A stretch of DNA of 64,000 bases from an uncultured virus (IMG/VR IMGVR_UViG_3300046742_000152) (Duplodnaviria > Heunggongvirae > Uroviricota > Caudoviricetes). Made by a program: the position numbers and the translations under genes. The notes under the pieces were generated by a model. That model worked only from the letters and a program-made list of their open reading frames with translations. It was not told the DNA's origin and did not search any database. Positions 1 through 64,000 of this stretch are shown here, piece after piece. Numbering within the stretch: position 1 is the first letter of the stretch; every line of letters begins with the position of its first letter. The stretch is from the IMG/VR virus record IMGVR_UViG_3300046742_000152, positions 1-64,000 of that record. One strand, 5' to 3'.

Positions 1-134
1 TTTTACGCTTTTAACGCTTTATTTATGATTGATAGAAATACATTAATATATTTTTCACACATTGTCAAGAATTATTTTATGTGTGTTTTATTATATTAAA
101 TTTTTTGTATAATTATTTGGGTGTAATTATTATT

Positions 135-335
135 ATGAATATGGAGATATATAATTACATTGTAAGAGACTTATTAAGCTCTAGTGCGTTTTATTGGGTG
201 AATGGAACTCCCGAAAAAAGATTAATGAGGATAAAGGAATATGCTTGGCATCAATATAACAATATGAGTGACACTCAATTTGAAATATTATTAAGAAAAA
301 TAGAAATAAACAAAAAAATTAATAATAATAAATAA
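135..335 (+). CDS. hypothetical protein (start moved to ATG 135)
   Basis: ORF 81..335; ATG 135 lies 14 nt after a GTGTAA motif. Confidence 0.6.
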   Translation: MNMEIYNYIVRDLLSSSAFYWVNGTPEKRLMRIKEYAWHQYNNMSDTQFEILLRKIEINKKINNNK

Positions 336-336
336 T

Positions 337-420
337 ATGACTTTTTTAGAATTGTGGGATGTTTTTTTATTAACAATAATATTTGTTTTAATTATTTTTA
401 TTTTTTATCCTAATAAGTAA
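337..420 (+). CDS. small membrane peptide (27 aa, MTFLELWDVFLLTIIFVLIIFIFYPNK)
   Basis: Manually translated; directly follows 135..335; single hydrophobic segment. Confidence 0.45.
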   Translation: MTFLELWDVFLLTIIFVLIIFIFYPNK

Positions 421-429
421 TTATTTGCG

Positions 430-645
430 TTAATCTTCTTTTGGTTTAAATATTGGAAAGAGACATATTAAATTACTCTCTATTTTTTTCTCTTCAGTTA
501 TTTCGCCCATTATTGCTACCGCCCTTGCACCTTCCTTAACATCAATCCAATACATTTCTTTGATGATTTTTGAAGACATTATTTCGCTGAAACTCGTTTC
601 CATGTGATTTTCTACGAAATTTACACTTTGATCTTCGATGCTCAT
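430..645 (-). CDS. hypothetical protein
   Basis: 71-aa ORF on the dominant coding strand. Confidence 0.6.
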   Translation of the reverse strand: MSIEDQSVNFVENHMETSFSEIMSSKIIKEMYWIDVKEGARAVAIMGEITEEKKIESNLICLFPIFKPKED

Positions 646-1062
646 TTTATTTGTAATAATTTATTATTTAATTAATTTATTTATTTAATTGTAAAATTTT
701 TTATTATTGTTTATTTTTTGTTATTTTCAAGTGAAAAAAAACCATATTTATTTCGTACATATTTTAAATTTTTTTCTTTTGAATTATTTTGTTTATCTTT
801 TATTTTTTTATTTAATAAATAATTTTTTATAATTGCCAATACTTTTATTCTCATCTTATTTTTATATAATTAATTTGCGTACTCCTCAATCATTATATTT
901 ATAATCTATTACATTTCAATATATTTATTATTTCTTGTGTGATTTATTATATTATATCTTATATTCTCTCTCTATATATATTGTATTATGTTATATATAC
1001 TAATGAATATTGATATATAAAGCAAGCACAAAGTAAAAATTATTTGAAATTATCATTTTCTT

Positions 1063-1203
1063 GTGTAAATTCATAGTTGTAAGGTTTATTTGAAAATAAA
1101 TTAGATCACGCTTTTATGTGGTTACGGATCGGGTGATGAATTCTGACCAAGGACAAAGAGAAACCTCGCCACAATACCCATAGGAGAGAAAGGATTACCT
1201 ATT
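1063..1203 (+). ncRNA. candidate structured non-coding RNA
   Basis: GC-enriched island in AT-rich intergenic DNA; nested G-U-containing stems on the + strand; begins at a GTGTAA motif with no ORF behind it. Confidence 0.3.
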
Positions 1204-1339
1204 TATTAGAAGAATTTTTATCTTGAATATATTTTACCATATCTTGATACTCTTCTTCGGAAATATCATCTTCTCCTATTAATTCATTTAGCTCGTCAAT
1301 ATTTGATACATCTTCTAATGTTTGAATTGTTTTACTCAT
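1199..1339 (-). CDS. small acidic hypothetical protein (46 aa)
   Basis: Manually translated MSKTIQTLEDVSNIDELNELIGEDDISEEEYQDMVKYIQDKNSSNK. Confidence 0.55.
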   Translation of the reverse strand: MSKTIQTLEDVSNIDELNELIGEDDISEEEYQDMVKYIQDKNSSNK

Positions 1340-1383
1340 ATACATATATTATATATTACAAGTAATAAAATTCTACAAAAATA

Positions 1384-2538
1384 TCACTCGACCACAATTT
1401 GTTGACCAAGAGGCAAGTCAAGAAAATCAAGAACATAACCTAACTCTTCGACAATACTTTTTACTCCAACATATCCAATTTTATTGGATTTACAAATTCT
1501 TAAATCTGCTATATCTTTAATTGTTGGAAAAATTCCTAGATTTAATTTATTAGTAACATACTTGCGAACGCTCTCCACAACTGAATCAACTCTATCTTCA
1601 TAACTATCTAGCAAATGAGGATTATTAGCTAATAAATCTTTAGGATTATTAAGATAATGATCGGCAACTCTATCTGCCATCTCTTCATCAACAAAATCAG
1701 AATCATCATCGTCATAATCGCAGTCTTCATCATCATCTGATCCATAAATGGGCTTATTAGCCTCGTAGACAGGTTTATTTAACTCTTTTCTTGTGTCGCT
1801 AATATCAGAGATCACCTTGTACTTAGAAACCCTAAGTTTTTGAAAGTCACAATCAGTTGGTACAGATACTGCATCAGCAGGATCAAACTCCACAAGAAGC
1901 AATCTTCCATCTTCTCCTGCCCAACTATCAGCATAATCGAATGAACCAACATGAAGACCAAAAGAACAATGATTATCCTTATTGTCATCTACGCATCTAC
2001 GAGCAACTTCAATTGTTGCACCAACCTCATTGAGAATTTGGTGACGATCATTAGTTTTCCCTTGCAATACAATTGTATCGGCATTACCTGTTGTACTCCA
2101 ATAATCAGATTGCACACCTTTGTACCCCAAAACCTTACCTTCGGGAGTATTCGCAAGAGACTTATAACTCATAAAAGAATAAAGTTCATTTACTGAATTT
2201 GCACTTGGATTAGCTTGCAAGCGAGTGATAAAGTTGGTAAGAGGAGCAGAATCTTTCATTCCTGCACGAAGCATATCAAGTAATTTGTCAACAACAACAC
2301 CATGCAAGCGATGACCTTTGTAATAAACGACTTCATCCTTAACTTCAATATCACCTTCAACAAAATTTTCGACTGCCTTGGCAACATCAATAAGATCACC
2401 GAGATCATCATATCTAGCATCAAGAATAGCTTTCTTGGCGAGTTGGAAATTTACATGATCTTTGCGAATTGTGTGTGGCTTGCCTTCCCAAAAGATTGTG
2501 AGTGAATTTTCTGTTAATTGATATGGTACTTGATTCAT
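1384..2538 (-). CDS. rIIB: rIIB-like protein
   Basis: LQANPS..SVNELYSF, LGYKGV, CSFGLHVGS..YA, DPADAVSVPTD..KLRV..Y motifs; downstream of rIIA. Confidence 0.9.
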   Translation of the reverse strand: MNQVPYQLTENSLTIFWEGKPHTIRKDHVNFQLAKKAILDARYDDLGDLIDVAKAVENFVEGDIEVKDEVVYYKGHRLHGVVVDKLLDMLRAGMKDSAPLTNFITRLQANPSANSVNELYSFMSYKSLANTPEGKVLGYKGVQSDYWSTTGNADTIVLQGKTNDRHQILNEVGATIEVARRCVDDNKDNHCSFGLHVGSFDYADSWAGEDGRLLLVEFDPADAVSVPTDCDFQKLRVSKYKVISDISDTRKELNKPVYEANKPIYGSDDDEDCDYDDDDSDFVDEEMADRVADHYLNNPKDLLANNPHLLDSYEDRVDSVVESVRKYVTNKLNLGIFPTIKDIADLRICKSNKIGYVGVKSIVEELGYVLDFLDLPLGQQIVVE

Positions 2539-2573
2539 AATTTTATTCTCCTATTTTTGTTTAATATATCTAT

Positions 2574-2602
2574 ATCTTAAATTGTTTTGTATATATTGTC
2601 AA
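2574..2602 (-). promoter_or_regulatory. sigma70-type promoter for rIIB (TTGACA-17-TAAGAT), leadered with AGGAG SD
   Basis: Read on the reverse complement. Confidence 0.75.
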
Positions 2603-2623
2603 GAATTATTTTTAAAAATTTGA

Positions 2624-2652
2624 GGGAGAGGAGCAATTACGCTCTCTCTCCC
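2624..2652 (-). terminator. hairpin over the rIIA stop codon (terminator or processing stem)
   Basis: GGGAGAG-A-GAGC GTAATT GCTC-CTCTCCC followed by TCAAATTTTT on the minus strand. Confidence 0.5.
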
Positions 2653-4934
2653 CCATTCACATCACATAAGGAAATGTATTCAAAGAGAGTTTCGTTGGTT
2701 ACATTTTTGTCATTGTCTTGTTTTAGATTGACCCAATTGCTAACATGACTTGTAACAACTTGAAGTAAAGGATAATTTTTATCAAGTAATTTGAAATCCT
2801 GCATAATTGATTCTGCATCAACTTTTGTATCCAATATATCATCTAACCATGCTTCATCACCCAACTTAACGACATTGATAGCAACACTAAATCTACGATC
2901 ATCTGTATTCTCTTCCATAAGGAGTTTCCAATTTTCTGCACAACGAGCAAATAAATGGTCACCGAAAAGAGAAACATCAAATGTGTTATTGGTAAATACT
3001 TGACCATAACTCCAACGATATTCAGCGAAATTATTATCGGTAGATTTTTTGAATTGAATTATTTTGTATGCTGATTGACATTCTTTCTTATTGTTACGAA
3101 TGATGTTCTTGCAATAGTCAAGATAAAAATCAAAAAATGATACCCATGTACTTTTATCTAGTTTTTTGACATCTGCTGAACGCACACCGAATAATTGAAG
3201 ATTTTTTTCATCAGAATTATCTTCGGCTTTTTTGCGAACTCCCTTGCAGATTTTGTAAACTCTGTCAAGATCATAAGATTCACTATCAACCTTGTAGTTT
3301 TTGATTGGAACATAAATGATTTTACCATTGACAGAACCTTCAATTTCGCCTAGCTCAAGTGAATTGATTGGTTCGTTGACATTTTGCCAATAATCTGCAT
3401 TACGATAAGCATAACTAGATTTGTCAAACTTCATCTTGAACAATGGAATACAAGCACGACTTGTACCCGAAACTTTATTGCGAACAATTTTTTCCTTTTC
3501 TACTAGAGAAGAATATCTAATATGTTTTCCATCAACAAGATCAAATTGCCAATTATCATAAACTTCTGATTTGCCACATTCGCTAGTAGGATGAACAACG
3601 AAAACCCCTTTAAGATCGGGTAAATCATTCATCAAAGTGCGAACTCTAAGATTGTTGCCATGAGAAGAATCAATGTCTTGCATCATCACAAGATAATCGT
3701 CTTGACAATAAATGCGATTTGTTTTATCTGCTCTTACCTTGAATCCATTGCGAGAATCTTTATCTTCAACTTTTTCGTATTGAGTAATAATCAAATCTTC
3801 TGATAATTGATAGTCTCTTTGGAATGTAGAATTATCAATTTTGATACCTTTCCACTCGAAACTATTCTCAAATATTCCTCTTACTTGATAAGGTAGAGCA
3901 TTAACGACTTGAGCATAGTTTTTCTTTGCGTCCCACAAATCTTCACTATCGGCAAGTTTTTCTTTTGCAATAGTTTGAATATCTTGACTTACTCTGTAAA
4001 GAATCGCACAAATTTCTTTTTGAGTTGCTTTGTTATATTCTAGCGACTCACGACTATGATGCAATCTTACTGAACCAAGAGGCACACGAAAGTAGAAATT
4101 ACTTTGTTGTAAAAGTTGTTGAATTATTCTGCGAGAATCTTCGTTGGAAACAAAATTGCTAACAATAATTGCATTTGGATCAATTGGATAAGCAACTCTA
4201 CCCATAAGAACATGAGAATAATAATGGTTGTACCCATGCCTATTGTCATCTTCTGCAAAGAACCATTCATCAGTTTTACTTGACAAAACTTTTTTAGGAG
4301 TTTGTATAAAATCTTCTTCGACTCCAAGAAATTTTGGCATATCAGAATCAGAAAAGAAACGAAAGAATTTTTGCACAACATCTCTAAATTCGTTACGATC
4401 TTCTTCGGAGACTGCAACTTCGATGCTTAAACCTGTTGGTTCATTGCTTGGTTCTTCAAACAACTTTGTGATCTTGGTATCGTCATTTTCATCAACAAAT
4501 ACATTGTAAGAAGTTTTTGTGCCATCATGGTAAGAAACGCAAGTAAAATTGTCACCATAAGAAAGTGGAGCAAATTTACCAATACCGAAAGCACCAATGT
4601 AATTGTTGGATGTGCGTTTGGTTGATTTACCATACTTGGAATAAAGTCCGAAAACATCTTCTTGGCTAAGTCCACCCCCAAAATCACGAACTGCAAATGT
4701 TGGATTCATGGAAGTTGGTAACTTGATTTCGATTGGACGAGTAACACCTGCTTCAGCATTGGCATCAAGAGCATTGGCACTAATTTCTCTAACTACTGCA
4801 AGACGAGTGTTAGAGTAGTTATTGCGAAGAAGAGATGCAACATAACGCATATCTTCTGCATCAATCGTGCAATTAACTTGCTCGAAATCGTGTGAACTAA
4901 TTACTTCCTTAGATTTTTCCTGTGTGATTATCAT
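2637..4934 (-). CDS. rIIA: rIIA-like protein with N-terminal GHKL/HATPase domain
   Basis: AVVREISANALDA, VRDFGGGLS, YGKSTK..SNNYIGAFGIG, SRESLEY motifs. Confidence 0.9.
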   Translation of the reverse strand: MIITQEKSKEVISSHDFEQVNCTIDAEDMRYVASLLRNNYSNTRLAVVREISANALDANAEAGVTRPIEIKLPTSMNPTFAVRDFGGGLSQEDVFGLYSKYGKSTKRTSNNYIGAFGIGKFAPLSYGDNFTCVSYHDGTKTSYNVFVDENDDTKITKLFEEPSNEPTGLSIEVAVSEEDRNEFRDVVQKFFRFFSDSDMPKFLGVEEDFIQTPKKVLSSKTDEWFFAEDDNRHGYNHYYSHVLMGRVAYPIDPNAIIVSNFVSNEDSRRIIQQLLQQSNFYFRVPLGSVRLHHSRESLEYNKATQKEICAILYRVSQDIQTIAKEKLADSEDLWDAKKNYAQVVNALPYQVRGIFENSFEWKGIKIDNSTFQRDYQLSEDLIITQYEKVEDKDSRNGFKVRADKTNRIYCQDDYLVMMQDIDSSHGNNLRVRTLMNDLPDLKGVFVVHPTSECGKSEVYDNWQFDLVDGKHIRYSSLVEKEKIVRNKVSGTSRACIPLFKMKFDKSSYAYRNADYWQNVNEPINSLELGEIEGSVNGKIIYVPIKNYKVDSESYDLDRVYKICKGVRKKAEDNSDEKNLQLFGVRSADVKKLDKSTWVSFFDFYLDYCKNIIRNNKKECQSAYKIIQFKKSTDNNFAEYRWSYGQVFTNNTFDVSLFGDHLFARCAENWKLLMEENTDDRRFSVAINVVKLGDEAWLDDILDTKVDAESIMQDFKLLDKNYPLLQVVTSHVSNWVNLKQDNDKNVTNETLFEYISLCDVNGGERA

Positions 4935-4969
4935 TTTTGTTTTCCTTTTTTGTGTGTGAGATTATCATA

Positions 4970-5380
4970 TTAGTATGAATATTGATCTTTGTCAAGAACA
5001 AATAAATAATAAATATGTTTTCTGAATTGTGGCTCAATGCTTGCTCCACCATGTTCGGAGTATGTTAGTTTTACAATTTTATTTGGATATTTTTCTTTCA
5101 TGTTTTTTCTAACTGCTTCCATCCAAGGATTAAATGTTCGCCAATTTTGAATTGTTATTTTGTTTAAACTTGGATATACAGATATGTTTTGAAACTTATG
5201 TCCATACGGAAATGTTCTTGTATGTTTAATGTGGTTGCCAATACGAACATTAAAAAATTTAAGCCCTAAATCTTCTCTGTAATATCTCGTACTATCTGTA
5301 AAACGCAATTCCCATTTTTTACAATTACCATACAATGTATTACATATAAAAAAAAGTATAATTAATTTTACAAATTTCAT
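4970..5380 (-). CDS. hypothetical exported protein
   Basis: Signal-like N-terminus MKFVKLIILFFICNTLYG. Confidence 0.65.
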   Translation of the reverse strand: MKFVKLIILFFICNTLYGNCKKWELRFTDSTRYYREDLGLKFFNVRIGNHIKHTRTFPYGHKFQNISVYPSLNKITIQNWRTFNPWMEAVRKNMKEKYPNKIVKLTYSEHGGASIEPQFRKHIYYLFVLDKDQYSY

Positions 5381-8300
5381 TTGTTCAAGTTTCTACATTC
5401 TCTTAACAATTCTTTTATTTTAAACCAACTTTTTTCGGGTGGAAATAATTTTTTATTTGCTTCAGAATCGTGTGATCTATATAAATCATCTGCAAATTCC
5501 TCTATCTTGGCTAATTTAATTAACATTATTTCTTGTGGAGTTAATTTTTCATATAATTCTTCATTAGATGCAAATATACTCACTTTTTTATTTAATGGAG
5601 TTACTATTTCCATGTTATGCTACCCCCTTAGCTAATCTTTTGGCTTGAATTTGTTTCAATCTACGATCTGCCTCTCTTTGTTGGGCGAGAATACCTTCGG
5701 TTGCTTCGTTATAACCTAAGAACCTACGAGTAAAAGCAAATGGGTCTTTGCCTTTCACTTTGTTCATTACTGCGGTTGCTCTTGCACATTTTGCTATGTT
5801 TGCCATAATTTTTTTCTCCTATTTTGAATGTTATGATTACATCCTAGCAAATGATTTTCGGGTTGTCAAACTTTTTTTACTTGGATTACTTTATCTTGCT
5901 TTTCGGTCAATACTTCAATGCTATCTTGCTTTTGTTTTCTAGCAATTCGAGACGCTTTTCTTATCGCTATTGCTTCCCCTCGATATTCATCAACGATTTT
6001 GCCGAAATTTAAAACTTGAAAAAATTCTTTAAAGTTAGAATGTTGTATTATCTGTATCATGATTAATTTAATCCTATATTATTTGGTTGATTATTATTTA
6101 GCGTATTATTTGTTTCAATTTCAGAACAAATCTTATCTTGCGTGAAATCATTTATATAATAATTATTTGTAAAAATATCTTTTACATTTAAACCATTATT
6201 TGTTATTTGGTTTAGTTCTTTTTTTACATCATTTATCATGCCTTCAACTATTTCAAACGCTTGTTCCTTATTTGTCTTCTCACCTGTTTGTATATTATTA
6301 AGAACTTGATCGTCATCCAAGTCGTGATCCATGCGTTGCATCTCACTACGCATAAATAAGATTGCATCCAATTTTTCGTTTATTTCTCTTGCTAGATTCA
6401 TGATGTTATACTAAAATACGCATGATGATAAGTCAATGCTTTTTTTGTTTTTTATTCAGAAAGTTCTTTTGCTACTCTAAGTAACTGATTTAAGCATCCC
6501 ACTTCTAATATGTGCATTTGCTCTTGCTCTTGTGTTGTAATCGGAAAATTGTTAATCTCTAAAATTTTTTCTTCAATTAATTGTATTACTTCTTTCATTT
6601 TTCTTATAATTTTTATTTTAACAATTTATTAAATAAATTAATTTGAATATTAAAATTTATTTTAATAAAGAATTAATTTAATCTTCTAAATATTTTTATT
6701 TAATTCCCCCATTTATATTTTCTAATCTATTATGCTCTACTTCTCTAAGTTTACTTGTTTTAATTTCTTCTTCAATTAAATTATGTATATTAGTTGTATC
6801 TTCTATTGCAGTACCGAAATACATATCAATTAAATCTGCCACTTGATCAACACACTCATATAAGCGATATTGATCTCCACCATTTTGTGGAACTCGAAAC
6901 TTAATTTCTTCTGTTATGTAATTCATGTCGATGTTTTCTCCTTTTGTAAACATATAGTTATTGATATGTCGATACTATAACTCTTTTCTGCTCCATGTGT
7001 CAACAACTAAATTCATTTGCTCTGATAAAGGTGCATCTTCACTAATTGGCTTGAGATGAACGCTAATCTTATCTTCGTAATCAGTATCATCAGTTGGTAA
7101 AAAGTGAAGTGTTGACATTTCTCCATCGAGAATAGCTTGAATATCGCTTGGAGTCAAGCCTATTTCTACATTATACTCTTTCGCAGTATTCATTTAAATA
7201 AATTCCTTCGTTAATTAATTCGTCAGCAGTAAACTCCCTTGGCTCTTCCCACTCTTCATCTTGCAACCAATAAGTGCCTGTAAAAGAGTCGTATTCTAAC
7301 TTATTTAAGTTTTCTTCTATATAATCGTCTATATAATCGTCTGTGTAATTATTCATAATTTTAATTCCTTTGTTGTTGTTATATCTAATACCCCCCAATT
7401 CATTTGAGTATCGACATTAAAACCTAGATCAATTAACTTGTCAACGATAGAATGCCTATAATTCCAAATATCCCTGTCCCAATTATAATGATCACAAGTA
7501 GAGAGAGTATTTGAGCCATATTTATTTACCATCTCAACTTGTTTAGAGATAACTTTATTTAATTTTTCTTTTAATTCTTTCATGCGATCTCCAATCTATA
7601 ATAACCATTCTCGATTAATTCAGTATCAGTTAAAGATTCAAGACCATTATAATCTTCATAAACTTCACGAATATATTTGAGAGATTTGCCTACATAAAAC
7701 GAAGGAGAATATTCATCTGAATCTCTTCCATTGGATTTATCTGCTTCAATAATATAATCTAGCATTTCTTGTGGCTCAATATTCCACTTCATTTGAACAT
7801 GAAGATTTTTTTCTCTAAAGTGATCTCTTGTTTCTTTCATTGAATATATTCCTTTTCTTGTAAATATTCTTTAAAATTAATTTTAAACTCTGCCAACCAA
7901 TTAGGACATTCCTCTGCAATCTCTGCTACTATTTGCCAAGGATCACCTAAATAATTGTCAATGTCAACATCATAATAGAATTTTATTTGAGCTTCTAAGT
8001 CCATGTCTTTTGTCCACTCTTCGTATGTTGGTAATTTTTCCATGTCGTTATTCAAGTTGATTTTGCATGATATGTCAAGCATTTTGTTGTGTTTTCGATA
8101 AAAAAATAGTATTTATATAGTTAAACAATTATTTTGCATCTTTTATCATGCATTATTGCAATCTACCCCCTGCATCTAATACATTGCGAAGACAACTTGA
8201 TTGCCCTGCTCTTGAAGTAACTTTCTTGGCATGAGCAAACGCACTAGGATCATTGAATGTTTGCATGACCATAGTTGATTTGTCGAGATAAACATTAAGA

Positions 8301-8685
8301 CCCTTCTTGGGAATCGAGTTTGCTATCTTCTCAGCATTGGCGATTGATTGATTTATGCTTTCTAGGAATGCTTCTGTTGTATTCATAACAAAAATACTAA
8401 AATAGTTTTTTATTTATGTCAACACTATTTTGAATATTTTTTAATTTCGTTGTTTTTTATGTCTAATTCGCTCTCTATAAGTTCTGCAACATTTTCACTA
8501 ACAGATATTTCGTGATCTTTGGATAGAGTATTTAATAATTGAACTAAATTTTTTCCTGTGTTATCTCTACCTTCATTCCCTGCTAGAAATAAATTATCTT
8601 TATTCATTAAAATAAGATCATCTATTTTAATTAAGATGTGATTCATGGCATCTTCACTACCCCTTATTCCTAATTGTATTTTCAT
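5377..8685 (-). other. run of small early-type hypothetical CDSs: 5377-5613, 5615-5806, 5866-6060, 6063-6401, 6452-6598, 6696-6953, 6975-7193, 7171-7356, 7353-7583, 7580-7840, 7837-8043, 8153-8386, 8425-8685
   Basis: Tightly tiled minus-strand ORFs with ATGA overlaps and upstream TTGACA promoters. Confidence 0.75.
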
Positions 8686-8824
8686 AGTTTACTTTAAATA
8701 TTTGCATGGAGAGTATCCATGACTAACTCCGATATAGTAGTAATCGAATTACTTTCTAGTCTTTTTTAGTTGATCAAGCAGGGAGTGTTCTTTTGGAGAG
8801 AACAAAAAGAGGTGAACCTAAAAG

Positions 8825-8899
8825 TGGACGCATGGATCAGAATCGAACTGACGAATAAGAGTTTTGCAGACTCCTGCCTTACCACTTGGCTACCATGCG
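8825..8899 (-). tRNA. tRNA-Cys(GCA)
   Basis: CGCATGG TA GCC AAGTGGTAA GGC A GGAGT CT GCA AA ACTCT TATTC GTCAG TTCGATT CTGAT CCATGCG T CCA; U73 discriminator; encoded CCA. Confidence 0.95.
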
Positions 8900-8916
8900 A
8901 ATTAAATTGTTTTGTA

Positions 8917-9237
8917 TTAATATTTAATATTAACTCCCCCTTGGACATAATTTGGTTCTTTCTTTATCCATTCGGGTAATTTTAATCTTTCTACTTTAAC
9001 ATATTCTGATAAATAAAATTTAAATGCTTCTTGATCATTATTTTCTTCTGCCCTCCTTATTTCTTCTAAATATTCTTTTTCTAATTTTTTATTATCGGCA
9101 TCTTTTGAGAGAACTGAATCTATCTCTGCTTGCATCTCTGATGAACGAGAGACTTTTGTATCTGTTGGATTTAAATTAGAGGAATGATTGCATCCTGTCA
9201 ATACCAAAATAATTAATAAATTATTAATCGTCCTCAT
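8917..9237 (-). CDS. putative lipoprotein
   Basis: MRTINNLLIILVLTG-C lipobox. Confidence 0.7.
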   Translation of the reverse strand: MRTINNLLIILVLTGCNHSSNLNPTDTKVSRSSEMQAEIDSVLSKDADNKKLEKEYLEEIRRAEENNDQEAFKFYLSEYVKVERLKLPEWIKKEPNYVQGGVNIKY

Positions 9238-12200
9238 GTACTTCTTCTTTCATTTCTTTTTTTATTTCTTCGTATATTTTATATAATAAATCTTTTTGTG
9301 CGTGATAAATTGTGTTTTGCTCTTGCCAAGGGATTTCACCAAGTTCGCCATGAGTTTCGGGAAACTTTATTTGTTTATCAACATTTCTTACTGCATACAA
9401 TGCCATGTTGAATCCATGCTTTGCTCCACTATTAAATTCATCGTGTGCCATAATCAATACCAACAACTATAAAATACTCGATAACCTTTGTCAAGCATTT
9501 TATGTGCTTCTGCGACAAAATTCAAATCTTGCTCCTTATAATAGTATTCATTTTCGGGATATGGTTTATCATTTTCATCTCTCCAAAAATATGAATCACT
9601 ACCCCAAAAGAATCCATTTGCTTCGGGCAAATTAAAATTCACAATATCATCTTGCAAATCATAAAGGTCTGCCCTAGTTAATTGCAACTCAACACAATTA
9701 AAATCACCACTAAGGTCATTATCTTCTTCAGATGGTTTCCAATTTGGTCTGCCCTTAGCTTCCCATAAGTCTTCCATCCAACCTTGTAAACGATTATGTT
9801 TTCTCCAATCGCAAATTCCAATATCATCGTCACTATTTCTCTTGCGAGGTGGACGAGCAAAAGCAAACATATCTAATCCCATAATATTTTCTCCTTATTT
9901 ATTTTCATATTTAATTTTAAAACCAAGATCAGTTAAGCACAAAAGATCAACTCTGTCAAGACTTTTTCTGCGAGTTAATAAGTTAAGATTTTCTGCATGA
10001 TTAGACTTAACGACCCATAAACTATCTTTTCTGTTCTTGTATTTTTTTTCTTTTACTATAATTTCTTGATTCTTCATGCTAAAACAATAAAGTAAAAATT
10101 AACAGATGTCAAGGATTTAATCAGAATCTATGCTTAAAATAATTAAAACAAATAGCAAAATTAAGGTGCAACCAATAAAAACATTAACCGCATAAAAAAC
10201 ATCGGGTAAATTTTGCAACAATTTAGTCATCTTTGATATTTGTTGGATTTAATTGTTTATTTACATTATGTTGCATACGAAGCATAATGCCATCTACATA
10301 TCCAAGATTGTTAAAGTCTGCTTGTTCAATGTTTGCCCCATTCTCAAGATCGTCAAGTATATTCTCACAAGCACTAATAATATCATACAAATAATATTCT
10401 TCTTTACTTATGTCTTCTGCATTTGCTTCTTCTTTCATTTCTTTTAATTCTGCGTTTTTTATATATGGTTCATAACCTTTTATGTTTGGAATCATTAATA
10501 AAGTATCATGGTTACAATAAATTGGCATTATGCTACTAATAAATCTTCTTCAATTAATTCGCCATTCTTTGTAGGGATAACAACATCTACAAGGAAATCT
10601 CTGATCATTTCTGTTATTTGAACCAATTCGTGGAATTCGTCAAAGTCTAAAGCGTGAGCATCACCTTGTCCACCATAAGACATACGATAACCTTCTCGTA
10701 ATGGTGCAGTTTTACCTGTGCTTTTTCTGACCCAATTTCCTGTTTGAGGGCATTTAACATATTGCCAAGGCTGATGAAAAGAGTTAAGGTAAACCAAAAT
10801 ATCTAAAGCACCCTTTGGGTTGCCAACACTATCTTTTTTTTCTGTCCAATCAATAAAGTCAATATTAGCAGATGGAAAATCTGATTTAACATCGGTTAAT
10901 TGAACCATAATTCCTTTGTAGTTTTCTTTGGTATAATATGTATATGGTTGCCCACCAAATTGATTTGTTTGAGTTGCTTTGCAACCTGTTTTCTCGCACA
11001 TTTTTCGATCACGATCACTTTTGCTCTTCCATGATAAAATATGTTCAGAGGGTAAAACCTTCTTGACTAATTGATTGCTTTTAAAGATAACATTTTCGGG
11101 TGACCATGTTTTCCAACGGACATTTGTATTTGCAAAATAATTCATTTCGTCTCCTTTGTTTAATTATTAAAACTAAATCCTAAGAAACTTTTTCAACATT
11201 GTCAACAGAAAAATTTGCAAAATGATGTCCATGCTCATCGTAAAACGCTTGAACAACTTCAACTGCATCAAGCACATCGTTACTATTATCACCAAGAGCA
11301 GAGGTTTCTGCTTCATTTAAAACTAATTCTATCGCTTTTTCCAATTTCATTATTTTGTCTCCCAATTTTTTAATTTGCCAAAAGTTTGTTCCCACTCTTC
11401 TTTTATTTGAATGTTAGAGCATTCGTCAAGTGGTTCAACTCCGTATATTAACATATCAATTATGTCAGAAACATTCATGTTCATTGCCTCATATTCTGCA
11501 AGATCATATCTCATTTCGTCATAATCGGGATTACCTTCTCTTGATTCTCTTTGTGTGTTTCTCATATTTTAATCTCCTTCGTTGGTTGCTACTACCAATA
11601 GTTTGACATCTTCTCCATCTCCTGTCAACCCAAAAATATCAATACAGGCTTGAAAAATTTCTCCATCTTCGGGAGCAACACTAATCCATGCACAATTTTG
11701 CCCATTTTTTGTTGTAACTATATCCCACTCATGTTCAAGTAGTCTAGCTTTTTGATATTTAGTTAGTTTCATCTTCTAATTCTTCTAATTGTTTATATAA
11801 ATTATCTATATTTTTTTCTAATTCCATTATATATTTTATATTATGAGGTTCTTTAGCTTCAATATAATCTAATTCAATTTCTAATTTACGAATTTCTGTT
11901 TTTAATTCTTTATTATTCATATTTTCTGTCAAAATTTTTAGGCTCAAGCTCTTTCCAATCCACTTCATCAGCTTTTATTTTCCATGCAATATCTCCATTT
12001 GTAGGATCAGCATATTCAATATTAAAATCACAATCATCAAGAGTTTTGTAGGGATCATACTCTCTTACTATTTGCTCTGCTTCATCTCGACTTTCTGCTT
12101 CGACATAAAAGGCATTAATTATTTTAATACCAACACAATATTCTCTTTTTTTACTCATGCTTTTTTATTTTTATAATATTCTTGATCTAACAAATCATCT

Positions 12201-15200
12201 AATAAATGAACGATGCCCCAACCTAACTCTCTGTCTAATGGAACAGGTTGACCTTCTTTTTCTTCAGCGGGTTTAAAGTCATGCCATAAAATAGATAACA
12301 AGTGATCCCTTTGTTTTTCTAGTAACTGATAATCAATGTTCATAAGTCTCTATTTAAGTTATCAAGTTGTGCTTCATGTTTAAATTCACTACCCCATTCA
12401 TCAACAGATTTATCAGATAAATCACAAGCGATTTCTATATTGCTAACATTATGCCATGCTTCATCTGCATTAACACTACCATCGGGATTTCGACTTGGTT
12501 TTTTAAATTTTTTATTACAATTATCTTCTATATGATTGGAAATAATTAATATGTCATCAGCAATACAAGCTAGACGATGCCTAAGTTCAAAATTCTCTTG
12601 AAGCAATCTATCTATATTATTTTTAGATATACTTTTTTCTTCTTGCAATAGTTTCATGTGATCCATTGTCAATTTATATTCCTCTTCCGTTAGGTAAGAA
12701 TAACTATCTAAAAATTCTTGTTTAGTTAATCTATTAAAATCTACCATTTTTTCTTCGTCATCGCAAAAATGTCTAGCAGGGATGTTGCAAACATAATGTC
12801 CTTTTTTGGCTCTCTCCGCAAGAGTCATGTTTACTGAATCTTCGTAAGTTGGATAATCGTCTCCTATAATTTCTTTCATGCCTTTACCTTATATAAGTTA
12901 TTTATTATTGTCAAGCATTTATTTTTCGGGTGGAAATCTACCATAGTTCCCCATGCCATCGTAATCCATAGAGTCAGCATTAATTTCACTCATTATTTTG
13001 TTCATTTGTTTTTTGGATGAACGCATATTTTGTTTGCGATAAAACCAATTAATTATTGTGCGAATTATTTTCATGCTTATTCTCCTCTGATATATGCACC
13101 AAATTCATCATCATCCATATGCGATGTTCCACCAAGAGGATTGCAAGAAACAATATCCGCGTTCTCTTTCCATGCCTTACTAATTTCCCAATCACTATCT
13201 AATTGAGAGAAAGCCTTATTTTGGGCATCTTCGGGCGAATCTGCTACTATCTCAAAAGTACGATATGTCGTACTGCTCATTTCTACTTCGTATATTTTCT
13301 TTGTCATGGCTAAAATAGTAATATAGCTACTCTAGCTTGTCAAGCGTTTTTTTAAACTCTTCATAAGTTATAGCTTCGCTTTTTTCAAAATCTTCGCATG
13401 GTTTTGCGAATTTTATTTTATCTATTTCTAATATTTCTTTGCCATCAATAATGTGTTTATTTACATCGTGAATCATTAACTCTAAAGTATCAAGTAAATC
13501 TTTTGGGTCTTCACCAACAATTTCGGGTTCTTCGCTATGAGCGAAAATTTCTCCATCATCATTATACATAACTTCGTAAAGACCATAAGTATTTTTGTCT
13601 TTAATTATTCTATAATTCCACATTGATTATTCCTCGTACATATAAATTGGAGTAAATTCACCGACATAAGCACCCTCAATATTAAAATGAAAATACTCTA
13701 TCGCCTCTTCATTCGTCATGCCTTCGTTCATTAGTCCACCAATTATTTGGTCGGCAGAGTAAACAACTCTGCCGTCACTAGAATAACCCATGATAGCATG
13801 ATCGTGACCATCAGCGAATAATGCTTCGGGATTATATTCAGCAATCGTTTCCTTTAATTGTTCGACTCGTTCAGATCGAATTTTTCTAATTTTATCTATT
13901 GTATCCATGTTTTTGTTGTCGTTGCAGACGCAATTTTTATCTCTGCAAGCCATATTACGAATAATTATCTAGCAACCAATTCATGTAATTTTTAAGTTCA
14001 TAAAAAAATCTTTCAGAATTATCTTGTTTAAACCAAAACGATAAATTCTCAATTAAATCACCTGTCTGATCTGAAACTCTTTGTAACTCTTCAATAGAAA
14101 AGTTACTATTGTTAATAATATCTTCAAGAATAAGTTTATTTGCAGTTACGAGTGCTTCTATTTGTTTTTCATTCATGGGTTTCACCTACATAATCTCCGC
14201 TTGATAAAATAATGTCTTCAACTAATTGCATGGTTTCATTTTGCATGAAAGGTTCTAACTTGTCAAGCAATTTATTAGCAATCATTTCTTGAGCAGATTC
14301 AGATTGCAAATTAATTTGACAAGTACCTGTGTTGGCACAAGCTATTTCCTTTAAAGTATTAAGTATTATCTCTTTCATTGTTTATAGATATTTCAAGGGA
14401 TTTAACAAATTGATTCAATGTCTCTAACCTGCTTTCGGCATCATCTAATAATGATAGAGATTCTTCCGCATTTTTATAAAAATCAGTAGTTGAATGATCT
14501 CCGATACCAATTGGTATTTCCCCTAATAATTTCAAGCTTAATTTTGCTTTAGCTATATCAGCTTCCGCTGAAGTTTTTAACATATTATATAATTCTTTAT
14601 TCATTTCATTATTTTATTTTTCAATTTTATTTCTACACTCCCAATTTGATTTTACCATTTCTCTTTGCCTTCTAAGTTCATTGCCTTGATTTTTTAATAT
14701 TGCAATAGCTTTGTTTTCATTCATGTCACCATAAAGAACTTTTTGAACGCAAACTTGCACTTCTCTTGCGGTAACTCGATAGGGGAAGTTTCTATAAAGA
14801 AACTTATAAAACTTGCCACTTATTTTGCCGTGCTTTAGTTTTTTATGCAAGAATCTTCTGTAATTGCAGTTTTTAGTATTATGTATTGGTTTCATGATTT
14901 AATATATTTATTTGCCATTTTCGCAATCTTTATGCCATTCGGCTACATATTTATTTGAACCCCAAAACCCACACACGCAAGGTTTATTATCTTTTTGATT
15001 TGCTCCATCTTGATAACCCTTGTCGTAAGATTTATTTGCATTTTTACTTAATATTTTTTCAAATTTTTGAGAAAGATATTCTTGTGCATCAGCAAAACCT
15101 TTATCATAACCCCTTTGATAAGAGATTGATTCTGTTATTTCATCATTCATTTTCGTTTACCTTTGTTTTCAAATTTTCTCTTCCAATATTTTCCACAATC

Positions 15201-15877
15201 TCTTAATTGAGAATTTGCATCTCTAATATATTCTAATGTATCATTGATTAATTGTACTTGTGCGTCTAATGTTTGCGATTTGTTTTGATTTTTTATTTGA
15301 TCTAAAACTTCTTGAATAAAATTAATATACGGACAAGTATCGGGGGGTATTTCGGGTTCTTTATTATTTGGAAAAAGACTATTCACATCATGCCTTTGAT
15401 TTACGCAAAATGAATTATACGACTATTATCCTCTTTATCGTAATCATGAAATTCATTATGGAAATAAGGTATGGAAATTGGTTCATCTTTCTTGGAGAAT
15501 TTGGAATCTAAAACATTTTCCACAATTTTTTTACAAATAGATTTTTTTGTATAAGTTTTTTTAGAGAAAACCCATGATCCATTTTCAAACTTCATATCAC
15601 CATTATTTAATAATTCATTAAGTTCTTCAATAATTCCTCGATAAATATTGTGAGCGATTATAATTCCCACTTGCTTAAAATTAAATAAATCACTAAGCGA
15701 ATTATTAAAACAAGACTCATATTTAAAAAGAGTATCTTCAATTGCATTATTAAGCTCTAAAGTTTCATCACTAGCACTAAAGTAAAGTTCTTGAAACCAA
15801 GGATCATCTAATAAAAAGAGGATATGTTTAGATAATTCTTCTTTGAATTTATTTTTCTGTTTTCCTATTTCATTCAT
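9224..15877 (-). other. run of small early-type hypothetical CDSs: 9224-9451, 9895-10077, 10223-10528, 10528-11145, 11180-11350, 11350-11565, 11569-11772, 11759-11920, 11913-12158, 12155-12343, 12340-12879, 12919-13074, 13077-13307, 13327-13623, 13627-13953, 13955-14185, 14169-14378, 14359-14604, 14614-14895, 14908-15150, 15147-15386, 15401-15877
   Basis: Tiled minus-strand ORFs; several carry recurrent phage motifs (MWNYRII, ALFADGHDHAIMG, IGIGDHS, DYDGMGNYGRFP, PPDTCPYI). Confidence 0.75.
9454..9882 (-). CDS. conserved phage protein (MGLDM... family)
   Basis: MGLDM start, WRKHN.LQGWM, GFFWG, C-terminal VFYSCWY. Confidence 0.75.
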   Translation of the reverse strand: MGLDMFAFARPPRKRNSDDDIGICDWRKHNRLQGWMEDLWEAKGRPNWKPSEEDNDLSGDFNCVELQLTRADLYDLQDDIVNFNLPEANGFFWGSDSYFWRDENDKPYPENEYYYKEQDLNFVAEAHKMLDKGYRVFYSCWY

Positions 15878-16017
15878 ATTTTTTATATTTCCATACTTTT
15901 GCGTCTTTGTCAAGATTGCAACTCAAACCCATTATTCTATTGTATAGAGGATATAGCCAAGCAAAGCAATTATAATAAAATAATTTACTAATTAAGTCTC
16001 CAATGTGATATAATATT

Positions 16018-16308
16018 TTACTTAGGATCAACCTCATTAAATTTAGCTTTGATTGCTTCCTCGCAAAGTTCATTAAATGTAATACCTTTTTCGTGTGCAA
16101 CCATCATATATTTGAGCAATTGTTCGTCATCAAATTCTAGCTCCACGCTTTCATATTTGACTTTACGAATTAAAACCGAACCATTTTTCTCTTCAAATTT
16201 TAAATCATCACCTTCCTTCCAACCCAATCTTTCAAGAACATCGTTAGGGATAGTAAAAAACAAATCACCATCAGAGGTTTCTTTTAATATCACTTCTTTT
16301 TCAATCAT
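16018..16308 (-). CDS. AbrB/MazE-family DNA-binding protein
   Basis: FTIPNDVLERLGWKEGDDLKF..GSVLIRK swapped-hairpin motif. Confidence 0.8.
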   Translation of the reverse strand: MIEKEVILKETSDGDLFFTIPNDVLERLGWKEGDDLKFEEKNGSVLIRKVKYESVELEFDDEQLLKYMMVAHEKGITFNELCEEAIKAKFNEVDPK

Positions 16309-17769
16309 TGTGATCTCGATCTTATTGAAGAGATGATACATTTTGCACCATGCTCGTTTTCTGTCATTAATGCCTCGCCATTCGTAAGCATAATTTTATA
16401 CATCATTTTACCCATGTGCATTCTTTCTTTTACATAAACAACTTGCTTAGGATTTATATGATATTTTTCTTGATTAGCGTCTTCTATTTGAATCATAATT
16501 TTATTCAGTCATATTTTTATATAAATTATCTTGAAAATCTTGAACTTTGCGATGGTGTAACGCTTCATCCCAACCTTTGGTGTAACCATCATTGTATCTG
16601 CTATCTTTTAAATGACCTTGCGTATTATCATTTCTTTCTTCTTCAGTAAACCATTGATAGTCTGTATTGAACATATCATCTACATTGCTTGGGTGAAATC
16701 CTGCATTGACGAGCAAACCTTTAAATTGTTCTACTAATTCATTAAGATTTGTGCCGTCAAATGATTCGTCCGAATCAATACTATAAGTTTTTTTGTGCAA
16801 TGTAAGTGATAGTTTCATAATTAGTTCCAATCAAAGTCTATATTATAACCCACCGCTCTACGCTTGTCAAGTTTTTTCGATGGACAAGTTACTTCAATGC
16901 AAATATCTCTGCAAAGATGATCATCTTCTAAGATTGGAGAGCCTTCTTTATCCATCTCTTCTACCCAATCTATATTGAGATCGTTAGACGCAAAGAGATC
17001 ATATTCTGATCTGTCATCTAACCACATAATCGGGGTAGACCAATTGTCTGTATCATCTTCTTGCCTGATCGTCAACCAACTTTCTGAATAAGCATTTGAG
17101 ATTTCATTTGTATTTGAAATATGTTTTGATGGCAAACGATTTCGATTATATTGCTCTACCAACCAACTTTCTGACCTATTTTGCGTATTCATATTCATGT
17201 TCCATTAATTCTTTAATTTGATCTCTTGCATTTGCCCAATAAAAACTTTTCATCTCATCGGTTTGACCATATTGCTCTGCTTGAATCATTTTCATGCCAT
17301 AATCATGCCATACCTTGCATATTTTGTCAATATTTTTATCATCGGGTTTTACACTATAATGATTCCAACATCTTTCTCCATCAGCAGTTTCTGTCTCTAT
17401 CCATTCAGCAGGAAAACCTTGGGAGAAATACATTAAATTATTGTCTTTAGCGAACTCAAGAGCAAGAGATACAAAACTATCTTCTACTTCATGCGACTCA
17501 TAAAGATCAGCATCTTCATACCAAGAATCATAAACACTAATCTCAAATTGAAAAGTATCTATAATTGCAACATATTCTTGCTCAAACTTTTGTCGATTGT
17601 CGTCACCATGTTCTAATATGTCGAGAGTATGAGCTTTGCCATACCATTTCATGTGTCTCATGACTCTACTATTGTAGATGATCTTTTGAAACTCTTCAAG
17701 GAGTTCCGCATTAGACTTGTCCGTAAGGGGCGTTCTTCTAAAACTAACTGATAAACCTTCTCCGCTCAT
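16305..17769 (-). other. hypothetical CDSs 16305-16496, 16501-16818, 16821-17198, 17176-17769 (also 15870-16037)
   Basis: Tiled minus-strand ORFs. Confidence 0.7.
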
Positions 17770-17803
17770 AATAACAACAGATTAAAGCAAGCAAACAATT
17801 ATG

Positions 17804-18106
17804 TCAAGCTATTAAATCAGATTCTTTTACGAAAACACCATCAACCATCTTGCCTTTACGATCTTTTATATCCTCATAAGCAACCTTGAGACAATCTTCA
17901 AGGGAGACTTGATTTCTTTCACAAATGTTGATCATTACTACTAGCATATCTCCAATGTCGTCAAGAATAGGTTTTTCTTTGCATACAGAATCTGAAAGTT
18001 CCCCAAGTTCTTGTAATAACTTTAAAGTTTGAGTTTTATCGTCAGACCCATCAATGAGGTTACGATCTTTGTGCCATTGTATTATTTTATCTATTGTATT
18101 TTGCAT
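17804..18106 (-). CDS. mazG: MazG-like nucleotide pyrophosphohydrolase
   Basis: QTLKLLQELGEL..DDIGDMLV..LEDCLKVAYEDIKDRKGKMVDGVFVKE. Confidence 0.9.
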   Translation of the reverse strand: MQNTIDKIIQWHKDRNLIDGSDDKTQTLKLLQELGELSDSVCKEKPILDDIGDMLVVMINICERNQVSLEDCLKVAYEDIKDRKGKMVDGVFVKESDLIA

Positions 18107-18107
18107 A

Positions 18108-18239
18108 TTAAAATGAATATATTAAAAAATAAATTATAAAAAAAAGAATTGAAAGCTCAATAATAAGATAATCATTATAAGTAATAATATTAGCCAATCT
18201 GTTATACGCATTATTTATTAATTTCCAAAAAAATTGCAC
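18108..18239 (-). CDS. small membrane protein (43 aa, GTG start)
   Basis: Manually translated; GTG lies 14 nt after GTGTAA; hydrophobic C-terminus. Confidence 0.45.
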   Translation of the reverse strand: MQFFWKLINNAYNRLANIITYNDYLIIELSILFFIIYFLIYSF

Positions 18240-18247
18240 AAAATATA

Positions 18248-18637
18248 TTACACAAAATCTTGAAAAACTATTTCTCTTTTTCCATCTTTATTATAATTAA
18301 ATAAATATTGTGTTCTATCTGTATCTATTTGATGATAAGGATTGTCTTTAGTTGGTGGATCAACCGCATAGCAAGCAATGTCCCATGACCATTCACTTGG
18401 GTCACCATATTTAAACTCACCATCCTCGGTAAATTCTCCAACATCATCACCACAATAAATGTTGTAGTCTACAAAAGTGCCATCTTCTAATTTGTAACTA
18501 TTCCAATAGTCAAAGTTATCTCCTTCAGTTTCAACTTCGGGATTAAGTTCGACTTTTTTAATATGAGTCATCGCTAGGTCAATAATTGCTAACGCAACTT
18601 CTCTAGGAGCTTGCCAAGGTTTTTCTAATTCAATCAT
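18248..18637 (-). CDS. acidic hypothetical protein
   Basis: 129-aa ORF. Confidence 0.75.
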   Translation of the reverse strand: MIELEKPWQAPREVALAIIDLAMTHIKKVELNPEVETEGDNFDYWNSYKLEDGTFVDYNIYCGDDVGEFTEDGEFKYGDPSEWSWDIACYAVDPPTKDNPYHQIDTDRTQYLFNYNKDGKREIVFQDFV

Positions 18638-18642
18638 TATTT

Positions 18643-18900
18643 TTATTTTTTTAATGTTCCATCTCCGTACAGACTTTGGACTATAGGGTCATTATTTGTA
18701 TTGCATTTGTTTCTATTGGCTTCATATTCTTGCCACATCATTTCACAACGAGTTTTATGTAGCTGATTCATGCCAATGAGCATATTTAATAATTCATCTT
18801 CTGTATATTTTCGAGGTGCATCTCCGATAGCATAGATGAGTGCATCAATGTCATCTTGAATGTTGGACATATTGCCCATTGCTTCTTCTAATTTATTCAT
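18643..18900 (-). CDS. hypothetical protein
   Basis: 85-aa ORF. Confidence 0.7.
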   Translation of the reverse strand: MNKLEEAMGNMSNIQDDIDALIYAIGDAPRKYTEDELLNMLIGMNQLHKTRCEMMWQEYEANRNKCNTNNDPIVQSLYGDGTLKK

Positions 18901-19384
18901 GGTATCTAACTATATATGTTTGAAAGCGTCTGTCAACTAAAATATAATTTAACATTGAGAAAATAATTCCCCAACTGCCTCCCGCAAGTCCACAAGAAAT
19001 CATCCAAGGTAAACCAAAAGTAGAAGTTGTACCATCGTGTTCATCTTGCCATTCAATATGATTTGCGACATTCTCTAAAGTTAAGTAAAAACCTTCATAA
19101 TCAACTGCTCTTTGTCCACCTATTCTGTCTTGAGTGTACATATTGTATATACCTTTACTTTGGGTAGCATCAGTCCAAGCAAAACTAAAGCTCCCCAAGC
19201 CTACTTGGTCTTCGTACATTGCATGACGATCAGCTTCATATGCCATAGGGTATCGGTCTTTTATTTGCCTAGCGATACCTGCACCCATGATATTTTGCGT
19301 GTTGCACGAATGGGCTATGAAATTTATATCATTAGGAAAGTCAAGAAGATTACCTTCTATTATTTTTATATTACTTTTTTGCAT
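18893..19384 (-). CDS. macrodomain (ADP-ribose binding/hydrolase) protein
   Basis: IEGNLL, IAHSCN..MGAGIA, YNMYTQ, PWMISCGLAGGSW. Confidence 0.9.
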   Translation of the reverse strand: MQKSNIKIIEGNLLDFPNDINFIAHSCNTQNIMGAGIARQIKDRYPMAYEADRHAMYEDQVGLGSFSFAWTDATQSKGIYNMYTQDRIGGQRAVDYEGFYLTLENVANHIEWQDEHDGTTSTFGLPWMISCGLAGGSWGIIFSMLNYILVDRRFQTYIVRYHE

Positions 19385-19793
19385 TAGCTCTTTTTTCTCT
19401 AAGAAAATCTGAAGCAATTCCTTGCTCTTTATAATGCGAGTTGCTATCGCTAGGATAGTGTTTTGTTTCAGTTTTAAATCCTCTTGAAGGAGCGTATTTA
19501 GGCTTTAATGAGGCTATTAATTTTCTTCCTGCTGTGCTATAAGGGTTAGGTATAACAACATTTGGTTTTTTGGGATGAATCATATATCCCTCTTTAATTA
19601 AATCAAGCATTGGATGACCGATAGGCAATACCCATTGTCCGTATTCATTTTTAATAGCCCCAAAAGTATCCTTGGTAACTTTACAAGGATTGTAAACTTC
19701 ACCTTCGACAAAGCCAAATTTTTCATCTTTGTGGTTGCCAAAGCAAAAACTGAAACTAATAAGCAAAACTATGTTTAGTATATTTTTCATCAT
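19371..19793 (-). CDS. hypothetical exported protein
   Basis: Signal-like N-terminus; leaderless promoter upstream. Confidence 0.65.
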   Translation of the reverse strand: MMKNILNIVLLISFSFCFGNHKDEKFGFVEGEVYNPCKVTKDTFGAIKNEYGQWVLPIGHPMLDLIKEGYMIHPKKPNVVIPNPYSTAGRKLIASLKPKYAPSRGFKTETKHYPSDSNSHYKEQGIASDFLREKRANAKK

Positions 19794-19817
19794 GGTATCA
19801 ACTTAAATCAAAAAAAA

Positions 19818-20369
19818 TTAAATGTCAAGCCTTAAAGGTATGATTGGCTTGCCATTTTCATCTTTATCTAGCACTCTCACAATCTTTGCTTTGTTTGAAT
19901 CAGCAACAAAGATATTCGGATGGTCATCTGCATTAAGTATTCTTTTTAGATTATTTGGATTTATTTCAACACACTCTAACAAATCTTTGCCATTATGCTT
20001 GTGTAGATCATAAGATTTTGGGTATAATCCTTCTTCTTGATTTAAGTAGCAAATAATTCTTCCATATTTTAATCGAGCTTTACTTTTATAAGATATATAG
20101 TTGCCTATTTCAAAAGATTTCTTCTCAAAAAGTTTTTGACGCGGGACATAATACTTAGTATTATCCCTTTTAATTTTAAATACTTTATGCTGACCAAAAA
20201 GATTCTCTATCGGTAGAAGAGTTCTAGGATGAACTAAAATACATTCAAGGGTTGGATTTGTTTTGCTATCGTCAAGAATAGTTACTATCTGACCAACTCG
20301 CCTTTTTATTTTTAAAGCTCTCTCTTTAATGTGATCGCCAACTTCTAATTTATTTAAATTTTTTTTCAT
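19818..20369 (-). CDS. hypothetical protein with two similar SH3/KOW-like halves
   Basis: LEVGDHI..GQIV..LECILVHPRTL vs FEIGNYI..GRII..LECVEINPNNL. Confidence 0.7.
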   Translation of the reverse strand: MKKNLNKLEVGDHIKERALKIKRRVGQIVTILDDSKTNPTLECILVHPRTLLPIENLFGQHKVFKIKRDNTKYYVPRQKLFEKKSFEIGNYISYKSKARLKYGRIICYLNQEEGLYPKSYDLHKHNGKDLLECVEINPNNLKRILNADDHPNIFVADSNKAKIVRVLDKDENGKPIIPLRLDI

Positions 20370-21370
20370 GCCATTTGTTCTTGTAAAAGTTTAATTGCTT
20401 TATCTTTTTGTTTAACTTCACACTCCCATTTAACTTGCTCATCGGGGTCAATGGCAATAATAGGTGGAATATGACCGAGGGCAAAGTAATCTGCATGAGA
20501 GCGAGGTTTACTTGGGTTACCTTCCGACCAATGGAAGACAGGAGCAATGAAATTAGAAACAATATCTTCACTTTGCTTCTGATTGACCCATGTATAAGCA
20601 CATCTTTCTGCTTGATAATTTATACTTTCAACCTCTGAGGGGTTGCAAAAATCATGTAAATTATCGTAACAAACAGGAATGCTTACTCCCCACATATTAA
20701 ATAAATAATCACTAAATTTAATGCAGTTATCTACATTGAAGAAGCCTTTATCTTCGTTTTCGATAGTTAATCGTTTGTAAACACCTGCATCACACATAGA
20801 AAGATTACGAAAAAATCTAGTAGCAACTATCTCTAAGGTTTCATCTATTTTTGGAGTATAGTTGACATGAATATTCATCGGAGCAGTATGATCTTGAGGT
20901 AAGCCGACCATATCAAGGACACTTGCTTGAAAATTAAGTTCATTTATCGTGCGATTAACTTTTTCTCTATCGGGAGATGCGAGAACATTAAATTGATCGG
21001 GGTGAGAACCAATTGATATATCAAACTTTTTAGCAATTAAACCTACTAGCTCTAAGCCTTTTTCTATTCTTGCTTTGTGAGGCAAATCTCCAAGAGAAAT
21101 GTCCAAAGTTTGGTCGGTAAGGAGAGGAAAAAGAGCAGAACTAAGACGATAATGCCCAATATTTGAGGAATTGCAATGATTGACAATATATTCAGTAACA
21201 ACAACATTGTGCAAAATTCTTTCAGATAATTGATTGACCGCTTCATCTCTACCTTCTTGGTTACACAAATCATTGAAGCGTTTGCGAGTCATTGTGCGAA
21301 AAGAATATTTTTTCTTGTCCTTATCTTTTAACTCTTCACTAATGCAAGTTAAACCTAGTATAGTATCCAT
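20366..21370 (-). CDS. uvsE: UV damage endonuclease UvsE/UvdE
   Basis: YRLSSALFP, SHPDQFNVLAS, NIHV, RLTIENED, YDNLH, FHWSE, RSHADY, ECEVKQKDKA. Confidence 0.92.
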   Translation of the reverse strand: MDTILGLTCISEELKDKDKKKYSFRTMTRKRFNDLCNQEGRDEAVNQLSERILHNVVVTEYIVNHCNSSNIGHYRLSSALFPLLTDQTLDISLGDLPHKARIEKGLELVGLIAKKFDISIGSHPDQFNVLASPDREKVNRTINELNFQASVLDMVGLPQDHTAPMNIHVNYTPKIDETLEIVATRFFRNLSMCDAGVYKRLTIENEDKGFFNVDNCIKFSDYLFNMWGVSIPVCYDNLHDFCNPSEVESINYQAERCAYTWVNQKQSEDIVSNFIAPVFHWSEGNPSKPRSHADYFALGHIPPIIAIDPDEQVKWECEVKQKDKAIKLLQEQMA

Positions 21371-21388
21371 GTCTGAAATATAGTATAT

Positions 21389-21577
21389 TTAGGATTGTGA
21401 GTCAAGATATTTTTTTAAAATATTTAAATACTTTTCAACATCTTTAATTTCATTGGATATTTTATCTAAATTATTTTTATTAACTTTATTTACCGCATGA
21501 ATTAATTCAAGAGATAATTCATTGAGTTCTTCCACTAATTTTAGAAAATTATGTTGAGTTTCCGAGTTTAGTTTCAT
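21389..21577 (-). CDS. small MazG-like/hypothetical protein
   Basis: LKLVEELNEL..EIKDV helical pattern. Confidence 0.5.
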   Translation of the reverse strand: MKLNSETQHNFLKLVEELNELSLELIHAVNKVNKNNLDKISNEIKDVEKYLNILKKYLDSQS

Positions 21578-21579
21578 AT

Positions 21580-22512
21580 TTAAAAAGTTTTGCAAAGGTC
21601 AATGCCTTGACCTGTTATTTTTCTCTTTCCATCTATCTCAATTAAATTTTTATTTAATAAATAAAGTTCATGATCTCTCTGTAGGGCAGTTTTACTCATA
21701 CCAATCTTAGCCGCAAGTCCTGTGAGAGTTGCTGAACCACAATTATTTAGAGCTTGAAGAATTTGTTTTTCAGTATGAGTAATGCCAAAGGGAAGAATTC
21801 CAACTTTGTCGCACAAATCATCAAAATCTTCATTACTGAAGTAGGAACTTTCTTTTGCACCGCAATATAATTGTATTTCTTTAGAGCGTTTTACTGCACT
21901 ACGAGCATTACCTCTAATGGTCGAAGCAACCCTATCCTCAACACCATCCACGAACTGAATTTCGGGAATACAAAGCTGAACGATGGCAGATAAATCGTCT
22001 TGTGAATAAGGCTCAAAATCTACAGCAGTCATTCTATCTTTTAATGGGGGGAAAATTTTGTCAGTTTCAGTTGTTGCAAAAATAAAAGTTTGTTGCTTAA
22101 AATTAAATTCAAATGTCATTTCATTCCACTCGAAAGTTTTTCTACTATTAGTTTCGGCGTTAAAAATTGTTAAAAAAGCCATTGTAAGATCATGAGGCAA
22201 GGCATGACACTCATCAAATAAAATTGTAATTTCATTATCAGCAATAAGAGGTAGAAAAATTTGCTCAAAAAATTGTTCATTATTTTTAATGGTAGAGCAA
22301 TTTAATTCAAGAAACGATCTTCTGTCGCCATCTCTATTATAAAGATTCTTGGCGAAAGATTTGGCGAATTCAGTTTTACCCAAACCTTTAGCACCCGACA
22401 TTAATAGAAATGGGCATTGAGAGGTTTTGTGAAAAGCATCAAGATAGAAAGATAGCTTTTTCTTAACTGCATTCTGACCTACAAGATGAGAAAAGTAATT
22501 ATTCATTATCAA
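21580..22512 (-). CDS. ruvB: RuvB-like Holliday junction branch-migration AAA+ ATPase
   Basis: VGQ, G.KGLGKT, ILFDECH, FATT, PLKDR, RGNAR, C-terminal winged helix. Confidence 0.85.
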   Translation of the reverse strand: MIMNNYFSHLVGQNAVKKKLSFYLDAFHKTSQCPFLLMSGAKGLGKTEFAKSFAKNLYNRDGDRRSFLELNCSTIKNNEQFFEQIFLPLIADNEITILFDECHALPHDLTMAFLTIFNAETNSRKTFEWNEMTFEFNFKQQTFIFATTETDKIFPPLKDRMTAVDFEPYSQDDLSAIVQLCIPEIQFVDGVEDRVASTIRGNARSAVKRSKEIQLYCGAKESSYFSNEDFDDLCDKVGILPFGITHTEKQILQALNNCGSATLTGLAAKIGMSKTALQRDHELYLLNKNLIEIDGKRKITGQGIDLCKTF

Positions 22513-22732
22513 ATTTGGTTAAAGTATATTCAATTTTAGAGTCAATGTCTTTAGTATCCACTTCTTTTGGCGAATTGTCAACAGAAATATCATCTTCCGT
22601 TTCATTTCCCATTAAAACCTGCAACCACTTTTTAGAAACAGGGATTTTGGTTTTGCATCCAACCCAATCGCTTAGGTCTTCATAACTAATTTCTGTATAA
22701 GGGCTATGTCCTTTTGGTCTTCCTCTTTTCAT
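22499..22732 (-). CDS. hypothetical protein (GRPKG motif)
   Basis: 77-aa ORF. Confidence 0.7.
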   Translation of the reverse strand: MKRGRPKGHSPYTEISYEDLSDWVGCKTKIPVSKKWLQVLMGNETEDDISVDNSPKEVDTKDIDSKIEYTLTKFDNE

Positions 22733-22766
22733 AATAAATTAATATTATAATAAGAAATTAAGAATG

Positions 22767-23369
22767 TCAATAGTGTTTTGTATTTTCTCTGATTTGAGAA
22801 GCTTCTCTTTGTTGAGTGAATTGAAATAAGGACTCCAAGTCTTTATATGATATAAATTTTCTACGAACTTTTGATTGCCAACCCGATTTTTGTCTTAAAT
22901 TATTTTTTGTAAGCAAAGTATAGTGAGCTTCTTTATGTAAGCCACATCCGAAAGTTAGACAAAGCGTTAAGATTTTTTTTGTAATTCTAATTGGATTATT
23001 AATATTGCAGTCACGAAGTATCAAGGTGCGATCATCTATAGCGTCTTCTGCATAGGATCGTTGCTTTAGCCACTTTTTTTTATTCCATATTTTTTTTCCA
23101 TTATTTGGATTAATCGGTTTCGATGGTAAATTTTCAACAGGCTCATAACTTGGCATTTTGGCATGATAAAGAGTATGGCAACTTCCGCAAAGCGTAATTA
23201 AGTCACTCAATTTTTCATTACCAATGTTTTCATAAGTGCGATGGTGAACATGAAGTTCTGAGCTTGTACCACAAATAACGCAACGACATCCGTCTCTTTT
23301 TTTAACACGCTCTCTTTTAGTCTTCCATTCGGAAGATTTTAAATATTTTTTGTATTCGATTTTATTGAT
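22767..23369 (-). CDS. HNH endonuclease; N-terminus lacks an ATG/GTG/TTG start (ATC at 23369)
   Basis: Frame extends upstream: YLKSSEWKTKRERVKKRDGCRCVICG..LHVHHRTY..DLITLCGSCH. Confidence 0.75.
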   Translation of the reverse strand: MNKIEYKKYLKSSEWKTKRERVKKRDGCRCVICGTSSELHVHHRTYENIGNEKLSDLITLCGSCHTLYHAKMPSYEPVENLPSKPINPNNGKKIWNKKKWLKQRSYAEDAIDDRTLILRDCNINNPIRITKKILTLCLTFGCGLHKEAHYTLLTKNNLRQKSGWQSKVRRKFISYKDLESLFQFTQQREASQIRENTKHY

Positions 23370-23403
23370 AGTGATGCTAGTATATTATACTCATAAAGCA
23401 TTG

Positions 23404-23808
23404 TCAAGAGTAATTTATTTTATCCCATCTATTATCATAATTTAATCTAAAACTACCTGCGTATTTTTCTCCCCAAGAACACTCATTTGGGGCAAATAAA
23501 CTCATGAAATATTTTTGATTATCTTTTTTGTACAAATGATATATATTTCCAATGACAGGTTTCATTCTCATCTCTGCATTAAAAATGATTTCATTCCATT
23601 GCACATTTTCAGCAAGCTCCTCAAATTCTTTTTTTAATTTATTAAATAATTCTTCGTAATGCTTATTTGCTGAATGTACTGCACCAATTTTCCAACCACC
23701 AAGACTATGATCGGGTTTGATGACAGGGGCAGATAAATTACTTGCATATGGCAAGGCATAAGCATTTGGAACATAATTGTCTGGTAATTCTTTTTTACTC
23801 ATTACCAA
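23404..23808 (-). CDS. DUF2452-like protein
   Basis: LPYASNLSAP.I, KPVIGNIYHLY, SLFAPNE, GSFRL..D.RW. Confidence 0.7.
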   Translation of the reverse strand: MVMSKKELPDNYVPNAYALPYASNLSAPVIKPDHSLGGWKIGAVHSANKHYEELFNKLKKEFEELAENVQWNEIIFNAEMRMKPVIGNIYHLYKKDNQKYFMSLFAPNECSWGEKYAGSFRLNYDNRWDKINYS

Positions 23809-23993
23809 TTTTTAATTATATTTGCTATTATAAATAAACAAGTCACCATATTTAGAACGACAATAATTGTTCTTAGGATTAAACTAAATCTAGCTTCCCG
23901 CAAAGAAAGAATTGGTATATCAGGTTGATCTTTGTCCGTTTTGCCGACTCGATGATCTAAAGTTCTAGCCCAAATTAACCAAAATTTTTTCAT
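23802..23993 (-). CDS. small membrane protein
   Basis: W.IWA..L, TCLFIIANII..W phage membrane-protein pattern. Confidence 0.7.
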   Translation of the reverse strand: MKKFWLIWARTLDHRVGKTDKDQPDIPILSLREARFSLILRTIIVVLNMVTCLFIIANIIKNW

Positions 23994-24026
23994 TATTATG
24001 CGTGTTACACATAAAAAATATCTAAA

Positions 24027-24380
24027 TCAATCGTATACCCTGTAAGAGTCAGAATTTTTATGAAATGTACTTGCTTCAATTAATCTAACTGATCCATGAT
24101 GAGCGTGAAGTTGATGAGGTTTACCTTGTTCTATTTCGTATTTATCACCTTTATTTAAAATAATATAACTCGTATCCCCCGTTTTTGTATCAATTAATTC
24201 AAGATAAAGTTGCCCCTCTAGTATATAAAATACTTCATGTTTTTTTAGATGAAAGTGCATAGATGTATGGCAATCTTCTTTAATGAATAATTCTTTACCA
24301 CAATAATTTTCTTCTTTATTATTTGCGAACCATATTTCATGCCCCCATCTTTTTTCTACAAATTTAGTTTCAGTATTCAT
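24027..24380 (-). CDS. cupin-fold protein (mannose-6-phosphate isomerase-like)
   Basis: KRWGHE, SMHFH..KHEVFYILEG, PHQL, EAST..DSYR. Confidence 0.85.
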   Translation of the reverse strand: MNTETKFVEKRWGHEIWFANNKEENYCGKELFIKEDCHTSMHFHLKKHEVFYILEGQLYLELIDTKTGDTSYIILNKGDKYEIEQGKPHQLHAHHGSVRLIEASTFHKNSDSYRVYD

Positions 24381-24952
24381 GATATTTTTTCAAAAACCGC
24401 CCATCCATGTCTCTCAGGAGAATCAATTATTGTTTTGTAATTAACATCCTCAGAAAGTTCAGCAAAATTTAATCTATTCTTTCGAGAACGAGTATCGTCG
24501 AGTAAGACAGTTTTTGCCCTATCTTTTAATTTTAAAAATTCAGGTCTAGTTGAAAACTCTCCCCCATCTAAAATTAGAAAATCAATCTGATTAGGCAATA
24601 AACCTAAAACATTAGGGCACTGATTCATGGCTTCAGTATCTATGCGAAGCCATTCTTGTTCTTTACCGCTAAGATTATCTCGGTCAAGATCTTCTTCCTC
24701 AATAATTTTACCAAATAAATAATGAATATTTTTAAAATTTGGTTTGCCTTCAATAGCAATTTTGTATTTCTCTAAACAGCATTCAATAGTAAAAAAAGAT
24801 TTATTAGTATTTTGAATTCCCTGCAACACGCATTGAGTAGACCCACCTCCTTCCCAAGTTCCTATTTCTACGATTGTAGAAACATCATTTCTCGAACAAG
24901 TTTCAGTAATAAATTTACCTGCATTTGAATCTAATTGAATTTGACCTCTCAT
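24377..24952 (-). CDS. SAM-dependent methyltransferase-like protein
   Basis: IVEIGTWEGGGST, IDFLILDGGEF, LLDD. Confidence 0.75.
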   Translation of the reverse strand: MRGQIQLDSNAGKFITETCSRNDVSTIVEIGTWEGGGSTQCVLQGIQNTNKSFFTIECCLEKYKIAIEGKPNFKNIHYLFGKIIEEEDLDRDNLSGKEQEWLRIDTEAMNQCPNVLGLLPNQIDFLILDGGEFSTRPEFLKLKDRAKTVLLDDTRSRKNRLNFAELSEDVNYKTIIDSPERHGWAVFEKIS

Positions 24953-24994
24953 AATTTTATATATAAATAAGTTGATATTTTTGTATTATTTGGT

Positions 24995-25420
24995 TCACAT
25001 ATTGACGCTCCACTCTTCAGAATGACTTGTCCAATCCTTATATTTTTCGTCACCTCCGCGAATATACCAGTCAGAGTCAATAGTTAATTTTGAAGAAATT
25101 CCTCCACGAGGATTAAAAATCATCGTCAAGCGTAATCTGTCGGGATCATACGCTGAGTTTAAATGATCAAAAAATATATTAATTAATCTTTCGTATGAAA
25201 CCACAATATCCCTTAAACTGAAAACGTACTGCTTCAAGCTTTTTAACTCAATAATCTTATCTTTGGGATAAAAACTAATATAAGCATTTGCAAAATCGGG
25301 TTGATTTTTAACTCCAAGAAAAGTAAATTCGGGGATTTTTACTTTTATTTCATAAGCGTTAACACTTGGATTAGGTAAAGATTTTAAAAGATCTTGATTA
25401 ATTTCATCATATTTTTTCAT
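24995..25420 (-). CDS. QueF-like T-fold protein lacking the catalytic Cys
   Basis: PEFT, QPDFA, ELKSLKQY, PRGGIS; no cysteine anywhere in the protein. Confidence 0.85.
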   Translation of the reverse strand: MKKYDEINQDLLKSLPNPSVNAYEIKVKIPEFTFLGVKNQPDFANAYISFYPKDKIIELKSLKQYVFSLRDIVVSYERLINIFFDHLNSAYDPDRLRLTMIFNPRGGISSKLTIDSDWYIRGGDEKYKDWTSHSEEWSVNM

Positions 25421-25478
25421 ATTTAAGAAATGATTTTACCATTATTATAACAATTTAAGTTAAATGTTCTAAAAAATT

Positions 25479-25931
25479 TCACATCCTACTCTTTACAATT
25501 TTATTATAATAATTATTATCCCAAAAACTATAATAATTTGTTTTATGCAACTTATTTGAATATTTATTTAACTCACTTAATTTTTGTATCATTAATATAG
25601 CATATTCTTTATTATTTGTTTTAATTCCATTTATTTTATTTATTTGATCGGGGTGATCCCATATTAACCACAGATCATTTATTTTTGCAAACTGCTGGTG
25701 ATCATTGCAAAATTCTTCTAGCCATTTTTTATCAAATTGTTTTGAGTCACCATAAATTAAATACAACATTGGATGATTTTTATTTTGTATGCAATCAAAT
25801 GCATCTGCCATAAAATTAGTAGATTCAATTATTTCGACTTTATTTAAAAAACTTTTAGCAAAAGGGCAGATGGCATGACCCCCTAATTCTTTTCTCTGTA
25901 AAGAGATGTAATCAATATAATCTTCTATCAC
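25479..25931 (-). CDS. DUF1415-like protein
   Basis: ICPFAK and DHPD motifs. Confidence 0.6.
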   Translation of the reverse strand: MIEDYIDYISLQRKELGGHAICPFAKSFLNKVEIIESTNFMADAFDCIQNKNHPMLYLIYGDSKQFDKKWLEEFCNDHQQFAKINDLWLIWDHPDQINKINGIKTNNKEYAILMIQKLSELNKYSNKLHKTNYYSFWDNNYYNKIVKSRM

Positions 25932-25940
25932 AATTTTAAA

Positions 25941-26810
25941 TTATGTATGATCGTTAAGGTCGTCATGAATAATTTTAACCCAATTTGAAAAGTAAGCTAA
26001 ATCATTAGGTCGGTCTTTAACTTCATTATACAAATCTTCAATAAGATTTTTATTTTTAAGATCTTCTATTTTATCAAGAATTATAATTGGTAGTTTGGAG
26101 TATAATTTTTTATATATAGAGTATTCTTTGTAATTGGGGGAAATTGAACCTTGAGCTGCTTTTTGATTAGTGAAAATTGTTAAGGGGATTCTATTTAGAT
26201 ACAAAATTTCCCACAATCTATGAGTATCTAAACCATTACCCGCAGGACACAAAGTAATTTTATGATTTAAAATTTCTTGATGAAAATCAGGAACAGGTTT
26301 CCTTGCACCAGAAGTTATAAAGTCAATATCTTGCACAAAATCAAAGACAGCTTGTCTGTGAGGGGGATTTGTGCGAATGCTAAAATTAGAATATATGAAT
26401 TTTTCTGCTCGACTAACACTTTTTTCTTCGTCTGTGTACGAGATTAATAAATCTTGCAAATCTTTTGATCGATCATAATATACTCCATGATCAAATCCTC
26501 TGCGACATATTACGCTACTTTCCAACCCCATTGGAACAGGAACAAAGCGATCATCATTGCATAATACATTTTGACCATAAAGCCTCAATAAATTTGGAGG
26601 AGCTTTTGTTACATGATCTTCTGTAATTGGGAAATCAGAATTACCCGTTAACAAAATTATCTTTTTATTTAAATTTTTAAGATTTTCAAATTCTTGAAAA
26701 AGAAAATCTGTTTTGCAAAAAATTATGGTGACCGTAGGGGAATCTTTAATAATGTAAGAAAATTTATTAGTCTCAATATAGTTTCCAGCTCGTTGAACAT
26801 ACTCTTTCAT
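25941..26810 (-). CDS. exostosin/GT47-like glycosyltransferase
   Basis: NSDFPI, PVPMG, CPAGNGLDTHRLWEILYL..IP. Confidence 0.75.
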   Translation of the reverse strand: MKEYVQRAGNYIETNKFSYIIKDSPTVTIIFCKTDFLFQEFENLKNLNKKIILLTGNSDFPITEDHVTKAPPNLLRLYGQNVLCNDDRFVPVPMGLESSVICRRGFDHGVYYDRSKDLQDLLISYTDEEKSVSRAEKFIYSNFSIRTNPPHRQAVFDFVQDIDFITSGARKPVPDFHQEILNHKITLCPAGNGLDTHRLWEILYLNRIPLTIFTNQKAAQGSISPNYKEYSIYKKLYSKLPIIILDKIEDLKNKNLIEDLYNEVKDRPNDLAYFSNWVKIIHDDLNDHT

Positions 26811-26842
26811 TAATAATATTATAATATTATTTATATTTAATT

Positions 26843-27622
26843 CTATTTTTTGAAAAAGTTTTGATCATCATGTTTTTTAATTTTATCTAATTCTTTGGTA
26901 TTTATAATTCTAGAATCTCTTTCGCATAAAAATTTATAATGGTCAATGTCATCAGACCATTCTTCCCCCGTCCAAAATTCAAATCCTTTATAGCTTGACT
27001 TATAAATGCAGCAATTTTCGTAACCCATACCAGTGTACATATAGTCTTTATTATTTTTAATGCAATAATCTATTTCGGCAAGATTTGCATATTTGCCCAA
27101 ATATAATTTCGGATTTGAATAATCCCAAGCAAATTGAGTTGAAAACACACTATTACTCCCAACATCTCTCATGTAAGTAAAGGCTACGGGATTATGCCAG
27201 CCGCCACTTTCGGATGGAGCATGGTAAACTAAGAAAAATTTTCGATCTTTTTCTAGCTCAACTAAGGGTTCTAGCTTCCAAGGCTTAAACTGCTTGTATT
27301 CAAAATATTTTAAAAAGATATTATTTAATATATTAAGGTCAATTTCTTCGCATTCATATTTCTTTATTTGAATTTGACTGCATTTTTTTCTAGTTTTTTT
27401 TGTGCTTTTTGTTTCCTGAAATTTTTTAAGATTGATTCTTGTTTGTCGAGCTTGATACCAATGACTCCTATCTTCATTTTTTGGTAGAAAGTAGTCGTCT
27501 GGAAGCCAGCCCTGTTGCAATGCTGAATCTTCTTCGCTGAATGAAACTTTAGCCATGCAATCAAAGAACATATAATCATATTCGGCAATAGCGCCTGAAT
27601 AATGTTTAAAGTAAATTTTCAT
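26843..27622 (-). CDS. ATE/Bpt-like aminoacyl-tRNA--protein transferase
   Basis: GW..WYQARQTRINL..F; LGKYANLAEIDYC..YMYTG.GY...CIYKSSYKGFE. Confidence 0.7.
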   Translation of the reverse strand: MKIYFKHYSGAIAEYDYMFFDCMAKVSFSEEDSALQQGWLPDDYFLPKNEDRSHWYQARQTRINLKKFQETKSTKKTRKKCSQIQIKKYECEEIDLNILNNIFLKYFEYKQFKPWKLEPLVELEKDRKFFLVYHAPSESGGWHNPVAFTYMRDVGSNSVFSTQFAWDYSNPKLYLGKYANLAEIDYCIKNNKDYMYTGMGYENCCIYKSSYKGFEFWTGEEWSDDIDHYKFLCERDSRIINTKELDKIKKHDDQNFFKK

Positions 27623-27640
27623 ATTAATTAAACAAAGTAA

Positions 27641-27946
27641 TCACGAGTTAAATTGACGAAGAATAGCATAAGTAGTCTGTTTGAACATTTTGATGTATTG
27701 ATCGTAATCGTCGTAAACACAATTCCTTTTGTAAATTTGGTCAGAAGTCGTCTCATCACCTATTATTGAAATACCAAAATCAATTAATGAAAAAACCCCA
27801 TTAGGATGTATGCACATGCCATTCCATCGAGAGTTTTGTACTTTTTTGACAATTACTTCTAAGCCTTTATCGTCAGTAACAAGAATAGGAGCTCGGAGGT
27901 CGCTATATTCGTCCCAATTTACACTCATGATTCTCCCATAATCCAT
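27641..27946 (-). CDS. hypothetical protein
   Basis: ORF; start may be at MSVNW. Confidence 0.6.
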   Translation of the reverse strand: MDYGRIMSVNWDEYSDLRAPILVTDDKGLEVIVKKVQNSRWNGMCIHPNGVFSLIDFGISIIGDETTSDQIYKRNCVYDDYDQYIKMFKQTTYAILRQFNS

Positions 27947-28305
27947 CCTTTTGTTGAAGGGATAGATCGGTCTAAGAATTTACAACCAAGTGTCATCGGG
28001 GAGAATTTTCTAAACTCTTCTAAAACAATTTGGTAATCAAAAGGTTTGCAACTATATATATCTAACTGAACAAGATTGGGGTCAGTTTCTTCCCAAGAAT
28101 GCAGAGCAATATGACTGGTAGTAATTAAACAAAAAGAACTGATACCTTCATTTCCTTCTTTATCGCACCTAACTGATCGCGGAGCATAAAGGATTTTCAT
28201 ATCTATCAGGTCAACTAAATGACGAATCCAATCGCTTGTGAAAATAGTAGATGTAAAAGGGGTTGATTCAAAAGTTGAATTTACCATTAAATGTTTGTGA
28301 TCCAT
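27925..28305 (-). CDS. speD: S-adenosylmethionine decarboxylase proenzyme
   Basis: HL.V, G.S...LITT/SHIALHSW self-cleavage site, LDIYSCKPF; start at MDHKH. Confidence 0.88.
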   Translation of the reverse strand: MDHKHLMVNSTFESTPFTSTIFTSDWIRHLVDLIDMKILYAPRSVRCDKEGNEGISSFCLITTSHIALHSWEETDPNLVQLDIYSCKPFDYQIVLEEFRKFSPMTLGCKFLDRSIPSTKGWIMGES

Positions 28306-28318
28306 ATTTATGTATACA

Positions 28319-28771
28319 CTAAAACAATTTCCAATATTTAATTTCTTTTTTAAAGTCTGAAATTTTTGCCATACAAATAATATCTTTGCGCCCTCTTCTT
28401 TGATATAACCTGTATAGAGCTTCTTTGGACGAATTAACAAAACGATAATTGGTGATTTTTTTTCTCAACCAATCAAGCAAATCTTTTCTTCGAAAAATTA
28501 AAAAACAATCTTCTTGCTCGAAAGCGATGAAGTCAGCTTTACCTTTTAACCAGCCAACATTACCGCGAACGTTTTGTATCTCAAGCCAAGTTATATCATT
28601 ACTATATTCACCATCGGAACGAGAAATTTTTTTAAGACCTTTTACATCTACTAGAGAATTGTTAACTTTAAAATCCCAATGTTCGTGAATATCTTGATTT
28701 TTTGTAGATTTAGAAATTTTAAAATTTTTTTTTGCGCAGATATTTTTGAACCTAATTTCACTAGCGTTCAT
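28319..28771 (-). CDS. PD-(D/E)XK restriction-like endonuclease
   Basis: DIHEHWDF..VDVKG, WLEIQNVRGNVGWLKGKADFIAFE. Confidence 0.75.
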   Translation of the reverse strand: MNASEIRFKNICAKKNFKISKSTKNQDIHEHWDFKVNNSLVDVKGLKKISRSDGEYSNDITWLEIQNVRGNVGWLKGKADFIAFEQEDCFLIFRRKDLLDWLRKKITNYRFVNSSKEALYRLYQRRGRKDIICMAKISDFKKEIKYWKLF

Positions 28772-28773
28772 AA

Positions 28774-29160
28774 TTAACGTAAATATTCTTTGATATTGTT
28801 TTTATCTATTTCTAGTTGAGATATTAAATCTAGGGTAAGACTTTTGAGGGTGTTGATTGAATCAGGGCTGGCAAGATGATAGTCACCTAACTTTTTGTGG
28901 TCAGCGTGAGATGTATTATTGGGCGTATTATTTAATATATCATCTAAAGACTGCATTTGTTTACGATAAAGGTTGTGAAGTGAATTGATGGTATCTAGTA
29001 AATTATTTTTAAGATCTTTTTTTTCTCTATCATCTAATTGAATCATTTCATCTATATGAGAATCTAAGACAAAATGATAAGTCTGATAAATAGATTCAGA
29101 CTCTTCTATTTTATGGGAATAAAATTCAAAAGACTTCCAAGCCAAATCTAGGGAATTCAT
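28774..29160 (-). CDS. hypothetical protein
   Basis: 128-aa ORF starting 4 nt after the tRNA-Thr CCA. Confidence 0.7.
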   Translation of the reverse strand: MNSLDLAWKSFEFYSHKIEESESIYQTYHFVLDSHIDEMIQLDDREKKDLKNNLLDTINSLHNLYRKQMQSLDDILNNTPNNTSHADHKKLGDYHLASPDSINTLKSLTLDLISQLEIDKNNIKEYLR

Positions 29161-29164
29161 AAAG

Positions 29165-29240
<76 letters not shown>

Positions 29241-29259
29241 GAACTTTATAATTAAAAAA

Positions 29260-29433
29260 TTAAAGAAATTTATGGAGAATAGCAAGCTCTTTAAGACCGC
29301 AATATTTAGCGAAATAAGAACTAAATTCAATGACTTGCTTATTTGTCCAATTATTTTTTTTAATTTCGTTTCCAACTTGAGTATATTTGCCATCAAACCA
29401 AAGGTCTGTAAGTTTTAAGTATTTTTTATTCAT
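29260..29433 (-). CDS. hypothetical protein (57 aa, MNKKYLKLTDLWFDG...)
   Basis: Manually translated; fills the gap; TTGACT promoter upstream. Confidence 0.65.
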   Translation of the reverse strand: MNKKYLKLTDLWFDGKYTQVGNEIKKNNWTNKQVIEFSSYFAKYCGLKELAILHKFL

Positions 29434-29476
29434 ATGATTTAAATCATATACAATATGAATAAAAAGTCAATAAAAA

Positions 29477-29734
29477 TTATTCAGGAGACCAATCTAAAGC
29501 TCTTTCAACTTCAGATTTTGGCAGGGCACCAGTTGTTCGAGCGTAAGCAGAGCCATCTCTTTCAAAAATTAAAGTAGGTACAGACATAACTTGATATTCG
29601 GAAGCTATAGACCGATTTTCATCAATGTCTATAATATCTATATTTCGCCCTTCTTCTTTCAACTCTTCAATGGTTGGTTTAAAAAATTTACAAGGTCCGC
29701 ACCAGGAGGCAGTGAAATATTTTAATTTATTCAC
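29477..29734 (-). CDS. trxA: thioredoxin
   Basis: FTASWCGPCK, VMSVPTLIF. Confidence 0.92.
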   Translation of the reverse strand: MNKLKYFTASWCGPCKFFKPTIEELKEEGRNIDIIDIDENRSIASEYQVMSVPTLIFERDGSAYARTTGALPKSEVERALDWSPE

Positions 29735-29737
29735 GTT

Positions 29738-30067
29738 TTAACTTTGAGCCTTGATTTTTGCGATTTCAGCTTCTACTTCACCATTGATTTCTTTCGCAAC
29801 TTCTTGATGCTTCTTATTTAAATCATTACGAAGATCTAGGACTTGCTTGGATTGTTCTATTGATAAGCCATGTAGAATCATATTTGATGCAATTTGACTA
29901 TACTTAGACATAGCCCCATTTTTAATGCACTGAGTGCATCCAGGCTTGCTAATCTCTATGTTCCAGGCTTCTCTAAGGATTTCAAAATCTGATTTATACT
30001 CAGTATCGTGCAAATCTTCTTCGAGAGTTGTGAAATTTTTTAAAATATTTTGCTGTTCTTCATTCAT
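29738..30067 (-). CDS. hypothetical protein (CxxC)
   Basis: 109-aa ORF with GCTQC. Confidence 0.7.
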   Translation of the reverse strand: MNEEQQNILKNFTTLEEDLHDTEYKSDFEILREAWNIEISKPGCTQCIKNGAMSKYSQIASNMILHGLSIEQSKQVLDLRNDLNKKHQEVAKEINGEVEAEIAKIKAQS

Positions 30068-30114
30068 AATATAGGATGTATTTAATTAAATAATAATTTA
30101 TTATTTAGAAAATT

Positions 30115-30690
30115 CTATTTTTTTTTACTTTTAAAAGACAAAATCTTTTCGCATAAATCATATAGTTCCAAAAGAGATAGTTCGCCTTTTGCATAATTAG
30201 CTTCCTTTAAGCAGATACCGAGGTTACTAAGATCATTAGTTCCACCTTTTGATGTGGGTATAATATGATCAAGGTGATAAGTTTCGGGTTTATTTAAATT
30301 AATTGGTAGTCCCGTTAAATAACAAATGGGCTTTTCACCTATATGATTAATCACATCTTTGCATGAGTAATTTTTTGAAATATTATTAACGATTGCATTA
30401 CCTTTATTTGATGACGGAGGTCTTTTCTTGAAAGTTTTAACTTTAGCTCTTAAAGTCTGATAATTAGCTCTTGTGCATCGAGCTTTAAAATTTGAGACTT
30501 TTTTGCATATTGGCTTCCTGTTTTTCACTTGTTTTTTGACCCTAGCTTTTTCAGAACCAGAACCGCAATGGTACGAAATAGTCGAAAGAGAACATCCTAT
30601 TTTTTTTTGAATTTGTTTATAGCTCAAACCTTTAGATCGAAGCTTGAGTATGATATCTTTCCTAGGTTGGTTATTATACTTCCTGTTCAT
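30115..30690 (-). CDS. HNH endonuclease with N-terminal HTH
   Basis: GLSYKQIQKKIGCSLSTISYH; CYLTG..HLDHIIPTSKGGTNDLSNL..C..AN..K. Confidence 0.88.
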   Translation of the reverse strand: MNRKYNNQPRKDIILKLRSKGLSYKQIQKKIGCSLSTISYHCGSGSEKARVKKQVKNRKPICKKVSNFKARCTRANYQTLRAKVKTFKKRPPSSNKGNAIVNNISKNYSCKDVINHIGEKPICYLTGLPINLNKPETYHLDHIIPTSKGGTNDLSNLGICLKEANYAKGELSLLELYDLCEKILSFKSKKK

Positions 30691-31213
30691 ACGCAGAAAA
30701 ATGTTTAGCGAAACGCTGAGCGACTCTAATTCTATATTGATAATAGCTAACTTGTTTAATATTCATTGCGTTCATAATTTCAGAGCGGCTTTTACCCTCT
30801 TTAAGAAGTTTAAAGAACTCTGTTTCTCTGCAGCTTAAATGTTTATTTTCTATTGTTTTGGTTAACTCTTGCTTTTTAGATAAAGATTCTTTATTGTCTA
30901 AAACTAAAAATGGATCAAAAATTGAGCAAGCTGTATTATCTAGATGATCCGAGGAACAGAACTCTCTAGATCTAGACGATTCACTTAAATATCTTTTTAT
31001 TTGAAACCTGCATATTGTAAAGCTCCAACTATAAAAACTTTTACTTGGGATATAGGTGTCGCGCTTTTTAATTAAAATAAATAAAGTATTTTGCAATATA
31101 TCTTGACAATCTTGATGATTGTAAATTCTAGATCTTATAAAATGCAATAATAAAGGTTTGATAATTTCAATTTTTCGATCATAACACTTTTCTTTATCTA
31201 TCACCAACTTCAT
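30674..31213 (-). CDS. ECF-type RNA polymerase sigma factor
   Basis: Region 2 DCQDILQNTLF..FYSWSFTICR; region 4 LSCRE..GKSRSEIMNAMNI. Confidence 0.8.
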   Translation of the reverse strand: MKLVIDKEKCYDRKIEIIKPLLLHFIRSRIYNHQDCQDILQNTLFILIKKRDTYIPSKSFYSWSFTICRFQIKRYLSESSRSREFCSSDHLDNTACSIFDPFLVLDNKESLSKKQELTKTIENKHLSCRETEFFKLLKEGKSRSEIMNAMNIKQVSYYQYRIRVAQRFAKHFSAYEQEV

Positions 31214-32388
31214 TTTAAATCATTTATTTTTATACTTAAAGAGTTATTATTTTCTTTTTTAATTGATAAATCAATTTCCGAGTAATGTTCGGTAAACAAA
31301 TGAAAATAAACTATCTCAAGTAATTCAGATAGATTAGTATTTTCAAAATCAACATCTTCTTCACAAACTTCTTCAGAATCAAGTTCTTTATATATCTTAT
31401 ATAATATATCTTCTAATTTTTTAAGGGGATCAGAATCATTGTTAAGGTCTTTATTAAAAGCTATCATGGTAAAATTAGTCTATCGGAATCATTTTCTAAT
31501 TCTAAATTATTCCAATAATCGTGGTTGTATTTACTGTATTTTATATCATCAAATAATATAAGGATTTGTTTTGGAGAATTAGATTTAACTTCGTAGCCCA
31601 CAGCTGTTCCTTCGGGAACTCTACCACTGCCATCGATAAATTCAAAGCATTCATCGTAATCATGTTCAGAATAAATTATTTGACTAGACTTCATCGCTGT
31701 TTATGCAATTACTCTCATCTTCCCAGCGATTAGCATAAGGATTTTTTTTCTCAATTGAAATAGTTTGACTTCTAAAGTTATTTTTTTTCATCATAGCATT
31801 ATGATAGCTTAAAGCTTGCTCAGCAGATTCAGCAGTGTAATAATGGAAGCTATCTAAGGCTGAGTGCCCTGCTCCAGCATTGTATTTAACTCTATATTCA
31901 AATAATTGAGGATCAGAATATTTCTTCTTTGAATTCATGATAAATATCTTCAAATAAAACTAAGTCAATAGTATGAGCATCAAAAAGAGTTTCTTCTCTC
32001 TCTACTTCATATCCGACAGCAATACCTTCTTCAACTACGCTATCGTCTTTTTCCCAGAAGAATTCTTCATCTTCGCTTGCATAAATTAAATTTGAACTTT
32101 TTATTTTATTATTTCTCATGATTATATTGTAAATTATCCCTCAAACATTTCCAGTTGATTATTAGCGGGAAGGGAAGTTTTAGTCTCGCTTGGAGAAAGT
32201 TTTTTTTGCCGAAGCCAATTTCTTTGAGCCATGCGAACAACGAAACGCATAAATGCAAAAGCGTAAACCTTATTTAATTGGATGTAACCATTGAATCCAT
32301 CAGCTTCCATAATTGTAAAAGTTTTTGTTTCTTCATCGTATTCAAACTCTACGTTTTTTAGTTTTTTATTTATTTTCATTGTTCGCAA
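31210..32388 (-). other. hypothetical CDSs 31210-31467, 31464-31694, 31684-31953, 31913-32119, 32134-32388
   Basis: Tiled minus-strand ORFs; 31464 and 31913 are paralogues. Confidence 0.7.
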
Positions 32389-34013
32389 AAAACATTATTG
32401 TTAATCTCTACATCGACTCTATCATCAGGATATGTAATTTTAATCCTAATTAACCTGCCTTCGTCAAAAGCTGCCAAAAGTTGTTCGGGGGTAACATCTA
32501 AATCTTCTAAAATTTTTCTTGTCAAACTATGGTTTGGGCTTTCTAGTGCATTCCTTAATTCTTTTTTGCTTTCAGGAAAGTTTTTATTTTGAGCGTTTGG
32601 ATTATGAAAGCGAGTTAAACGATTCCCCCCGCCTTTTTCACCTTCCTCTCGAAGGACTTTTTGTATATCATTTTGATATGAATTTTCGTATTTTTCATGA
32701 GAAAAAGTAGGACTCGTTGCCATTAATAATTTGTCTTTATATTTTTCTTCATAGTATTTTCTAATTTCTTCATCTAACTTAATATTGTTAGGAATAATAT
32801 CATAATGTAAAACACTTCTAGTATATTTTCTAGAAAATTTAGCGTTCATATGAGTAGCTATAGCTACTGATTCTTGAATAAACGGGAGATCTTCTATGGC
32901 TTTGTCATTTAAGGAAGCAGAATCTATGTCAAAATTCGCCAAAAATTGAACAAGATTTTCATCAATATTATACATATTGCAAGGTATTGGAAAAGGGTTT
33001 TCTGGATCTCTGTACCCCATTAATCTACCAAGAAAAGATTGAGCAACTGAAGAAATAACTTTTCTGTCTTCAATAGCAAAAGCTATTCTGAGTTTTTCTT
33101 TGAGAGGGAATCTAATTCCCATAGATATGCCTTGACAGGCTATTATAATCGTAGGTTTATTGTATGATTCACGAAGAGCATTAGTGAAAGAGCTTTGAAT
33201 TTTTTTGCCATCGGTGGAGTTAACTGCAAGAGCATGAATTTTATCTTTAAAATGAAGATTTATTTTTTGAGCCAATTGCTCGCCATCATCTGCGGAACTA
33301 GCAACTCTGATAAGACCTATTGGGTATCCTGAGAGACCTTCTTTTGTGAAAGTTTGCTTTAAATCTTCAGAATCTAGGCGGCTTAACTCTTCTAATAAAA
33401 ATGGATGAAGCTCATTGTTTTCTAGTTTATTTATGCCATCAATAGGATTTTTAAAAATAATATTTTTATGATCTAAAAATTCTTGTGCGCCAAAATAATT
33501 TTCCCCCACTTCTAAATCTAAAGCATCAATTCTGCCAAAGAGTTCTTTACTCAAAGTGCCATGATTGTGAGCGTACATTAATTGCCAATTCGTAGCTCCT
33601 AAAAGAATATAAAATGGTCGTCCCCAATTTTTTTGCTTATAATATTTGTTTAAACCAATAATTAAGTCGTTAAACCTGGAATATTCTTTTTGCCCAACAT
33701 GAACTTCATCACAAGCAATAAATGGTGAATAGGGTATCGAGCCTCCGTTTTCTAAAATATCAAGCGTATCTTTTAGTTTTTCACATCTAACTTGAATATT
33801 TTGTTCTCTAATCGCTCGTTCATTTTCATCATACAAGTGATTGTCGCTAACAATAGGAATGAAAAGTCCGCTATCTTTAAACTCTGTTTGTAGGCATGGA
33901 ACAATGTCTGTTTTACCGCTTTGGCATGGCGCATTGCATATAATGGTATTGTATCCATCATTTCTTCTGTTTAGGATTTTACTTACATTGTTCTTAGTGT
34001 TTGGGTAATGCAT
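32376..34013 (-). CDS. superfamily-2 helicase-like P-loop ATPase
   Basis: APCQSGKT, ACDEVH, GAT, QSFLGRLMGY. Confidence 0.75.
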   Translation of the reverse strand: MHYPNTKNNVSKILNRRNDGYNTIICNAPCQSGKTDIVPCLQTEFKDSGLFIPIVSDNHLYDENERAIREQNIQVRCEKLKDTLDILENGGSIPYSPFIACDEVHVGQKEYSRFNDLIIGLNKYYKQKNWGRPFYILLGATNWQLMYAHNHGTLSKELFGRIDALDLEVGENYFGAQEFLDHKNIIFKNPIDGINKLENNELHPFLLEELSRLDSEDLKQTFTKEGLSGYPIGLIRVASSADDGEQLAQKINLHFKDKIHALAVNSTDGKKIQSSFTNALRESYNKPTIIIACQGISMGIRFPLKEKLRIAFAIEDRKVISSVAQSFLGRLMGYRDPENPFPIPCNMYNIDENLVQFLANFDIDSASLNDKAIEDLPFIQESVAIATHMNAKFSRKYTRSVLHYDIIPNNIKLDEEIRKYYEEKYKDKLLMATSPTFSHEKYENSYQNDIQKVLREEGEKGGGNRLTRFHNPNAQNKNFPESKKELRNALESPNHSLTRKILEDLDVTPEQLLAAFDEGRLIRIKITYPDDRVDVEINNNVFCEQ

Positions 34014-34048
34014 GATATAATCATAGCATTATATAAAACAAAAGTCAA
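34014..34048 (-). promoter_or_regulatory. leaderless sigma70-type promoter TTGACT-17-TATGAT-6-ATG (representative; others at 6402-6436, 10078-10112, 12880-12914, 19794-19828, 21371-21405, 45920-45954)
   Basis: Identical 17+6+6 spacing to the start codon at each site. Confidence 0.75.
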
Positions 34049-34054
34049 TAAAAA

Positions 34055-34717
34055 TTAAGTATAAATTATTTCAGCTCCTTTTATGCTCTTACCTATGAAA
34101 GGGTAAGGATTTTTTACGTATTGATTGATATTGAAAGTTTGAAAATGTTTTATTCGACTCATATTCACTAAATCGGGATGCACATACCAATCTTCGAAAA
34201 CATCGCCAGGTCCAAGGTTATGAACATTAAGAAAAGCAGGGACATAACCAGCGTTTTTAAAAATTTCTCTAGATTCTTCAACTGCAGGTATCAAAGATGT
34301 ATCACCTTTAAAATCGTGTTCATATGTTATAACTTTAAATTTAAAATCATGAAACACTTCTTCCTTTAATTGCTTTAATAAATGAAGATTGCCCATCGCT
34401 GGATCTATGTCAATTTGTAGATAATCCACTATGTTTGGAACAGAATGTTCTGAGAATAAATTTTTATAGTCGTGATTATGAGCGGAACCATGAATAAAGG
34501 TGGAATTTTTTCTATCGTTTAGCCATTTTAGATGAAGATTTGAGCAGTCAAAGGATAAACCTTTCCAATTAAATACTGTATCTAGGCAATAAGTGTTGCT
34601 TAACACACGCGGATCTAAAGCTCCGAATTCAAGAAAATAACCGTTAAACGGATGATTTAAAGTATTTAAAACAAATTTTTCTTGACCTGCTTGACTATTT
34701 GAAGTGTAGCTTAACAT
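34055..34717 (-). CDS. FkbM-like methyltransferase
   Basis: SQAGQ, FLEFGA, SNTY, WKG, DYLQIDID, FEDWYVHP. Confidence 0.8.
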   Translation of the reverse strand: MLSYTSNSQAGQEKFVLNTLNHPFNGYFLEFGALDPRVLSNTYCLDTVFNWKGLSFDCSNLHLKWLNDRKNSTFIHGSAHNHDYKNLFSEHSVPNIVDYLQIDIDPAMGNLHLLKQLKEEVFHDFKFKVITYEHDFKGDTSLIPAVEESREIFKNAGYVPAFLNVHNLGPGDVFEDWYVHPDLVNMSRIKHFQTFNINQYVKNPYPFIGKSIKGAEIIYT

Positions 34718-34751
34718 ATGATGTTATATACACCCATTATTAAAATCAAGG

Positions 34752-35483
34752 TCAATATTTTTGATTAATTGATTCCATTAATTTTTCTAAATGAGTGATA
34801 TAATAATTTTCTGGAGGATTCGGTATGTCAGCGGGTTTTAAGCGGTGACAATAACAGTCAGGCACATTTTGCAAAAAAACTTCTAAAGAAATGTCACCAG
34901 CAAGATAACTTTTATATATATTCCAAGGAATACTTCCACCTTTATTTTGTTGAATGGTAGGTTGAGGTAAAATTCCTTGCTCGCGCAAATGAAAACCTAC
35001 ATCAACATCATCTATAACTAATTGTTTGTCAATAATTTTTTCTTCGTACAGAGCAACTAAAAGTTTAACCAAATCTTTGGAGATCCAGTATCCATATCCA
35101 GCGGCAAAATCAGCTACGCGATGTCTGCCGACGAAGCCTCCATAAAAATTAGAAATAGGTAAAGTCTCGGCAAAATTTTTAAGAGCGGGAAGATTTATAT
35201 AAGTGCTTAAACACGAACGATAAATATAATCAAAATCAAAATTAGCTAAACAATATTTAAAACAATCTAGAGTTTTAAAAATTGAAGAGCTTAAGGCATC
35301 TGCCGTTTCAAGTTGGAGCGTATCAATGAAAAAGTTATCTTCGGAGTAGTCACCCTCATAAAAAAAAGAAAAAACATCGTCGTCAGTTTTTTTTAACCAA
35401 GTTCGCTGGCAGATTTCTTTAGCTTGTTGATATTTTAAGCTTTTCGCTCCAAGAATAGGATTTAATATTTTAAACTTTTTCAT
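34752..35483 (-). CDS. glycosyltransferase (GT31/galactosyltransferase-like)
   Basis: RTW, FDYIYR, FAAGYGYWISKDLV, IDDVDVG. Confidence 0.75.
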   Translation of the reverse strand: MKKFKILNPILGAKSLKYQQAKEICQRTWLKKTDDDVFSFFYEGDYSEDNFFIDTLQLETADALSSSIFKTLDCFKYCLANFDFDYIYRSCLSTYINLPALKNFAETLPISNFYGGFVGRHRVADFAAGYGYWISKDLVKLLVALYEEKIIDKQLVIDDVDVGFHLREQGILPQPTIQQNKGGSIPWNIYKSYLAGDISLEVFLQNVPDCYCHRLKPADIPNPPENYYITHLEKLMESINQKY

Positions 35484-36678
35484 TATTAATGATATTAGAT
35501 ATTAATACGTATGAGTTGGTTTTTTTTGCACGAACAAAATTTTCATAAAACTGTTCAATCAAAGGATGGTTAATATATTTTTGAACGATAGCTGGCAAAT
35601 TAGATTCACGGTTTTCAATAGGGTACTCAAAAGTATAATTTAGGCACTGTTCAATTGAGGATTGAAGTTTTTCAATAGCGTTTTTAGAGACAATTTCTTG
35701 ATCGTTATATCGAGAGGTAAGGTCTTGAACATGCAGAACTTTTATGAAGGAAGATAGTGTTCCGATGTGTTCATCCATCATATTTCCCCCGCCAAAAGTG
35801 CCAGTTTGAATTTCTAAGCCTCCATGCGGTAAAAATGGACTGTTGGCCCGTGCGGTTCCAACGCCACAAATTATAATTTTAGCAGAATTGGCTATATTTA
35901 GTTGACTTTCAAAGTTATGTTGAGATAAATCGATGATTTGAAAATTAAATTTATTTAAATATTTTTTATTTAAAGCGGCAAATAAATTTTCTACGCCATG
36001 ATAGGGTCTTTTATTAGCTATGTAGTATATTGTATTGTTTTTGCCAACATCTTTATTGCGCGTGATATTATAACGATCATAAAGTCTATCAACAAAAATA
36101 TCAACAGGATCTTGTGTGTGTGCTTTTAGCTGTTTTCGGCTGCAGAAGTTTTTTTCTATGCAGCCAATGCCGACAGCGCATCCTATAATTAAATTTGGGA
36201 TTTTTAAAATAATTTCAGATTGAGCTGAATGAGGAGCGATGTCATTTTCTACCAAATGCCAACTAGACTTCACTGAATCTCCACAAAAACGTTTTAAAAG
36301 TTCCATGGGCCACTTACGATAATGACTCCACATGCTTGGAGAAACTAGCCAAATAAAATCATCTTCCTTGGCGGAATCTGGCATAAAATAAAAAAGCGAA
36401 TACCAACTAGAATACATACAATCCCATAAATTATGACCAGGATTTCCATGAAAATTATTTAGACACACAATTGGTCTGGGCTCTGTTTTAGCTTCTTTTA
36501 ATTTTTCTGCTCCAACTAAATTAGTTAAATCTGAAATAGGAAGCGTGTGAAATGGAACATAGTCTTGTGGATGAAGCGAAACATTTTCAAGGAGTTTCTC
36601 ACTTGAGTAATAATTTCCTTTATAAAAAAACACATCTTTAAGATGTTGAATTTTAAAGTTTTCAAAAATAGGGTTCAT
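35470..36678 (-). CDS. GT61-like glycosyltransferase
   Basis: NPGHNLWD; FESQL..AKIIICGVGTARAN.PFLP. Confidence 0.65.
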   Translation of the reverse strand: MNPIFENFKIQHLKDVFFYKGNYYSSEKLLENVSLHPQDYVPFHTLPISDLTNLVGAEKLKEAKTEPRPIVCLNNFHGNPGHNLWDCMYSSWYSLFYFMPDSAKEDDFIWLVSPSMWSHYRKWPMELLKRFCGDSVKSSWHLVENDIAPHSAQSEIILKIPNLIIGCAVGIGCIEKNFCSRKQLKAHTQDPVDIFVDRLYDRYNITRNKDVGKNNTIYYIANKRPYHGVENLFAALNKKYLNKFNFQIIDLSQHNFESQLNIANSAKIIICGVGTARANSPFLPHGGLEIQTGTFGGGNMMDEHIGTLSSFIKVLHVQDLTSRYNDQEIVSKNAIEKLQSSIEQCLNYTFEYPIENRESNLPAIVQKYINHPLIEQFYENFVRAKKTNSYVLISNIINNEKV

Positions 36679-37025
36679 TCAAAAATGAAATGAAACCACG
36701 CCAGAGTTACTTTTCGGTTTTCATTAAAATGCAGCAAAACTTGACCTTTATGTGTATTTCCTGCAACCTTAAAAGTAAAATCTGATAGAGAATCTTCTTC
36801 TTGGTGAATTGTGCTTGTAAAATTAAAATCGAATTCTTCTTCAAAAAAATGTTTTAAAAATGTTTTAAAATTATTTTTCCCCCCCAATTTATGAAAATTG
36901 TCTCTATAAATAATATTATCTGCGCAAAGATCAATTAAAGTATCAACTTTTTTATATTTATAAATAGAAAGGAAAAAAACAGCTAAATCAGAAGAATTTA
37001 AATGCGGTATGTGTAAATCGCTCAT
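36675..37025 (-). CDS. SnoaL/NTF2-like protein
   Basis: LCADNIIYRD..GKNNFK..F..F; HFNENRKV. Confidence 0.65.
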   Translation of the reverse strand: MSDLHIPHLNSSDLAVFFLSIYKYKKVDTLIDLCADNIIYRDNFHKLGGKNNFKTFLKHFFEEEFDFNFTSTIHQEEDSLSDFTFKVAGNTHKGQVLLHFNENRKVTLAWFHFIFE

Positions 37026-37044
37026 AAAAATATATACACTGGAT

Positions 37045-38439
37045 TTAGATTACTGTAACATCTAAAAGAGCCAAATCATTCCAATAGTCTTTAAAGCGAC
37101 CTCCGCAAAAGCAGCAATTTTCACTTTTTTCAGATGATTCATGACGTTTCACTTCAGTTAAAAGGCTATAAGGTTTTCCTTTTAAAGATCGAACTAAATA
37201 AGCTTCTCCTGTATACCCAATGCGCTCTAAAAAATGAGCAAAAGCGCTGTCAATAAAGAAAACTTGCTTCGCTTCAAGCACTAATTTTTTGAGCAAAAAC
37301 ATATTGCTGAAAATGTTTTCTTCTTGTTTGATGTAGATAAGTGGGTAATCGCAAGTGTGCCCTTTTAAATCAACATCTAATAAGTTAACAGGGTTTTTAT
37401 TTTTGGACCATTCTGCGCTGCAAATTGCATAATCGCCAGTAATATTATATAATTTTTTTAAATGATCAGCAAGAGCTGTTTGACGCTCATCTTCAGCTGG
37501 GGGTTTAAATTTTGAAAGAGATAATGAATAACTCAATTGGTGAAAATGATAAAATCCATAACTGAAGTTTTGCCCCAACTGAACCAAATTATTTACATCT
37601 CCTGAGATTACAGGTTTAAAATTAGGATGATCTCTTACAAGTTGTAAGGCTCCCTGTTTCCAATGGCGATTGCCAGAGCCAGAGACGGAGGCGAATTCAA
37701 CTTTTGGATTTTCTTGGAAGAAATAATCGAGTTGATCTTTATTATGTTTATGAGAGGCAACTATGACTTTATCGTATATTTCTGATAAATGATTAATTAA
37801 TCCAAAGCATATAATCTCATCTCCAAGGCCGAGATGGGTATAATAGATTACCCCTTCTGGCTCTACATTTATGTCTCTTGCGTAACCTGGAAACGTATTA
37901 CCTGTAGCGCACCAATCCCATATCTCAGAGATCAAGGGCCCAAAAAAACTTAAGGATTCTTCAGGTGGATCAACTTCAGATAAAGTTTCAAGGTCTACAA
38001 AATGAAACCAATCACGAAAAGTAGAATCTATTGGAACTCCAGCTCTAGGTGGATTAGATATAAAAGCATGATCAGCAGTGTAATTTTGGTAATGTGGGTA
38101 ATCACGGGGAAACATATGTTGATTCATTCCATGGTTCTTAAAATCAGAATCAGAACAACCAAAAACTTCAGTTGCACTACAAAACAAATCATAAAGAAAG
38201 AGTTTTTTTCCTTCTCTTTCTATTTCTATTATGGAAGGAGGTCTACCAACGCTTGGTATCTTTTCAGTATTTTTAAAAAACCAAGCATTGCGTTCGGCCC
38301 ATGCTCTTGGCGCCATAAAAATGTTTTTATATAAGTATTTTTTAATAAATTCTAGAGTTAGTACCTCGCCCGCTTCTAACGCTGGATCTCCAGATCTAGC
38401 GGTCCTAAGTTTAATATTAATGTTTTTTAATAATTCCAT
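37045..38439 (-). CDS. putative GT-B glycosyltransferase
   Basis: HLGLGDEIICFGLI; FFIDSAFAH. Confidence 0.6.
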   Translation of the reverse strand: MELLKNINIKLRTARSGDPALEAGEVLTLEFIKKYLYKNIFMAPRAWAERNAWFFKNTEKIPSVGRPPSIIEIEREGKKLFLYDLFCSATEVFGCSDSDFKNHGMNQHMFPRDYPHYQNYTADHAFISNPPRAGVPIDSTFRDWFHFVDLETLSEVDPPEESLSFFGPLISEIWDWCATGNTFPGYARDINVEPEGVIYYTHLGLGDEIICFGLINHLSEIYDKVIVASHKHNKDQLDYFFQENPKVEFASVSGSGNRHWKQGALQLVRDHPNFKPVISGDVNNLVQLGQNFSYGFYHFHQLSYSLSLSKFKPPAEDERQTALADHLKKLYNITGDYAICSAEWSKNKNPVNLLDVDLKGHTCDYPLIYIKQEENIFSNMFLLKKLVLEAKQVFFIDSAFAHFLERIGYTGEAYLVRSLKGKPYSLLTEVKRHESSEKSENCCFCGGRFKDYWNDLALLDVTVI

Positions 38440-38470
38440 TTAATGTCCACAAAGAATATTACACAAAAAA

Positions 38471-39382
38471 CTATTGTTTATCTATCCAATCTTCTAGCTT
38501 TTGAGTTGGTTCCCAGTGTAAAATATTTTTAGCTTTACTATTATCAGCTAAGGTCTCTTTTGATTCGCCCAGTCGAGCTTCAATATGAATAAAGTCACCT
38601 CCAATTAAATCTTTTATTTCTAGAACAGAATGATTTAAACCTGTGCCTAAATTTATTAGTTGACCAACGACTTCCTTGTTCTCAAGGTTGGAAGCTAGAA
38701 CATTAGCTCTAGCTATATCTCCCACGTATGTAAAATCTCGTTTTTGAGTTCCGTCTCCTACTACAGTCATCGGTTCTCCAGCATTTTTTTGACGAAGAAA
38801 GATTCCAATTACTGGAGCGTATTGACCTTTAAGAGGCTGTCGCTCTCCGTAGACATTAAAATAACGAAATGAAACTGTTTCGAGGCCAAATAAATCTGTA
38901 TACATTTTACATAATTCTTCACCAGCAGTTTTTGTTACAGAATACGGATTTAAACAATCTTTTGGCATGTCTTCGTTCAATGGGCATTCATTTTTTAAGC
39001 CATATGCGGCTGAAGTAGAGCTGTAAATGACTCTTTTTACATTATTATCCCTAGCCGCTTGAAGAACGGAACAAGTACCTAAAACATTTGTTTTTGTAGC
39101 TAAAATGGGGTCTTTTAATGTTGGTTGAATCCTAGCTTCTGCAGCAAGATGAAAAATAACATCAACATCTTTACATAAAGGTGAAAAATGTTCAAAGTCG
39201 CAAATATCTACTTTATAATTTTCTGTATCATCGCGCCAATTAAATACTTCATTAGCATCAGAAGATTCGTTATCTACAACAACAACTTGATAATTTAAGT
39301 CAAGTAATTGTTCAACTATATGTGAGCCAATGAATCCAGCCCCACCTGTAACTAAGCATTTTTTAATTTTATTATTTTTCAT
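38471..39382 (-). CDS. NAD-dependent nucleotide-sugar epimerase/dehydratase
   Basis: VTGGAGFIGSH, HLAA, YSVTK, RYFNVYG, RDFTYV. Confidence 0.93.
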   Translation of the reverse strand: MKNNKIKKCLVTGGAGFIGSHIVEQLLDLNYQVVVVDNESSDANEVFNWRDDTENYKVDICDFEHFSPLCKDVDVIFHLAAEARIQPTLKDPILATKTNVLGTCSVLQAARDNNVKRVIYSSTSAAYGLKNECPLNEDMPKDCLNPYSVTKTAGEELCKMYTDLFGLETVSFRYFNVYGERQPLKGQYAPVIGIFLRQKNAGEPMTVVGDGTQKRDFTYVGDIARANVLASNLENKEVVGQLINLGTGLNHSVLEIKDLIGGDFIHIEARLGESKETLADNSKAKNILHWEPTQKLEDWIDKQ

Positions 39383-39425
39383 AAATATTATAGTCCACTT
39401 TATTTTTTTTGCGTTGTAATTTTTT

Positions 39426-40631
39426 TTATAAATACAGTTTTGAGACGATGGTGTCAGCTATTCCAAAACAAGATGTTGCTGCTGGCGAAGGCGCATTGCA
39501 AACATTAACTATTGAACCTTCAGTTTCAATCACAAAATCATCAATTAAATTCCCAGAGGAGTCAATTGCTTGAGCTCTTATGCCTGATGGAGAAGATATC
39601 ATATCTTTAGATTGAATTTCTGGCACAAGTCTTTGTAAAGCTTTTGTAAAAGCTAATTTATTAAAAGATCTATAGATTTCTCCCAAGCCCATTTTCCAAT
39701 GTTGCGAAGCCATTTTCAAGAACCCTGGATAACAGATTGAATCCAAAGCTTCAAAAAGATTGACATCAAATTTTTTATAAGATTCTTTTCCAAAAGAAAA
39801 AACGGCATTAGGACCACACTCGACAGAGCCATCTATACCTCTGGTAAAATGCACACCAAGAAAAGGGAATTTAGGATCAGGTACTGGGTAAATTAAATTT
39901 TTGCAAAGATGTTGAGAGGATTTTTTAAGTTTAAAATATTCACCTTTAAATGGTATTATTTTTAAAGAAGGATTCGCTCCAGAAATTTTAGCAATTTTGT
40001 CAGAATAAAGCCCTGCGCAGTTGACGACTGTTTGAGATAGAATTTCTGAATCTTTGGACTGAATCAGGATCTGTTTGTTTTTTAATTTTTTAATTTTTGT
40101 GACCTCAAAATTATAAAAAAATTGATCGTATTCAGAATTTTTTATTAAAGAAGTTAACTTTTTGCAAACAGCTGTATAGTCAATAATTCCGCATTCTTTA
40201 ACGTGAATAGCTTCTACACCTTTTGCATGGGGTTCAATTTCTAGTAATCTATTTTTAGAGATTAATTCGCAGTCAACTCCATTAGACAATCCTCTGGAAT
40301 ATAACTCTTTTAGTTTTGGTAACTCTTTCTTATCTGTAGCTACAATAACTTTTCCGCAAAGTTCAAAATTAATATCATGATCTAAACAAAATTTTTCTAG
40401 AATTTTTTTACCAGACCTACAATTTAAAGCTTTTTGAGAGTTTGGCTTGTAATAAATTCCAGAATGGATAACACCAGAATTTCTACCCGTTTGATGTAGG
40501 GCAAAAGTTTTTTCTTTTTCTATAATAGCAATTTTAGCATTGGGGAATTTTTTGCGAATGTTGTAAGCGGTAGAAAGTCCTACTATACCAGCTCCAATTA
40601 TACAAAAATCAAATGCTTGTTGTTCACTCAT
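39426..40631 (-). CDS. lhgO: L-2-hydroxyglutarate oxidase (FAD)
   Basis: IGAGIVG, HQTGRNSGVIHSGIYY.P.S.KA, IYPVPDP.FPFLGVHFTR, GIRAQA, NAPSPAATS. Confidence 0.9.
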   Translation of the reverse strand: MSEQQAFDFCIIGAGIVGLSTAYNIRKKFPNAKIAIIEKEKTFALHQTGRNSGVIHSGIYYKPNSQKALNCRSGKKILEKFCLDHDINFELCGKVIVATDKKELPKLKELYSRGLSNGVDCELISKNRLLEIEPHAKGVEAIHVKECGIIDYTAVCKKLTSLIKNSEYDQFFYNFEVTKIKKLKNKQILIQSKDSEILSQTVVNCAGLYSDKIAKISGANPSLKIIPFKGEYFKLKKSSQHLCKNLIYPVPDPKFPFLGVHFTRGIDGSVECGPNAVFSFGKESYKKFDVNLFEALDSICYPGFLKMASQHWKMGLGEIYRSFNKLAFTKALQRLVPEIQSKDMISSPSGIRAQAIDSSGNLIDDFVIETEGSIVNVCNAPSPAATSCFGIADTIVSKLYL

Positions 40632-41029
40632 GATTTAATTTTATTGATGATGGCAGATGTTGAAAGATCGTCAATTCGCTCTAGAAAACGAACTTCTTTA
40701 GCAAAATCAGCACCAATGATTTTTTGATTTTCATAATCACTTCCGAGCAGCATGATGTCTGGAGAAACCATTTTAACTAAATTCTCTAACTGAAGATCGG
40801 TGTAAAATTCAAAAACCATATCTACATATTTGATGGATTCCAGGATGGTTTTACGCTCATGATAATTTTTAAAAGGTCTCTTTGAACCTTTTTTATCCGA
40901 AACTCTTGAATCAGAATCTAGGCCAACTATAACGTGTCCACCACAAGATAAATGCCTAGCTGATTTTAGAAGTTTTATGTGAGAAGAATGTAAGACATCA
41001 AAAGTTCCATTACACCATATAGTTTTCAT
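40628..41029 (-). CDS. cytidylyltransferase-like nucleotidyltransferase (RfaE/HldE domain II-like)
   Basis: NGTFDVLHSSH, VGLDSD, KG.KRP, GSDY, STSAII. Confidence 0.88.
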   Translation of the reverse strand: MKTIWCNGTFDVLHSSHIKLLKSARHLSCGGHVIVGLDSDSRVSDKKGSKRPFKNYHERKTILESIKYVDMVFEFYTDLQLENLVKMVSPDIMLLGSDYENQKIIGADFAKEVRFLERIDDLSTSAIINKIKS

Positions 41030-41055
41030 AATTATATGATAAAAAAAACTTTTAA

Positions 41056-41265
41056 TTATTCTAGTAAATCTTCATCAGATTCAAATTCGATATTGCCCTC
41101 ATTTGATAGTTCTATTATTTTTTCTTGCAGTGCTCCTATCATGGTAATTGTATTAATATCATACTCGTCAATATATCTATAAATTAAATTCTCAAGATCA
41201 ATGCGAAACGAATCTGTTTGCTCATCATAATCTCGTGGACCACCAATATAAAAGTCATCATCCAT
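41056..41265 (-). CDS. small acidic hypothetical protein
   Basis: 69-aa ORF. Confidence 0.7.
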   Translation of the reverse strand: MDDDFYIGGPRDYDEQTDSFRIDLENLIYRYIDEYDINTITMIGALQEKIIELSNEGNIEFESDEDLLE

Positions 41266-42094
41266 GAGTTAAGTAATCTTCTACTGTTTGAAATTCTATA
41301 TCAACATATTTTAAAAGTTTACTGATGTCAGCCTTTGTGTAAGATTGATACTGAGTTTTGAGGTCATCAGGCATAGATATATAACTTTTACTGACATTAT
41401 ATTTTTCACAAATTAAATTGGCAACTTGCTCAAAAGAGATTGGGCTGCCAGTTCCAACATTGAAAATTTCAGAAACATTTTGGTGGAGCATTTTTTCGTG
41501 AATTTTACAAATATCATTTACGCAAATAAAATCTCTAAGATATTCATTGCTGTTTTCAAAAAGTTTTATAGATTTTTCGCGCTGAGCTTGAATGGAAAAC
41601 TTTGTAATAGGCGAAGCCTGATTTTTTTTATGTTCTTCATGATTGCCATAGACATTAAAGTACCTAAAACCTTGAATCCAAATATTTGAATCGCGGTAAT
41701 GTTTTTTTACATGTCGATCAAAGAGATATTTGCTCCAAGCATAAGGATTTAAGGGGTAAACAGAATCGTTTTCATTAAAACTTTTATTATTGCCATATAC
41801 ACTGGCAGAACTAGCATATTGAAAGTTGCATTGATTTTTTTCACAAAGAGACAGAAGCTCTATACTGTATTCTAAATTATACTTAAGAATTTTTTCTACA
41901 TTTTTTTCAGTAGTAGTACTAATAGCGCCTAAATGTATTACCCATTCATATTGAGAGCAGTCGGGAAACTTAAGATCTTCATTTAAATCTTGATCAAATC
42001 CTTCAACTGTATAATTTAAAGCTTTAAAGTTCGATAAATAATTGTGGAGATTTTTACCAATGAAGCCTTTATGCCCTGTTATAAGAATGCGCAT
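41258..42094 (-). CDS. hldD: ADP-L-glycero-D-manno-heptose 6-epimerase-like
   Basis: HLGAISTTTE, YASSASVYG, PLNPYAWSK.LFD, YQSYTKAD. Confidence 0.85.
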   Translation of the reverse strand: MRILITGHKGFIGKNLHNYLSNFKALNYTVEGFDQDLNEDLKFPDCSQYEWVIHLGAISTTTEKNVEKILKYNLEYSIELLSLCEKNQCNFQYASSASVYGNNKSFNENDSVYPLNPYAWSKYLFDRHVKKHYRDSNIWIQGFRYFNVYGNHEEHKKNQASPITKFSIQAQREKSIKLFENSNEYLRDFICVNDICKIHEKMLHQNVSEIFNVGTGSPISFEQVANLICEKYNVSKSYISMPDDLKTQYQSYTKADISKLLKYVDIEFQTVEDYLTHG

Positions 42095-42126
42095 AATAAT
42101 ATTATATTAATTAAAGTTTGAAATTC

Positions 42127-42153
42127 AAAAAAAAGGGGGGCAAAGCCCCCCTT
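42127..42153 (-). terminator. intrinsic terminator
   Basis: GGGGGGC TTT GCCCCCC followed by T8 on the minus strand. Confidence 0.9.
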
Positions 42154-42175
42154 GTTTAAAGCGGTTAAAGTAAGA

Positions 42176-42439
42176 TTAACCTTCTGAATCACATTTACTG
42201 CGCGAGCAAGAGCTGTTTTTTGCCAGCAAAGCTACGACAAGAATTAATGTTAGGAAAGAAGTGAAGCCAGTTTCTGGACCCACAAATCCTCCAACTAAAC
42301 CTTGAAGATTTCCTATAACATCAACAGGAGCCGATGTACCGAAGACAGCTTGAACGATAATAAGTAGTCCAAGAACGCTAAGTAATGTTGCTGCAATGCC
42401 TTTTACAGCGCAGCTTATTGTATCTAGTGTGTTTTTCAT
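42176..42439 (-). CDS. small membrane protein
   Basis: Two hydrophobic helices. Confidence 0.75.
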   Translation of the reverse strand: MKNTLDTISCAVKGIAATLLSVLGLLIIVQAVFGTSAPVDVIGNLQGLVGGFVGPETGFTSFLTLILVVALLAKNSSCSRSKCDSEG

Positions 42440-42453
42440 AATTGTATTTTATA

Positions 42454-43098
42454 TTAGAAATTAAAAGTTAAGGCTGTTCCAAAGACAAATTCTCTATCAA
42501 TGTCATCAGCGTCTACCAAATCAGCAGAAGCTGATAAGATTGCTCCTTCGCCTACAGAACGAGATAAATTAGCTCCTAATCCATAATAAGAACGATCAGT
42601 AGATTCCGTAGTGTCAGTATTTCCAGCGGAAGCATGTACGCAAAGGTCTACAACTTCAAGATCAAATTGATGCTTTAAAGAACCTTCAAATGTATAGAGC
42701 TTATCATCTACATTGCGATAAACAGATAAAGTGGGGCTGCCCACAATATTAAGAGAAGCTTTTACTGCAATTTCAGAGAGCGCATCGCCAGCGACATCTT
42801 CAAAATGATTAAAACCTCCGTAGAGAGAAAAAAGCTCATCAGCAAATGATTCACTAATTCCAAAAGCAATACCATAGCTATCAACTCCAGTGTCAATAGA
42901 TTGATTAGTGCATAGATGAAAACTAGCATTTAAACTAGCTACAGATTGCTCAAGATCGATAGAAGCTTGAACTGATTCAAGAGCCTTTTGCTCGCCCCGA
43001 TAAAAGAAATCGGAAGCATATCCAATCTTAGCGGAGTTAGCTAAGGCGACGTGAGAAAGCCCGAAGGCTAGTAATAATGATACGATTTTATTTTTCAT
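42454..43098 (-). CDS. outer-membrane beta-barrel protein (TIGR02001/Gcw_chp-like)
   Basis: Sec signal; GYASDFFYRG motif; C-terminal beta-signal ALTFNF. Confidence 0.75.
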   Translation of the reverse strand: MKNKIVSLLLAFGLSHVALANSAKIGYASDFFYRGEQKALESVQASIDLEQSVASLNASFHLCTNQSIDTGVDSYGIAFGISESFADELFSLYGGFNHFEDVAGDALSEIAVKASLNIVGSPTLSVYRNVDDKLYTFEGSLKHQFDLEVVDLCVHASAGNTDTTESTDRSYYGLGANLSRSVGEGAILSASADLVDADDIDREFVFGTALTFNF

Positions 43099-43111
43099 AT
43101 ATATTTATTTG

Positions 43112-43786
43112 TTAAATGTTTAAATTAAAAAGATAATCATTGTGCCCATTATAAACTTGACCAGTTTCGTTTTTAGGATTTGGTTCAGAGGTGAAAGCAC
43201 TGATGCAACCAAGTCCAGCGCCATAATCTACAGGAGCTAGAGAATAATTTTTAGAAAACATGAAACTAGAAATAATTTCTAGCCCTGAATCTCTTTGTGA
43301 ATAATCTTTTTCAGTAACTTCAATTAAAACTTGATGAATTTTTTGTTTTTCAAAATTAATACCTTTTAAAACTTCTAATTCATAACCTTCGACATCAAGA
43401 GAGAAGAAGTCTATGTCTCCAATATTAGTTTCATCTAATATAGATTGCAATGTTCTAGCTTGTACTGTGTGCGTCGCAGGTCTGCGAGTTCTTAATCCTC
43501 CAATCGAAGACATTGCCCTACCGTCAAAATCTCCATCTGCAGTAGAGTCTTGATAATCAAAAGAAACACAAGCGCAATTAAAATAAAAGTTATTAGGTCG
43601 TGTAGTTTTTAACTTTTCGAATTGAATTGGAGCAGGTTCAATTAAAATTCCAGTCCAATCATATTCGCTTTGAAGCCAATTGGTATTAGATTGAAAATGA
43701 CCGTCAACTGCACCCATTTCTATATATTTACCTTTGTAAGAGGGTTGATTTAAATTCTTAATATTTTCTTTTAAACGTTCTTTCAT
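43112..43786 (-). CDS. FkbM-family methyltransferase
   Basis: IEMGAVDG..SNT, WTGILIEP, IDFFSLDVEGYELEVLKG. Confidence 0.88.
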   Translation of the reverse strand: MKERLKENIKNLNQPSYKGKYIEMGAVDGHFQSNTNWLQSEYDWTGILIEPAPIQFEKLKTTRPNNFYFNCACVSFDYQDSTADGDFDGRAMSSIGGLRTRRPATHTVQARTLQSILDETNIGDIDFFSLDVEGYELEVLKGINFEKQKIHQVLIEVTEKDYSQRDSGLEIISSFMFSKNYSLAPVDYGAGLGCISAFTSEPNPKNETGQVYNGHNDYLFNLNI

Positions 43787-44355
43787 TTTATTCTTATTTC
43801 TTTCCAGTTAATAAATTTATTTTTTATTAGATCTCTAATGTGTCTTTGTTTTTGATTTAGTTGACTCTTGCCACTTTTAATTTCAATAAATGTTATTTCA
43901 TCATCTCCAAAAGATATGTAGTCAATAGGTCTACCTAAAAAAATGCAATTTTCTGGCTCAAAATCAAATTGATCTAAGAAGGGAGCTAGAGTTTCTGCAA
44001 TTTGACCCAGGCGAACTTCACTACTTTTCTTTTGACTTAAAACTTTTCTTCGGCTTTCAGTCTCTTCTAGGAGGCGATTTTCTAAGTTAAGATTAGTTTC
44101 TGTTAGTATTTTTTCTTTTTCGTTAAGTTCTTTTCTTTGGAGCTTGATGAGATCTTGCTCGGATTGAAAAGATTTTTGAAGTTGATTTAATTGATCTTTT
44201 AAGAATGTATTTTCCGTGCGTAGATCGGCGTTAAAACTAGAGTTAGATTCATATTTTAAATTAGATTTGGATTTGCGAAATTTCTGATAAAGAAATAAAT
44301 TTACTAGTACAAGTATAATACACAATAATATGTAAAATTCAATAGAAAAAAACAT
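43783..44355 (-). CDS. membrane-anchored Holliday-junction-resolvase-like endonuclease
   Basis: TM + coiled coil + GQIAETLAPF, FLGRPIDYI.F, FIEIKSG. Confidence 0.8.
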   Translation of the reverse strand: MFFSIEFYILLCIILVLVNLFLYQKFRKSKSNLKYESNSSFNADLRTENTFLKDQLNQLQKSFQSEQDLIKLQRKELNEKEKILTETNLNLENRLLEETESRRKVLSQKKSSEVRLGQIAETLAPFLDQFDFEPENCIFLGRPIDYISFGDDEITFIEIKSGKSQLNQKQRHIRDLIKNKFINWKEIRIK

Positions 44356-44961
44356 TTACAATTTCCTAAACACCATTATAGTCCTCTTAAAATAAGGAGC
44401 AAATGCATCATTTCTGAGTTTGGTTTGAGCGTCTAGATCTAAAGCGTAACCTAATGACTGAAATTGAGACTCTACATAATCATTGTTTTGGCAGTTTACA
44501 TGACCATCTCCACCTTGACCCTTGATGGCCCAGCTTAATATAATACCTTTTGATGAGTTGTGGTGAAGATTATCAATAAAAATAGATTCAAATTGCTTTG
44601 GAATATGTTCGCCAACTTCAAGACAAAGTACCCAATCAAAAGGCTTGGGAAAGCGAAAGGGTTTATGAAGCTCTAATACAGAGCAAGATCCATTGGTAAG
44701 CTCGTAAGTGTTGGGGCTACCATCGTAGCCAAAGCTGTTTATTCCGCTCTTTTTGAGTTGATGCGTATAAAAACCTAATCCACAGCCAAAGTCTCCAACA
44801 GTTTCTGGGTTTTCGTTTGTTAACAATTCTATGATTGAGTTGCAAAGATAAAAATCATGGACATGATGATCCATTACGTTTTTTTTATTAAGTCCGTGCC
44901 AAATTCCATTAGAATCAATACTAAAAGAATCATTGGCTGTTGTCATATTTTGAGTGCTCAT
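44356..44961 (-). CDS. SAM-dependent methyltransferase
   Basis: DFGCGLG, FDWVLCLEVGEHIP, SWA..GQGGDGHVN. Confidence 0.85.
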   Translation of the reverse strand: MSTQNMTTANDSFSIDSNGIWHGLNKKNVMDHHVHDFYLCNSIIELLTNENPETVGDFGCGLGFYTHQLKKSGINSFGYDGSPNTYELTNGSCSVLELHKPFRFPKPFDWVLCLEVGEHIPKQFESIFIDNLHHNSSKGIILSWAIKGQGGDGHVNCQNNDYVESQFQSLGYALDLDAQTKLRNDAFAPYFKRTIMVFRKL

Positions 44962-45194
44962 TTTTTTGTAATTGAAATTATGCGATCATGGCGAAAGGAT
45001 CGAATTTGCTTTCTTCCGAAACAATAAGCTTTAAATCCAATGTTGTTTCTTTGAGATTCTTTGTTGCCAAAAGAATTATACAAATTAATTGAACCAATTT
45101 GATATGTTTTTGTTTTGCCATTTTCGTTTTTATATACAATATAATATTTTGGCCCAAAAAATTTTTGAAAGAGGAGCTTGATTTTATTCAACAT
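44958..45194 (-). CDS. stand-alone WYL-like domain protein
   Basis: FKAYCFGRKQIRSFRHDRI. Confidence 0.6.
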   Translation of the reverse strand: MLNKIKLLFQKFFGPKYYIVYKNENGKTKTYQIGSINLYNSFGNKESQRNNIGFKAYCFGRKQIRSFRHDRIISITKK

Positions 45195-46293
45195 TTAAAT
45201 CTATATTATTTTTTTCACAATAAGCAACAGCGTAACCAGCTTTGAAGTTAAAGTGTCCAATGAAAATCGATAGCGCGATAATAATATAAGGCTCAAATCT
45301 TTCAAAGCCTAAACTGTGAAAAGATAAACATGTTAGTATAATAAAAGGCAAAAATTTATTTAAAGAAAAATTTAATATCATCATAATTAATAAGTGGTTA
45401 TATATGTTTTTGTCAGGTCTGGCTCTAAAACGCCCTTGCCATGAGAATCAGTGAACGCAGAACTCAATGTAAGGCTATCATGATTATCTAAAAAATTATC
45501 TAAGAAATCACTAAAAACATAATTTTTAGTCTCAGAAATAGAAACAAGAACCTCGCAAGAGTGCAATAAGATATCTTTGTGAAATTTAGGTTTAAAATTT
45601 GATGAAACTAAAAAATCGGAATTGAGTAAATCTTGATGAGCTTTGTATAAAACTTCTTTAGAGTTCGAAGAAAGTACAAGTGAGTATTGAGCGATAAGAT
45701 CTTTCATTTTGAATGTTTTGACCAGCTAGGTTTAAATGAGTTAGGAAAAATATCTTCAAAGTTTTTTTCAAAGTTTTTCGTTACTTTTCTTGGCGAATCG
45801 CCCTTTCCATGAGAATTGACTGAGTTAAAAATTGAATCTGTTTTGCAGCTTCCACCCTGCTTGCATTGATGCTTGCGAAAACCATCAATCGCTGAACTGA
45901 CTTTTTTATTCTCTGACATGATATTATATTATTTTAAAAAAGAGAGTTTGTCAAGTTTTAAATACCGTAGATCGAGTTTAATATAGACCTGGATTTATTC
46001 CTCAATGACTCTTTAAGTTTTGACTGTTCTAATTTTTCGTTTTCTAGTTGCTCTTTCTGGCTAACAAGTTCAGTCTTCTCTTCTTCCTCTTGCTCTTCTA
46101 CAGCATCAACACCTTCAGCAATTACTAAAAAAGTAATGCGATGATCTGCATCGGAAGCAATTAATTCTTTTGAGTAATCTATTAAATCAAGGTACTGATC
46201 TTCACTCATTGACTGATACGATTCCCAAGAAGGAATTTTACCCATTAAAGAGTTGCTAGTTATTAATGCAAAGTCTATCTGTTTTTGATTCAT
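45184..46293 (-). other. hypothetical CDSs 45184-45384, 45387-45707, 45704-45919, 45958-46293
   Basis: Tiled minus-strand ORFs. Confidence 0.7.
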
Positions 46294-46769
46294 GATTTAT
46301 TCCATGTGGTTGTTTCGGGCAACACTATTAGATCTACTAAATTAACTTGAGTTATTTCATCAAAATGATTTTCCCTTTGAAATAATTGGTATTTTGCTTC
46401 CCAAGGATTAGCTACAATGGATTTTGAGAAATCTATTTTAGAGTGAACAAAATCAACAAGCTTTTTTCTTGGACAAAAAATGTACTGAGTGGGAGACTCA
46501 AAAACAATAAAATCAGCCGAGCCGTAAAGCCAACCTGGTTTACCTTTAAAATTTTTAATTTCAACCCAAACCCATTTATTGCTTTTTTTTCCAGAAAAAG
46601 CCTTAAAGCATAGCGATCTAGAGCTTGGGCTCGAATCAGGCGATTTGCCCAACAAAAATAAATCAATAAAACTTGAATATTGATTTTTAGTTGGAAGTTT
46701 TATTTTAAAACCTTTGCTCTTAGCAAAAGTTTTAAATTTATCTAAAGACTTTGATGAGGATTTATTCAA
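46290..46769 (-). CDS. degenerate PD-(D/E)XK paralogue of 28319..28771
   Basis: WVWVEIKNFKGKPGWLYGSADFIVFE; D-x-K replaced by CFK. Confidence 0.7.
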   Translation of the reverse strand: MNKSSSKSLDKFKTFAKSKGFKIKLPTKNQYSSFIDLFLLGKSPDSSPSSRSLCFKAFSGKKSNKWVWVEIKNFKGKPGWLYGSADFIVFESPTQYIFCPRKKLVDFVHSKIDFSKSIVANPWEAKYQLFQRENHFDEITQVNLVDLIVLPETTTWNKS

Positions 46770-46957
46770 TTAAAGAAACTGATGAGGTTTTTTAGTTTTT
46801 ACTAAAGTAAAATTGTTTTTAGAGTTGCTGTCCCAAGTAGAAAAAGCTTCTTGCATTTTTCGAATGTTTGAGAGCGCGGTGTCCTTACTTAAATAAAAAT
46901 TAGGTTCAGCTTTCCTACCATTTCGCAGGATAATATAAACGGCTTGCTCCATAGAAA

Positions 46958-47320
46958 TTAAAATGGGGTTTCATCATCAATCCCTGCAGGTTCTGAAGTC
47001 TGTTCAGTGGTAGAGCTTTCAACCGCATTTACATTATTAGAAGAATTTTCTTTAGCAACAACTTTATTGTCATCTAGAGATAGTCCGTCAGAAACTGATG
47101 GAGAAAAATAAATTATTACATCAGGAGCATTAGGGTTTTCACTTTTTCTTTTATTTGAAAATCCAACAATATTGACAAAACCATCTTCGTCTGCAAGTTT
47201 TGAGATATTTATTTTACCTGAAAAATAATTTTGAGTTTTTCCAGATTTTTTCCAAAGAGCTCCTAATTCGCGCTCTTTCCATTCGTTGTTAGACTCTTGA
47301 GTTTTATTTGTCTCTTCCAT
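46958..47320 (-). CDS. putative ssDNA-binding protein (DUF736-like) with acidic tail
   Basis: LGALWKK..YFSGKI..N..K..NAPD; SSB-type C-terminus DDETPF. Confidence 0.6.
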   Translation of the reverse strand: MEETNKTQESNNEWKERELGALWKKSGKTQNYFSGKINISKLADEDGFVNIVGFSNKRKSENPNAPDVIIYFSPSVSDGLSLDDNKVVAKENSSNNVNAVESSTTEQTSEPAGIDDETPF

Positions 47321-47376
47321 GATATTATATTTTTTGTGTTATATTGATGATTTATTTTATAATAAATAAATGCTGG

Positions 47377-47843
47377 CTATATTCTATTAAACTTTTGTTT
47401 AAGTTCAGAAATTATTTTAATTTTATCTTCCGCGCTAAGAGCAGCGTAGGATTTTTTAAACCGTCGAAGCAGTCTTTTTTGCTCTGGTAGACCTTGGTAG
47501 CCCATTATATCTTTTATTTGTTTTAATTTAGATTTGTTCATGTGTGAAGATGCTATAATCTATATATTATATATTATAACGAAATTTTCAAAATTTATAA
47601 ATGAGATTCTACATCAGAACAAAGATTAGAAAGTAATTCACCGCTAATTCTGACTTTATGTTTGTTTCTAATGACGTGATAAAAATTTTCATTTTGAACC
47701 AAGATAATTAAACTACATTTATTATATAAAGATTGACCATGAGCTTCAATAAATAAAACTTCTAAAGAATTAATAATATAGTCTTGAGTTTGATTAAAAC
47801 CAAAGCGAAAGTTGTAATTATCAGTTTTATCAATAATAATCAT
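47377..47843 (-). other. small hypothetical CDSs 47377-47541, 47595-47843 (also 46770-46952)
   Basis: Manual and ORF-track translations. Confidence 0.55.
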
Positions 47844-47907
47844 GACATGAAATTAGCGTAAAATCCGTAACAAAAAATAAAATAAACAATTAGTTGTAAA
47901 ATTTCCA

Positions 47908-48447
47908 TTATCTATATTCCTTTCTCAATAATCTCCATCTATCTGAATCAATTGGTTTGCTGCCATTATCTATAGCATACAACATTTCAACAACTTCGTC
48001 AAGACTATTATAAATATATTTATGAGGTAGCATACCGAGCATCCACAAGGGTGTTTTAGCTTTACCCCCTTCCATGCTTATGAAGATTGGTTTTTTTTCT
48101 CTAACGGCTGTAACAATTTCTTCAGCACTTCCCCAGCTAGCTACATCAGGAACAAGATGCGCAATAATAAAATCGCTCCTATCTACCAAGTTTAAGTCAT
48201 AAGCTCGAACCATTTTCATTTTATCTGTAACTCTGTCATATTGTTTTGTTTTCATCCAAGTTTCCATCTCTCGACGGGAAGTTTCATCTTCTTCAACGTC
48301 TTTCATGAAAGGCTTTTCGTAAGGATTAAAGCAAGTAATATTTAACGACGAAAGTTTATCGGTAACTTCTTTTCTCCAATCTCTGCCGCTAAGATATTGC
48401 ATATGACCGACTAAGTAGGTGCGAGTTTTATATAAAAGATTTTTCAT
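47908..48447 (-). CDS. nucleoside 2-deoxyribosyltransferase-like protein
   Basis: YLVGHM..WR..FNP..DL..VDRSD..SWGS.EE..A..KP. Confidence 0.78.
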   Translation of the reverse strand: MKNLLYKTRTYLVGHMQYLSGRDWRKEVTDKLSSLNITCFNPYEKPFMKDVEEDETSRREMETWMKTKQYDRVTDKMKMVRAYDLNLVDRSDFIIAHLVPDVASWGSAEEIVTAVREKKPIFISMEGGKAKTPLWMLGMLPHKYIYNSLDEVVEMLYAIDNGSKPIDSDRWRLLRKEYR

Positions 48448-48489
48448 AAAGTATAGTCCACTGTATTCAGGTTTGCTGAATATTTTTTT

Positions 48490-49536
48490 TTAAGATTTTG
48501 ATTTTCTGAGAGGAGTTAAAAGGCCTTTCTTAACAAATTCTCCACGCATTCTTTGGCAAGAATTTAATGGCGCTCCAATTTTTTTTGAAACAGAAAGTAT
48601 AGAGTTCCCTTTTTTAAATAATTTAAGCATGAGAAGCTTTTGAGCTTCAGTAAAAGGGCGATTGATAGAAGTAACTAAAGGTGTTAGTTTCAAACTTCTT
48701 ATCGCCCCGCTAATTTTTGGCATGCTATATTTATTATTAAATAATATTTTATTAATTTCTTGCCCCGAATAAGTTCTAGGGTTTTTTAATATAAATTTTT
48801 TAATCTTTTTTTTATCAGAGCTATGTATCACAGGATTATCTAAGCCTTGATCAAAAAAACTATTCATAGATTGCTTCCCTTTGGAAATGTCATTGGAATT
48901 ACCTCCTTGAAGAACTTCTTTGGCATCAAAAAAATGATTTAGTTTTTCTTGTATCCCAAGAAACATTGTTGAGATTGCTTGATGGGTTACTTCAAGCTCT
49001 TCAGAGATTTTCACTTGACTAAGACCTTTTTGATAAAAAGATAAAAGCTTGCACTCTTTTTCTGTTAAAAGGTAACAGTATTTAGTGAGCACATGAAAAA
49101 ATTGTTTTGAATTCGATTGAAAATAAATTTCATCATTATCAAGTTCTTTATTCTCTTCACCTTGAGTTTCAATAGCTGCTTCAAAAACAGTTTTAGTTCC
49201 ATCTTCGGTCTCTGTGTATCCATCAAGTTTGCGACGGTTGTATGATTTATTAGTGAATCTATAATGCGCCCAGACAGCTTCATTTTTTACATAATGATAA
49301 GCTATTTTCTTAAACTCTGATTGGTTAAAATCTTGGTCACTAGGAAAAGAATTTAATATCTTCTCTTTATTTTTTAATAAATGTAAGTTGCATTCACTGT
49401 AAATTTCTTCGTCAGAAAGAGCGTGAAAACTTTTTTTAAACTTCCCAACTATTCTTTTAATATCTTCTTGAAACTCAATGAGATATTGATCAAACAAATC
49501 TGAGTTTTTACAATTTACTTGTTTACTGTTTTCCAT
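48490..49536 (-). CDS. sigma70-family-like factor (regions 2 and 4) with extra C-terminal HTH
   Basis: LTEKECKLL..GLSQVKISEELEVTHQAIS region-4 HTH; N-terminal region-2-like helices. Confidence 0.65.
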   Translation of the reverse strand: MENSKQVNCKNSDLFDQYLIEFQEDIKRIVGKFKKSFHALSDEEIYSECNLHLLKNKEKILNSFPSDQDFNQSEFKKIAYHYVKNEAVWAHYRFTNKSYNRRKLDGYTETEDGTKTVFEAAIETQGEENKELDNDEIYFQSNSKQFFHVLTKYCYLLTEKECKLLSFYQKGLSQVKISEELEVTHQAISTMFLGIQEKLNHFFDAKEVLQGGNSNDISKGKQSMNSFFDQGLDNPVIHSSDKKKIKKFILKNPRTYSGQEINKILFNNKYSMPKISGAIRSLKLTPLVTSINRPFTEAQKLLMLKLFKKGNSILSVSKKIGAPLNSCQRMRGEFVKKGLLTPLRKSKS

Positions 49537-50582
49537 GTTAATTTACCGTCATTATTATATGAACTTGGATATTCTTTCGACCAATTTACAAAAGATTTAG
49601 TTCTGTCCATCCATCGTTTGAATGTAGCATCTTTTACGCCTAAGCTTGCAGCAGCTTTGGTTCGAACATTACCGTTTGCCAGAAGAGCTTTTTTAATTTT
49701 AGGGATTAAAGATTTTCTATAAATATCTCTAGATTCAGCTTTGGCTTTCCTTAAATTTTTAATCCTTTTAGCTTCAGCTTCTAGACTTTTATCAAAAAAA
49801 GGAACTCCGTTTTGCCTCCTTTGTTCCATGACTTTTTTTTGCGCTGCCGAACGCTGCTCTTTAGACACTCTGGGCGGTGTAGGTTTTTCAAATGGGTATT
49901 CAGTGTTCCACCAGTCTCTGGTTTCGCATCTAGCCATTAACTTATATAAAGTTGATCGACCAATCTTAAGGTGTTCAGCAGCTTTCTTGCGGCTATTATT
50001 ATTTACAACTAAAGCGTTAATAATTTGATTTTTTGTTCGACGCATTTCTTCCTTGTCCCATTTAACCCATTCGCCACCATTCCAAACAAGACCTTTTCTT
50101 TCATTAAGTTTTTTGCAAACTCCTTTGCGATTTTGTCGAGCCCAATTTTGAGCACCTCTTTTAAAACCTATATTCTCGCAGTCTTTTGCGCTAGATTTAT
50201 TGAATCTATTTGTGTAACCCTCAGGTCGAGGTAGATTTTTTTTAAATAAAAAATTATTAACGTTTGGGAAAGCTGATCGGCGGATATTTTCCCAGTCAGA
50301 AACAGATAATAGTTTGTTGGTATTTGTATGTTTGTATTGTTTATGAAGCATGTATCCTAATACCGCTTTCACTTTTACATTTAAAGAGTCTTCTTTACTT
50401 TTCTCAATAAGAATAGTTTTAGCTATAAGATAAGAACGGGCCTTGATAAAAGTTGCATAATCTTTTTCAGTACCATCTTCGTAGCGCTCTGTATAATACA
50501 TAAGCCAATACTGAGAAAAAGAAAAAGTTTTTTTCCTAAAAGCTTTTTGGCAATTCGTTGCTTTTCTTCCGCGTTTTTTCAT
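49515..50582 (-). CDS. basic protein with two Fis-type HTH domains
   Basis: IINAL..NNNSRKKAAEHLKIGRSTLYK and IKKALLANGNVRTKAAASLGVKDATF. Confidence 0.75.
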   Translation of the reverse strand: MKKRGRKATNCQKAFRKKTFSFSQYWLMYYTERYEDGTEKDYATFIKARSYLIAKTILIEKSKEDSLNVKVKAVLGYMLHKQYKHTNTNKLLSVSDWENIRRSAFPNVNNFLFKKNLPRPEGYTNRFNKSSAKDCENIGFKRGAQNWARQNRKGVCKKLNERKGLVWNGGEWVKWDKEEMRRTKNQIINALVVNNNSRKKAAEHLKIGRSTLYKLMARCETRDWWNTEYPFEKPTPPRVSKEQRSAAQKKVMEQRRQNGVPFFDKSLEAEAKRIKNLRKAKAESRDIYRKSLIPKIKKALLANGNVRTKAAASLGVKDATFKRWMDRTKSFVNWSKEYPSSYNNDGKLTWKTVNK

Positions 50583-50621
50583 AATAAACACAGTTTATCA
50601 CGAAAATATAAAGAAGTCAAG

Positions 50622-50789
50622 TCATTTCCATTTGCAATAGTTTGGATTTTCAGATCTCTTTCGGCGCATATAGTCTCTTTTTTGCGCTCTGCGCCGAGCT
50701 AAATCTGACTCATCATATTTTTTTTGAGCTTTTCGCTGAGCTTCTGTTGTTTTATATTGTTTTTTACACAGTGGTTTTGAATTTTTCAT
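50622..50789 (-). CDS. small basic protein (55 aa)
   Basis: Manually translated MKNSKPLCKKQYKTTEAQRKAQKKYDE...RDYMRRKR.. Confidence 0.65.
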   Translation of the reverse strand: MKNSKPLCKKQYKTTEAQRKAQKKYDESDLARRRAQKRDYMRRKRSENPNYCKWK

Positions 50790-50852
50790 TCTATAATAAA
50801 ATAAAAGGTGTAATTTTGAGGGATTATTTTTATAATAAATTATTACACATAA

Positions 50853-51662
50853 ATGAAAACAAAAAGAAAAATATTAATAATGGGATTGCCAGGTTCTGGA
50901 AAAACAACTTTGGCAGAAATTCTAGTGAGCAAATTAAACGCCGCATGGTTTAATGCAGATGCTGTAAGGCAAGACATTTATACTGAATTAGGGTTTGATT
51001 ATGAAGATAGAATAAAACATGCTACTAGAATGGGGAAGCTCTGCGATTGGGCTAAAATCGGAGGGAACTATGTTGTGGCAGACTTTGTATGTCCTGTTCA
51101 GGAAACTCGCGAAGCTTTTAATGCAGACTTTGTGGTATGGGTTGACAGAATTCAAGAAGGTAGATATGAAGATACAAATAAAATGTTTGAAAAACCTTTG
51201 GAATACGACATTAGGCTGATAGATGGCAGTCCTGAAGAATGGGCTGAGCAAGTCATTAAAAAATTAAACGAAACCGAGCAGTGGGATAATCAAGCGCCCA
51301 CAGCTTTACTCATAGGAAGGTATCAACCTTTTCATATTGGTCATAAAACTTTAGTAAAAGAAGCTGTAGAGCGTACAGGACAGTGTTGTATAGCTTTAAG
51401 AGATGTAGCAGGTATTGATGAGAAAAATCCATATAATTTTGAGAAAGTAAAGCAAGAGATATACTCAGCATGCGTAGAATTTGGAGATAAAATTAAAGTA
51501 GTAGAGCTTCCAAATATTACTGATGTATTTTATGGAAGAGGAGTAGGTTACAATATAGAACAATTAGAATTAAGCAAAGAGCTACAAGCTGTATCCGCAA
51601 CAAAAATCAGAGCGGGGGAAATTGGTCAAGACGGAAAGCCTACTGGTAAAAGACCTGAGTGA
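50853..51662 (+). CDS. adenylyl-sulfate-kinase-like domain fused to HIGH-motif nucleotidyltransferase
   Basis: GLPGSGKTTLA, NADAVR, LGF..EDR, DFVCP; GRYQPFHIGH, VSATKIR. Confidence 0.85.
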   Translation: MKTKRKILIMGLPGSGKTTLAEILVSKLNAAWFNADAVRQDIYTELGFDYEDRIKHATRMGKLCDWAKIGGNYVVADFVCPVQETREAFNADFVVWVDRIQEGRYEDTNKMFEKPLEYDIRLIDGSPEEWAEQVIKKLNETEQWDNQAPTALLIGRYQPFHIGHKTLVKEAVERTGQCCIALRDVAGIDEKNPYNFEKVKQEIYSACVEFGDKIKVVELPNITDVFYGRGVGYNIEQLELSKELQAVSATKIRAGEIGQDGKPTGKRPE

Positions 51663-52042
51663 TGAAAAAATATAATACAATTTTTTGTGATATAGATGGA
51701 ACTATATTCAAATATAGGCAATTTGCAAATTATACAACCGAAGAGTGTGAAGTGCTGCCAGGAGTATTAAATAAACTAAACTCATGGAAGGATCAGGGTC
51801 ACATGATCATTCTAACAACGGCTAGACCTGAGGATCTTAGAGACTTAACAATTAATGAATTAAATAAAAATAAAATACCATATGATAGGATCATAATGGG
51901 TATTGAAAGGGGCGCAAGGATTTTAATTAATGATAAAGATCCTAAGTTAAATACTCCAAGAGCCCTTGGAATTAATTTGCAGAGGGATCAAGGGATGGTT
52001 TTTGACACAGTTAAACTTGATCCTGAATCAAATATATTTTAA
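51659..52042 (+). CDS. HAD-superfamily phosphatase
   Basis: CDIDGT, ILTTAR, ILINDK. Confidence 0.85.
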   Translation: MMKKYNTIFCDIDGTIFKYRQFANYTTEECEVLPGVLNKLNSWKDQGHMIILTTARPEDLRDLTINELNKNKIPYDRIIMGIERGARILINDKDPKLNTPRALGINLQRDQGMVFDTVKLDPESNIF

Positions 52043-52554
52043 TGAAATTAAATCTACAGGCAAAAGAATATCCAGAAACTTTTTTTGGAATAATAGAAAT
52101 TCCAAAAGAATCTAATGTTAAGTGCGAGCTGAATGAAAATTTTAATATGATAGAGTTTGATAGAGAACTTAGTAACTCTATGATATATCCCGCAAATTAT
52201 GGATTTATCCCCTCTACTTTAGCAGAAGATGGAGATCCTGTAGATATAGTCATGCTAGATACAGATCCTCACATTGAGGCAGGAACATTAGTAAAACTAA
52301 AACCGTTAGGTTTGTTAAGAATGATGGATTGTGGATACATTGACAATAAAATTGTCACAACTACAGTAAAAGAAAAAAGTATTAAAGATATTGATGATAT
52401 CTACCCAAGATTTCTTGAAAAAACTAAAGATTTTTTTGCAAATTATAAAAATTTAGACAACCAGAAAGTTATAGTAGAAGATTGGAAAAACGCTGAGGAG
52501 GCTAAAATTTATTTAAAAGATAAATTAATGCCTAAGACAAAATTTCTAAAATAG
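52042..52554 (+). CDS. ppa: inorganic pyrophosphatase (family I)
   Basis: IEIP, DR..YPANYGFIPSTLAEDGDPVD, M.D..D.K, FF..YK. Confidence 0.92.
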   Translation: MKLNLQAKEYPETFFGIIEIPKESNVKCELNENFNMIEFDRELSNSMIYPANYGFIPSTLAEDGDPVDIVMLDTDPHIEAGTLVKLKPLGLLRMMDCGYIDNKIVTTTVKEKSIKDIDDIYPRFLEKTKDFFANYKNLDNQKVIVEDWKNAEEAKIYLKDKLMPKTKFLK

Positions 52555-53812
52555 GAGTGCCTTTATGAGCTATTTGGAACGGTCTTCCAGATGGAGAATA
52601 ATGAATGTCATTTATAGAGAGACCCAAGGCATATGCAATTGTAGCATTTAAATCTTCAGGTCTAACTGGATTCAAGTCAACTTCCATTCCTTTGTCGTCG
52701 CTCTGACCATAAATTGTCCCGCCTTTGATAGCTCCCCCAGCAAAAAAAGCTGAGAAAGCTTTAGGCCAGTGATCTCTACCATCTCTTGGATTAATTTTTG
52801 GTGTGCGACCAAACTCAGATGTTAAAACTACCAACGTCTCATTTAATAAACCTCGGAGTTCAAGATCAAAGAGTAGTGCTCCTAATGCCTTGTCAATGTC
52901 CACGCAATTTGCCGCAACGCGATCAAAGTTATTATCATGTGTATCCCAACCTCCGCGAGTAACTTCTACATAGCGCACTTTATTTTCAATCAATCTTCTG
53001 GCTAGTAAGCATCCCTGACCGAAATTGCTTTCGCCATATAACTCAGTCATCGCTTGTGGCTCAGCTGAAATATCGAAAGCTTTTAAATCTTCACTTTGCA
53101 TTAGTTTTACAGCGTCTTTGTATAAATCAGTATACGCACGAATTTGTTTTTGATTATACCTCTCACTAAACACAGAATTTAATTGCTCAGCTGTTTTTAT
53201 TCTATCGTTAAATTGTGAACTATCTAAATAGTCAGCCATTGAACTGTTTGCTAGCCCCGCCTTAGGATTTCTTATTGGTAAAGCTCCGTAACGAGATTCT
53301 AAAAAGCCAGCTCCCCCTCCTCCTCCTCCAATCTTTACATTAGTGGGAATACTTCTATTTATTGACCCAGAAAGCTTAGAAACCCAGCTGCCAAAAGTAG
53401 GGTGTACAATTGTTCCGCGCTTTTGATAACTCGTATGCATTAAATAGCTAGCCTGTTCATGAGCCCCTTGGTTGCTTGTCACCGAGCGAACAATGGCTGC
53501 ATTATGCATATGCCTCGCAACTGTAGGCAAGTTTTCAGAAAGAAAAACATCATCAACCGTTGTCTTGATAGACTCAATTGGACCTTGGACATCAGGGCTT
53601 TGAGGCTTTGGGTCAAAGGTGTCAAGATGCGACATTGCTCCAGCCATGTTTAAGTAAATAACATGGCGAGCTTTAGCGGGGCGAGAACCTGGTGTTAAAG
53701 CGTAAGCGTTATCATGAATATATGATCCGACCAATGGCATTAAGCCAACTCCCAAATAAGATTTGGCAGCTCTAGCAATAAATTCTCTTCTGTGTATTTC
53801 GTGATTTTTCAT
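52532..53812 (-). CDS. DUF1501 family protein with twin-arginine signal
   Basis: HRREFI Tat motif; GAMSHLDTFDPKP, FGQGCLLARRLIE, GGWDTH, SEFGRTP, GRDHW. Confidence 0.92.
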   Translation of the reverse strand: MKNHEIHRREFIARAAKSYLGVGLMPLVGSYIHDNAYALTPGSRPAKARHVIYLNMAGAMSHLDTFDPKPQSPDVQGPIESIKTTVDDVFLSENLPTVARHMHNAAIVRSVTSNQGAHEQASYLMHTSYQKRGTIVHPTFGSWVSKLSGSINRSIPTNVKIGGGGGGAGFLESRYGALPIRNPKAGLANSSMADYLDSSQFNDRIKTAEQLNSVFSERYNQKQIRAYTDLYKDAVKLMQSEDLKAFDISAEPQAMTELYGESNFGQGCLLARRLIENKVRYVEVTRGGWDTHDNNFDRVAANCVDIDKALGALLFDLELRGLLNETLVVLTSEFGRTPKINPRDGRDHWPKAFSAFFAGGAIKGGTIYGQSDDKGMEVDLNPVRPEDLNATIAYALGLSINDIHYSPSGRPFQIAHKGTPILEILS

Positions 53813-53819
53813 AATAAAT

Positions 53820-54182
53820 TGGTGGACGTGGGGAGAGTCGAACTCCCGTCTTTAAATTTTCAAAAATATACATCTACAAGTTTAGTTTATTTTTTTTTAA
53901 GTTATGACATAAACATCCAACTAACCATTTCAATTATTCGCAGTTTATGATATGGATAAACTTTTATCTGTTTTGCAGATAGATGACCCCACAATCCTTT
54001 TATCTGCGTCAAAGGTTGTAAGGTAGCAGAATTAAGCTGCTAAAGCAAGCTGCTCGCTTTGAGGCGAGTAAGCTTGAATACGTGACTTATTGCCATGTAA
54101 ACTTTTGCATCTTTTTGAGGAGCCAGATGCACTCCTACTTGCAATATACTAATCCAACTTAAATCGAATCCAGTACACGCCC
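53820..54182 (-). ncRNA. ssrA: tmRNA; tag (A)GNKSRIQAYSPQSEQLALAA* at 54032..54094
   Basis: Acceptor GGGCGTG/CACGTCC+ACCA with G3.U; GGATTCGA; T-arm GGGAG TTCGACT CTCCC; pk1 GGAG/CTCC + TGCATCT/AGATGCA. Confidence 0.95.
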
Positions 54183-54269
54183 ATAAAATTTTAAAGAACA
54201 AGTTATATACTATATACCATAGTAATTGAATTAATTACACATAAATTAAATATTTGTGTATATCATATT

Positions 54270-54341
54270 ATGATACATCACGTTTCTGCACCACAAATAT
54301 TAAGTTTGATAGCGATAGTAATCATTTTAAGTTGCTTATAA
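54270..54341 (+). CDS. candidate small membrane peptide MIHHVSAPQILSLIAIVIILSCL
   Basis: ATG 14 nt after GTGTAT; converges on the clpC stop. Confidence 0.4.
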   Translation: MIHHVSAPQILSLIAIVIILSCL

Positions 54342-56792
54342 TTTTGTGAAAATAAATTTATTATTTTTATAATCAAACTCAACAGAGTCATTATCGGATA
54401 TTTTTTTTGACAAAATATTTTTACAAAGGACTGATTCTATATGTTGATTAAATAATCTTTCTATAGGTCTTGCTCCCAAATTTAGTTCTTGCAACTTTAA
54501 AAGTAAAAAATCTAAAACGTTTTTTGAAATTTTAATTTTAATCTTTTTACCCTGTAATCTTTTGTTTAGCATTTTAATATAAATTGATATTATATCTTCA
54601 TAGTGATCATTGGTAAAATTTGAAAAAATAATAATATCACTTATACGATTAACAAATTCAGGGGAGAAATGTTTGCAAGCAAGTTTATGAATTTTTTCGT
54701 TGACAATATCTTGATCTATTTCAGCAGAAAGGAAGCCGACTGATTGAGAAGGTTTATCTAAGATGTCACTACCCAAGTTTCCAGTTAAAATAATTAAGCA
54801 ATTTTGAAAATCAGCTGTTCTACCATAGTTATCAGAAAGTTTTCCTTCATCTAATATTGAAAGAAGAGATTTTAATACATCAGGATGAGCCTTTTCAATC
54901 TCATCAAAAAGAACTACGCTGTAAGGCTTTTTGCGAACTTGATCAACTAAGTTACTACCCTCTTCATAGCCGACGTAACCAGGTGATGACCCTGTAATTT
55001 TTGAAGAGCTGGCAGAATCTGAAAACTCTCCCATATCAATTCTAATAATTTTATCTTCTCCTCCAAAAATAAATTTAGACATTTTTTTTGCCATTAAAGT
55101 TTTACCAGTACCAGTTTTCCCCAACAAAAGAAAAACACCCGCTGGTTTGTTCGGGTTATTCAATCCGCAAGCGGCTCTCTGAATGGATTGACAAATTTTT
55201 TGAACAGCAGTATTTTGTCCTATAATTTCTTTTTTAAGATTACCTTCTAATTTTAGATACTTATCATCTGAAGTCGAAGAGATAATTGAAAGTGGGATTT
55301 TAACTTTTTGAGAAATAATTTCTTCTATATTATTCTTCGTGATATATATTTTTTTCTTAGCTATTGTCTTTTGCCACTCATCTAATATTTTTTGATATTT
55401 TTCAAAGAGATCATCAATGCATTCTCCTAAAACTTGCTTCCTATCTTTGTCGGAAGTTGATTCTTCTTGGTCAATTAAAGACTCCAAAGAAGATTCTAGA
55501 TTTAAAATTTCTTGAGGGCGATTAAAATTTTTAACTTTTGCTTTTGCGGCAGCTTCATCTATAATGTCTATAGCCTTGTCAGGTAAAAAACGATCATTGA
55601 TATATCTAGAGCTAAGCTCTACCGCAGCTTCTAGAGCATTTCTTCTAAATTTAACTTGATGAAAAGATTCATATTCTGGCGCTAAGCTTTGCAAAATATT
55701 AAAACAGTCTTTTTTTGAAGGTTCTGAAACTAAAACTGTTTGGAATCTCCTGGATAATGCCGAATCTTTTTCTATAGAGTTCTTGAATTCTTTTAACGTG
55801 GTAGCTCCAATGCATTTTAAATTTCCACGAGCTAGTAAAGGTTTTAAAATATTTGCGGCATCCATTCCCCCTTCGGAATTTCCAGCTCCCATTAAAGTAT
55901 GAATTTCATCAATAAATAAAATATTATAATCAGAAGATTGAACTTGTTTTAAAATTTCTTTCAAACGTTCTTCGAACTGACCTCGATATTTAGTTCCTGC
56001 AATAACACTATTTAGATTTAACCCAAGAACTTGAGAGTTTAAAAGTATATCAGGCACTTGCTTCGATACTATTCTTTGAGCCAAACCTTCTATTAAGGCT
56101 GTTTTTCCCACCCCCGCTTCGCCTAAAATGATTGGATTATTTTTTACACGGCGACATAAAATTTCAATTACTTGGTCGATTTCTTCTTCTCGATTTACGA
56201 CTTGATCAAATTTACCTTCACTGGCTAATGCGGAATAATTAATAGAAAACTGATCTAAAGAGCTTGGCTCAAGATCTTTTTTTGGAGAAGGATTTGATTT
56301 GCGATCCTTAGTTTTGTTTAAAAATTTCTTTAAATCTTTACGCTTTTCTTCGACGTCGCCTTCAAGAGACAATTGAACAGCATCAAAAATAGAATTAGGT
56401 TCCAAATTAAAACTTAAAAATAGATTTTGAACGTTAGGGTTAGATCGTAAAGATAAAAAGATATGCTCAACCCCAACGTAATCATGTCCATAAGTCATGG
56501 CTAATTTAGAAGACTCTCTTAATAAAATTTTAAAGCTTTTTGAATAAGAGATATCAACTCTTTGATCGTTGGGCAAAAAAGAAGCAGGGAACTCTAGGGT
56601 TTTATTTTTTAAATCTTGCATGGAAAACGCAGACTCTCCGCCCATAGAATAAAACAAACTATCTTGAACTTTAAAAATTCCATACACTAAATGTATTGGT
56701 TCAACTAAATTAATCCTAGAATCAACACACAAATTTTTGGCAATTTTAATTGCTTGTTGAACGCGAGGGGTAAAGTTTGGAAGTATATCCAT
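54336..56792 (-). CDS. clpC: ClpC/ClpA-type AAA+ unfoldase
   Basis: Clp-N repeats; GEAGVGKT, GTKYRGQF, FIDEIH; GKTGTGKT, PGYVGY, FDEIEKA; ClpP-docking VGF. Confidence 0.93.
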   Translation of the reverse strand: MDILPNFTPRVQQAIKIAKNLCVDSRINLVEPIHLVYGIFKVQDSLFYSMGGESAFSMQDLKNKTLEFPASFLPNDQRVDISYSKSFKILLRESSKLAMTYGHDYVGVEHIFLSLRSNPNVQNLFLSFNLEPNSIFDAVQLSLEGDVEEKRKDLKKFLNKTKDRKSNPSPKKDLEPSSLDQFSINYSALASEGKFDQVVNREEEIDQVIEILCRRVKNNPIILGEAGVGKTALIEGLAQRIVSKQVPDILLNSQVLGLNLNSVIAGTKYRGQFEERLKEILKQVQSSDYNILFIDEIHTLMGAGNSEGGMDAANILKPLLARGNLKCIGATTLKEFKNSIEKDSALSRRFQTVLVSEPSKKDCFNILQSLAPEYESFHQVKFRRNALEAAVELSSRYINDRFLPDKAIDIIDEAAAKAKVKNFNRPQEILNLESSLESLIDQEESTSDKDRKQVLGECIDDLFEKYQKILDEWQKTIAKKKIYITKNNIEEIISQKVKIPLSIISSTSDDKYLKLEGNLKKEIIGQNTAVQKICQSIQRAACGLNNPNKPAGVFLLLGKTGTGKTLMAKKMSKFIFGGEDKIIRIDMGEFSDSASSSKITGSSPGYVGYEEGSNLVDQVRKKPYSVVLFDEIEKAHPDVLKSLLSILDEGKLSDNYGRTADFQNCLIILTGNLGSDILDKPSQSVGFLSAEIDQDIVNEKIHKLACKHFSPEFVNRISDIIIFSNFTNDHYEDIISIYIKMLNKRLQGKKIKIKISKNVLDFLLLKLQELNLGARPIERLFNQHIESVLCKNILSKKISDNDSVEFDYKNNKFIFTKL

Positions 56793-59332
56793 TATCTGAT
56801 GTCTCCTAATTTCATGTAAATTTTTTCTTGCAAAGGTAAAATATTGTCAGCGAAAATAATGTCCGAAAACTTAGAACCAATTACACCTATTATATCATCT
56901 TTTTCTGGAAGTTTTTTTCCAGAATCTAAATATTCACTGTATTTAGCGCCTCTTGAATTATCCATGAACATTACTGGGTATTTACCATATTCATCATGTA
57001 ATATAAGTTTTACATATTTATTACCATTTCTGCTAGTGCCTTTATAATAATCAAAAACAATTCCAATAAATTTCCCTCTGCAAGAATCATTATTATAAAA
57101 ATCATTTGAATTATATATAATTTCAGAATCATTGAATACAGATTTTAAGTCACTACTATAACTATAACCCAAAAGCTTACTTTCAAAATACCAATTAGCA
57201 AATTTTTCATACTGCTTATTTTGTAAATAAATAGATTTATATTTTTCATATTTTGATTTAAAAGTATTAAATCTAGACTCCTTCATTAAAGGCTTGCCAT
57301 CTTTAGCAATTAAACCTTCTTTTGCGGCAGCGATAATATCTAGCAACATATAATTATATTTGGGAGCTAGGTCAATCGTTAATTTTTTTTCGCGATCAGT
57401 CAAAAGATTAAAGGACTGCGCTTCTAGAGCAAGCAGGGATCGACTGCAAGAATAACTAGGTAAGCAGCCAGCTTGAATCAAAGATGAAAGTATACCAATA
57501 TTAAGACCAGACTCTTTTGCTTGAACAAAAGTTTTAAATTTATTAGGCTGTTTTTTAGATCGAAACTTACTCAAAGATTGCAAAGATTTTTCACTTACAC
57601 CTTTGATGCTATTTAATCCAAATCTAATGTCCGAGTTTTCTTTAGAGAAATCCATTTCAGATCTCTCTAAATCTGGAGGTAATAATTTTATATTAAAAAA
57701 GGATAATTCTTTGCTGATTTGACTAATTTCTTCTTGAGGAGCTGGTTCAAACTTTGTCATTTTTAGCAAACTTAGAAAAAACTCTTGAGTATAATTGAAT
57801 TTTAAAAATGTAGTCCATGCTGCTAGCGTAGAATAGGCTATAGAGTGACTCTTATTAAAAGAATAATTTGCGCTATCTTCAGCGACCTTCCATAATATTT
57901 CACCAACTTCAGGTGGCAGATTATTTAAAGAAACTTTTTCTTTAATTTTATCTTGCCATAAAGACATTTGATCAACTTTTTTCTTTCCAACGATTCTCCT
58001 TAATTGTTCGGATTCGTCAAGGGAGAACCCAATCCTAACAGCCATTTTCATTAACTGCTCTTGGTATAAAGGTATGCCTCCTGTGTAGCTTAATTCTTCA
58101 GCAAAAAAATCATGAATAACATTAGAGTCATTTGTTTTTACGTATTCAGCATAAAGTTCTGTAAACTCCAAAGCCCCTGGACGAGCAATCGCTATAACCG
58201 CGCTAAGCTGCTCTAAACTTTTGGGTTTCACGGTTTTGCATACGCGAAAATTAGTATCAGCTTCAATTTGAAAAAGACCATGTGGAGATCTTAAGCTTTC
58301 TTGAAGAGGTAAGTAAATTGAAGGATCGTCTAAATTAACTTTTTTAATATCTACGTTAATATTATTACACACATCGTAAATAACACTCAATGTTCTTAAC
58401 CCAAGAATATCGAACTTTACCATGAGTTCAGAGACCCAATTCATGTCGTAACCAGTAATAATTGAGCCATCATTGGTGGATTGAAGAGGGCAAATTTCAG
58501 AGATTTTAAAGAATGATATTGCAATGCCAGAAGGGTGGACTCCTGTATTTTTATATAAGCCTTCGAGTTTTCGAGCTATTTTAAAGCACTCAGGATTTTC
58601 TTTTGACCAAGATAAAAACCTTTCACTTTCTTCAGTAGCTTTTTCCAAAGAAAAAACTTTACCAAATTTCTTGGGTATTAGGTCACTCACAGCATTAACA
58701 TCTTTTTCAGAAAACTCACTGACAATTTTTCCGCATTCTTTAATGCATAGCTTGCTGCTTAAACTGTTTAAGGTTAAAATTTTTGAAGTTCTTGAGGGGT
58801 TTTTCGCTTCAATGTAATCAATAACTTTTTGCCTATGCTCGTAAGCAATATCATTATCAACGTCAGCTAATAAGCTTCCGTCAAGATATGTTATTCCATC
58901 TACTTCAATTTTTTTTGCTCGACTTTCTGAAACAAATCGTTCGAAAAATAGTTCATACTTTACGGGGTCAATGCTGGTAACACCGATTAAAAATAAGACT
59001 AATGATCCTGCAGCTGACCCTCGACCAGGTCCGACGGGAATATTATTTTCATGACAAAAGTTAATAATATCCCAATTCAAAAGAATATAATCTGTGAAAC
59101 CAAGTTTGTTTAAAATTTCGAGTTCTGAAGATAATCTGGCAGAATAATTTTTACCTAAACTATTTTCTTTTAATTTTTTATCACACAAATTCTTTAAAAA
59201 AGTAAAATTATCAACATCATCTTTTAAATTTAGGCGTTCGTAGTATTTTTTATCTATTTCGATTTGGGGTAGGCGAACTCCAGGGGGTACACAATTTTTA
59301 TATTCAGTAAAATTATTAAAAAAATTTTTCAT
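56792..59332 (-). CDS. dnaE: DNA polymerase III alpha catalytic part (no PHP domain)
   Basis: GPGRGSAAGSLV, LFFERF, ADVDND, HPSG, KFDILGL, YQEQ, YSFNKSH; TAATG-coupled start at MKNFF. Confidence 0.92.
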   Translation of the reverse strand: MKNFFNNFTEYKNCVPPGVRLPQIEIDKKYYERLNLKDDVDNFTFLKNLCDKKLKENSLGKNYSARLSSELEILNKLGFTDYILLNWDIINFCHENNIPVGPGRGSAAGSLVLFLIGVTSIDPVKYELFFERFVSESRAKKIEVDGITYLDGSLLADVDNDIAYEHRQKVIDYIEAKNPSRTSKILTLNSLSSKLCIKECGKIVSEFSEKDVNAVSDLIPKKFGKVFSLEKATEESERFLSWSKENPECFKIARKLEGLYKNTGVHPSGIAISFFKISEICPLQSTNDGSIITGYDMNWVSELMVKFDILGLRTLSVIYDVCNNINVDIKKVNLDDPSIYLPLQESLRSPHGLFQIEADTNFRVCKTVKPKSLEQLSAVIAIARPGALEFTELYAEYVKTNDSNVIHDFFAEELSYTGGIPLYQEQLMKMAVRIGFSLDESEQLRRIVGKKKVDQMSLWQDKIKEKVSLNNLPPEVGEILWKVAEDSANYSFNKSHSIAYSTLAAWTTFLKFNYTQEFFLSLLKMTKFEPAPQEEISQISKELSFFNIKLLPPDLERSEMDFSKENSDIRFGLNSIKGVSEKSLQSLSKFRSKKQPNKFKTFVQAKESGLNIGILSSLIQAGCLPSYSCSRSLLALEAQSFNLLTDREKKLTIDLAPKYNYMLLDIIAAAKEGLIAKDGKPLMKESRFNTFKSKYEKYKSIYLQNKQYEKFANWYFESKLLGYSYSSDLKSVFNDSEIIYNSNDFYNNDSCRGKFIGIVFDYYKGTSRNGNKYVKLILHDEYGKYPVMFMDNSRGAKYSEYLDSGKKLPEKDDIIGVIGSKFSDIIFADNILPLQEKIYMKLGDIR

Positions 59333-59970
59333 TATATGTTTGATTTCCAAATCATTGATTTAAATACTTTGAAGTTTTGCTCAATATCGTAAAGCGCATC
59401 ATGAAGTTTGTTTTCGTCAAAATCTATTTTAAATTTCTCACAAAGAGATTTTAAATTAGTTTTTAAACCTCTCTTCTTTATTTTTTGAAGTTTAAATTGC
59501 CACAGCGTTAGATCAGTTTCATCATACTCAATGTCAAGAGCGTTAGCTTTAGCTATACAATTCGTATCTATTAATCTATCTACATAAGAATAATCAGAGC
59601 GTTTTCCGCATAATAATCGATGAATGTTGTGAATGAAAATATCAAAACCTATAATGTTATGACCGACTATATAATAGTCAGGATTATAAATATAACTTTC
59701 AAATAAATTTAAAACTTCCAAAGGGTCTGTAGCTCGTTTTTGATAAACAGACTCTTTGAATCCAGTTACTTGCTTTGCTCCATCAGAAATTTTTAAATCA
59801 TTCCAGCGTAAATAAAAATCATATTTTTTTTCGATTTTATCGTGACTGCAAATTAAAAAAGCTAATTGCCAAGGTTTATTATCTAAGGATGCTAAATTTA
59901 AGCTGCAAGTTTCATAGTCAAAAACTATAAATTTCTTATTTTTTTTAAATCTTAATAAATTAGAGTTCAT
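59332..59970 (-). CDS. DEDDh 3'-5' exonuclease (DnaQ-like)
   Basis: VFDYET, VGHN..GFD, IDT, LHDALYD. Confidence 0.9.
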   Translation of the reverse strand: MNSNLLRFKKNKKFIVFDYETCSLNLASLDNKPWQLAFLICSHDKIEKKYDFYLRWNDLKISDGAKQVTGFKESVYQKRATDPLEVLNLFESYIYNPDYYIVGHNIIGFDIFIHNIHRLLCGKRSDYSYVDRLIDTNCIAKANALDIEYDETDLTLWQFKLQKIKKRGLKTNLKSLCEKFKIDFDENKLHDALYDIEQNFKVFKSMIWKSNI

Positions 59971-60715
59971 TGTAATTTTCCTTCCAACTTTCAAAACAAA
60001 ACTCACGACTTCCAAAGCCTTCAAGGTTAGGCTTAGATAGAGAGCTTTTTTTTAAGAAACCTCGATTGCAAATGCATTTATAAGTCTGCAAGGCATCTGC
60101 ATCTTCTCGATTTTTGTAGAAAATGCTTTTAGTTAATTCGGTTTTAAAACCATTATCTTTGCAAAATTTATTAACAATTTTATTTAAAATAAGGTCAGTA
60201 GGTAAATTGTTATTCTCTAAAAAAAAGATAGGATCAGTAAAAGAAAAATTTGGCAAGCAGTTTGAGAACAAAAAACTATTTTGATATAAAAAAGAATCAT
60301 AAAAAGGAATAGCTAGAATTAAATCATCATTATTCCAAAACTTTTTGAGACATTTAAAGGTTCCAACGCCATCAAAATCGCAATGAATTGAGCTATATAT
60401 CAAATTTAGTTTCTTGCAACCCTCATCATTTTTAGCTAAAACAATAACTTTATGAACAGAGGGAGACTCGGTTTCCGAATCACATTTAATCATAAGCCTT
60501 AACCCGAATACCAAATGAATATTTTCTTCTAAAGATATTTTTCTTGCCTGAAGAAAACCAGTTGGAGCATCCTCTATAAGAACGAACTGCTTTAAATCAT
60601 TTTCTAATAAAATATCAAAAATCGAATCAGAGCCTGAAGAGTTAGGAGAGCCTGGAGGATTTAGGGTTAAAATACTTTTGCCTATACTATAATGAGACTT
60701 AAATAAAGGTAACAT
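59960..60715 (-). CDS. stand-alone PHP domain of DnaE
   Basis: KSHYS..KSIL, LVFGL, VLAKNDEG.KKL. Confidence 0.85.
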   Translation of the reverse strand: MLPLFKSHYSIGKSILTLNPPGSPNSSGSDSIFDILLENDLKQFVLIEDAPTGFLQARKISLEENIHLVFGLRLMIKCDSETESPSVHKVIVLAKNDEGCKKLNLIYSSIHCDFDGVGTFKCLKKFWNNDDLILAIPFYDSFLYQNSFLFSNCLPNFSFTDPIFFLENNNLPTDLILNKIVNKFCKDNGFKTELTKSIFYKNREDADALQTYKCICNRGFLKKSSLSKPNLEGFGSREFCFESWKENYNEL

Positions 60716-60758
60716 ATAATCTGTTTAGTTTACCAAAAAACCAATTAAAAGTCAAGCT

Positions 60759-61082
60759 TTATCTAAGAGATTTTAGAACTGAGATAATATATTCAATATT
60801 ATCATAAGAAATTTTTTCAACATTAAGATTTGATCTTGATTGACCGATTAAAAACCCATCTTCATTTTCAAAATCTCGTATCAAGTATGATATGAAATCA
60901 TGAGCCCCGTATTGCTTTAACCAATTCCAGTACATAGTTCTAGTTCCTTGCTTGCATTTTAATAAAACATCGTCAAAAATATACGTCTTTGCGTATAGAG
61001 TAACATCTCTAAAAGGATAAATTTGACTAGGCGGCTCACATAAATTAGATTCAATAATGAGTTTCACATAGAATGTATACAC
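60759..61082 (-). CDS. hypothetical protein
   Basis: ORF; true start may be GTG 61067. Confidence 0.65.
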   Translation of the reverse strand: MYTFYVKLIIESNLCEPPSQIYPFRDVTLYAKTYIFDDVLLKCKQGTRTMYWNWLKQYGAHDFISYLIRDFENEDGFLIGQSRSNLNVEKISYDNIEYIISVLKSLR

Positions 61083-61085
61083 AAA

Positions 61086-62150
61086 CTATAAATCAAAACT
61101 ATCTTTTTGAGTATTAAATTTTGGACAACCTTCGTAATGCATTTTTTCTAAATATTCCCCCACACTGTCATCTGGTGATAATTTATGCTCTTCACCTTCT
61201 TTGGCGGTTTTAATTATATTACCATCCGAATCTTTCAGGGCAAAAAAATCAAAAGGAAACTTATAATTACAATGCCACATAGGTGTTCCATCTTTTTTAA
61301 GTTGACCTGGCTGTTTAGCAAATCCGCAAGATAGCGGACCAGAGAAACTCTTGTCTTCGGGGTATGGCTGGTCTGCAGCAAAATTAGAGCAAGCAGTGTT
61401 ATAATTAAAGTTATCTAGATAAGATTGAATTTCTGTTAAGTGATACTCAAATCCATCAAGCTCATTAAGTGACATGGGTTCCATTTTTAGTACACCCTCT
61501 CCGTCTAAACCTAATAAATCAGATTCTAAATCAAATTTTAAAAAAAGGAATTCTGTTTGAAGCTCTTCGCAGTTGGGGTACATTTTTTTAACTGCCAAAC
61601 AATAAATTAAATTTTGTAAATTATTAGTAATTTCTTTTCCAACATAAACTTTTTTACTAGTTTTAAAATCCCTAATAACAGCTCTCTTACCTTTATCGTA
61701 CAAAAATAACTTATCTATAAAACCATATATATAATAATGTTTGTCACCATCATCGATCTCGATGTCAAAAGTTTTTTCCGATAAAGCTTCAAAAGGTTTT
61801 TCGTTTGAATCTCCGTAAAAATCATGATTTAAGCCATTCACAATGAAAGCGTCGATCATATCTAAATCTTCCGCAGAATTAACTGGAGGATCTTGTAGTC
61901 GAGCTTGAGTCTCAACTAATTTTAATACTGCTTTTGAGCCCGAGATAGAATTTTGTTTTATAATATTATTATAATGCTTTTTATGTCTATCTTTACCTAG
62001 GTATTCAAATATATTATGACACACACTACCTTTAGAAGCTCCTGAATTAGATGAATCTGGGATTTGATTGATATATTTGCACCAATAAACCCACGAGCAC
62101 TTTTCTACCGTGGAAATTCTACTCGCTGATAATCTAACTTTCTTACTCAT
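61086..62150 (-). CDS. PD-(D/E)XK (Cas4/RecB-like) exonuclease
   Basis: LSASRI..C, GSVCH..E, GFIDKL, IRDFKT, Q..IY, C-terminal Cys cluster. Confidence 0.85.
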   Translation of the reverse strand: MSKKVRLSASRISTVEKCSWVYWCKYINQIPDSSNSGASKGSVCHNIFEYLGKDRHKKHYNNIIKQNSISGSKAVLKLVETQARLQDPPVNSAEDLDMIDAFIVNGLNHDFYGDSNEKPFEALSEKTFDIEIDDGDKHYYIYGFIDKLFLYDKGKRAVIRDFKTSKKVYVGKEITNNLQNLIYCLAVKKMYPNCEELQTEFLFLKFDLESDLLGLDGEGVLKMEPMSLNELDGFEYHLTEIQSYLDNFNYNTACSNFAADQPYPEDKSFSGPLSCGFAKQPGQLKKDGTPMWHCNYKFPFDFFALKDSDGNIIKTAKEGEEHKLSPDDSVGEYLEKMHYEGCPKFNTQKDSFDL

Positions 62151-63204
62151 ATTCAGACAAATATTTTATATTATTAAATAAATTTTTCGATAAAATCTTA
62201 TTAGAAAAAAGTTTTTTAGAATAGTTCAAAACTTGATTGCATATTTTTTTATGAGAAGCGTAATTAATTTCTTTTTTAATTAACCAATTATCAAAATCTG
62301 CAGCATTCATATCTCCAAAATCATTTTTAGTAGGTAAGCATATTCTTATTTTTTCAGCAGAGAAATAGCTTAAAAGCTTTAAAAATAATTTAATCGCAGA
62401 CTCTTTTCCGATATTTCTAGATTTCTGATTGTCGTTGTTCAATGAGATGCATATGTTTTTAGGATTTAACCCCATGATAATAGAGCATAAATGAGGGGAC
62501 AAAGAAGTTCCAAACGTCACCAAGCAATTTTTAAAACCTCGCTCGTATAGAGAAAGCATGTCGCCAACACTCTCCACTAAAATAATTTCTTTGGATTCTT
62601 GAATGCTATTTAAAATCGGAAAAGAATTAGTAAGGCGATCAAAATTATATAATGGATAAGCCCATGAACTTTTCTTTCCCATGTGCTTCCATTTTGGTCT
62701 ATTGCTAGATTGCGACATGTCTCTACCAGCAACCCCATGAATTTTTTGAAATTTATTAAAAATAGGAAAAACATATCTTTGGTACATTGCACCCGCAGTA
62801 CACATTCCTGAATTAAAAAAATTTAAAGTTTCATCGCTGATACCTTTGTTGTTGTAGAATTTATAATGAGGAAGTAGATTCTCAAACTCTTTAGAATTAA
62901 AAGTAGTCTCAGATTTTAAATGCGAAGATATTTTATTATTTTCAATTCTATCACTGAGATTAGTATTGGATAAAATTTCTTTAGCCGCAGAACTTCCAAC
63001 AGTTTTCTCGATTAAAACTGAGAAAGGCATGTAAGAGTCACCCGTGACATAATCTTTCCAAACTCCACTACCTTTAAAAATTTGAACAGCCTGAGGGTTG
63101 TCGCCACCTCGGTAAACAGCTGTTGATTGCCAGTATTCCCCGCGATCAAGAAGCGGATACTCTAAGTCTCTTAAAACACTTTCAATTTGTTGAGGATTGT
63201 TCAT
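62143..63204 (-). CDS. dnaG: DNA primase (TOPRIM)
   Basis: RYVFPI, GVAGR, PKW, IILVES..D, FGT, DFGD; upstream neighbour is the helicase. Confidence 0.82.
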   Translation of the reverse strand: MNNPQQIESVLRDLEYPLLDRGEYWQSTAVYRGGDNPQAVQIFKGSGVWKDYVTGDSYMPFSVLIEKTVGSSAAKEILSNTNLSDRIENNKISSHLKSETTFNSKEFENLLPHYKFYNNKGISDETLNFFNSGMCTAGAMYQRYVFPIFNKFQKIHGVAGRDMSQSSNRPKWKHMGKKSSWAYPLYNFDRLTNSFPILNSIQESKEIILVESVGDMLSLYERGFKNCLVTFGTSLSPHLCSIIMGLNPKNICISLNNDNQKSRNIGKESAIKLFLKLLSYFSAEKIRICLPTKNDFGDMNAADFDNWLIKKEINYASHKKICNQVLNYSKKLFSNKILSKNLFNNIKYLSEYE

Positions 63205-63999
63205 TTAAATTGGCAGCTCTCCATCTTGAGAATTTGGGGAAGTGTCTAAAGTATTAATAGTTTGACCTTGCTCAAGCAAGTCTACCAAATCACCACAATC
63301 TTTTATTTTAAAGTTATTAAAATCAAGGTTGATATAGTTTTTTTTCATTGACCCATCAGGCATTTCTACTAAATTTTGCAAACGAGCAGTATCAGAGCCA
63401 TGATTTCTAGCTTTTTCAATTTTCATAATATGCCTACCGCAAAAAACTGGATCAGACTGTAATTCATCAATAGTTTTATTGCGTAAGATCAGCATGTGAG
63501 AACAAAATTGTTTTATTCTGTGACTTAAAGATATTACGCTTTCGTCATCTACTACTGCATCTGAATTTCTGTTGCCAACTGTTCCAATTCTATTGGCTTG
63601 CACACTGGTCATTAAAGAAACCATAGGTCTTCCTTCAAAAACAAGATCTCTTTGAATTAATTTTTTGAATTTGTCTACCATTTCCCCTACAATTTGATAC
63701 TCAGTTTTAAATTTACTAGTAGACTCAAAACTTGATTTAATATAATCAAAATTAATAATTAATTGGTTACCCCTGCCTATTTGAGAATAATAATATCTTT
63801 TTATATAAGAGATAATTTCATCCGTGCATTTTCCACCAACGTTATAATAATCATATATAATATCTCCATTACTAATCTTAGTTAAGGCAGATTCTACGCG
63901 TGGTTTTAAATTTGAATCATCTGCCCAGTCGCCACTTTCAATTAAATAAAGAGGGACATTTGAATAAGAGGCTAACATTCTAAATGCAATTTCTTCTTC
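63205..63999 (-). CDS. dnaB: DnaB-like replicative helicase (5'-truncated by window)
   Basis: EEEIAFRMLA, NFDYIK, SVQANR, S..IKQ, KARN. Confidence 0.85.
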   Translation of the reverse strand, partial: EEEIAFRMLASYSNVPLYLIESGDWADDSNLKPRVESALTKISNGDIIYDYYNVGGKCTDEIISYIKRYYYSQIGRGNQLIINFDYIKSSFESTSKFKTEYQIVGEMVDKFKKLIQRDLVFEGRPMVSLMTSVQANRIGTVGNRNSDAVVDDESVISLSHRIKQFCSHMLILRNKTIDELQSDPVFCGRHIMKIEKARNHGSDTARLQNLVEMPDGSMKKNYINLDFNNFKIKDCGDLVDLLEQGQTINTLDTSPNSQDGELPI

Positions 64000-64000
64000 G

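Follow-up and report, generated by a model that had tools for sequence, protein, structure and literature searches.

Why should one stretch of a phage genome be nearly free of the short words that restriction enzymes recognize when the rest carries them at normal density? The question is raised by the window analysed here, 64,000 nucleotides from an uncultured, marine, siphovirus-like phage with a genome of about 200 kb, rIIA and rIIB homologues, and a DnaE polymerase. The window lies on a contig of 73,871 bp, a fragment of that genome. The DNA comes from seawater metagenomes, and the comparison material consists of assembled contigs of public runs. An earlier sequence-only reading held that positions 1–23780 lack CCAG/CTGG and enter the host first, which would tie them to a genome end. 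Position 1 has to be rejected as a genome end and is an assembly break, since a near-identical contig (G006, 99.97% identity to window positions 1–3334) continues 22 kb beyond it; negative positions refer to that side.

Words missing from the block

The absence of CCAG/CTGG from positions 1–23780 is confirmed, with 0 copies against about 48 expected, a signal much stronger than the sequence-only reading had stated. This stretch contains 337 CCA, none followed by G, and 181 TGG, none preceded by C. CCGG is absent from the window, as claimed, and also from the entire contig, and CCTG/CAGG, described as tolerated, occur normally. Markov-corrected counts over positions 1–24000, the check that the sequence-only reading had proposed, give 1 CCAG/CTGG observed for 48.0 expected, 0 GCGC for 15.4, 0 GGCC for 11.7, and 0 CCGG for 7.3. 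Many more words had been missed. ACGT is absent (0/26.9) and CGCG is rare (2/9.7) by the same Markov counts; the interrupted palindromes ACNGT, CASTG, GCWGC, GGWCC, and CGWCG are absent from 1–24000, as are RCATGY, AGATCT, TCTAGA, GATATC, CTGCAG, and others. Most 6-bp palindromes containing G or C are absent from 1–23780. Across 29 word classes scored as a panel, not one site lies between −121 and +23781, versus about 15 per kb elsewhere; about 350 sites would be expected in 24 kb.

Synonymous shuffles of the 57 ORFs of the block predict 47.8 ± 5.5 CCAG/CTGG, 37.2 ACGT, and 14.8 GCGC, and the observed values were reached in 0 of 300 shuffles. The control words GATC, TGCA, and CCTG/CAGG are normal in this test. 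The depletion is thus beyond chance and independent of composition.

Codon choice and the kind of words purged

The avoidance that had been claimed for codon choice holds up on the minus strand, which carries the genes. The proline codon CCA precedes a codon starting with G in 0 of 32 cases in the block, versus 81 of 160 in other contexts, and a codon ending in C precedes tryptophan in 0 of 101 cases in the block versus 23 of 104 outside. The words are lost through context-dependent synonymous codon choice. Together, the Markov counts, the synonymous shuffles, and the codon contexts support the proposal that selection on the DNA itself has made the segment restriction-proof.

The purged words are of the restriction type. 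In pooled cores (6 genomes, 145 kb), 19 of the 41 testable 6-bp palindromes have an observed/expected ratio of ≤0.2; the same criterion is satisfied by 3 of 61 such palindromes in the background and by 11 of 1725 non-palindromic 6-mers in the cores. Interrupted palindromes are similarly scarce in the pooled cores (observed/expected: ACSGT 0/19, ACWGT 4/98, CASTG 1/56, GCWGC 2/63, GGWCC 3/36), AT-only palindromes are unaffected, and the asymmetric exceptions among the purged words are CCAG/CTGG and a few others. A word set defined from genomes G001–G005 only and applied to G000 yields 2/47.8 for 5-mers and 3/52.1 for 6-mers in the core, versus 172/160.5 and 93/105.2 in the background. With about 30 purged words, most of them palindromes and CCAG just one of them, the target is not one nuclease, and the single CCAG-recognizing nuclease of the sequence-only reading is not supported. 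An asymmetric CCAG specificity as such has precedent in a methyltransferase described for H. pylori A45 (PMC10689673).

Borders of the block

The core extends 121 bp past position 1, as read in G006, and ends just beyond rIIB. On the other side the panel sites return gradually (Table 1). CTGG first occurs at 23781, CGWCG at 24496, ACNGT at 24507, CASTG at 24618, AGATCT at 24687, CCAG at 25067, ACGT at 25224, and GCGC at 27591, with GGCC only from 35845; the positions of CTGG, GCGC, and GGCC agree with those given earlier. The staggered onset of motifs is real; for the most part it is a graded shoulder viewed through motifs that differ in density, and many words return together at 23.8–24.7 kb. 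Half-depleted shoulders of about 10–12 kb each flank the core on both sides. The limits of the core are the first early promoter (the most upstream promoter-like site is 374 bp from the first CTGG) and the end of rIIB, that is, limits of transcription units and not a visible terminus.

A long non-coding region of the "injection stop" kind is lacking: between −22 and +40 kb, ORFs are separated by 345 bp at most. No terminal repeat was found between the ends of the 73,871-bp contig, and no metagenome contig carries two copies of the block. The relatives assemble as circular maps: G002 and G003 are circular permutations of one another, and G004 and G005 join across the block. The end class is "linear" or "provirus" in the records of the 15 relatives that state one.

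Table 1. Features of the early block and its right shoulder (window coordinates).
Feature	Position	Strand	Remarks
Site-free core of early block	1..23780	.	No CCAG/CTGG, ACGT, GCGC, GGCC, CCGG, or 5-bp interrupted palindromes
Right (upstream) shoulder	23781..34000	.	Panel sites climb from 4 to ~10 per kb; ~15 beyond 34 kb
Most upstream sigma70-type promoter-like site	23379..23407	-	TTGACA-17-TATACT; core starts just downstream (transcription direction)
Promoter-like cluster, perfect TTGACA -35	5841..23407	-	Consensus matches, between ~55 small ORFs, function unknown
rIIA homologue, 765 aa	2637..4934	-	phrog_612, E 8e-93
rIIB homologue, 384 aa, last large core gene	1384..2538	-	phrog_609, E 6.8e-57
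Terminator-like hairpin at rIIB end	1387..1410	-	Consensus match only
Macro-domain protein	18893..19417	-	phrog_335; weak likeness to DarG N-terminal part
AbrB/MazE-type DNA-binding domain protein	16018..16341	-	Family profile match
UvdE-type UV-damage endonuclease homologue	20366..21370	-	Family profile match
RuvB/clamp-loader-like AAA+ ATPase	21580..22512	-	Family profile match
tRNA-Cys gene, within block	8825..8899	-	
Sigma-70 region-2-like protein	30674..31213	-	In shoulder, outside core

Promoters and genes

The overlap of the block with the early-promoter region stands: 23 of the 25 coding-strand TTGACA-N16-18-TANNNT sites, all consensus matches, fall within −4567..+23407. Among the sites listed, positions 40001–60000 contain one minus-strand TTGACA-type site. 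Consensus matches also cluster at the block in 8 other genomes. The rIIA and rIIB homologues are adjacent, as in the T4-type rII locus, and rIIA served as the anchor for every genome comparison. The macro-domain protein resembles the DarG ADP-ribosyl glycohydrolase with an E value of 9.3e-8, below the curated cut-off, and is a possible candidate for a counter-defence gene. The sigma-70 region-2-like protein may serve the phage as a factor of its own in later transcription. Family scans covered 137 of 137 ORFs with PHROGs, 86 of 137 with Pfam, and 48 of the 61 block ORFs with NCBIfam. They detected no known anti-restriction family among the block ORFs, and none of the families found among the scanned ORFs bears the annotation A1, A2, or dmp, though distant homologues could escape such a search.

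The block in related phages

The block is conserved in related phages, a check that the sequence-only reading had suggested, and was found in 8 further long contigs. In 9 of 9 genomes the longest site-free run stretches from between −2.3 and −4 kb to between +17 and +23 kb relative to rIIA; it is unbroken for 20.8–27.2 kb in five of them and interrupted by 1–3 stray sites in the other four. CCAG/CTGG is observed 0–1 times against 5–30 expected in each of the 21 viral loci for which 3 kb or more of block-position sequence exists. Of 65 metagenome loci (210,673 nt altogether), 64 lack the word.

Other words vary. The purge of GCGC is missing from G001, G004, G011, G012, and G013, that of ACGT from G011, and that of CGCG differs by lineage. 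CCGG is purged in the block only in G004 and G013 and is absent genome-wide from the other genomes (7 of 9); CGATCG is, like CCGG, avoided across whole genomes. A C5 DNA methyltransferase is encoded by one of the five complete relatives, G001, a genome without the GCGC purge, and no N4/N6 DNA methyltransferase was found in the five. Such lineage-specific word lists are as expected from changing host enzymes. The purge is limited to the block and kept across the phage family, and its word list shifts between lineages.

The sequence-only reading had also raised a recent acquisition from another lineage, which would speak against its proposal. Proteins are indeed more conserved in the block than in the replication set (median 63–78% versus 46–64%; against G005, rIIB is 95.5% identical and the helicase 37%), so the block's history is partly separate. 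The closest relative switches from gene to gene, and small ORFs have been gained and lost in contigs from other samples. On the other hand, every lineage examined shows the purge, which argues that it is maintained and not accidentally inherited.

Comparison with known systems

The window is not T5-like, and the phage is unrelated to T5, as seen from its DnaE polymerase, rIIA/B, and size of about 200 kb. There is a likeness in organization. Like T5/BF23 (Tequintavirus), it has a discrete, host-promoter-driven early block without restriction sites in an otherwise site-bearing genome. The T5 genes dmp, A1, and A2 are likewise transcribed toward one side of their block (NC_005859), and 0 of 8 tested six-cutter words occur in T5 1–10219. 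According to the work cited, T5 and BF23 are restricted only when a site sits in first-step-transfer DNA (PMC10644984), and the later DNA of T5 is described as protected by an unknown general mechanism (PMC10644984; PMC12455610). The differences are considerable. The block is 24 kb here (37 kb with shoulders) and 10 kb in T5; 4- and 5-bp words are purged here, whereas no T5 4-mer is purged (lowest observed/expected 0.46); T5 has an injection-stop region of about 1 kb at 9140–10149, with no counterpart here from −22 to +40 kb; and the T5 A1, A2, and dmp families were not met in the profile scans. The T5/BF23 block lies in a long terminal repeat, whereas the present one is known from assembled contigs alone.

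For Murciavirus, a T7-like phage, only motifs in early-injected DNA are described as setting sensitivity to restriction, at Type I sites, and its authors propose that restriction systems select at a sub-genomic scale (PMC12455610). There, a single Type I motif is at issue, the podovirus has a genome of about 40 kb, and its polar entry is known; here, dozens of words resembling Type II sites are purged, and the jumbo siphovirus-like genome is known from sequence alone. Genome-wide avoidance of restriction sites and palindromes in phages, with selection depleting Type II palindromes, was reportedly described by Rusinov and colleagues in 2018; CCGG and CGATCG behave in that manner here, whereas most of the avoidance is limited to about 12–18% of the genome. 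Arbiol and colleagues are said to have described, in 2010, hyperplastic early-gene regions of T4-type phages with promoter-flanked mobile cassettes. The rII locus beside many small early ORFs with their own promoters, and the gene-by-gene mosaicism, are reminiscent of these. T4-type DNA is shielded by modified cytosine, and we know of no site-free zone in T4-type phages.

How the block may have lost its restriction sites

The site-free block probably marks DNA that is needed before the host is disarmed. We favour the reading, at a probability of roughly 0.6, that restriction avoidance is confined to early, first-exposed DNA, as in the first-step transfer of T5, the staged entry being suggested by analogy. 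Positions 1–23780 would be the core of the early block, with rIIA, rIIB, about 55 small genes, and about 20 host-type sigma70 promoters, from which selection has stripped essentially all short restriction-enzyme words. This DNA would be exposed, and required intact, while host restriction is active. Its products would then render the remaining genome insensitive to restriction, and that remainder probably enters or becomes accessible later, as in T5. The words purged genome-wide would be those outside the cover of the countermeasure. Counting against this explanation, no physical end has been placed (the contig starts at an assembly break and the maps of relatives are circular), shoulders occur on both sides although entry from one fixed end should leave just one sharp edge next to normal DNA, neither an injection-stop gap nor, among the block ORFs, a known anti-restriction family was found, and the block's history is partly separate.

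It is also conceivable, if unlikely, that the whole genome enters at once and that the rest is shielded from the start by an agent that spares the early block. This agent might be a protein that is injected with the DNA and coats it, or a DNA modification limited to certain sequences or regions. The block would have to stay bare for the host RNA polymerase and would thus alone avoid sites. Borders set by a promoter and a gene end suit this idea, two-sided shoulders are easier to reconcile with a graded expression class than with one entering end, and many sugar- and nucleotide-modifying genes (glycosyltransferases, epimerases, a QueF-like gene) lie just outside the block. However, modification at the level of the nucleotide pool would protect the block too, and to our knowledge no region-specific DNA modification exists. 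The genome-wide purge of CCGG in 7 of 9 genomes further implies that bulk DNA is not generally immune, and methyltransferases are nearly lacking in the complete relatives. A still less probable account separates CCAG/CTGG from the variable palindromes, which it leaves to host enzymes: the gap would confer immunity to the phage's own early or carried nuclease, which would destroy host DNA while the CCAG-free block alone is inside the cell. CCAG/CTGG alone is purged from all lineages, even where rIIA identity falls to 45%, although host restriction systems normally vary between strains; it is asymmetric, unlike the palindromes, and neutral elsewhere in the genomes (observed/expected 0.99). In T5, host DNA is degraded in the pause after first-step transfer (A1 annotation, NC_005859). 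Against this, no candidate sequence-specific nuclease was found in the block, where UvdE belongs to the damage endonucleases; the HNH genes occur outside the block and are not conserved; and GGCC and CCGG are nearly as universal in the block. The existence of a bacterial CCAG-specific methyltransferase (PMC10689673) means that a host system would suffice for the CCAG gap.

That the block is a horizontally exchanged pool of cassettes, its composition a legacy without present function, is largely refuted and retains very little probability. The higher similarity of its proteins, the switching relatives, and the turnover of small ORFs would agree with it, but no relative is purged genome-wide of CCAG, ACGT, or GGCC as a possible donor, persistence of the purge at 45% rIIA identity is far too long for an unselected legacy, and the word lists within the block differ by lineage. 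A combined view is doubtful but can be put forward tentatively: throughout a family of marine phages of about 200 kb, a unit of about 24 kb would be delivered or exposed first, as in T5 but by unrelated means, the family-wide CCAG/CTGG gap would reflect the specificity of a conserved nuclease, and the unit would encode a general anti-restriction function. If so, the nuclease would be either the phage's enzyme for destroying host DNA or a defence common to all hosts, and about 175 kb of site-rich DNA would be made insensitive to dozens of restriction enzymes.

Biological significance

The block is an unusually clean natural case in which selection by restriction enzymes acts on one part of a phage genome and not on the whole. 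As the avoidance is confined to about 12–18% of the genome, whole-genome avoidance statistics would dilute or miss it. In uncultured phages, site-free islands could point to counter-defence genes and to regions that are early or leading, and they could reveal the restriction repertoire of unknown hosts. The finding implies that these abundant marine phages possess a general means of countering restriction, either encoded in the block or timed by it.

Depletion of restriction-type words in the core

The core of the early-gene block, window ~1–23780, is free of a large set of short words. The first CTGG lies at 23781, the first GCGC at 27591 and the first GGCC at 35845; these positions, and the counts given with them in the sequence-only reading, are exact. 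The first CCAG of the window is at 25067, and CCGG has zero copies in the window and in the full 73,871-bp contig. Within 1–23780 none of the 337 CCA trinucleotides is followed by G and none of the 181 TGG is preceded by C. Expected counts for 1–24000 were derived from a maximal-order Markov model. CCAG/CTGG is found once against 48.0 expected, and ACGT (26.9 expected), GCGC (15.4), GGCC (11.7) and CCGG (7.3) are absent, with CGCG at 2 (9.7 expected). Normal levels are seen for GCGC in 27001–64000 (49 observed, 55.4 expected) and for CCAG/CTGG in the background from 38 kb on (176 observed, 168.9 expected).

The purge is much wider than the words first reported. The cores of six genomes (145 kb) were pooled and words ranked by Markov observed/expected. 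Lowest among 4-mers are CCGG (0/46), GGCC (1/71), CCAG/CTGG (11/304) and ACGT (7/146), and among interrupted palindromes ACSGT (0/19), ACWGT (4/98), CASTG (1/56), GCWGC (2/63), GGWCC (3/36) and CGWCG (7/42). A ratio of 0.2 or less is found for 19 of 41 testable 6-bp palindromes in the pooled cores versus 3 of 61 in the background, and for only 11 of 1725 non-palindromic 6-mers in the cores; AT-only palindromes are not depleted there. When the word set was defined on the other five genomes alone and then counted in this phage, its core held 2 of the 5-mers (47.8 expected) and 3 of the 6-mers (52.1 expected), and its background 172 (160.5 expected) and 93 (105.2 expected), respectively.

A 29-class word panel has zero sites from −121 to +23781 (negative coordinates denote DNA before position 1, read from the near-identical contig G006) and ~15 per kb in the background. 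On either side of the core lie shoulders of 10–12 kb with 3–13 panel sites per kb. The purging had been described as staggered. The onset positions stand, but many purged words return together at 23.8–24.7 kb, so the staggering is mostly a graded shoulder viewed through motifs of unequal density. A second avoidance tier, distinct from the block-limited one, is genome-wide: CCGG is missing from seven of nine genomes (the whole parent contig, G001–G003, G005, G011 and G012), where ~90–140 copies are expected per complete genome, and CGATCG is absent from the pooled backgrounds (32 expected).

Synonymous codon choice

The codons of 57 minus-strand ORFs of the block were shuffled 300 times with proteins and codon usage kept. 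The shuffles predict 47.8 ± 5.5 copies of CCAG/CTGG, 37.2 of ACGT, 14.8 of GCGC and 10.5 of GGCC, none of which occurs, and 14.0 of CGCG, of which two occur; no shuffle gets down to the observed count of any of these words. The control words GATC, TGCA and CCTG/CAGG are normal in the same test, and 40 ORFs beyond 38 kb show nothing unusual except for CCGG and GGCC. In the block, proline is never written CCA ahead of a codon starting with G (0/32; 81/160 in other contexts, 44/97 outside the block), a C-ending codon never precedes Trp (0/101 vs 23/104 outside), and NCT is never followed by GGN (0/313 vs 67/567). The CCC-GAN and TCG-GGT codon pairs reported earlier are real and lie on the minus strand, home of nearly all genes. 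The purge is thus achieved through synonymous, context-dependent codon choice.

Predicted early promoters and gene content

Promoter-like sites were sought as matches to the consensus TTGACA-N16-18-TANNNT on the coding strand. Every genome has such matches concentrated in the block. Of the 25 predicted sites in this phage, 23 lie between −4567 and +23407, in agreement with the proposed coincidence of the segment with the early-promoter region, and 374 bp separate the most upstream one from the first CTGG. In the control region 40–60 kb, the sites listed include a single perfect −35 box on the coding strand. A weak terminator-like hairpin is found just past rIIB, at the far end of the core. Judged from these consensus matches and the hairpin, the core runs from the first predicted early promoter to just past rIIB.

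Besides the genes listed below, the block holds ~55 small ORFs of no recognised family. Family scans of block ORFs detected no known anti-restriction family, and an Atlas look-up of a conserved 205-aa block protein gave a best score of 0.87 and no usable lead. The contig also encodes MazG, a macro-domain protein, UvdE and a RuvB-like ATPase, and further along sugar-metabolism genes, a sigma-like factor, a Clp/Lon-like ATPase, a DnaE-type polymerase, primase, helicase and UvsX. PHROG/Pfam-type family scans found no structural genes in the 73.9 kb.

Coordinates of annotated features (window positions unless a contig is named)
Feature	Coordinates	Strand	Remarks
rIIB	1384–2538		in block
rIIA	2637–4934		in block
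tRNA-Cys(GCA)	8825–8899	minus	inside site-free core
QueF-like gene	24995–25420		right shoulder; homologue in G001 only, among five relatives
S-adenosylmethionine-decarboxylase-like gene	27925–28440		right shoulder
tRNA-Thr(TGT)	29165–29240	minus	
ATP-dependent protease, Clp/Lon-like double AAA+, 818 aa	54336–56792		phrog_4871, E 1e-222; directly upstream of DnaE polymerase gene; same protein in G002
C5 DNA methyltransferase	G001:74285–75376 (L030)		~34 kb upstream of rIIA, just outside block

The phage is unrelated to T5. Megablast of 1–24000 against isolated phages gave no match, and protein searches returned distant relatives only. A search of viral contigs with rIIA gave 25 loci, five of them in contigs of 194–214 kb rated complete (G001–G005). 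A scan of 105 of the 246 ORFs of G002 revealed lambda-J-like and other siphovirus tail genes, a large terminase, ribonucleotide reductase, PhoH and Hsp20. The best matches of the large terminase (23–27% identity) are too distant for inferring the packaging type. The DNA is present in seawater metagenomes of 17 studies, with 65 metagenome loci.

Conservation and lineage differences

Oriented on rIIA, the block is at the same place in all six genomes and in three distant relatives (G011–G013; rIIA identity 47–57%). With a 25-class panel, the longest site-free run in each of the nine extends from 2.3–4 kb past the rIIA stop to 17–23 kb upstream. It is unbroken for 20.8–27.2 kb in five genomes and broken by 1–3 stray sites in the other four; the mean spacing of panel sites elsewhere is 81–133 bp. 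CCAG/CTGG occurs 0–1 times versus 5–30 expected in all 21 loci that extend 3 kb or more upstream, even where rIIA identity falls to 45%. It is missing from 64 of the 65 metagenome loci (210,673 nt). The 8 copies seen all come from 2 kb of sequence in a single locus, L142, a partial match at 73% identity that may represent an unpurged lineage or a chimera.

The word lists differ between lineages. The GCGC purge is lacking in G001, G004, G011, G012 and G013 and the ACGT purge in G011, and CCGG is missing from the block alone in G004 (139 copies genome-wide) and G013 (56 copies). Among the five complete relatives, a C5 DNA methyltransferase is encoded by G001 only, one of the genomes that retain GCGC in the block, and an N4/N6 DNA methyltransferase by none. 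An apparent second purged island in G001 (145000–165000, L034–L035) was rejected: these ~20 kb are a low-complexity tandem-repeat array (GC 44–46%, 6.8% of 12-mers distinct) that reads as giant Leu/Ser/Cys/Phe-rich "ORFs", ten of ten without Pfam match, and could be real or an assembly artefact.

Block proteins (1–23800) have a median identity to relatives of 63–78%, with matches for 37–49 of 61 ORFs; for proteins beyond 36 kb the values are 46–64% and 24–41 of 50. The block is thus better conserved than the region of DnaE, primase, helicase and UvsX (36000–73871), the reverse of the usual pattern for phage early genes. The closest relative differs gene by gene. The block thus trades cassettes between lineages while retaining its purge, and has a partly independent history.

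Genome ends

Window position 1 is not a genome end, since G006 matches 1–3334 at 99.97% and continues for 22 kb beyond it. G002 and G003 are circularly permuted relative to one another, and the contig ends of G004 and G005 join across the block. No terminal repeat was found in the contig, and no metagenome contig among the 65 loci carries two rIIA copies. Contig ends lie within 4 kb of rIIA in 10 of the 25 viral loci (L002–L026) and within 5 kb in 12, several of them inside the gene itself. They were considered as physical termini and rejected: the breaks occur at differing positions, and assembled contigs of four public runs over 1–20000 show heavy fragmentation with gain and loss of small ORFs, so the breaks reflect strain mosaicism. 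The ends near rIIA and the fragmented contigs in other samples point to high strain diversity in the block. Elsewhere, G002:151600–156500 holds a 2755-aa ORF with many tandem copies of a ~264-bp unit, and the G003 contig breaks inside homologous repeats.

Probable restriction avoidance and comparison with T5

The bias towards palindromes, word lists that differ by lineage and the synonymous mechanism all implicate selection by host restriction systems. CCAG-specific methylation exists in bacteria (PMC10689673). In T5 and BF23, restriction acts only on sites in first-step-transfer DNA, while how the later DNA is protected is unexplained (PMC10644984); Murciavirus follows the same principle, in which early-entering sites decide restriction (PMC12455610). 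Full-text literature searches yielded these T5/BF23 and Murciavirus papers but no account of a comparable block in jumbo or marine phages.

T5 pre-early genes are transcribed towards the genome end, and its first 10.2 kb contain none of eight six-cutter words but show no 4-mer purge, unlike the core of this phage. Several points speak against a literal T5 model: no terminal end or repeat is seen, shoulders flank the core on both sides, there is no long non-coding stop region, and family scans gave no A1/A2 homologue. The confinement of the purge to the early-promoter block fits the T5/BF23 principle. We therefore favour, at a probability of about 0.6, the reading that the block is early, first-exposed DNA under restriction avoidance; within this reading a putative staged entry of the genome would be the likelier course.
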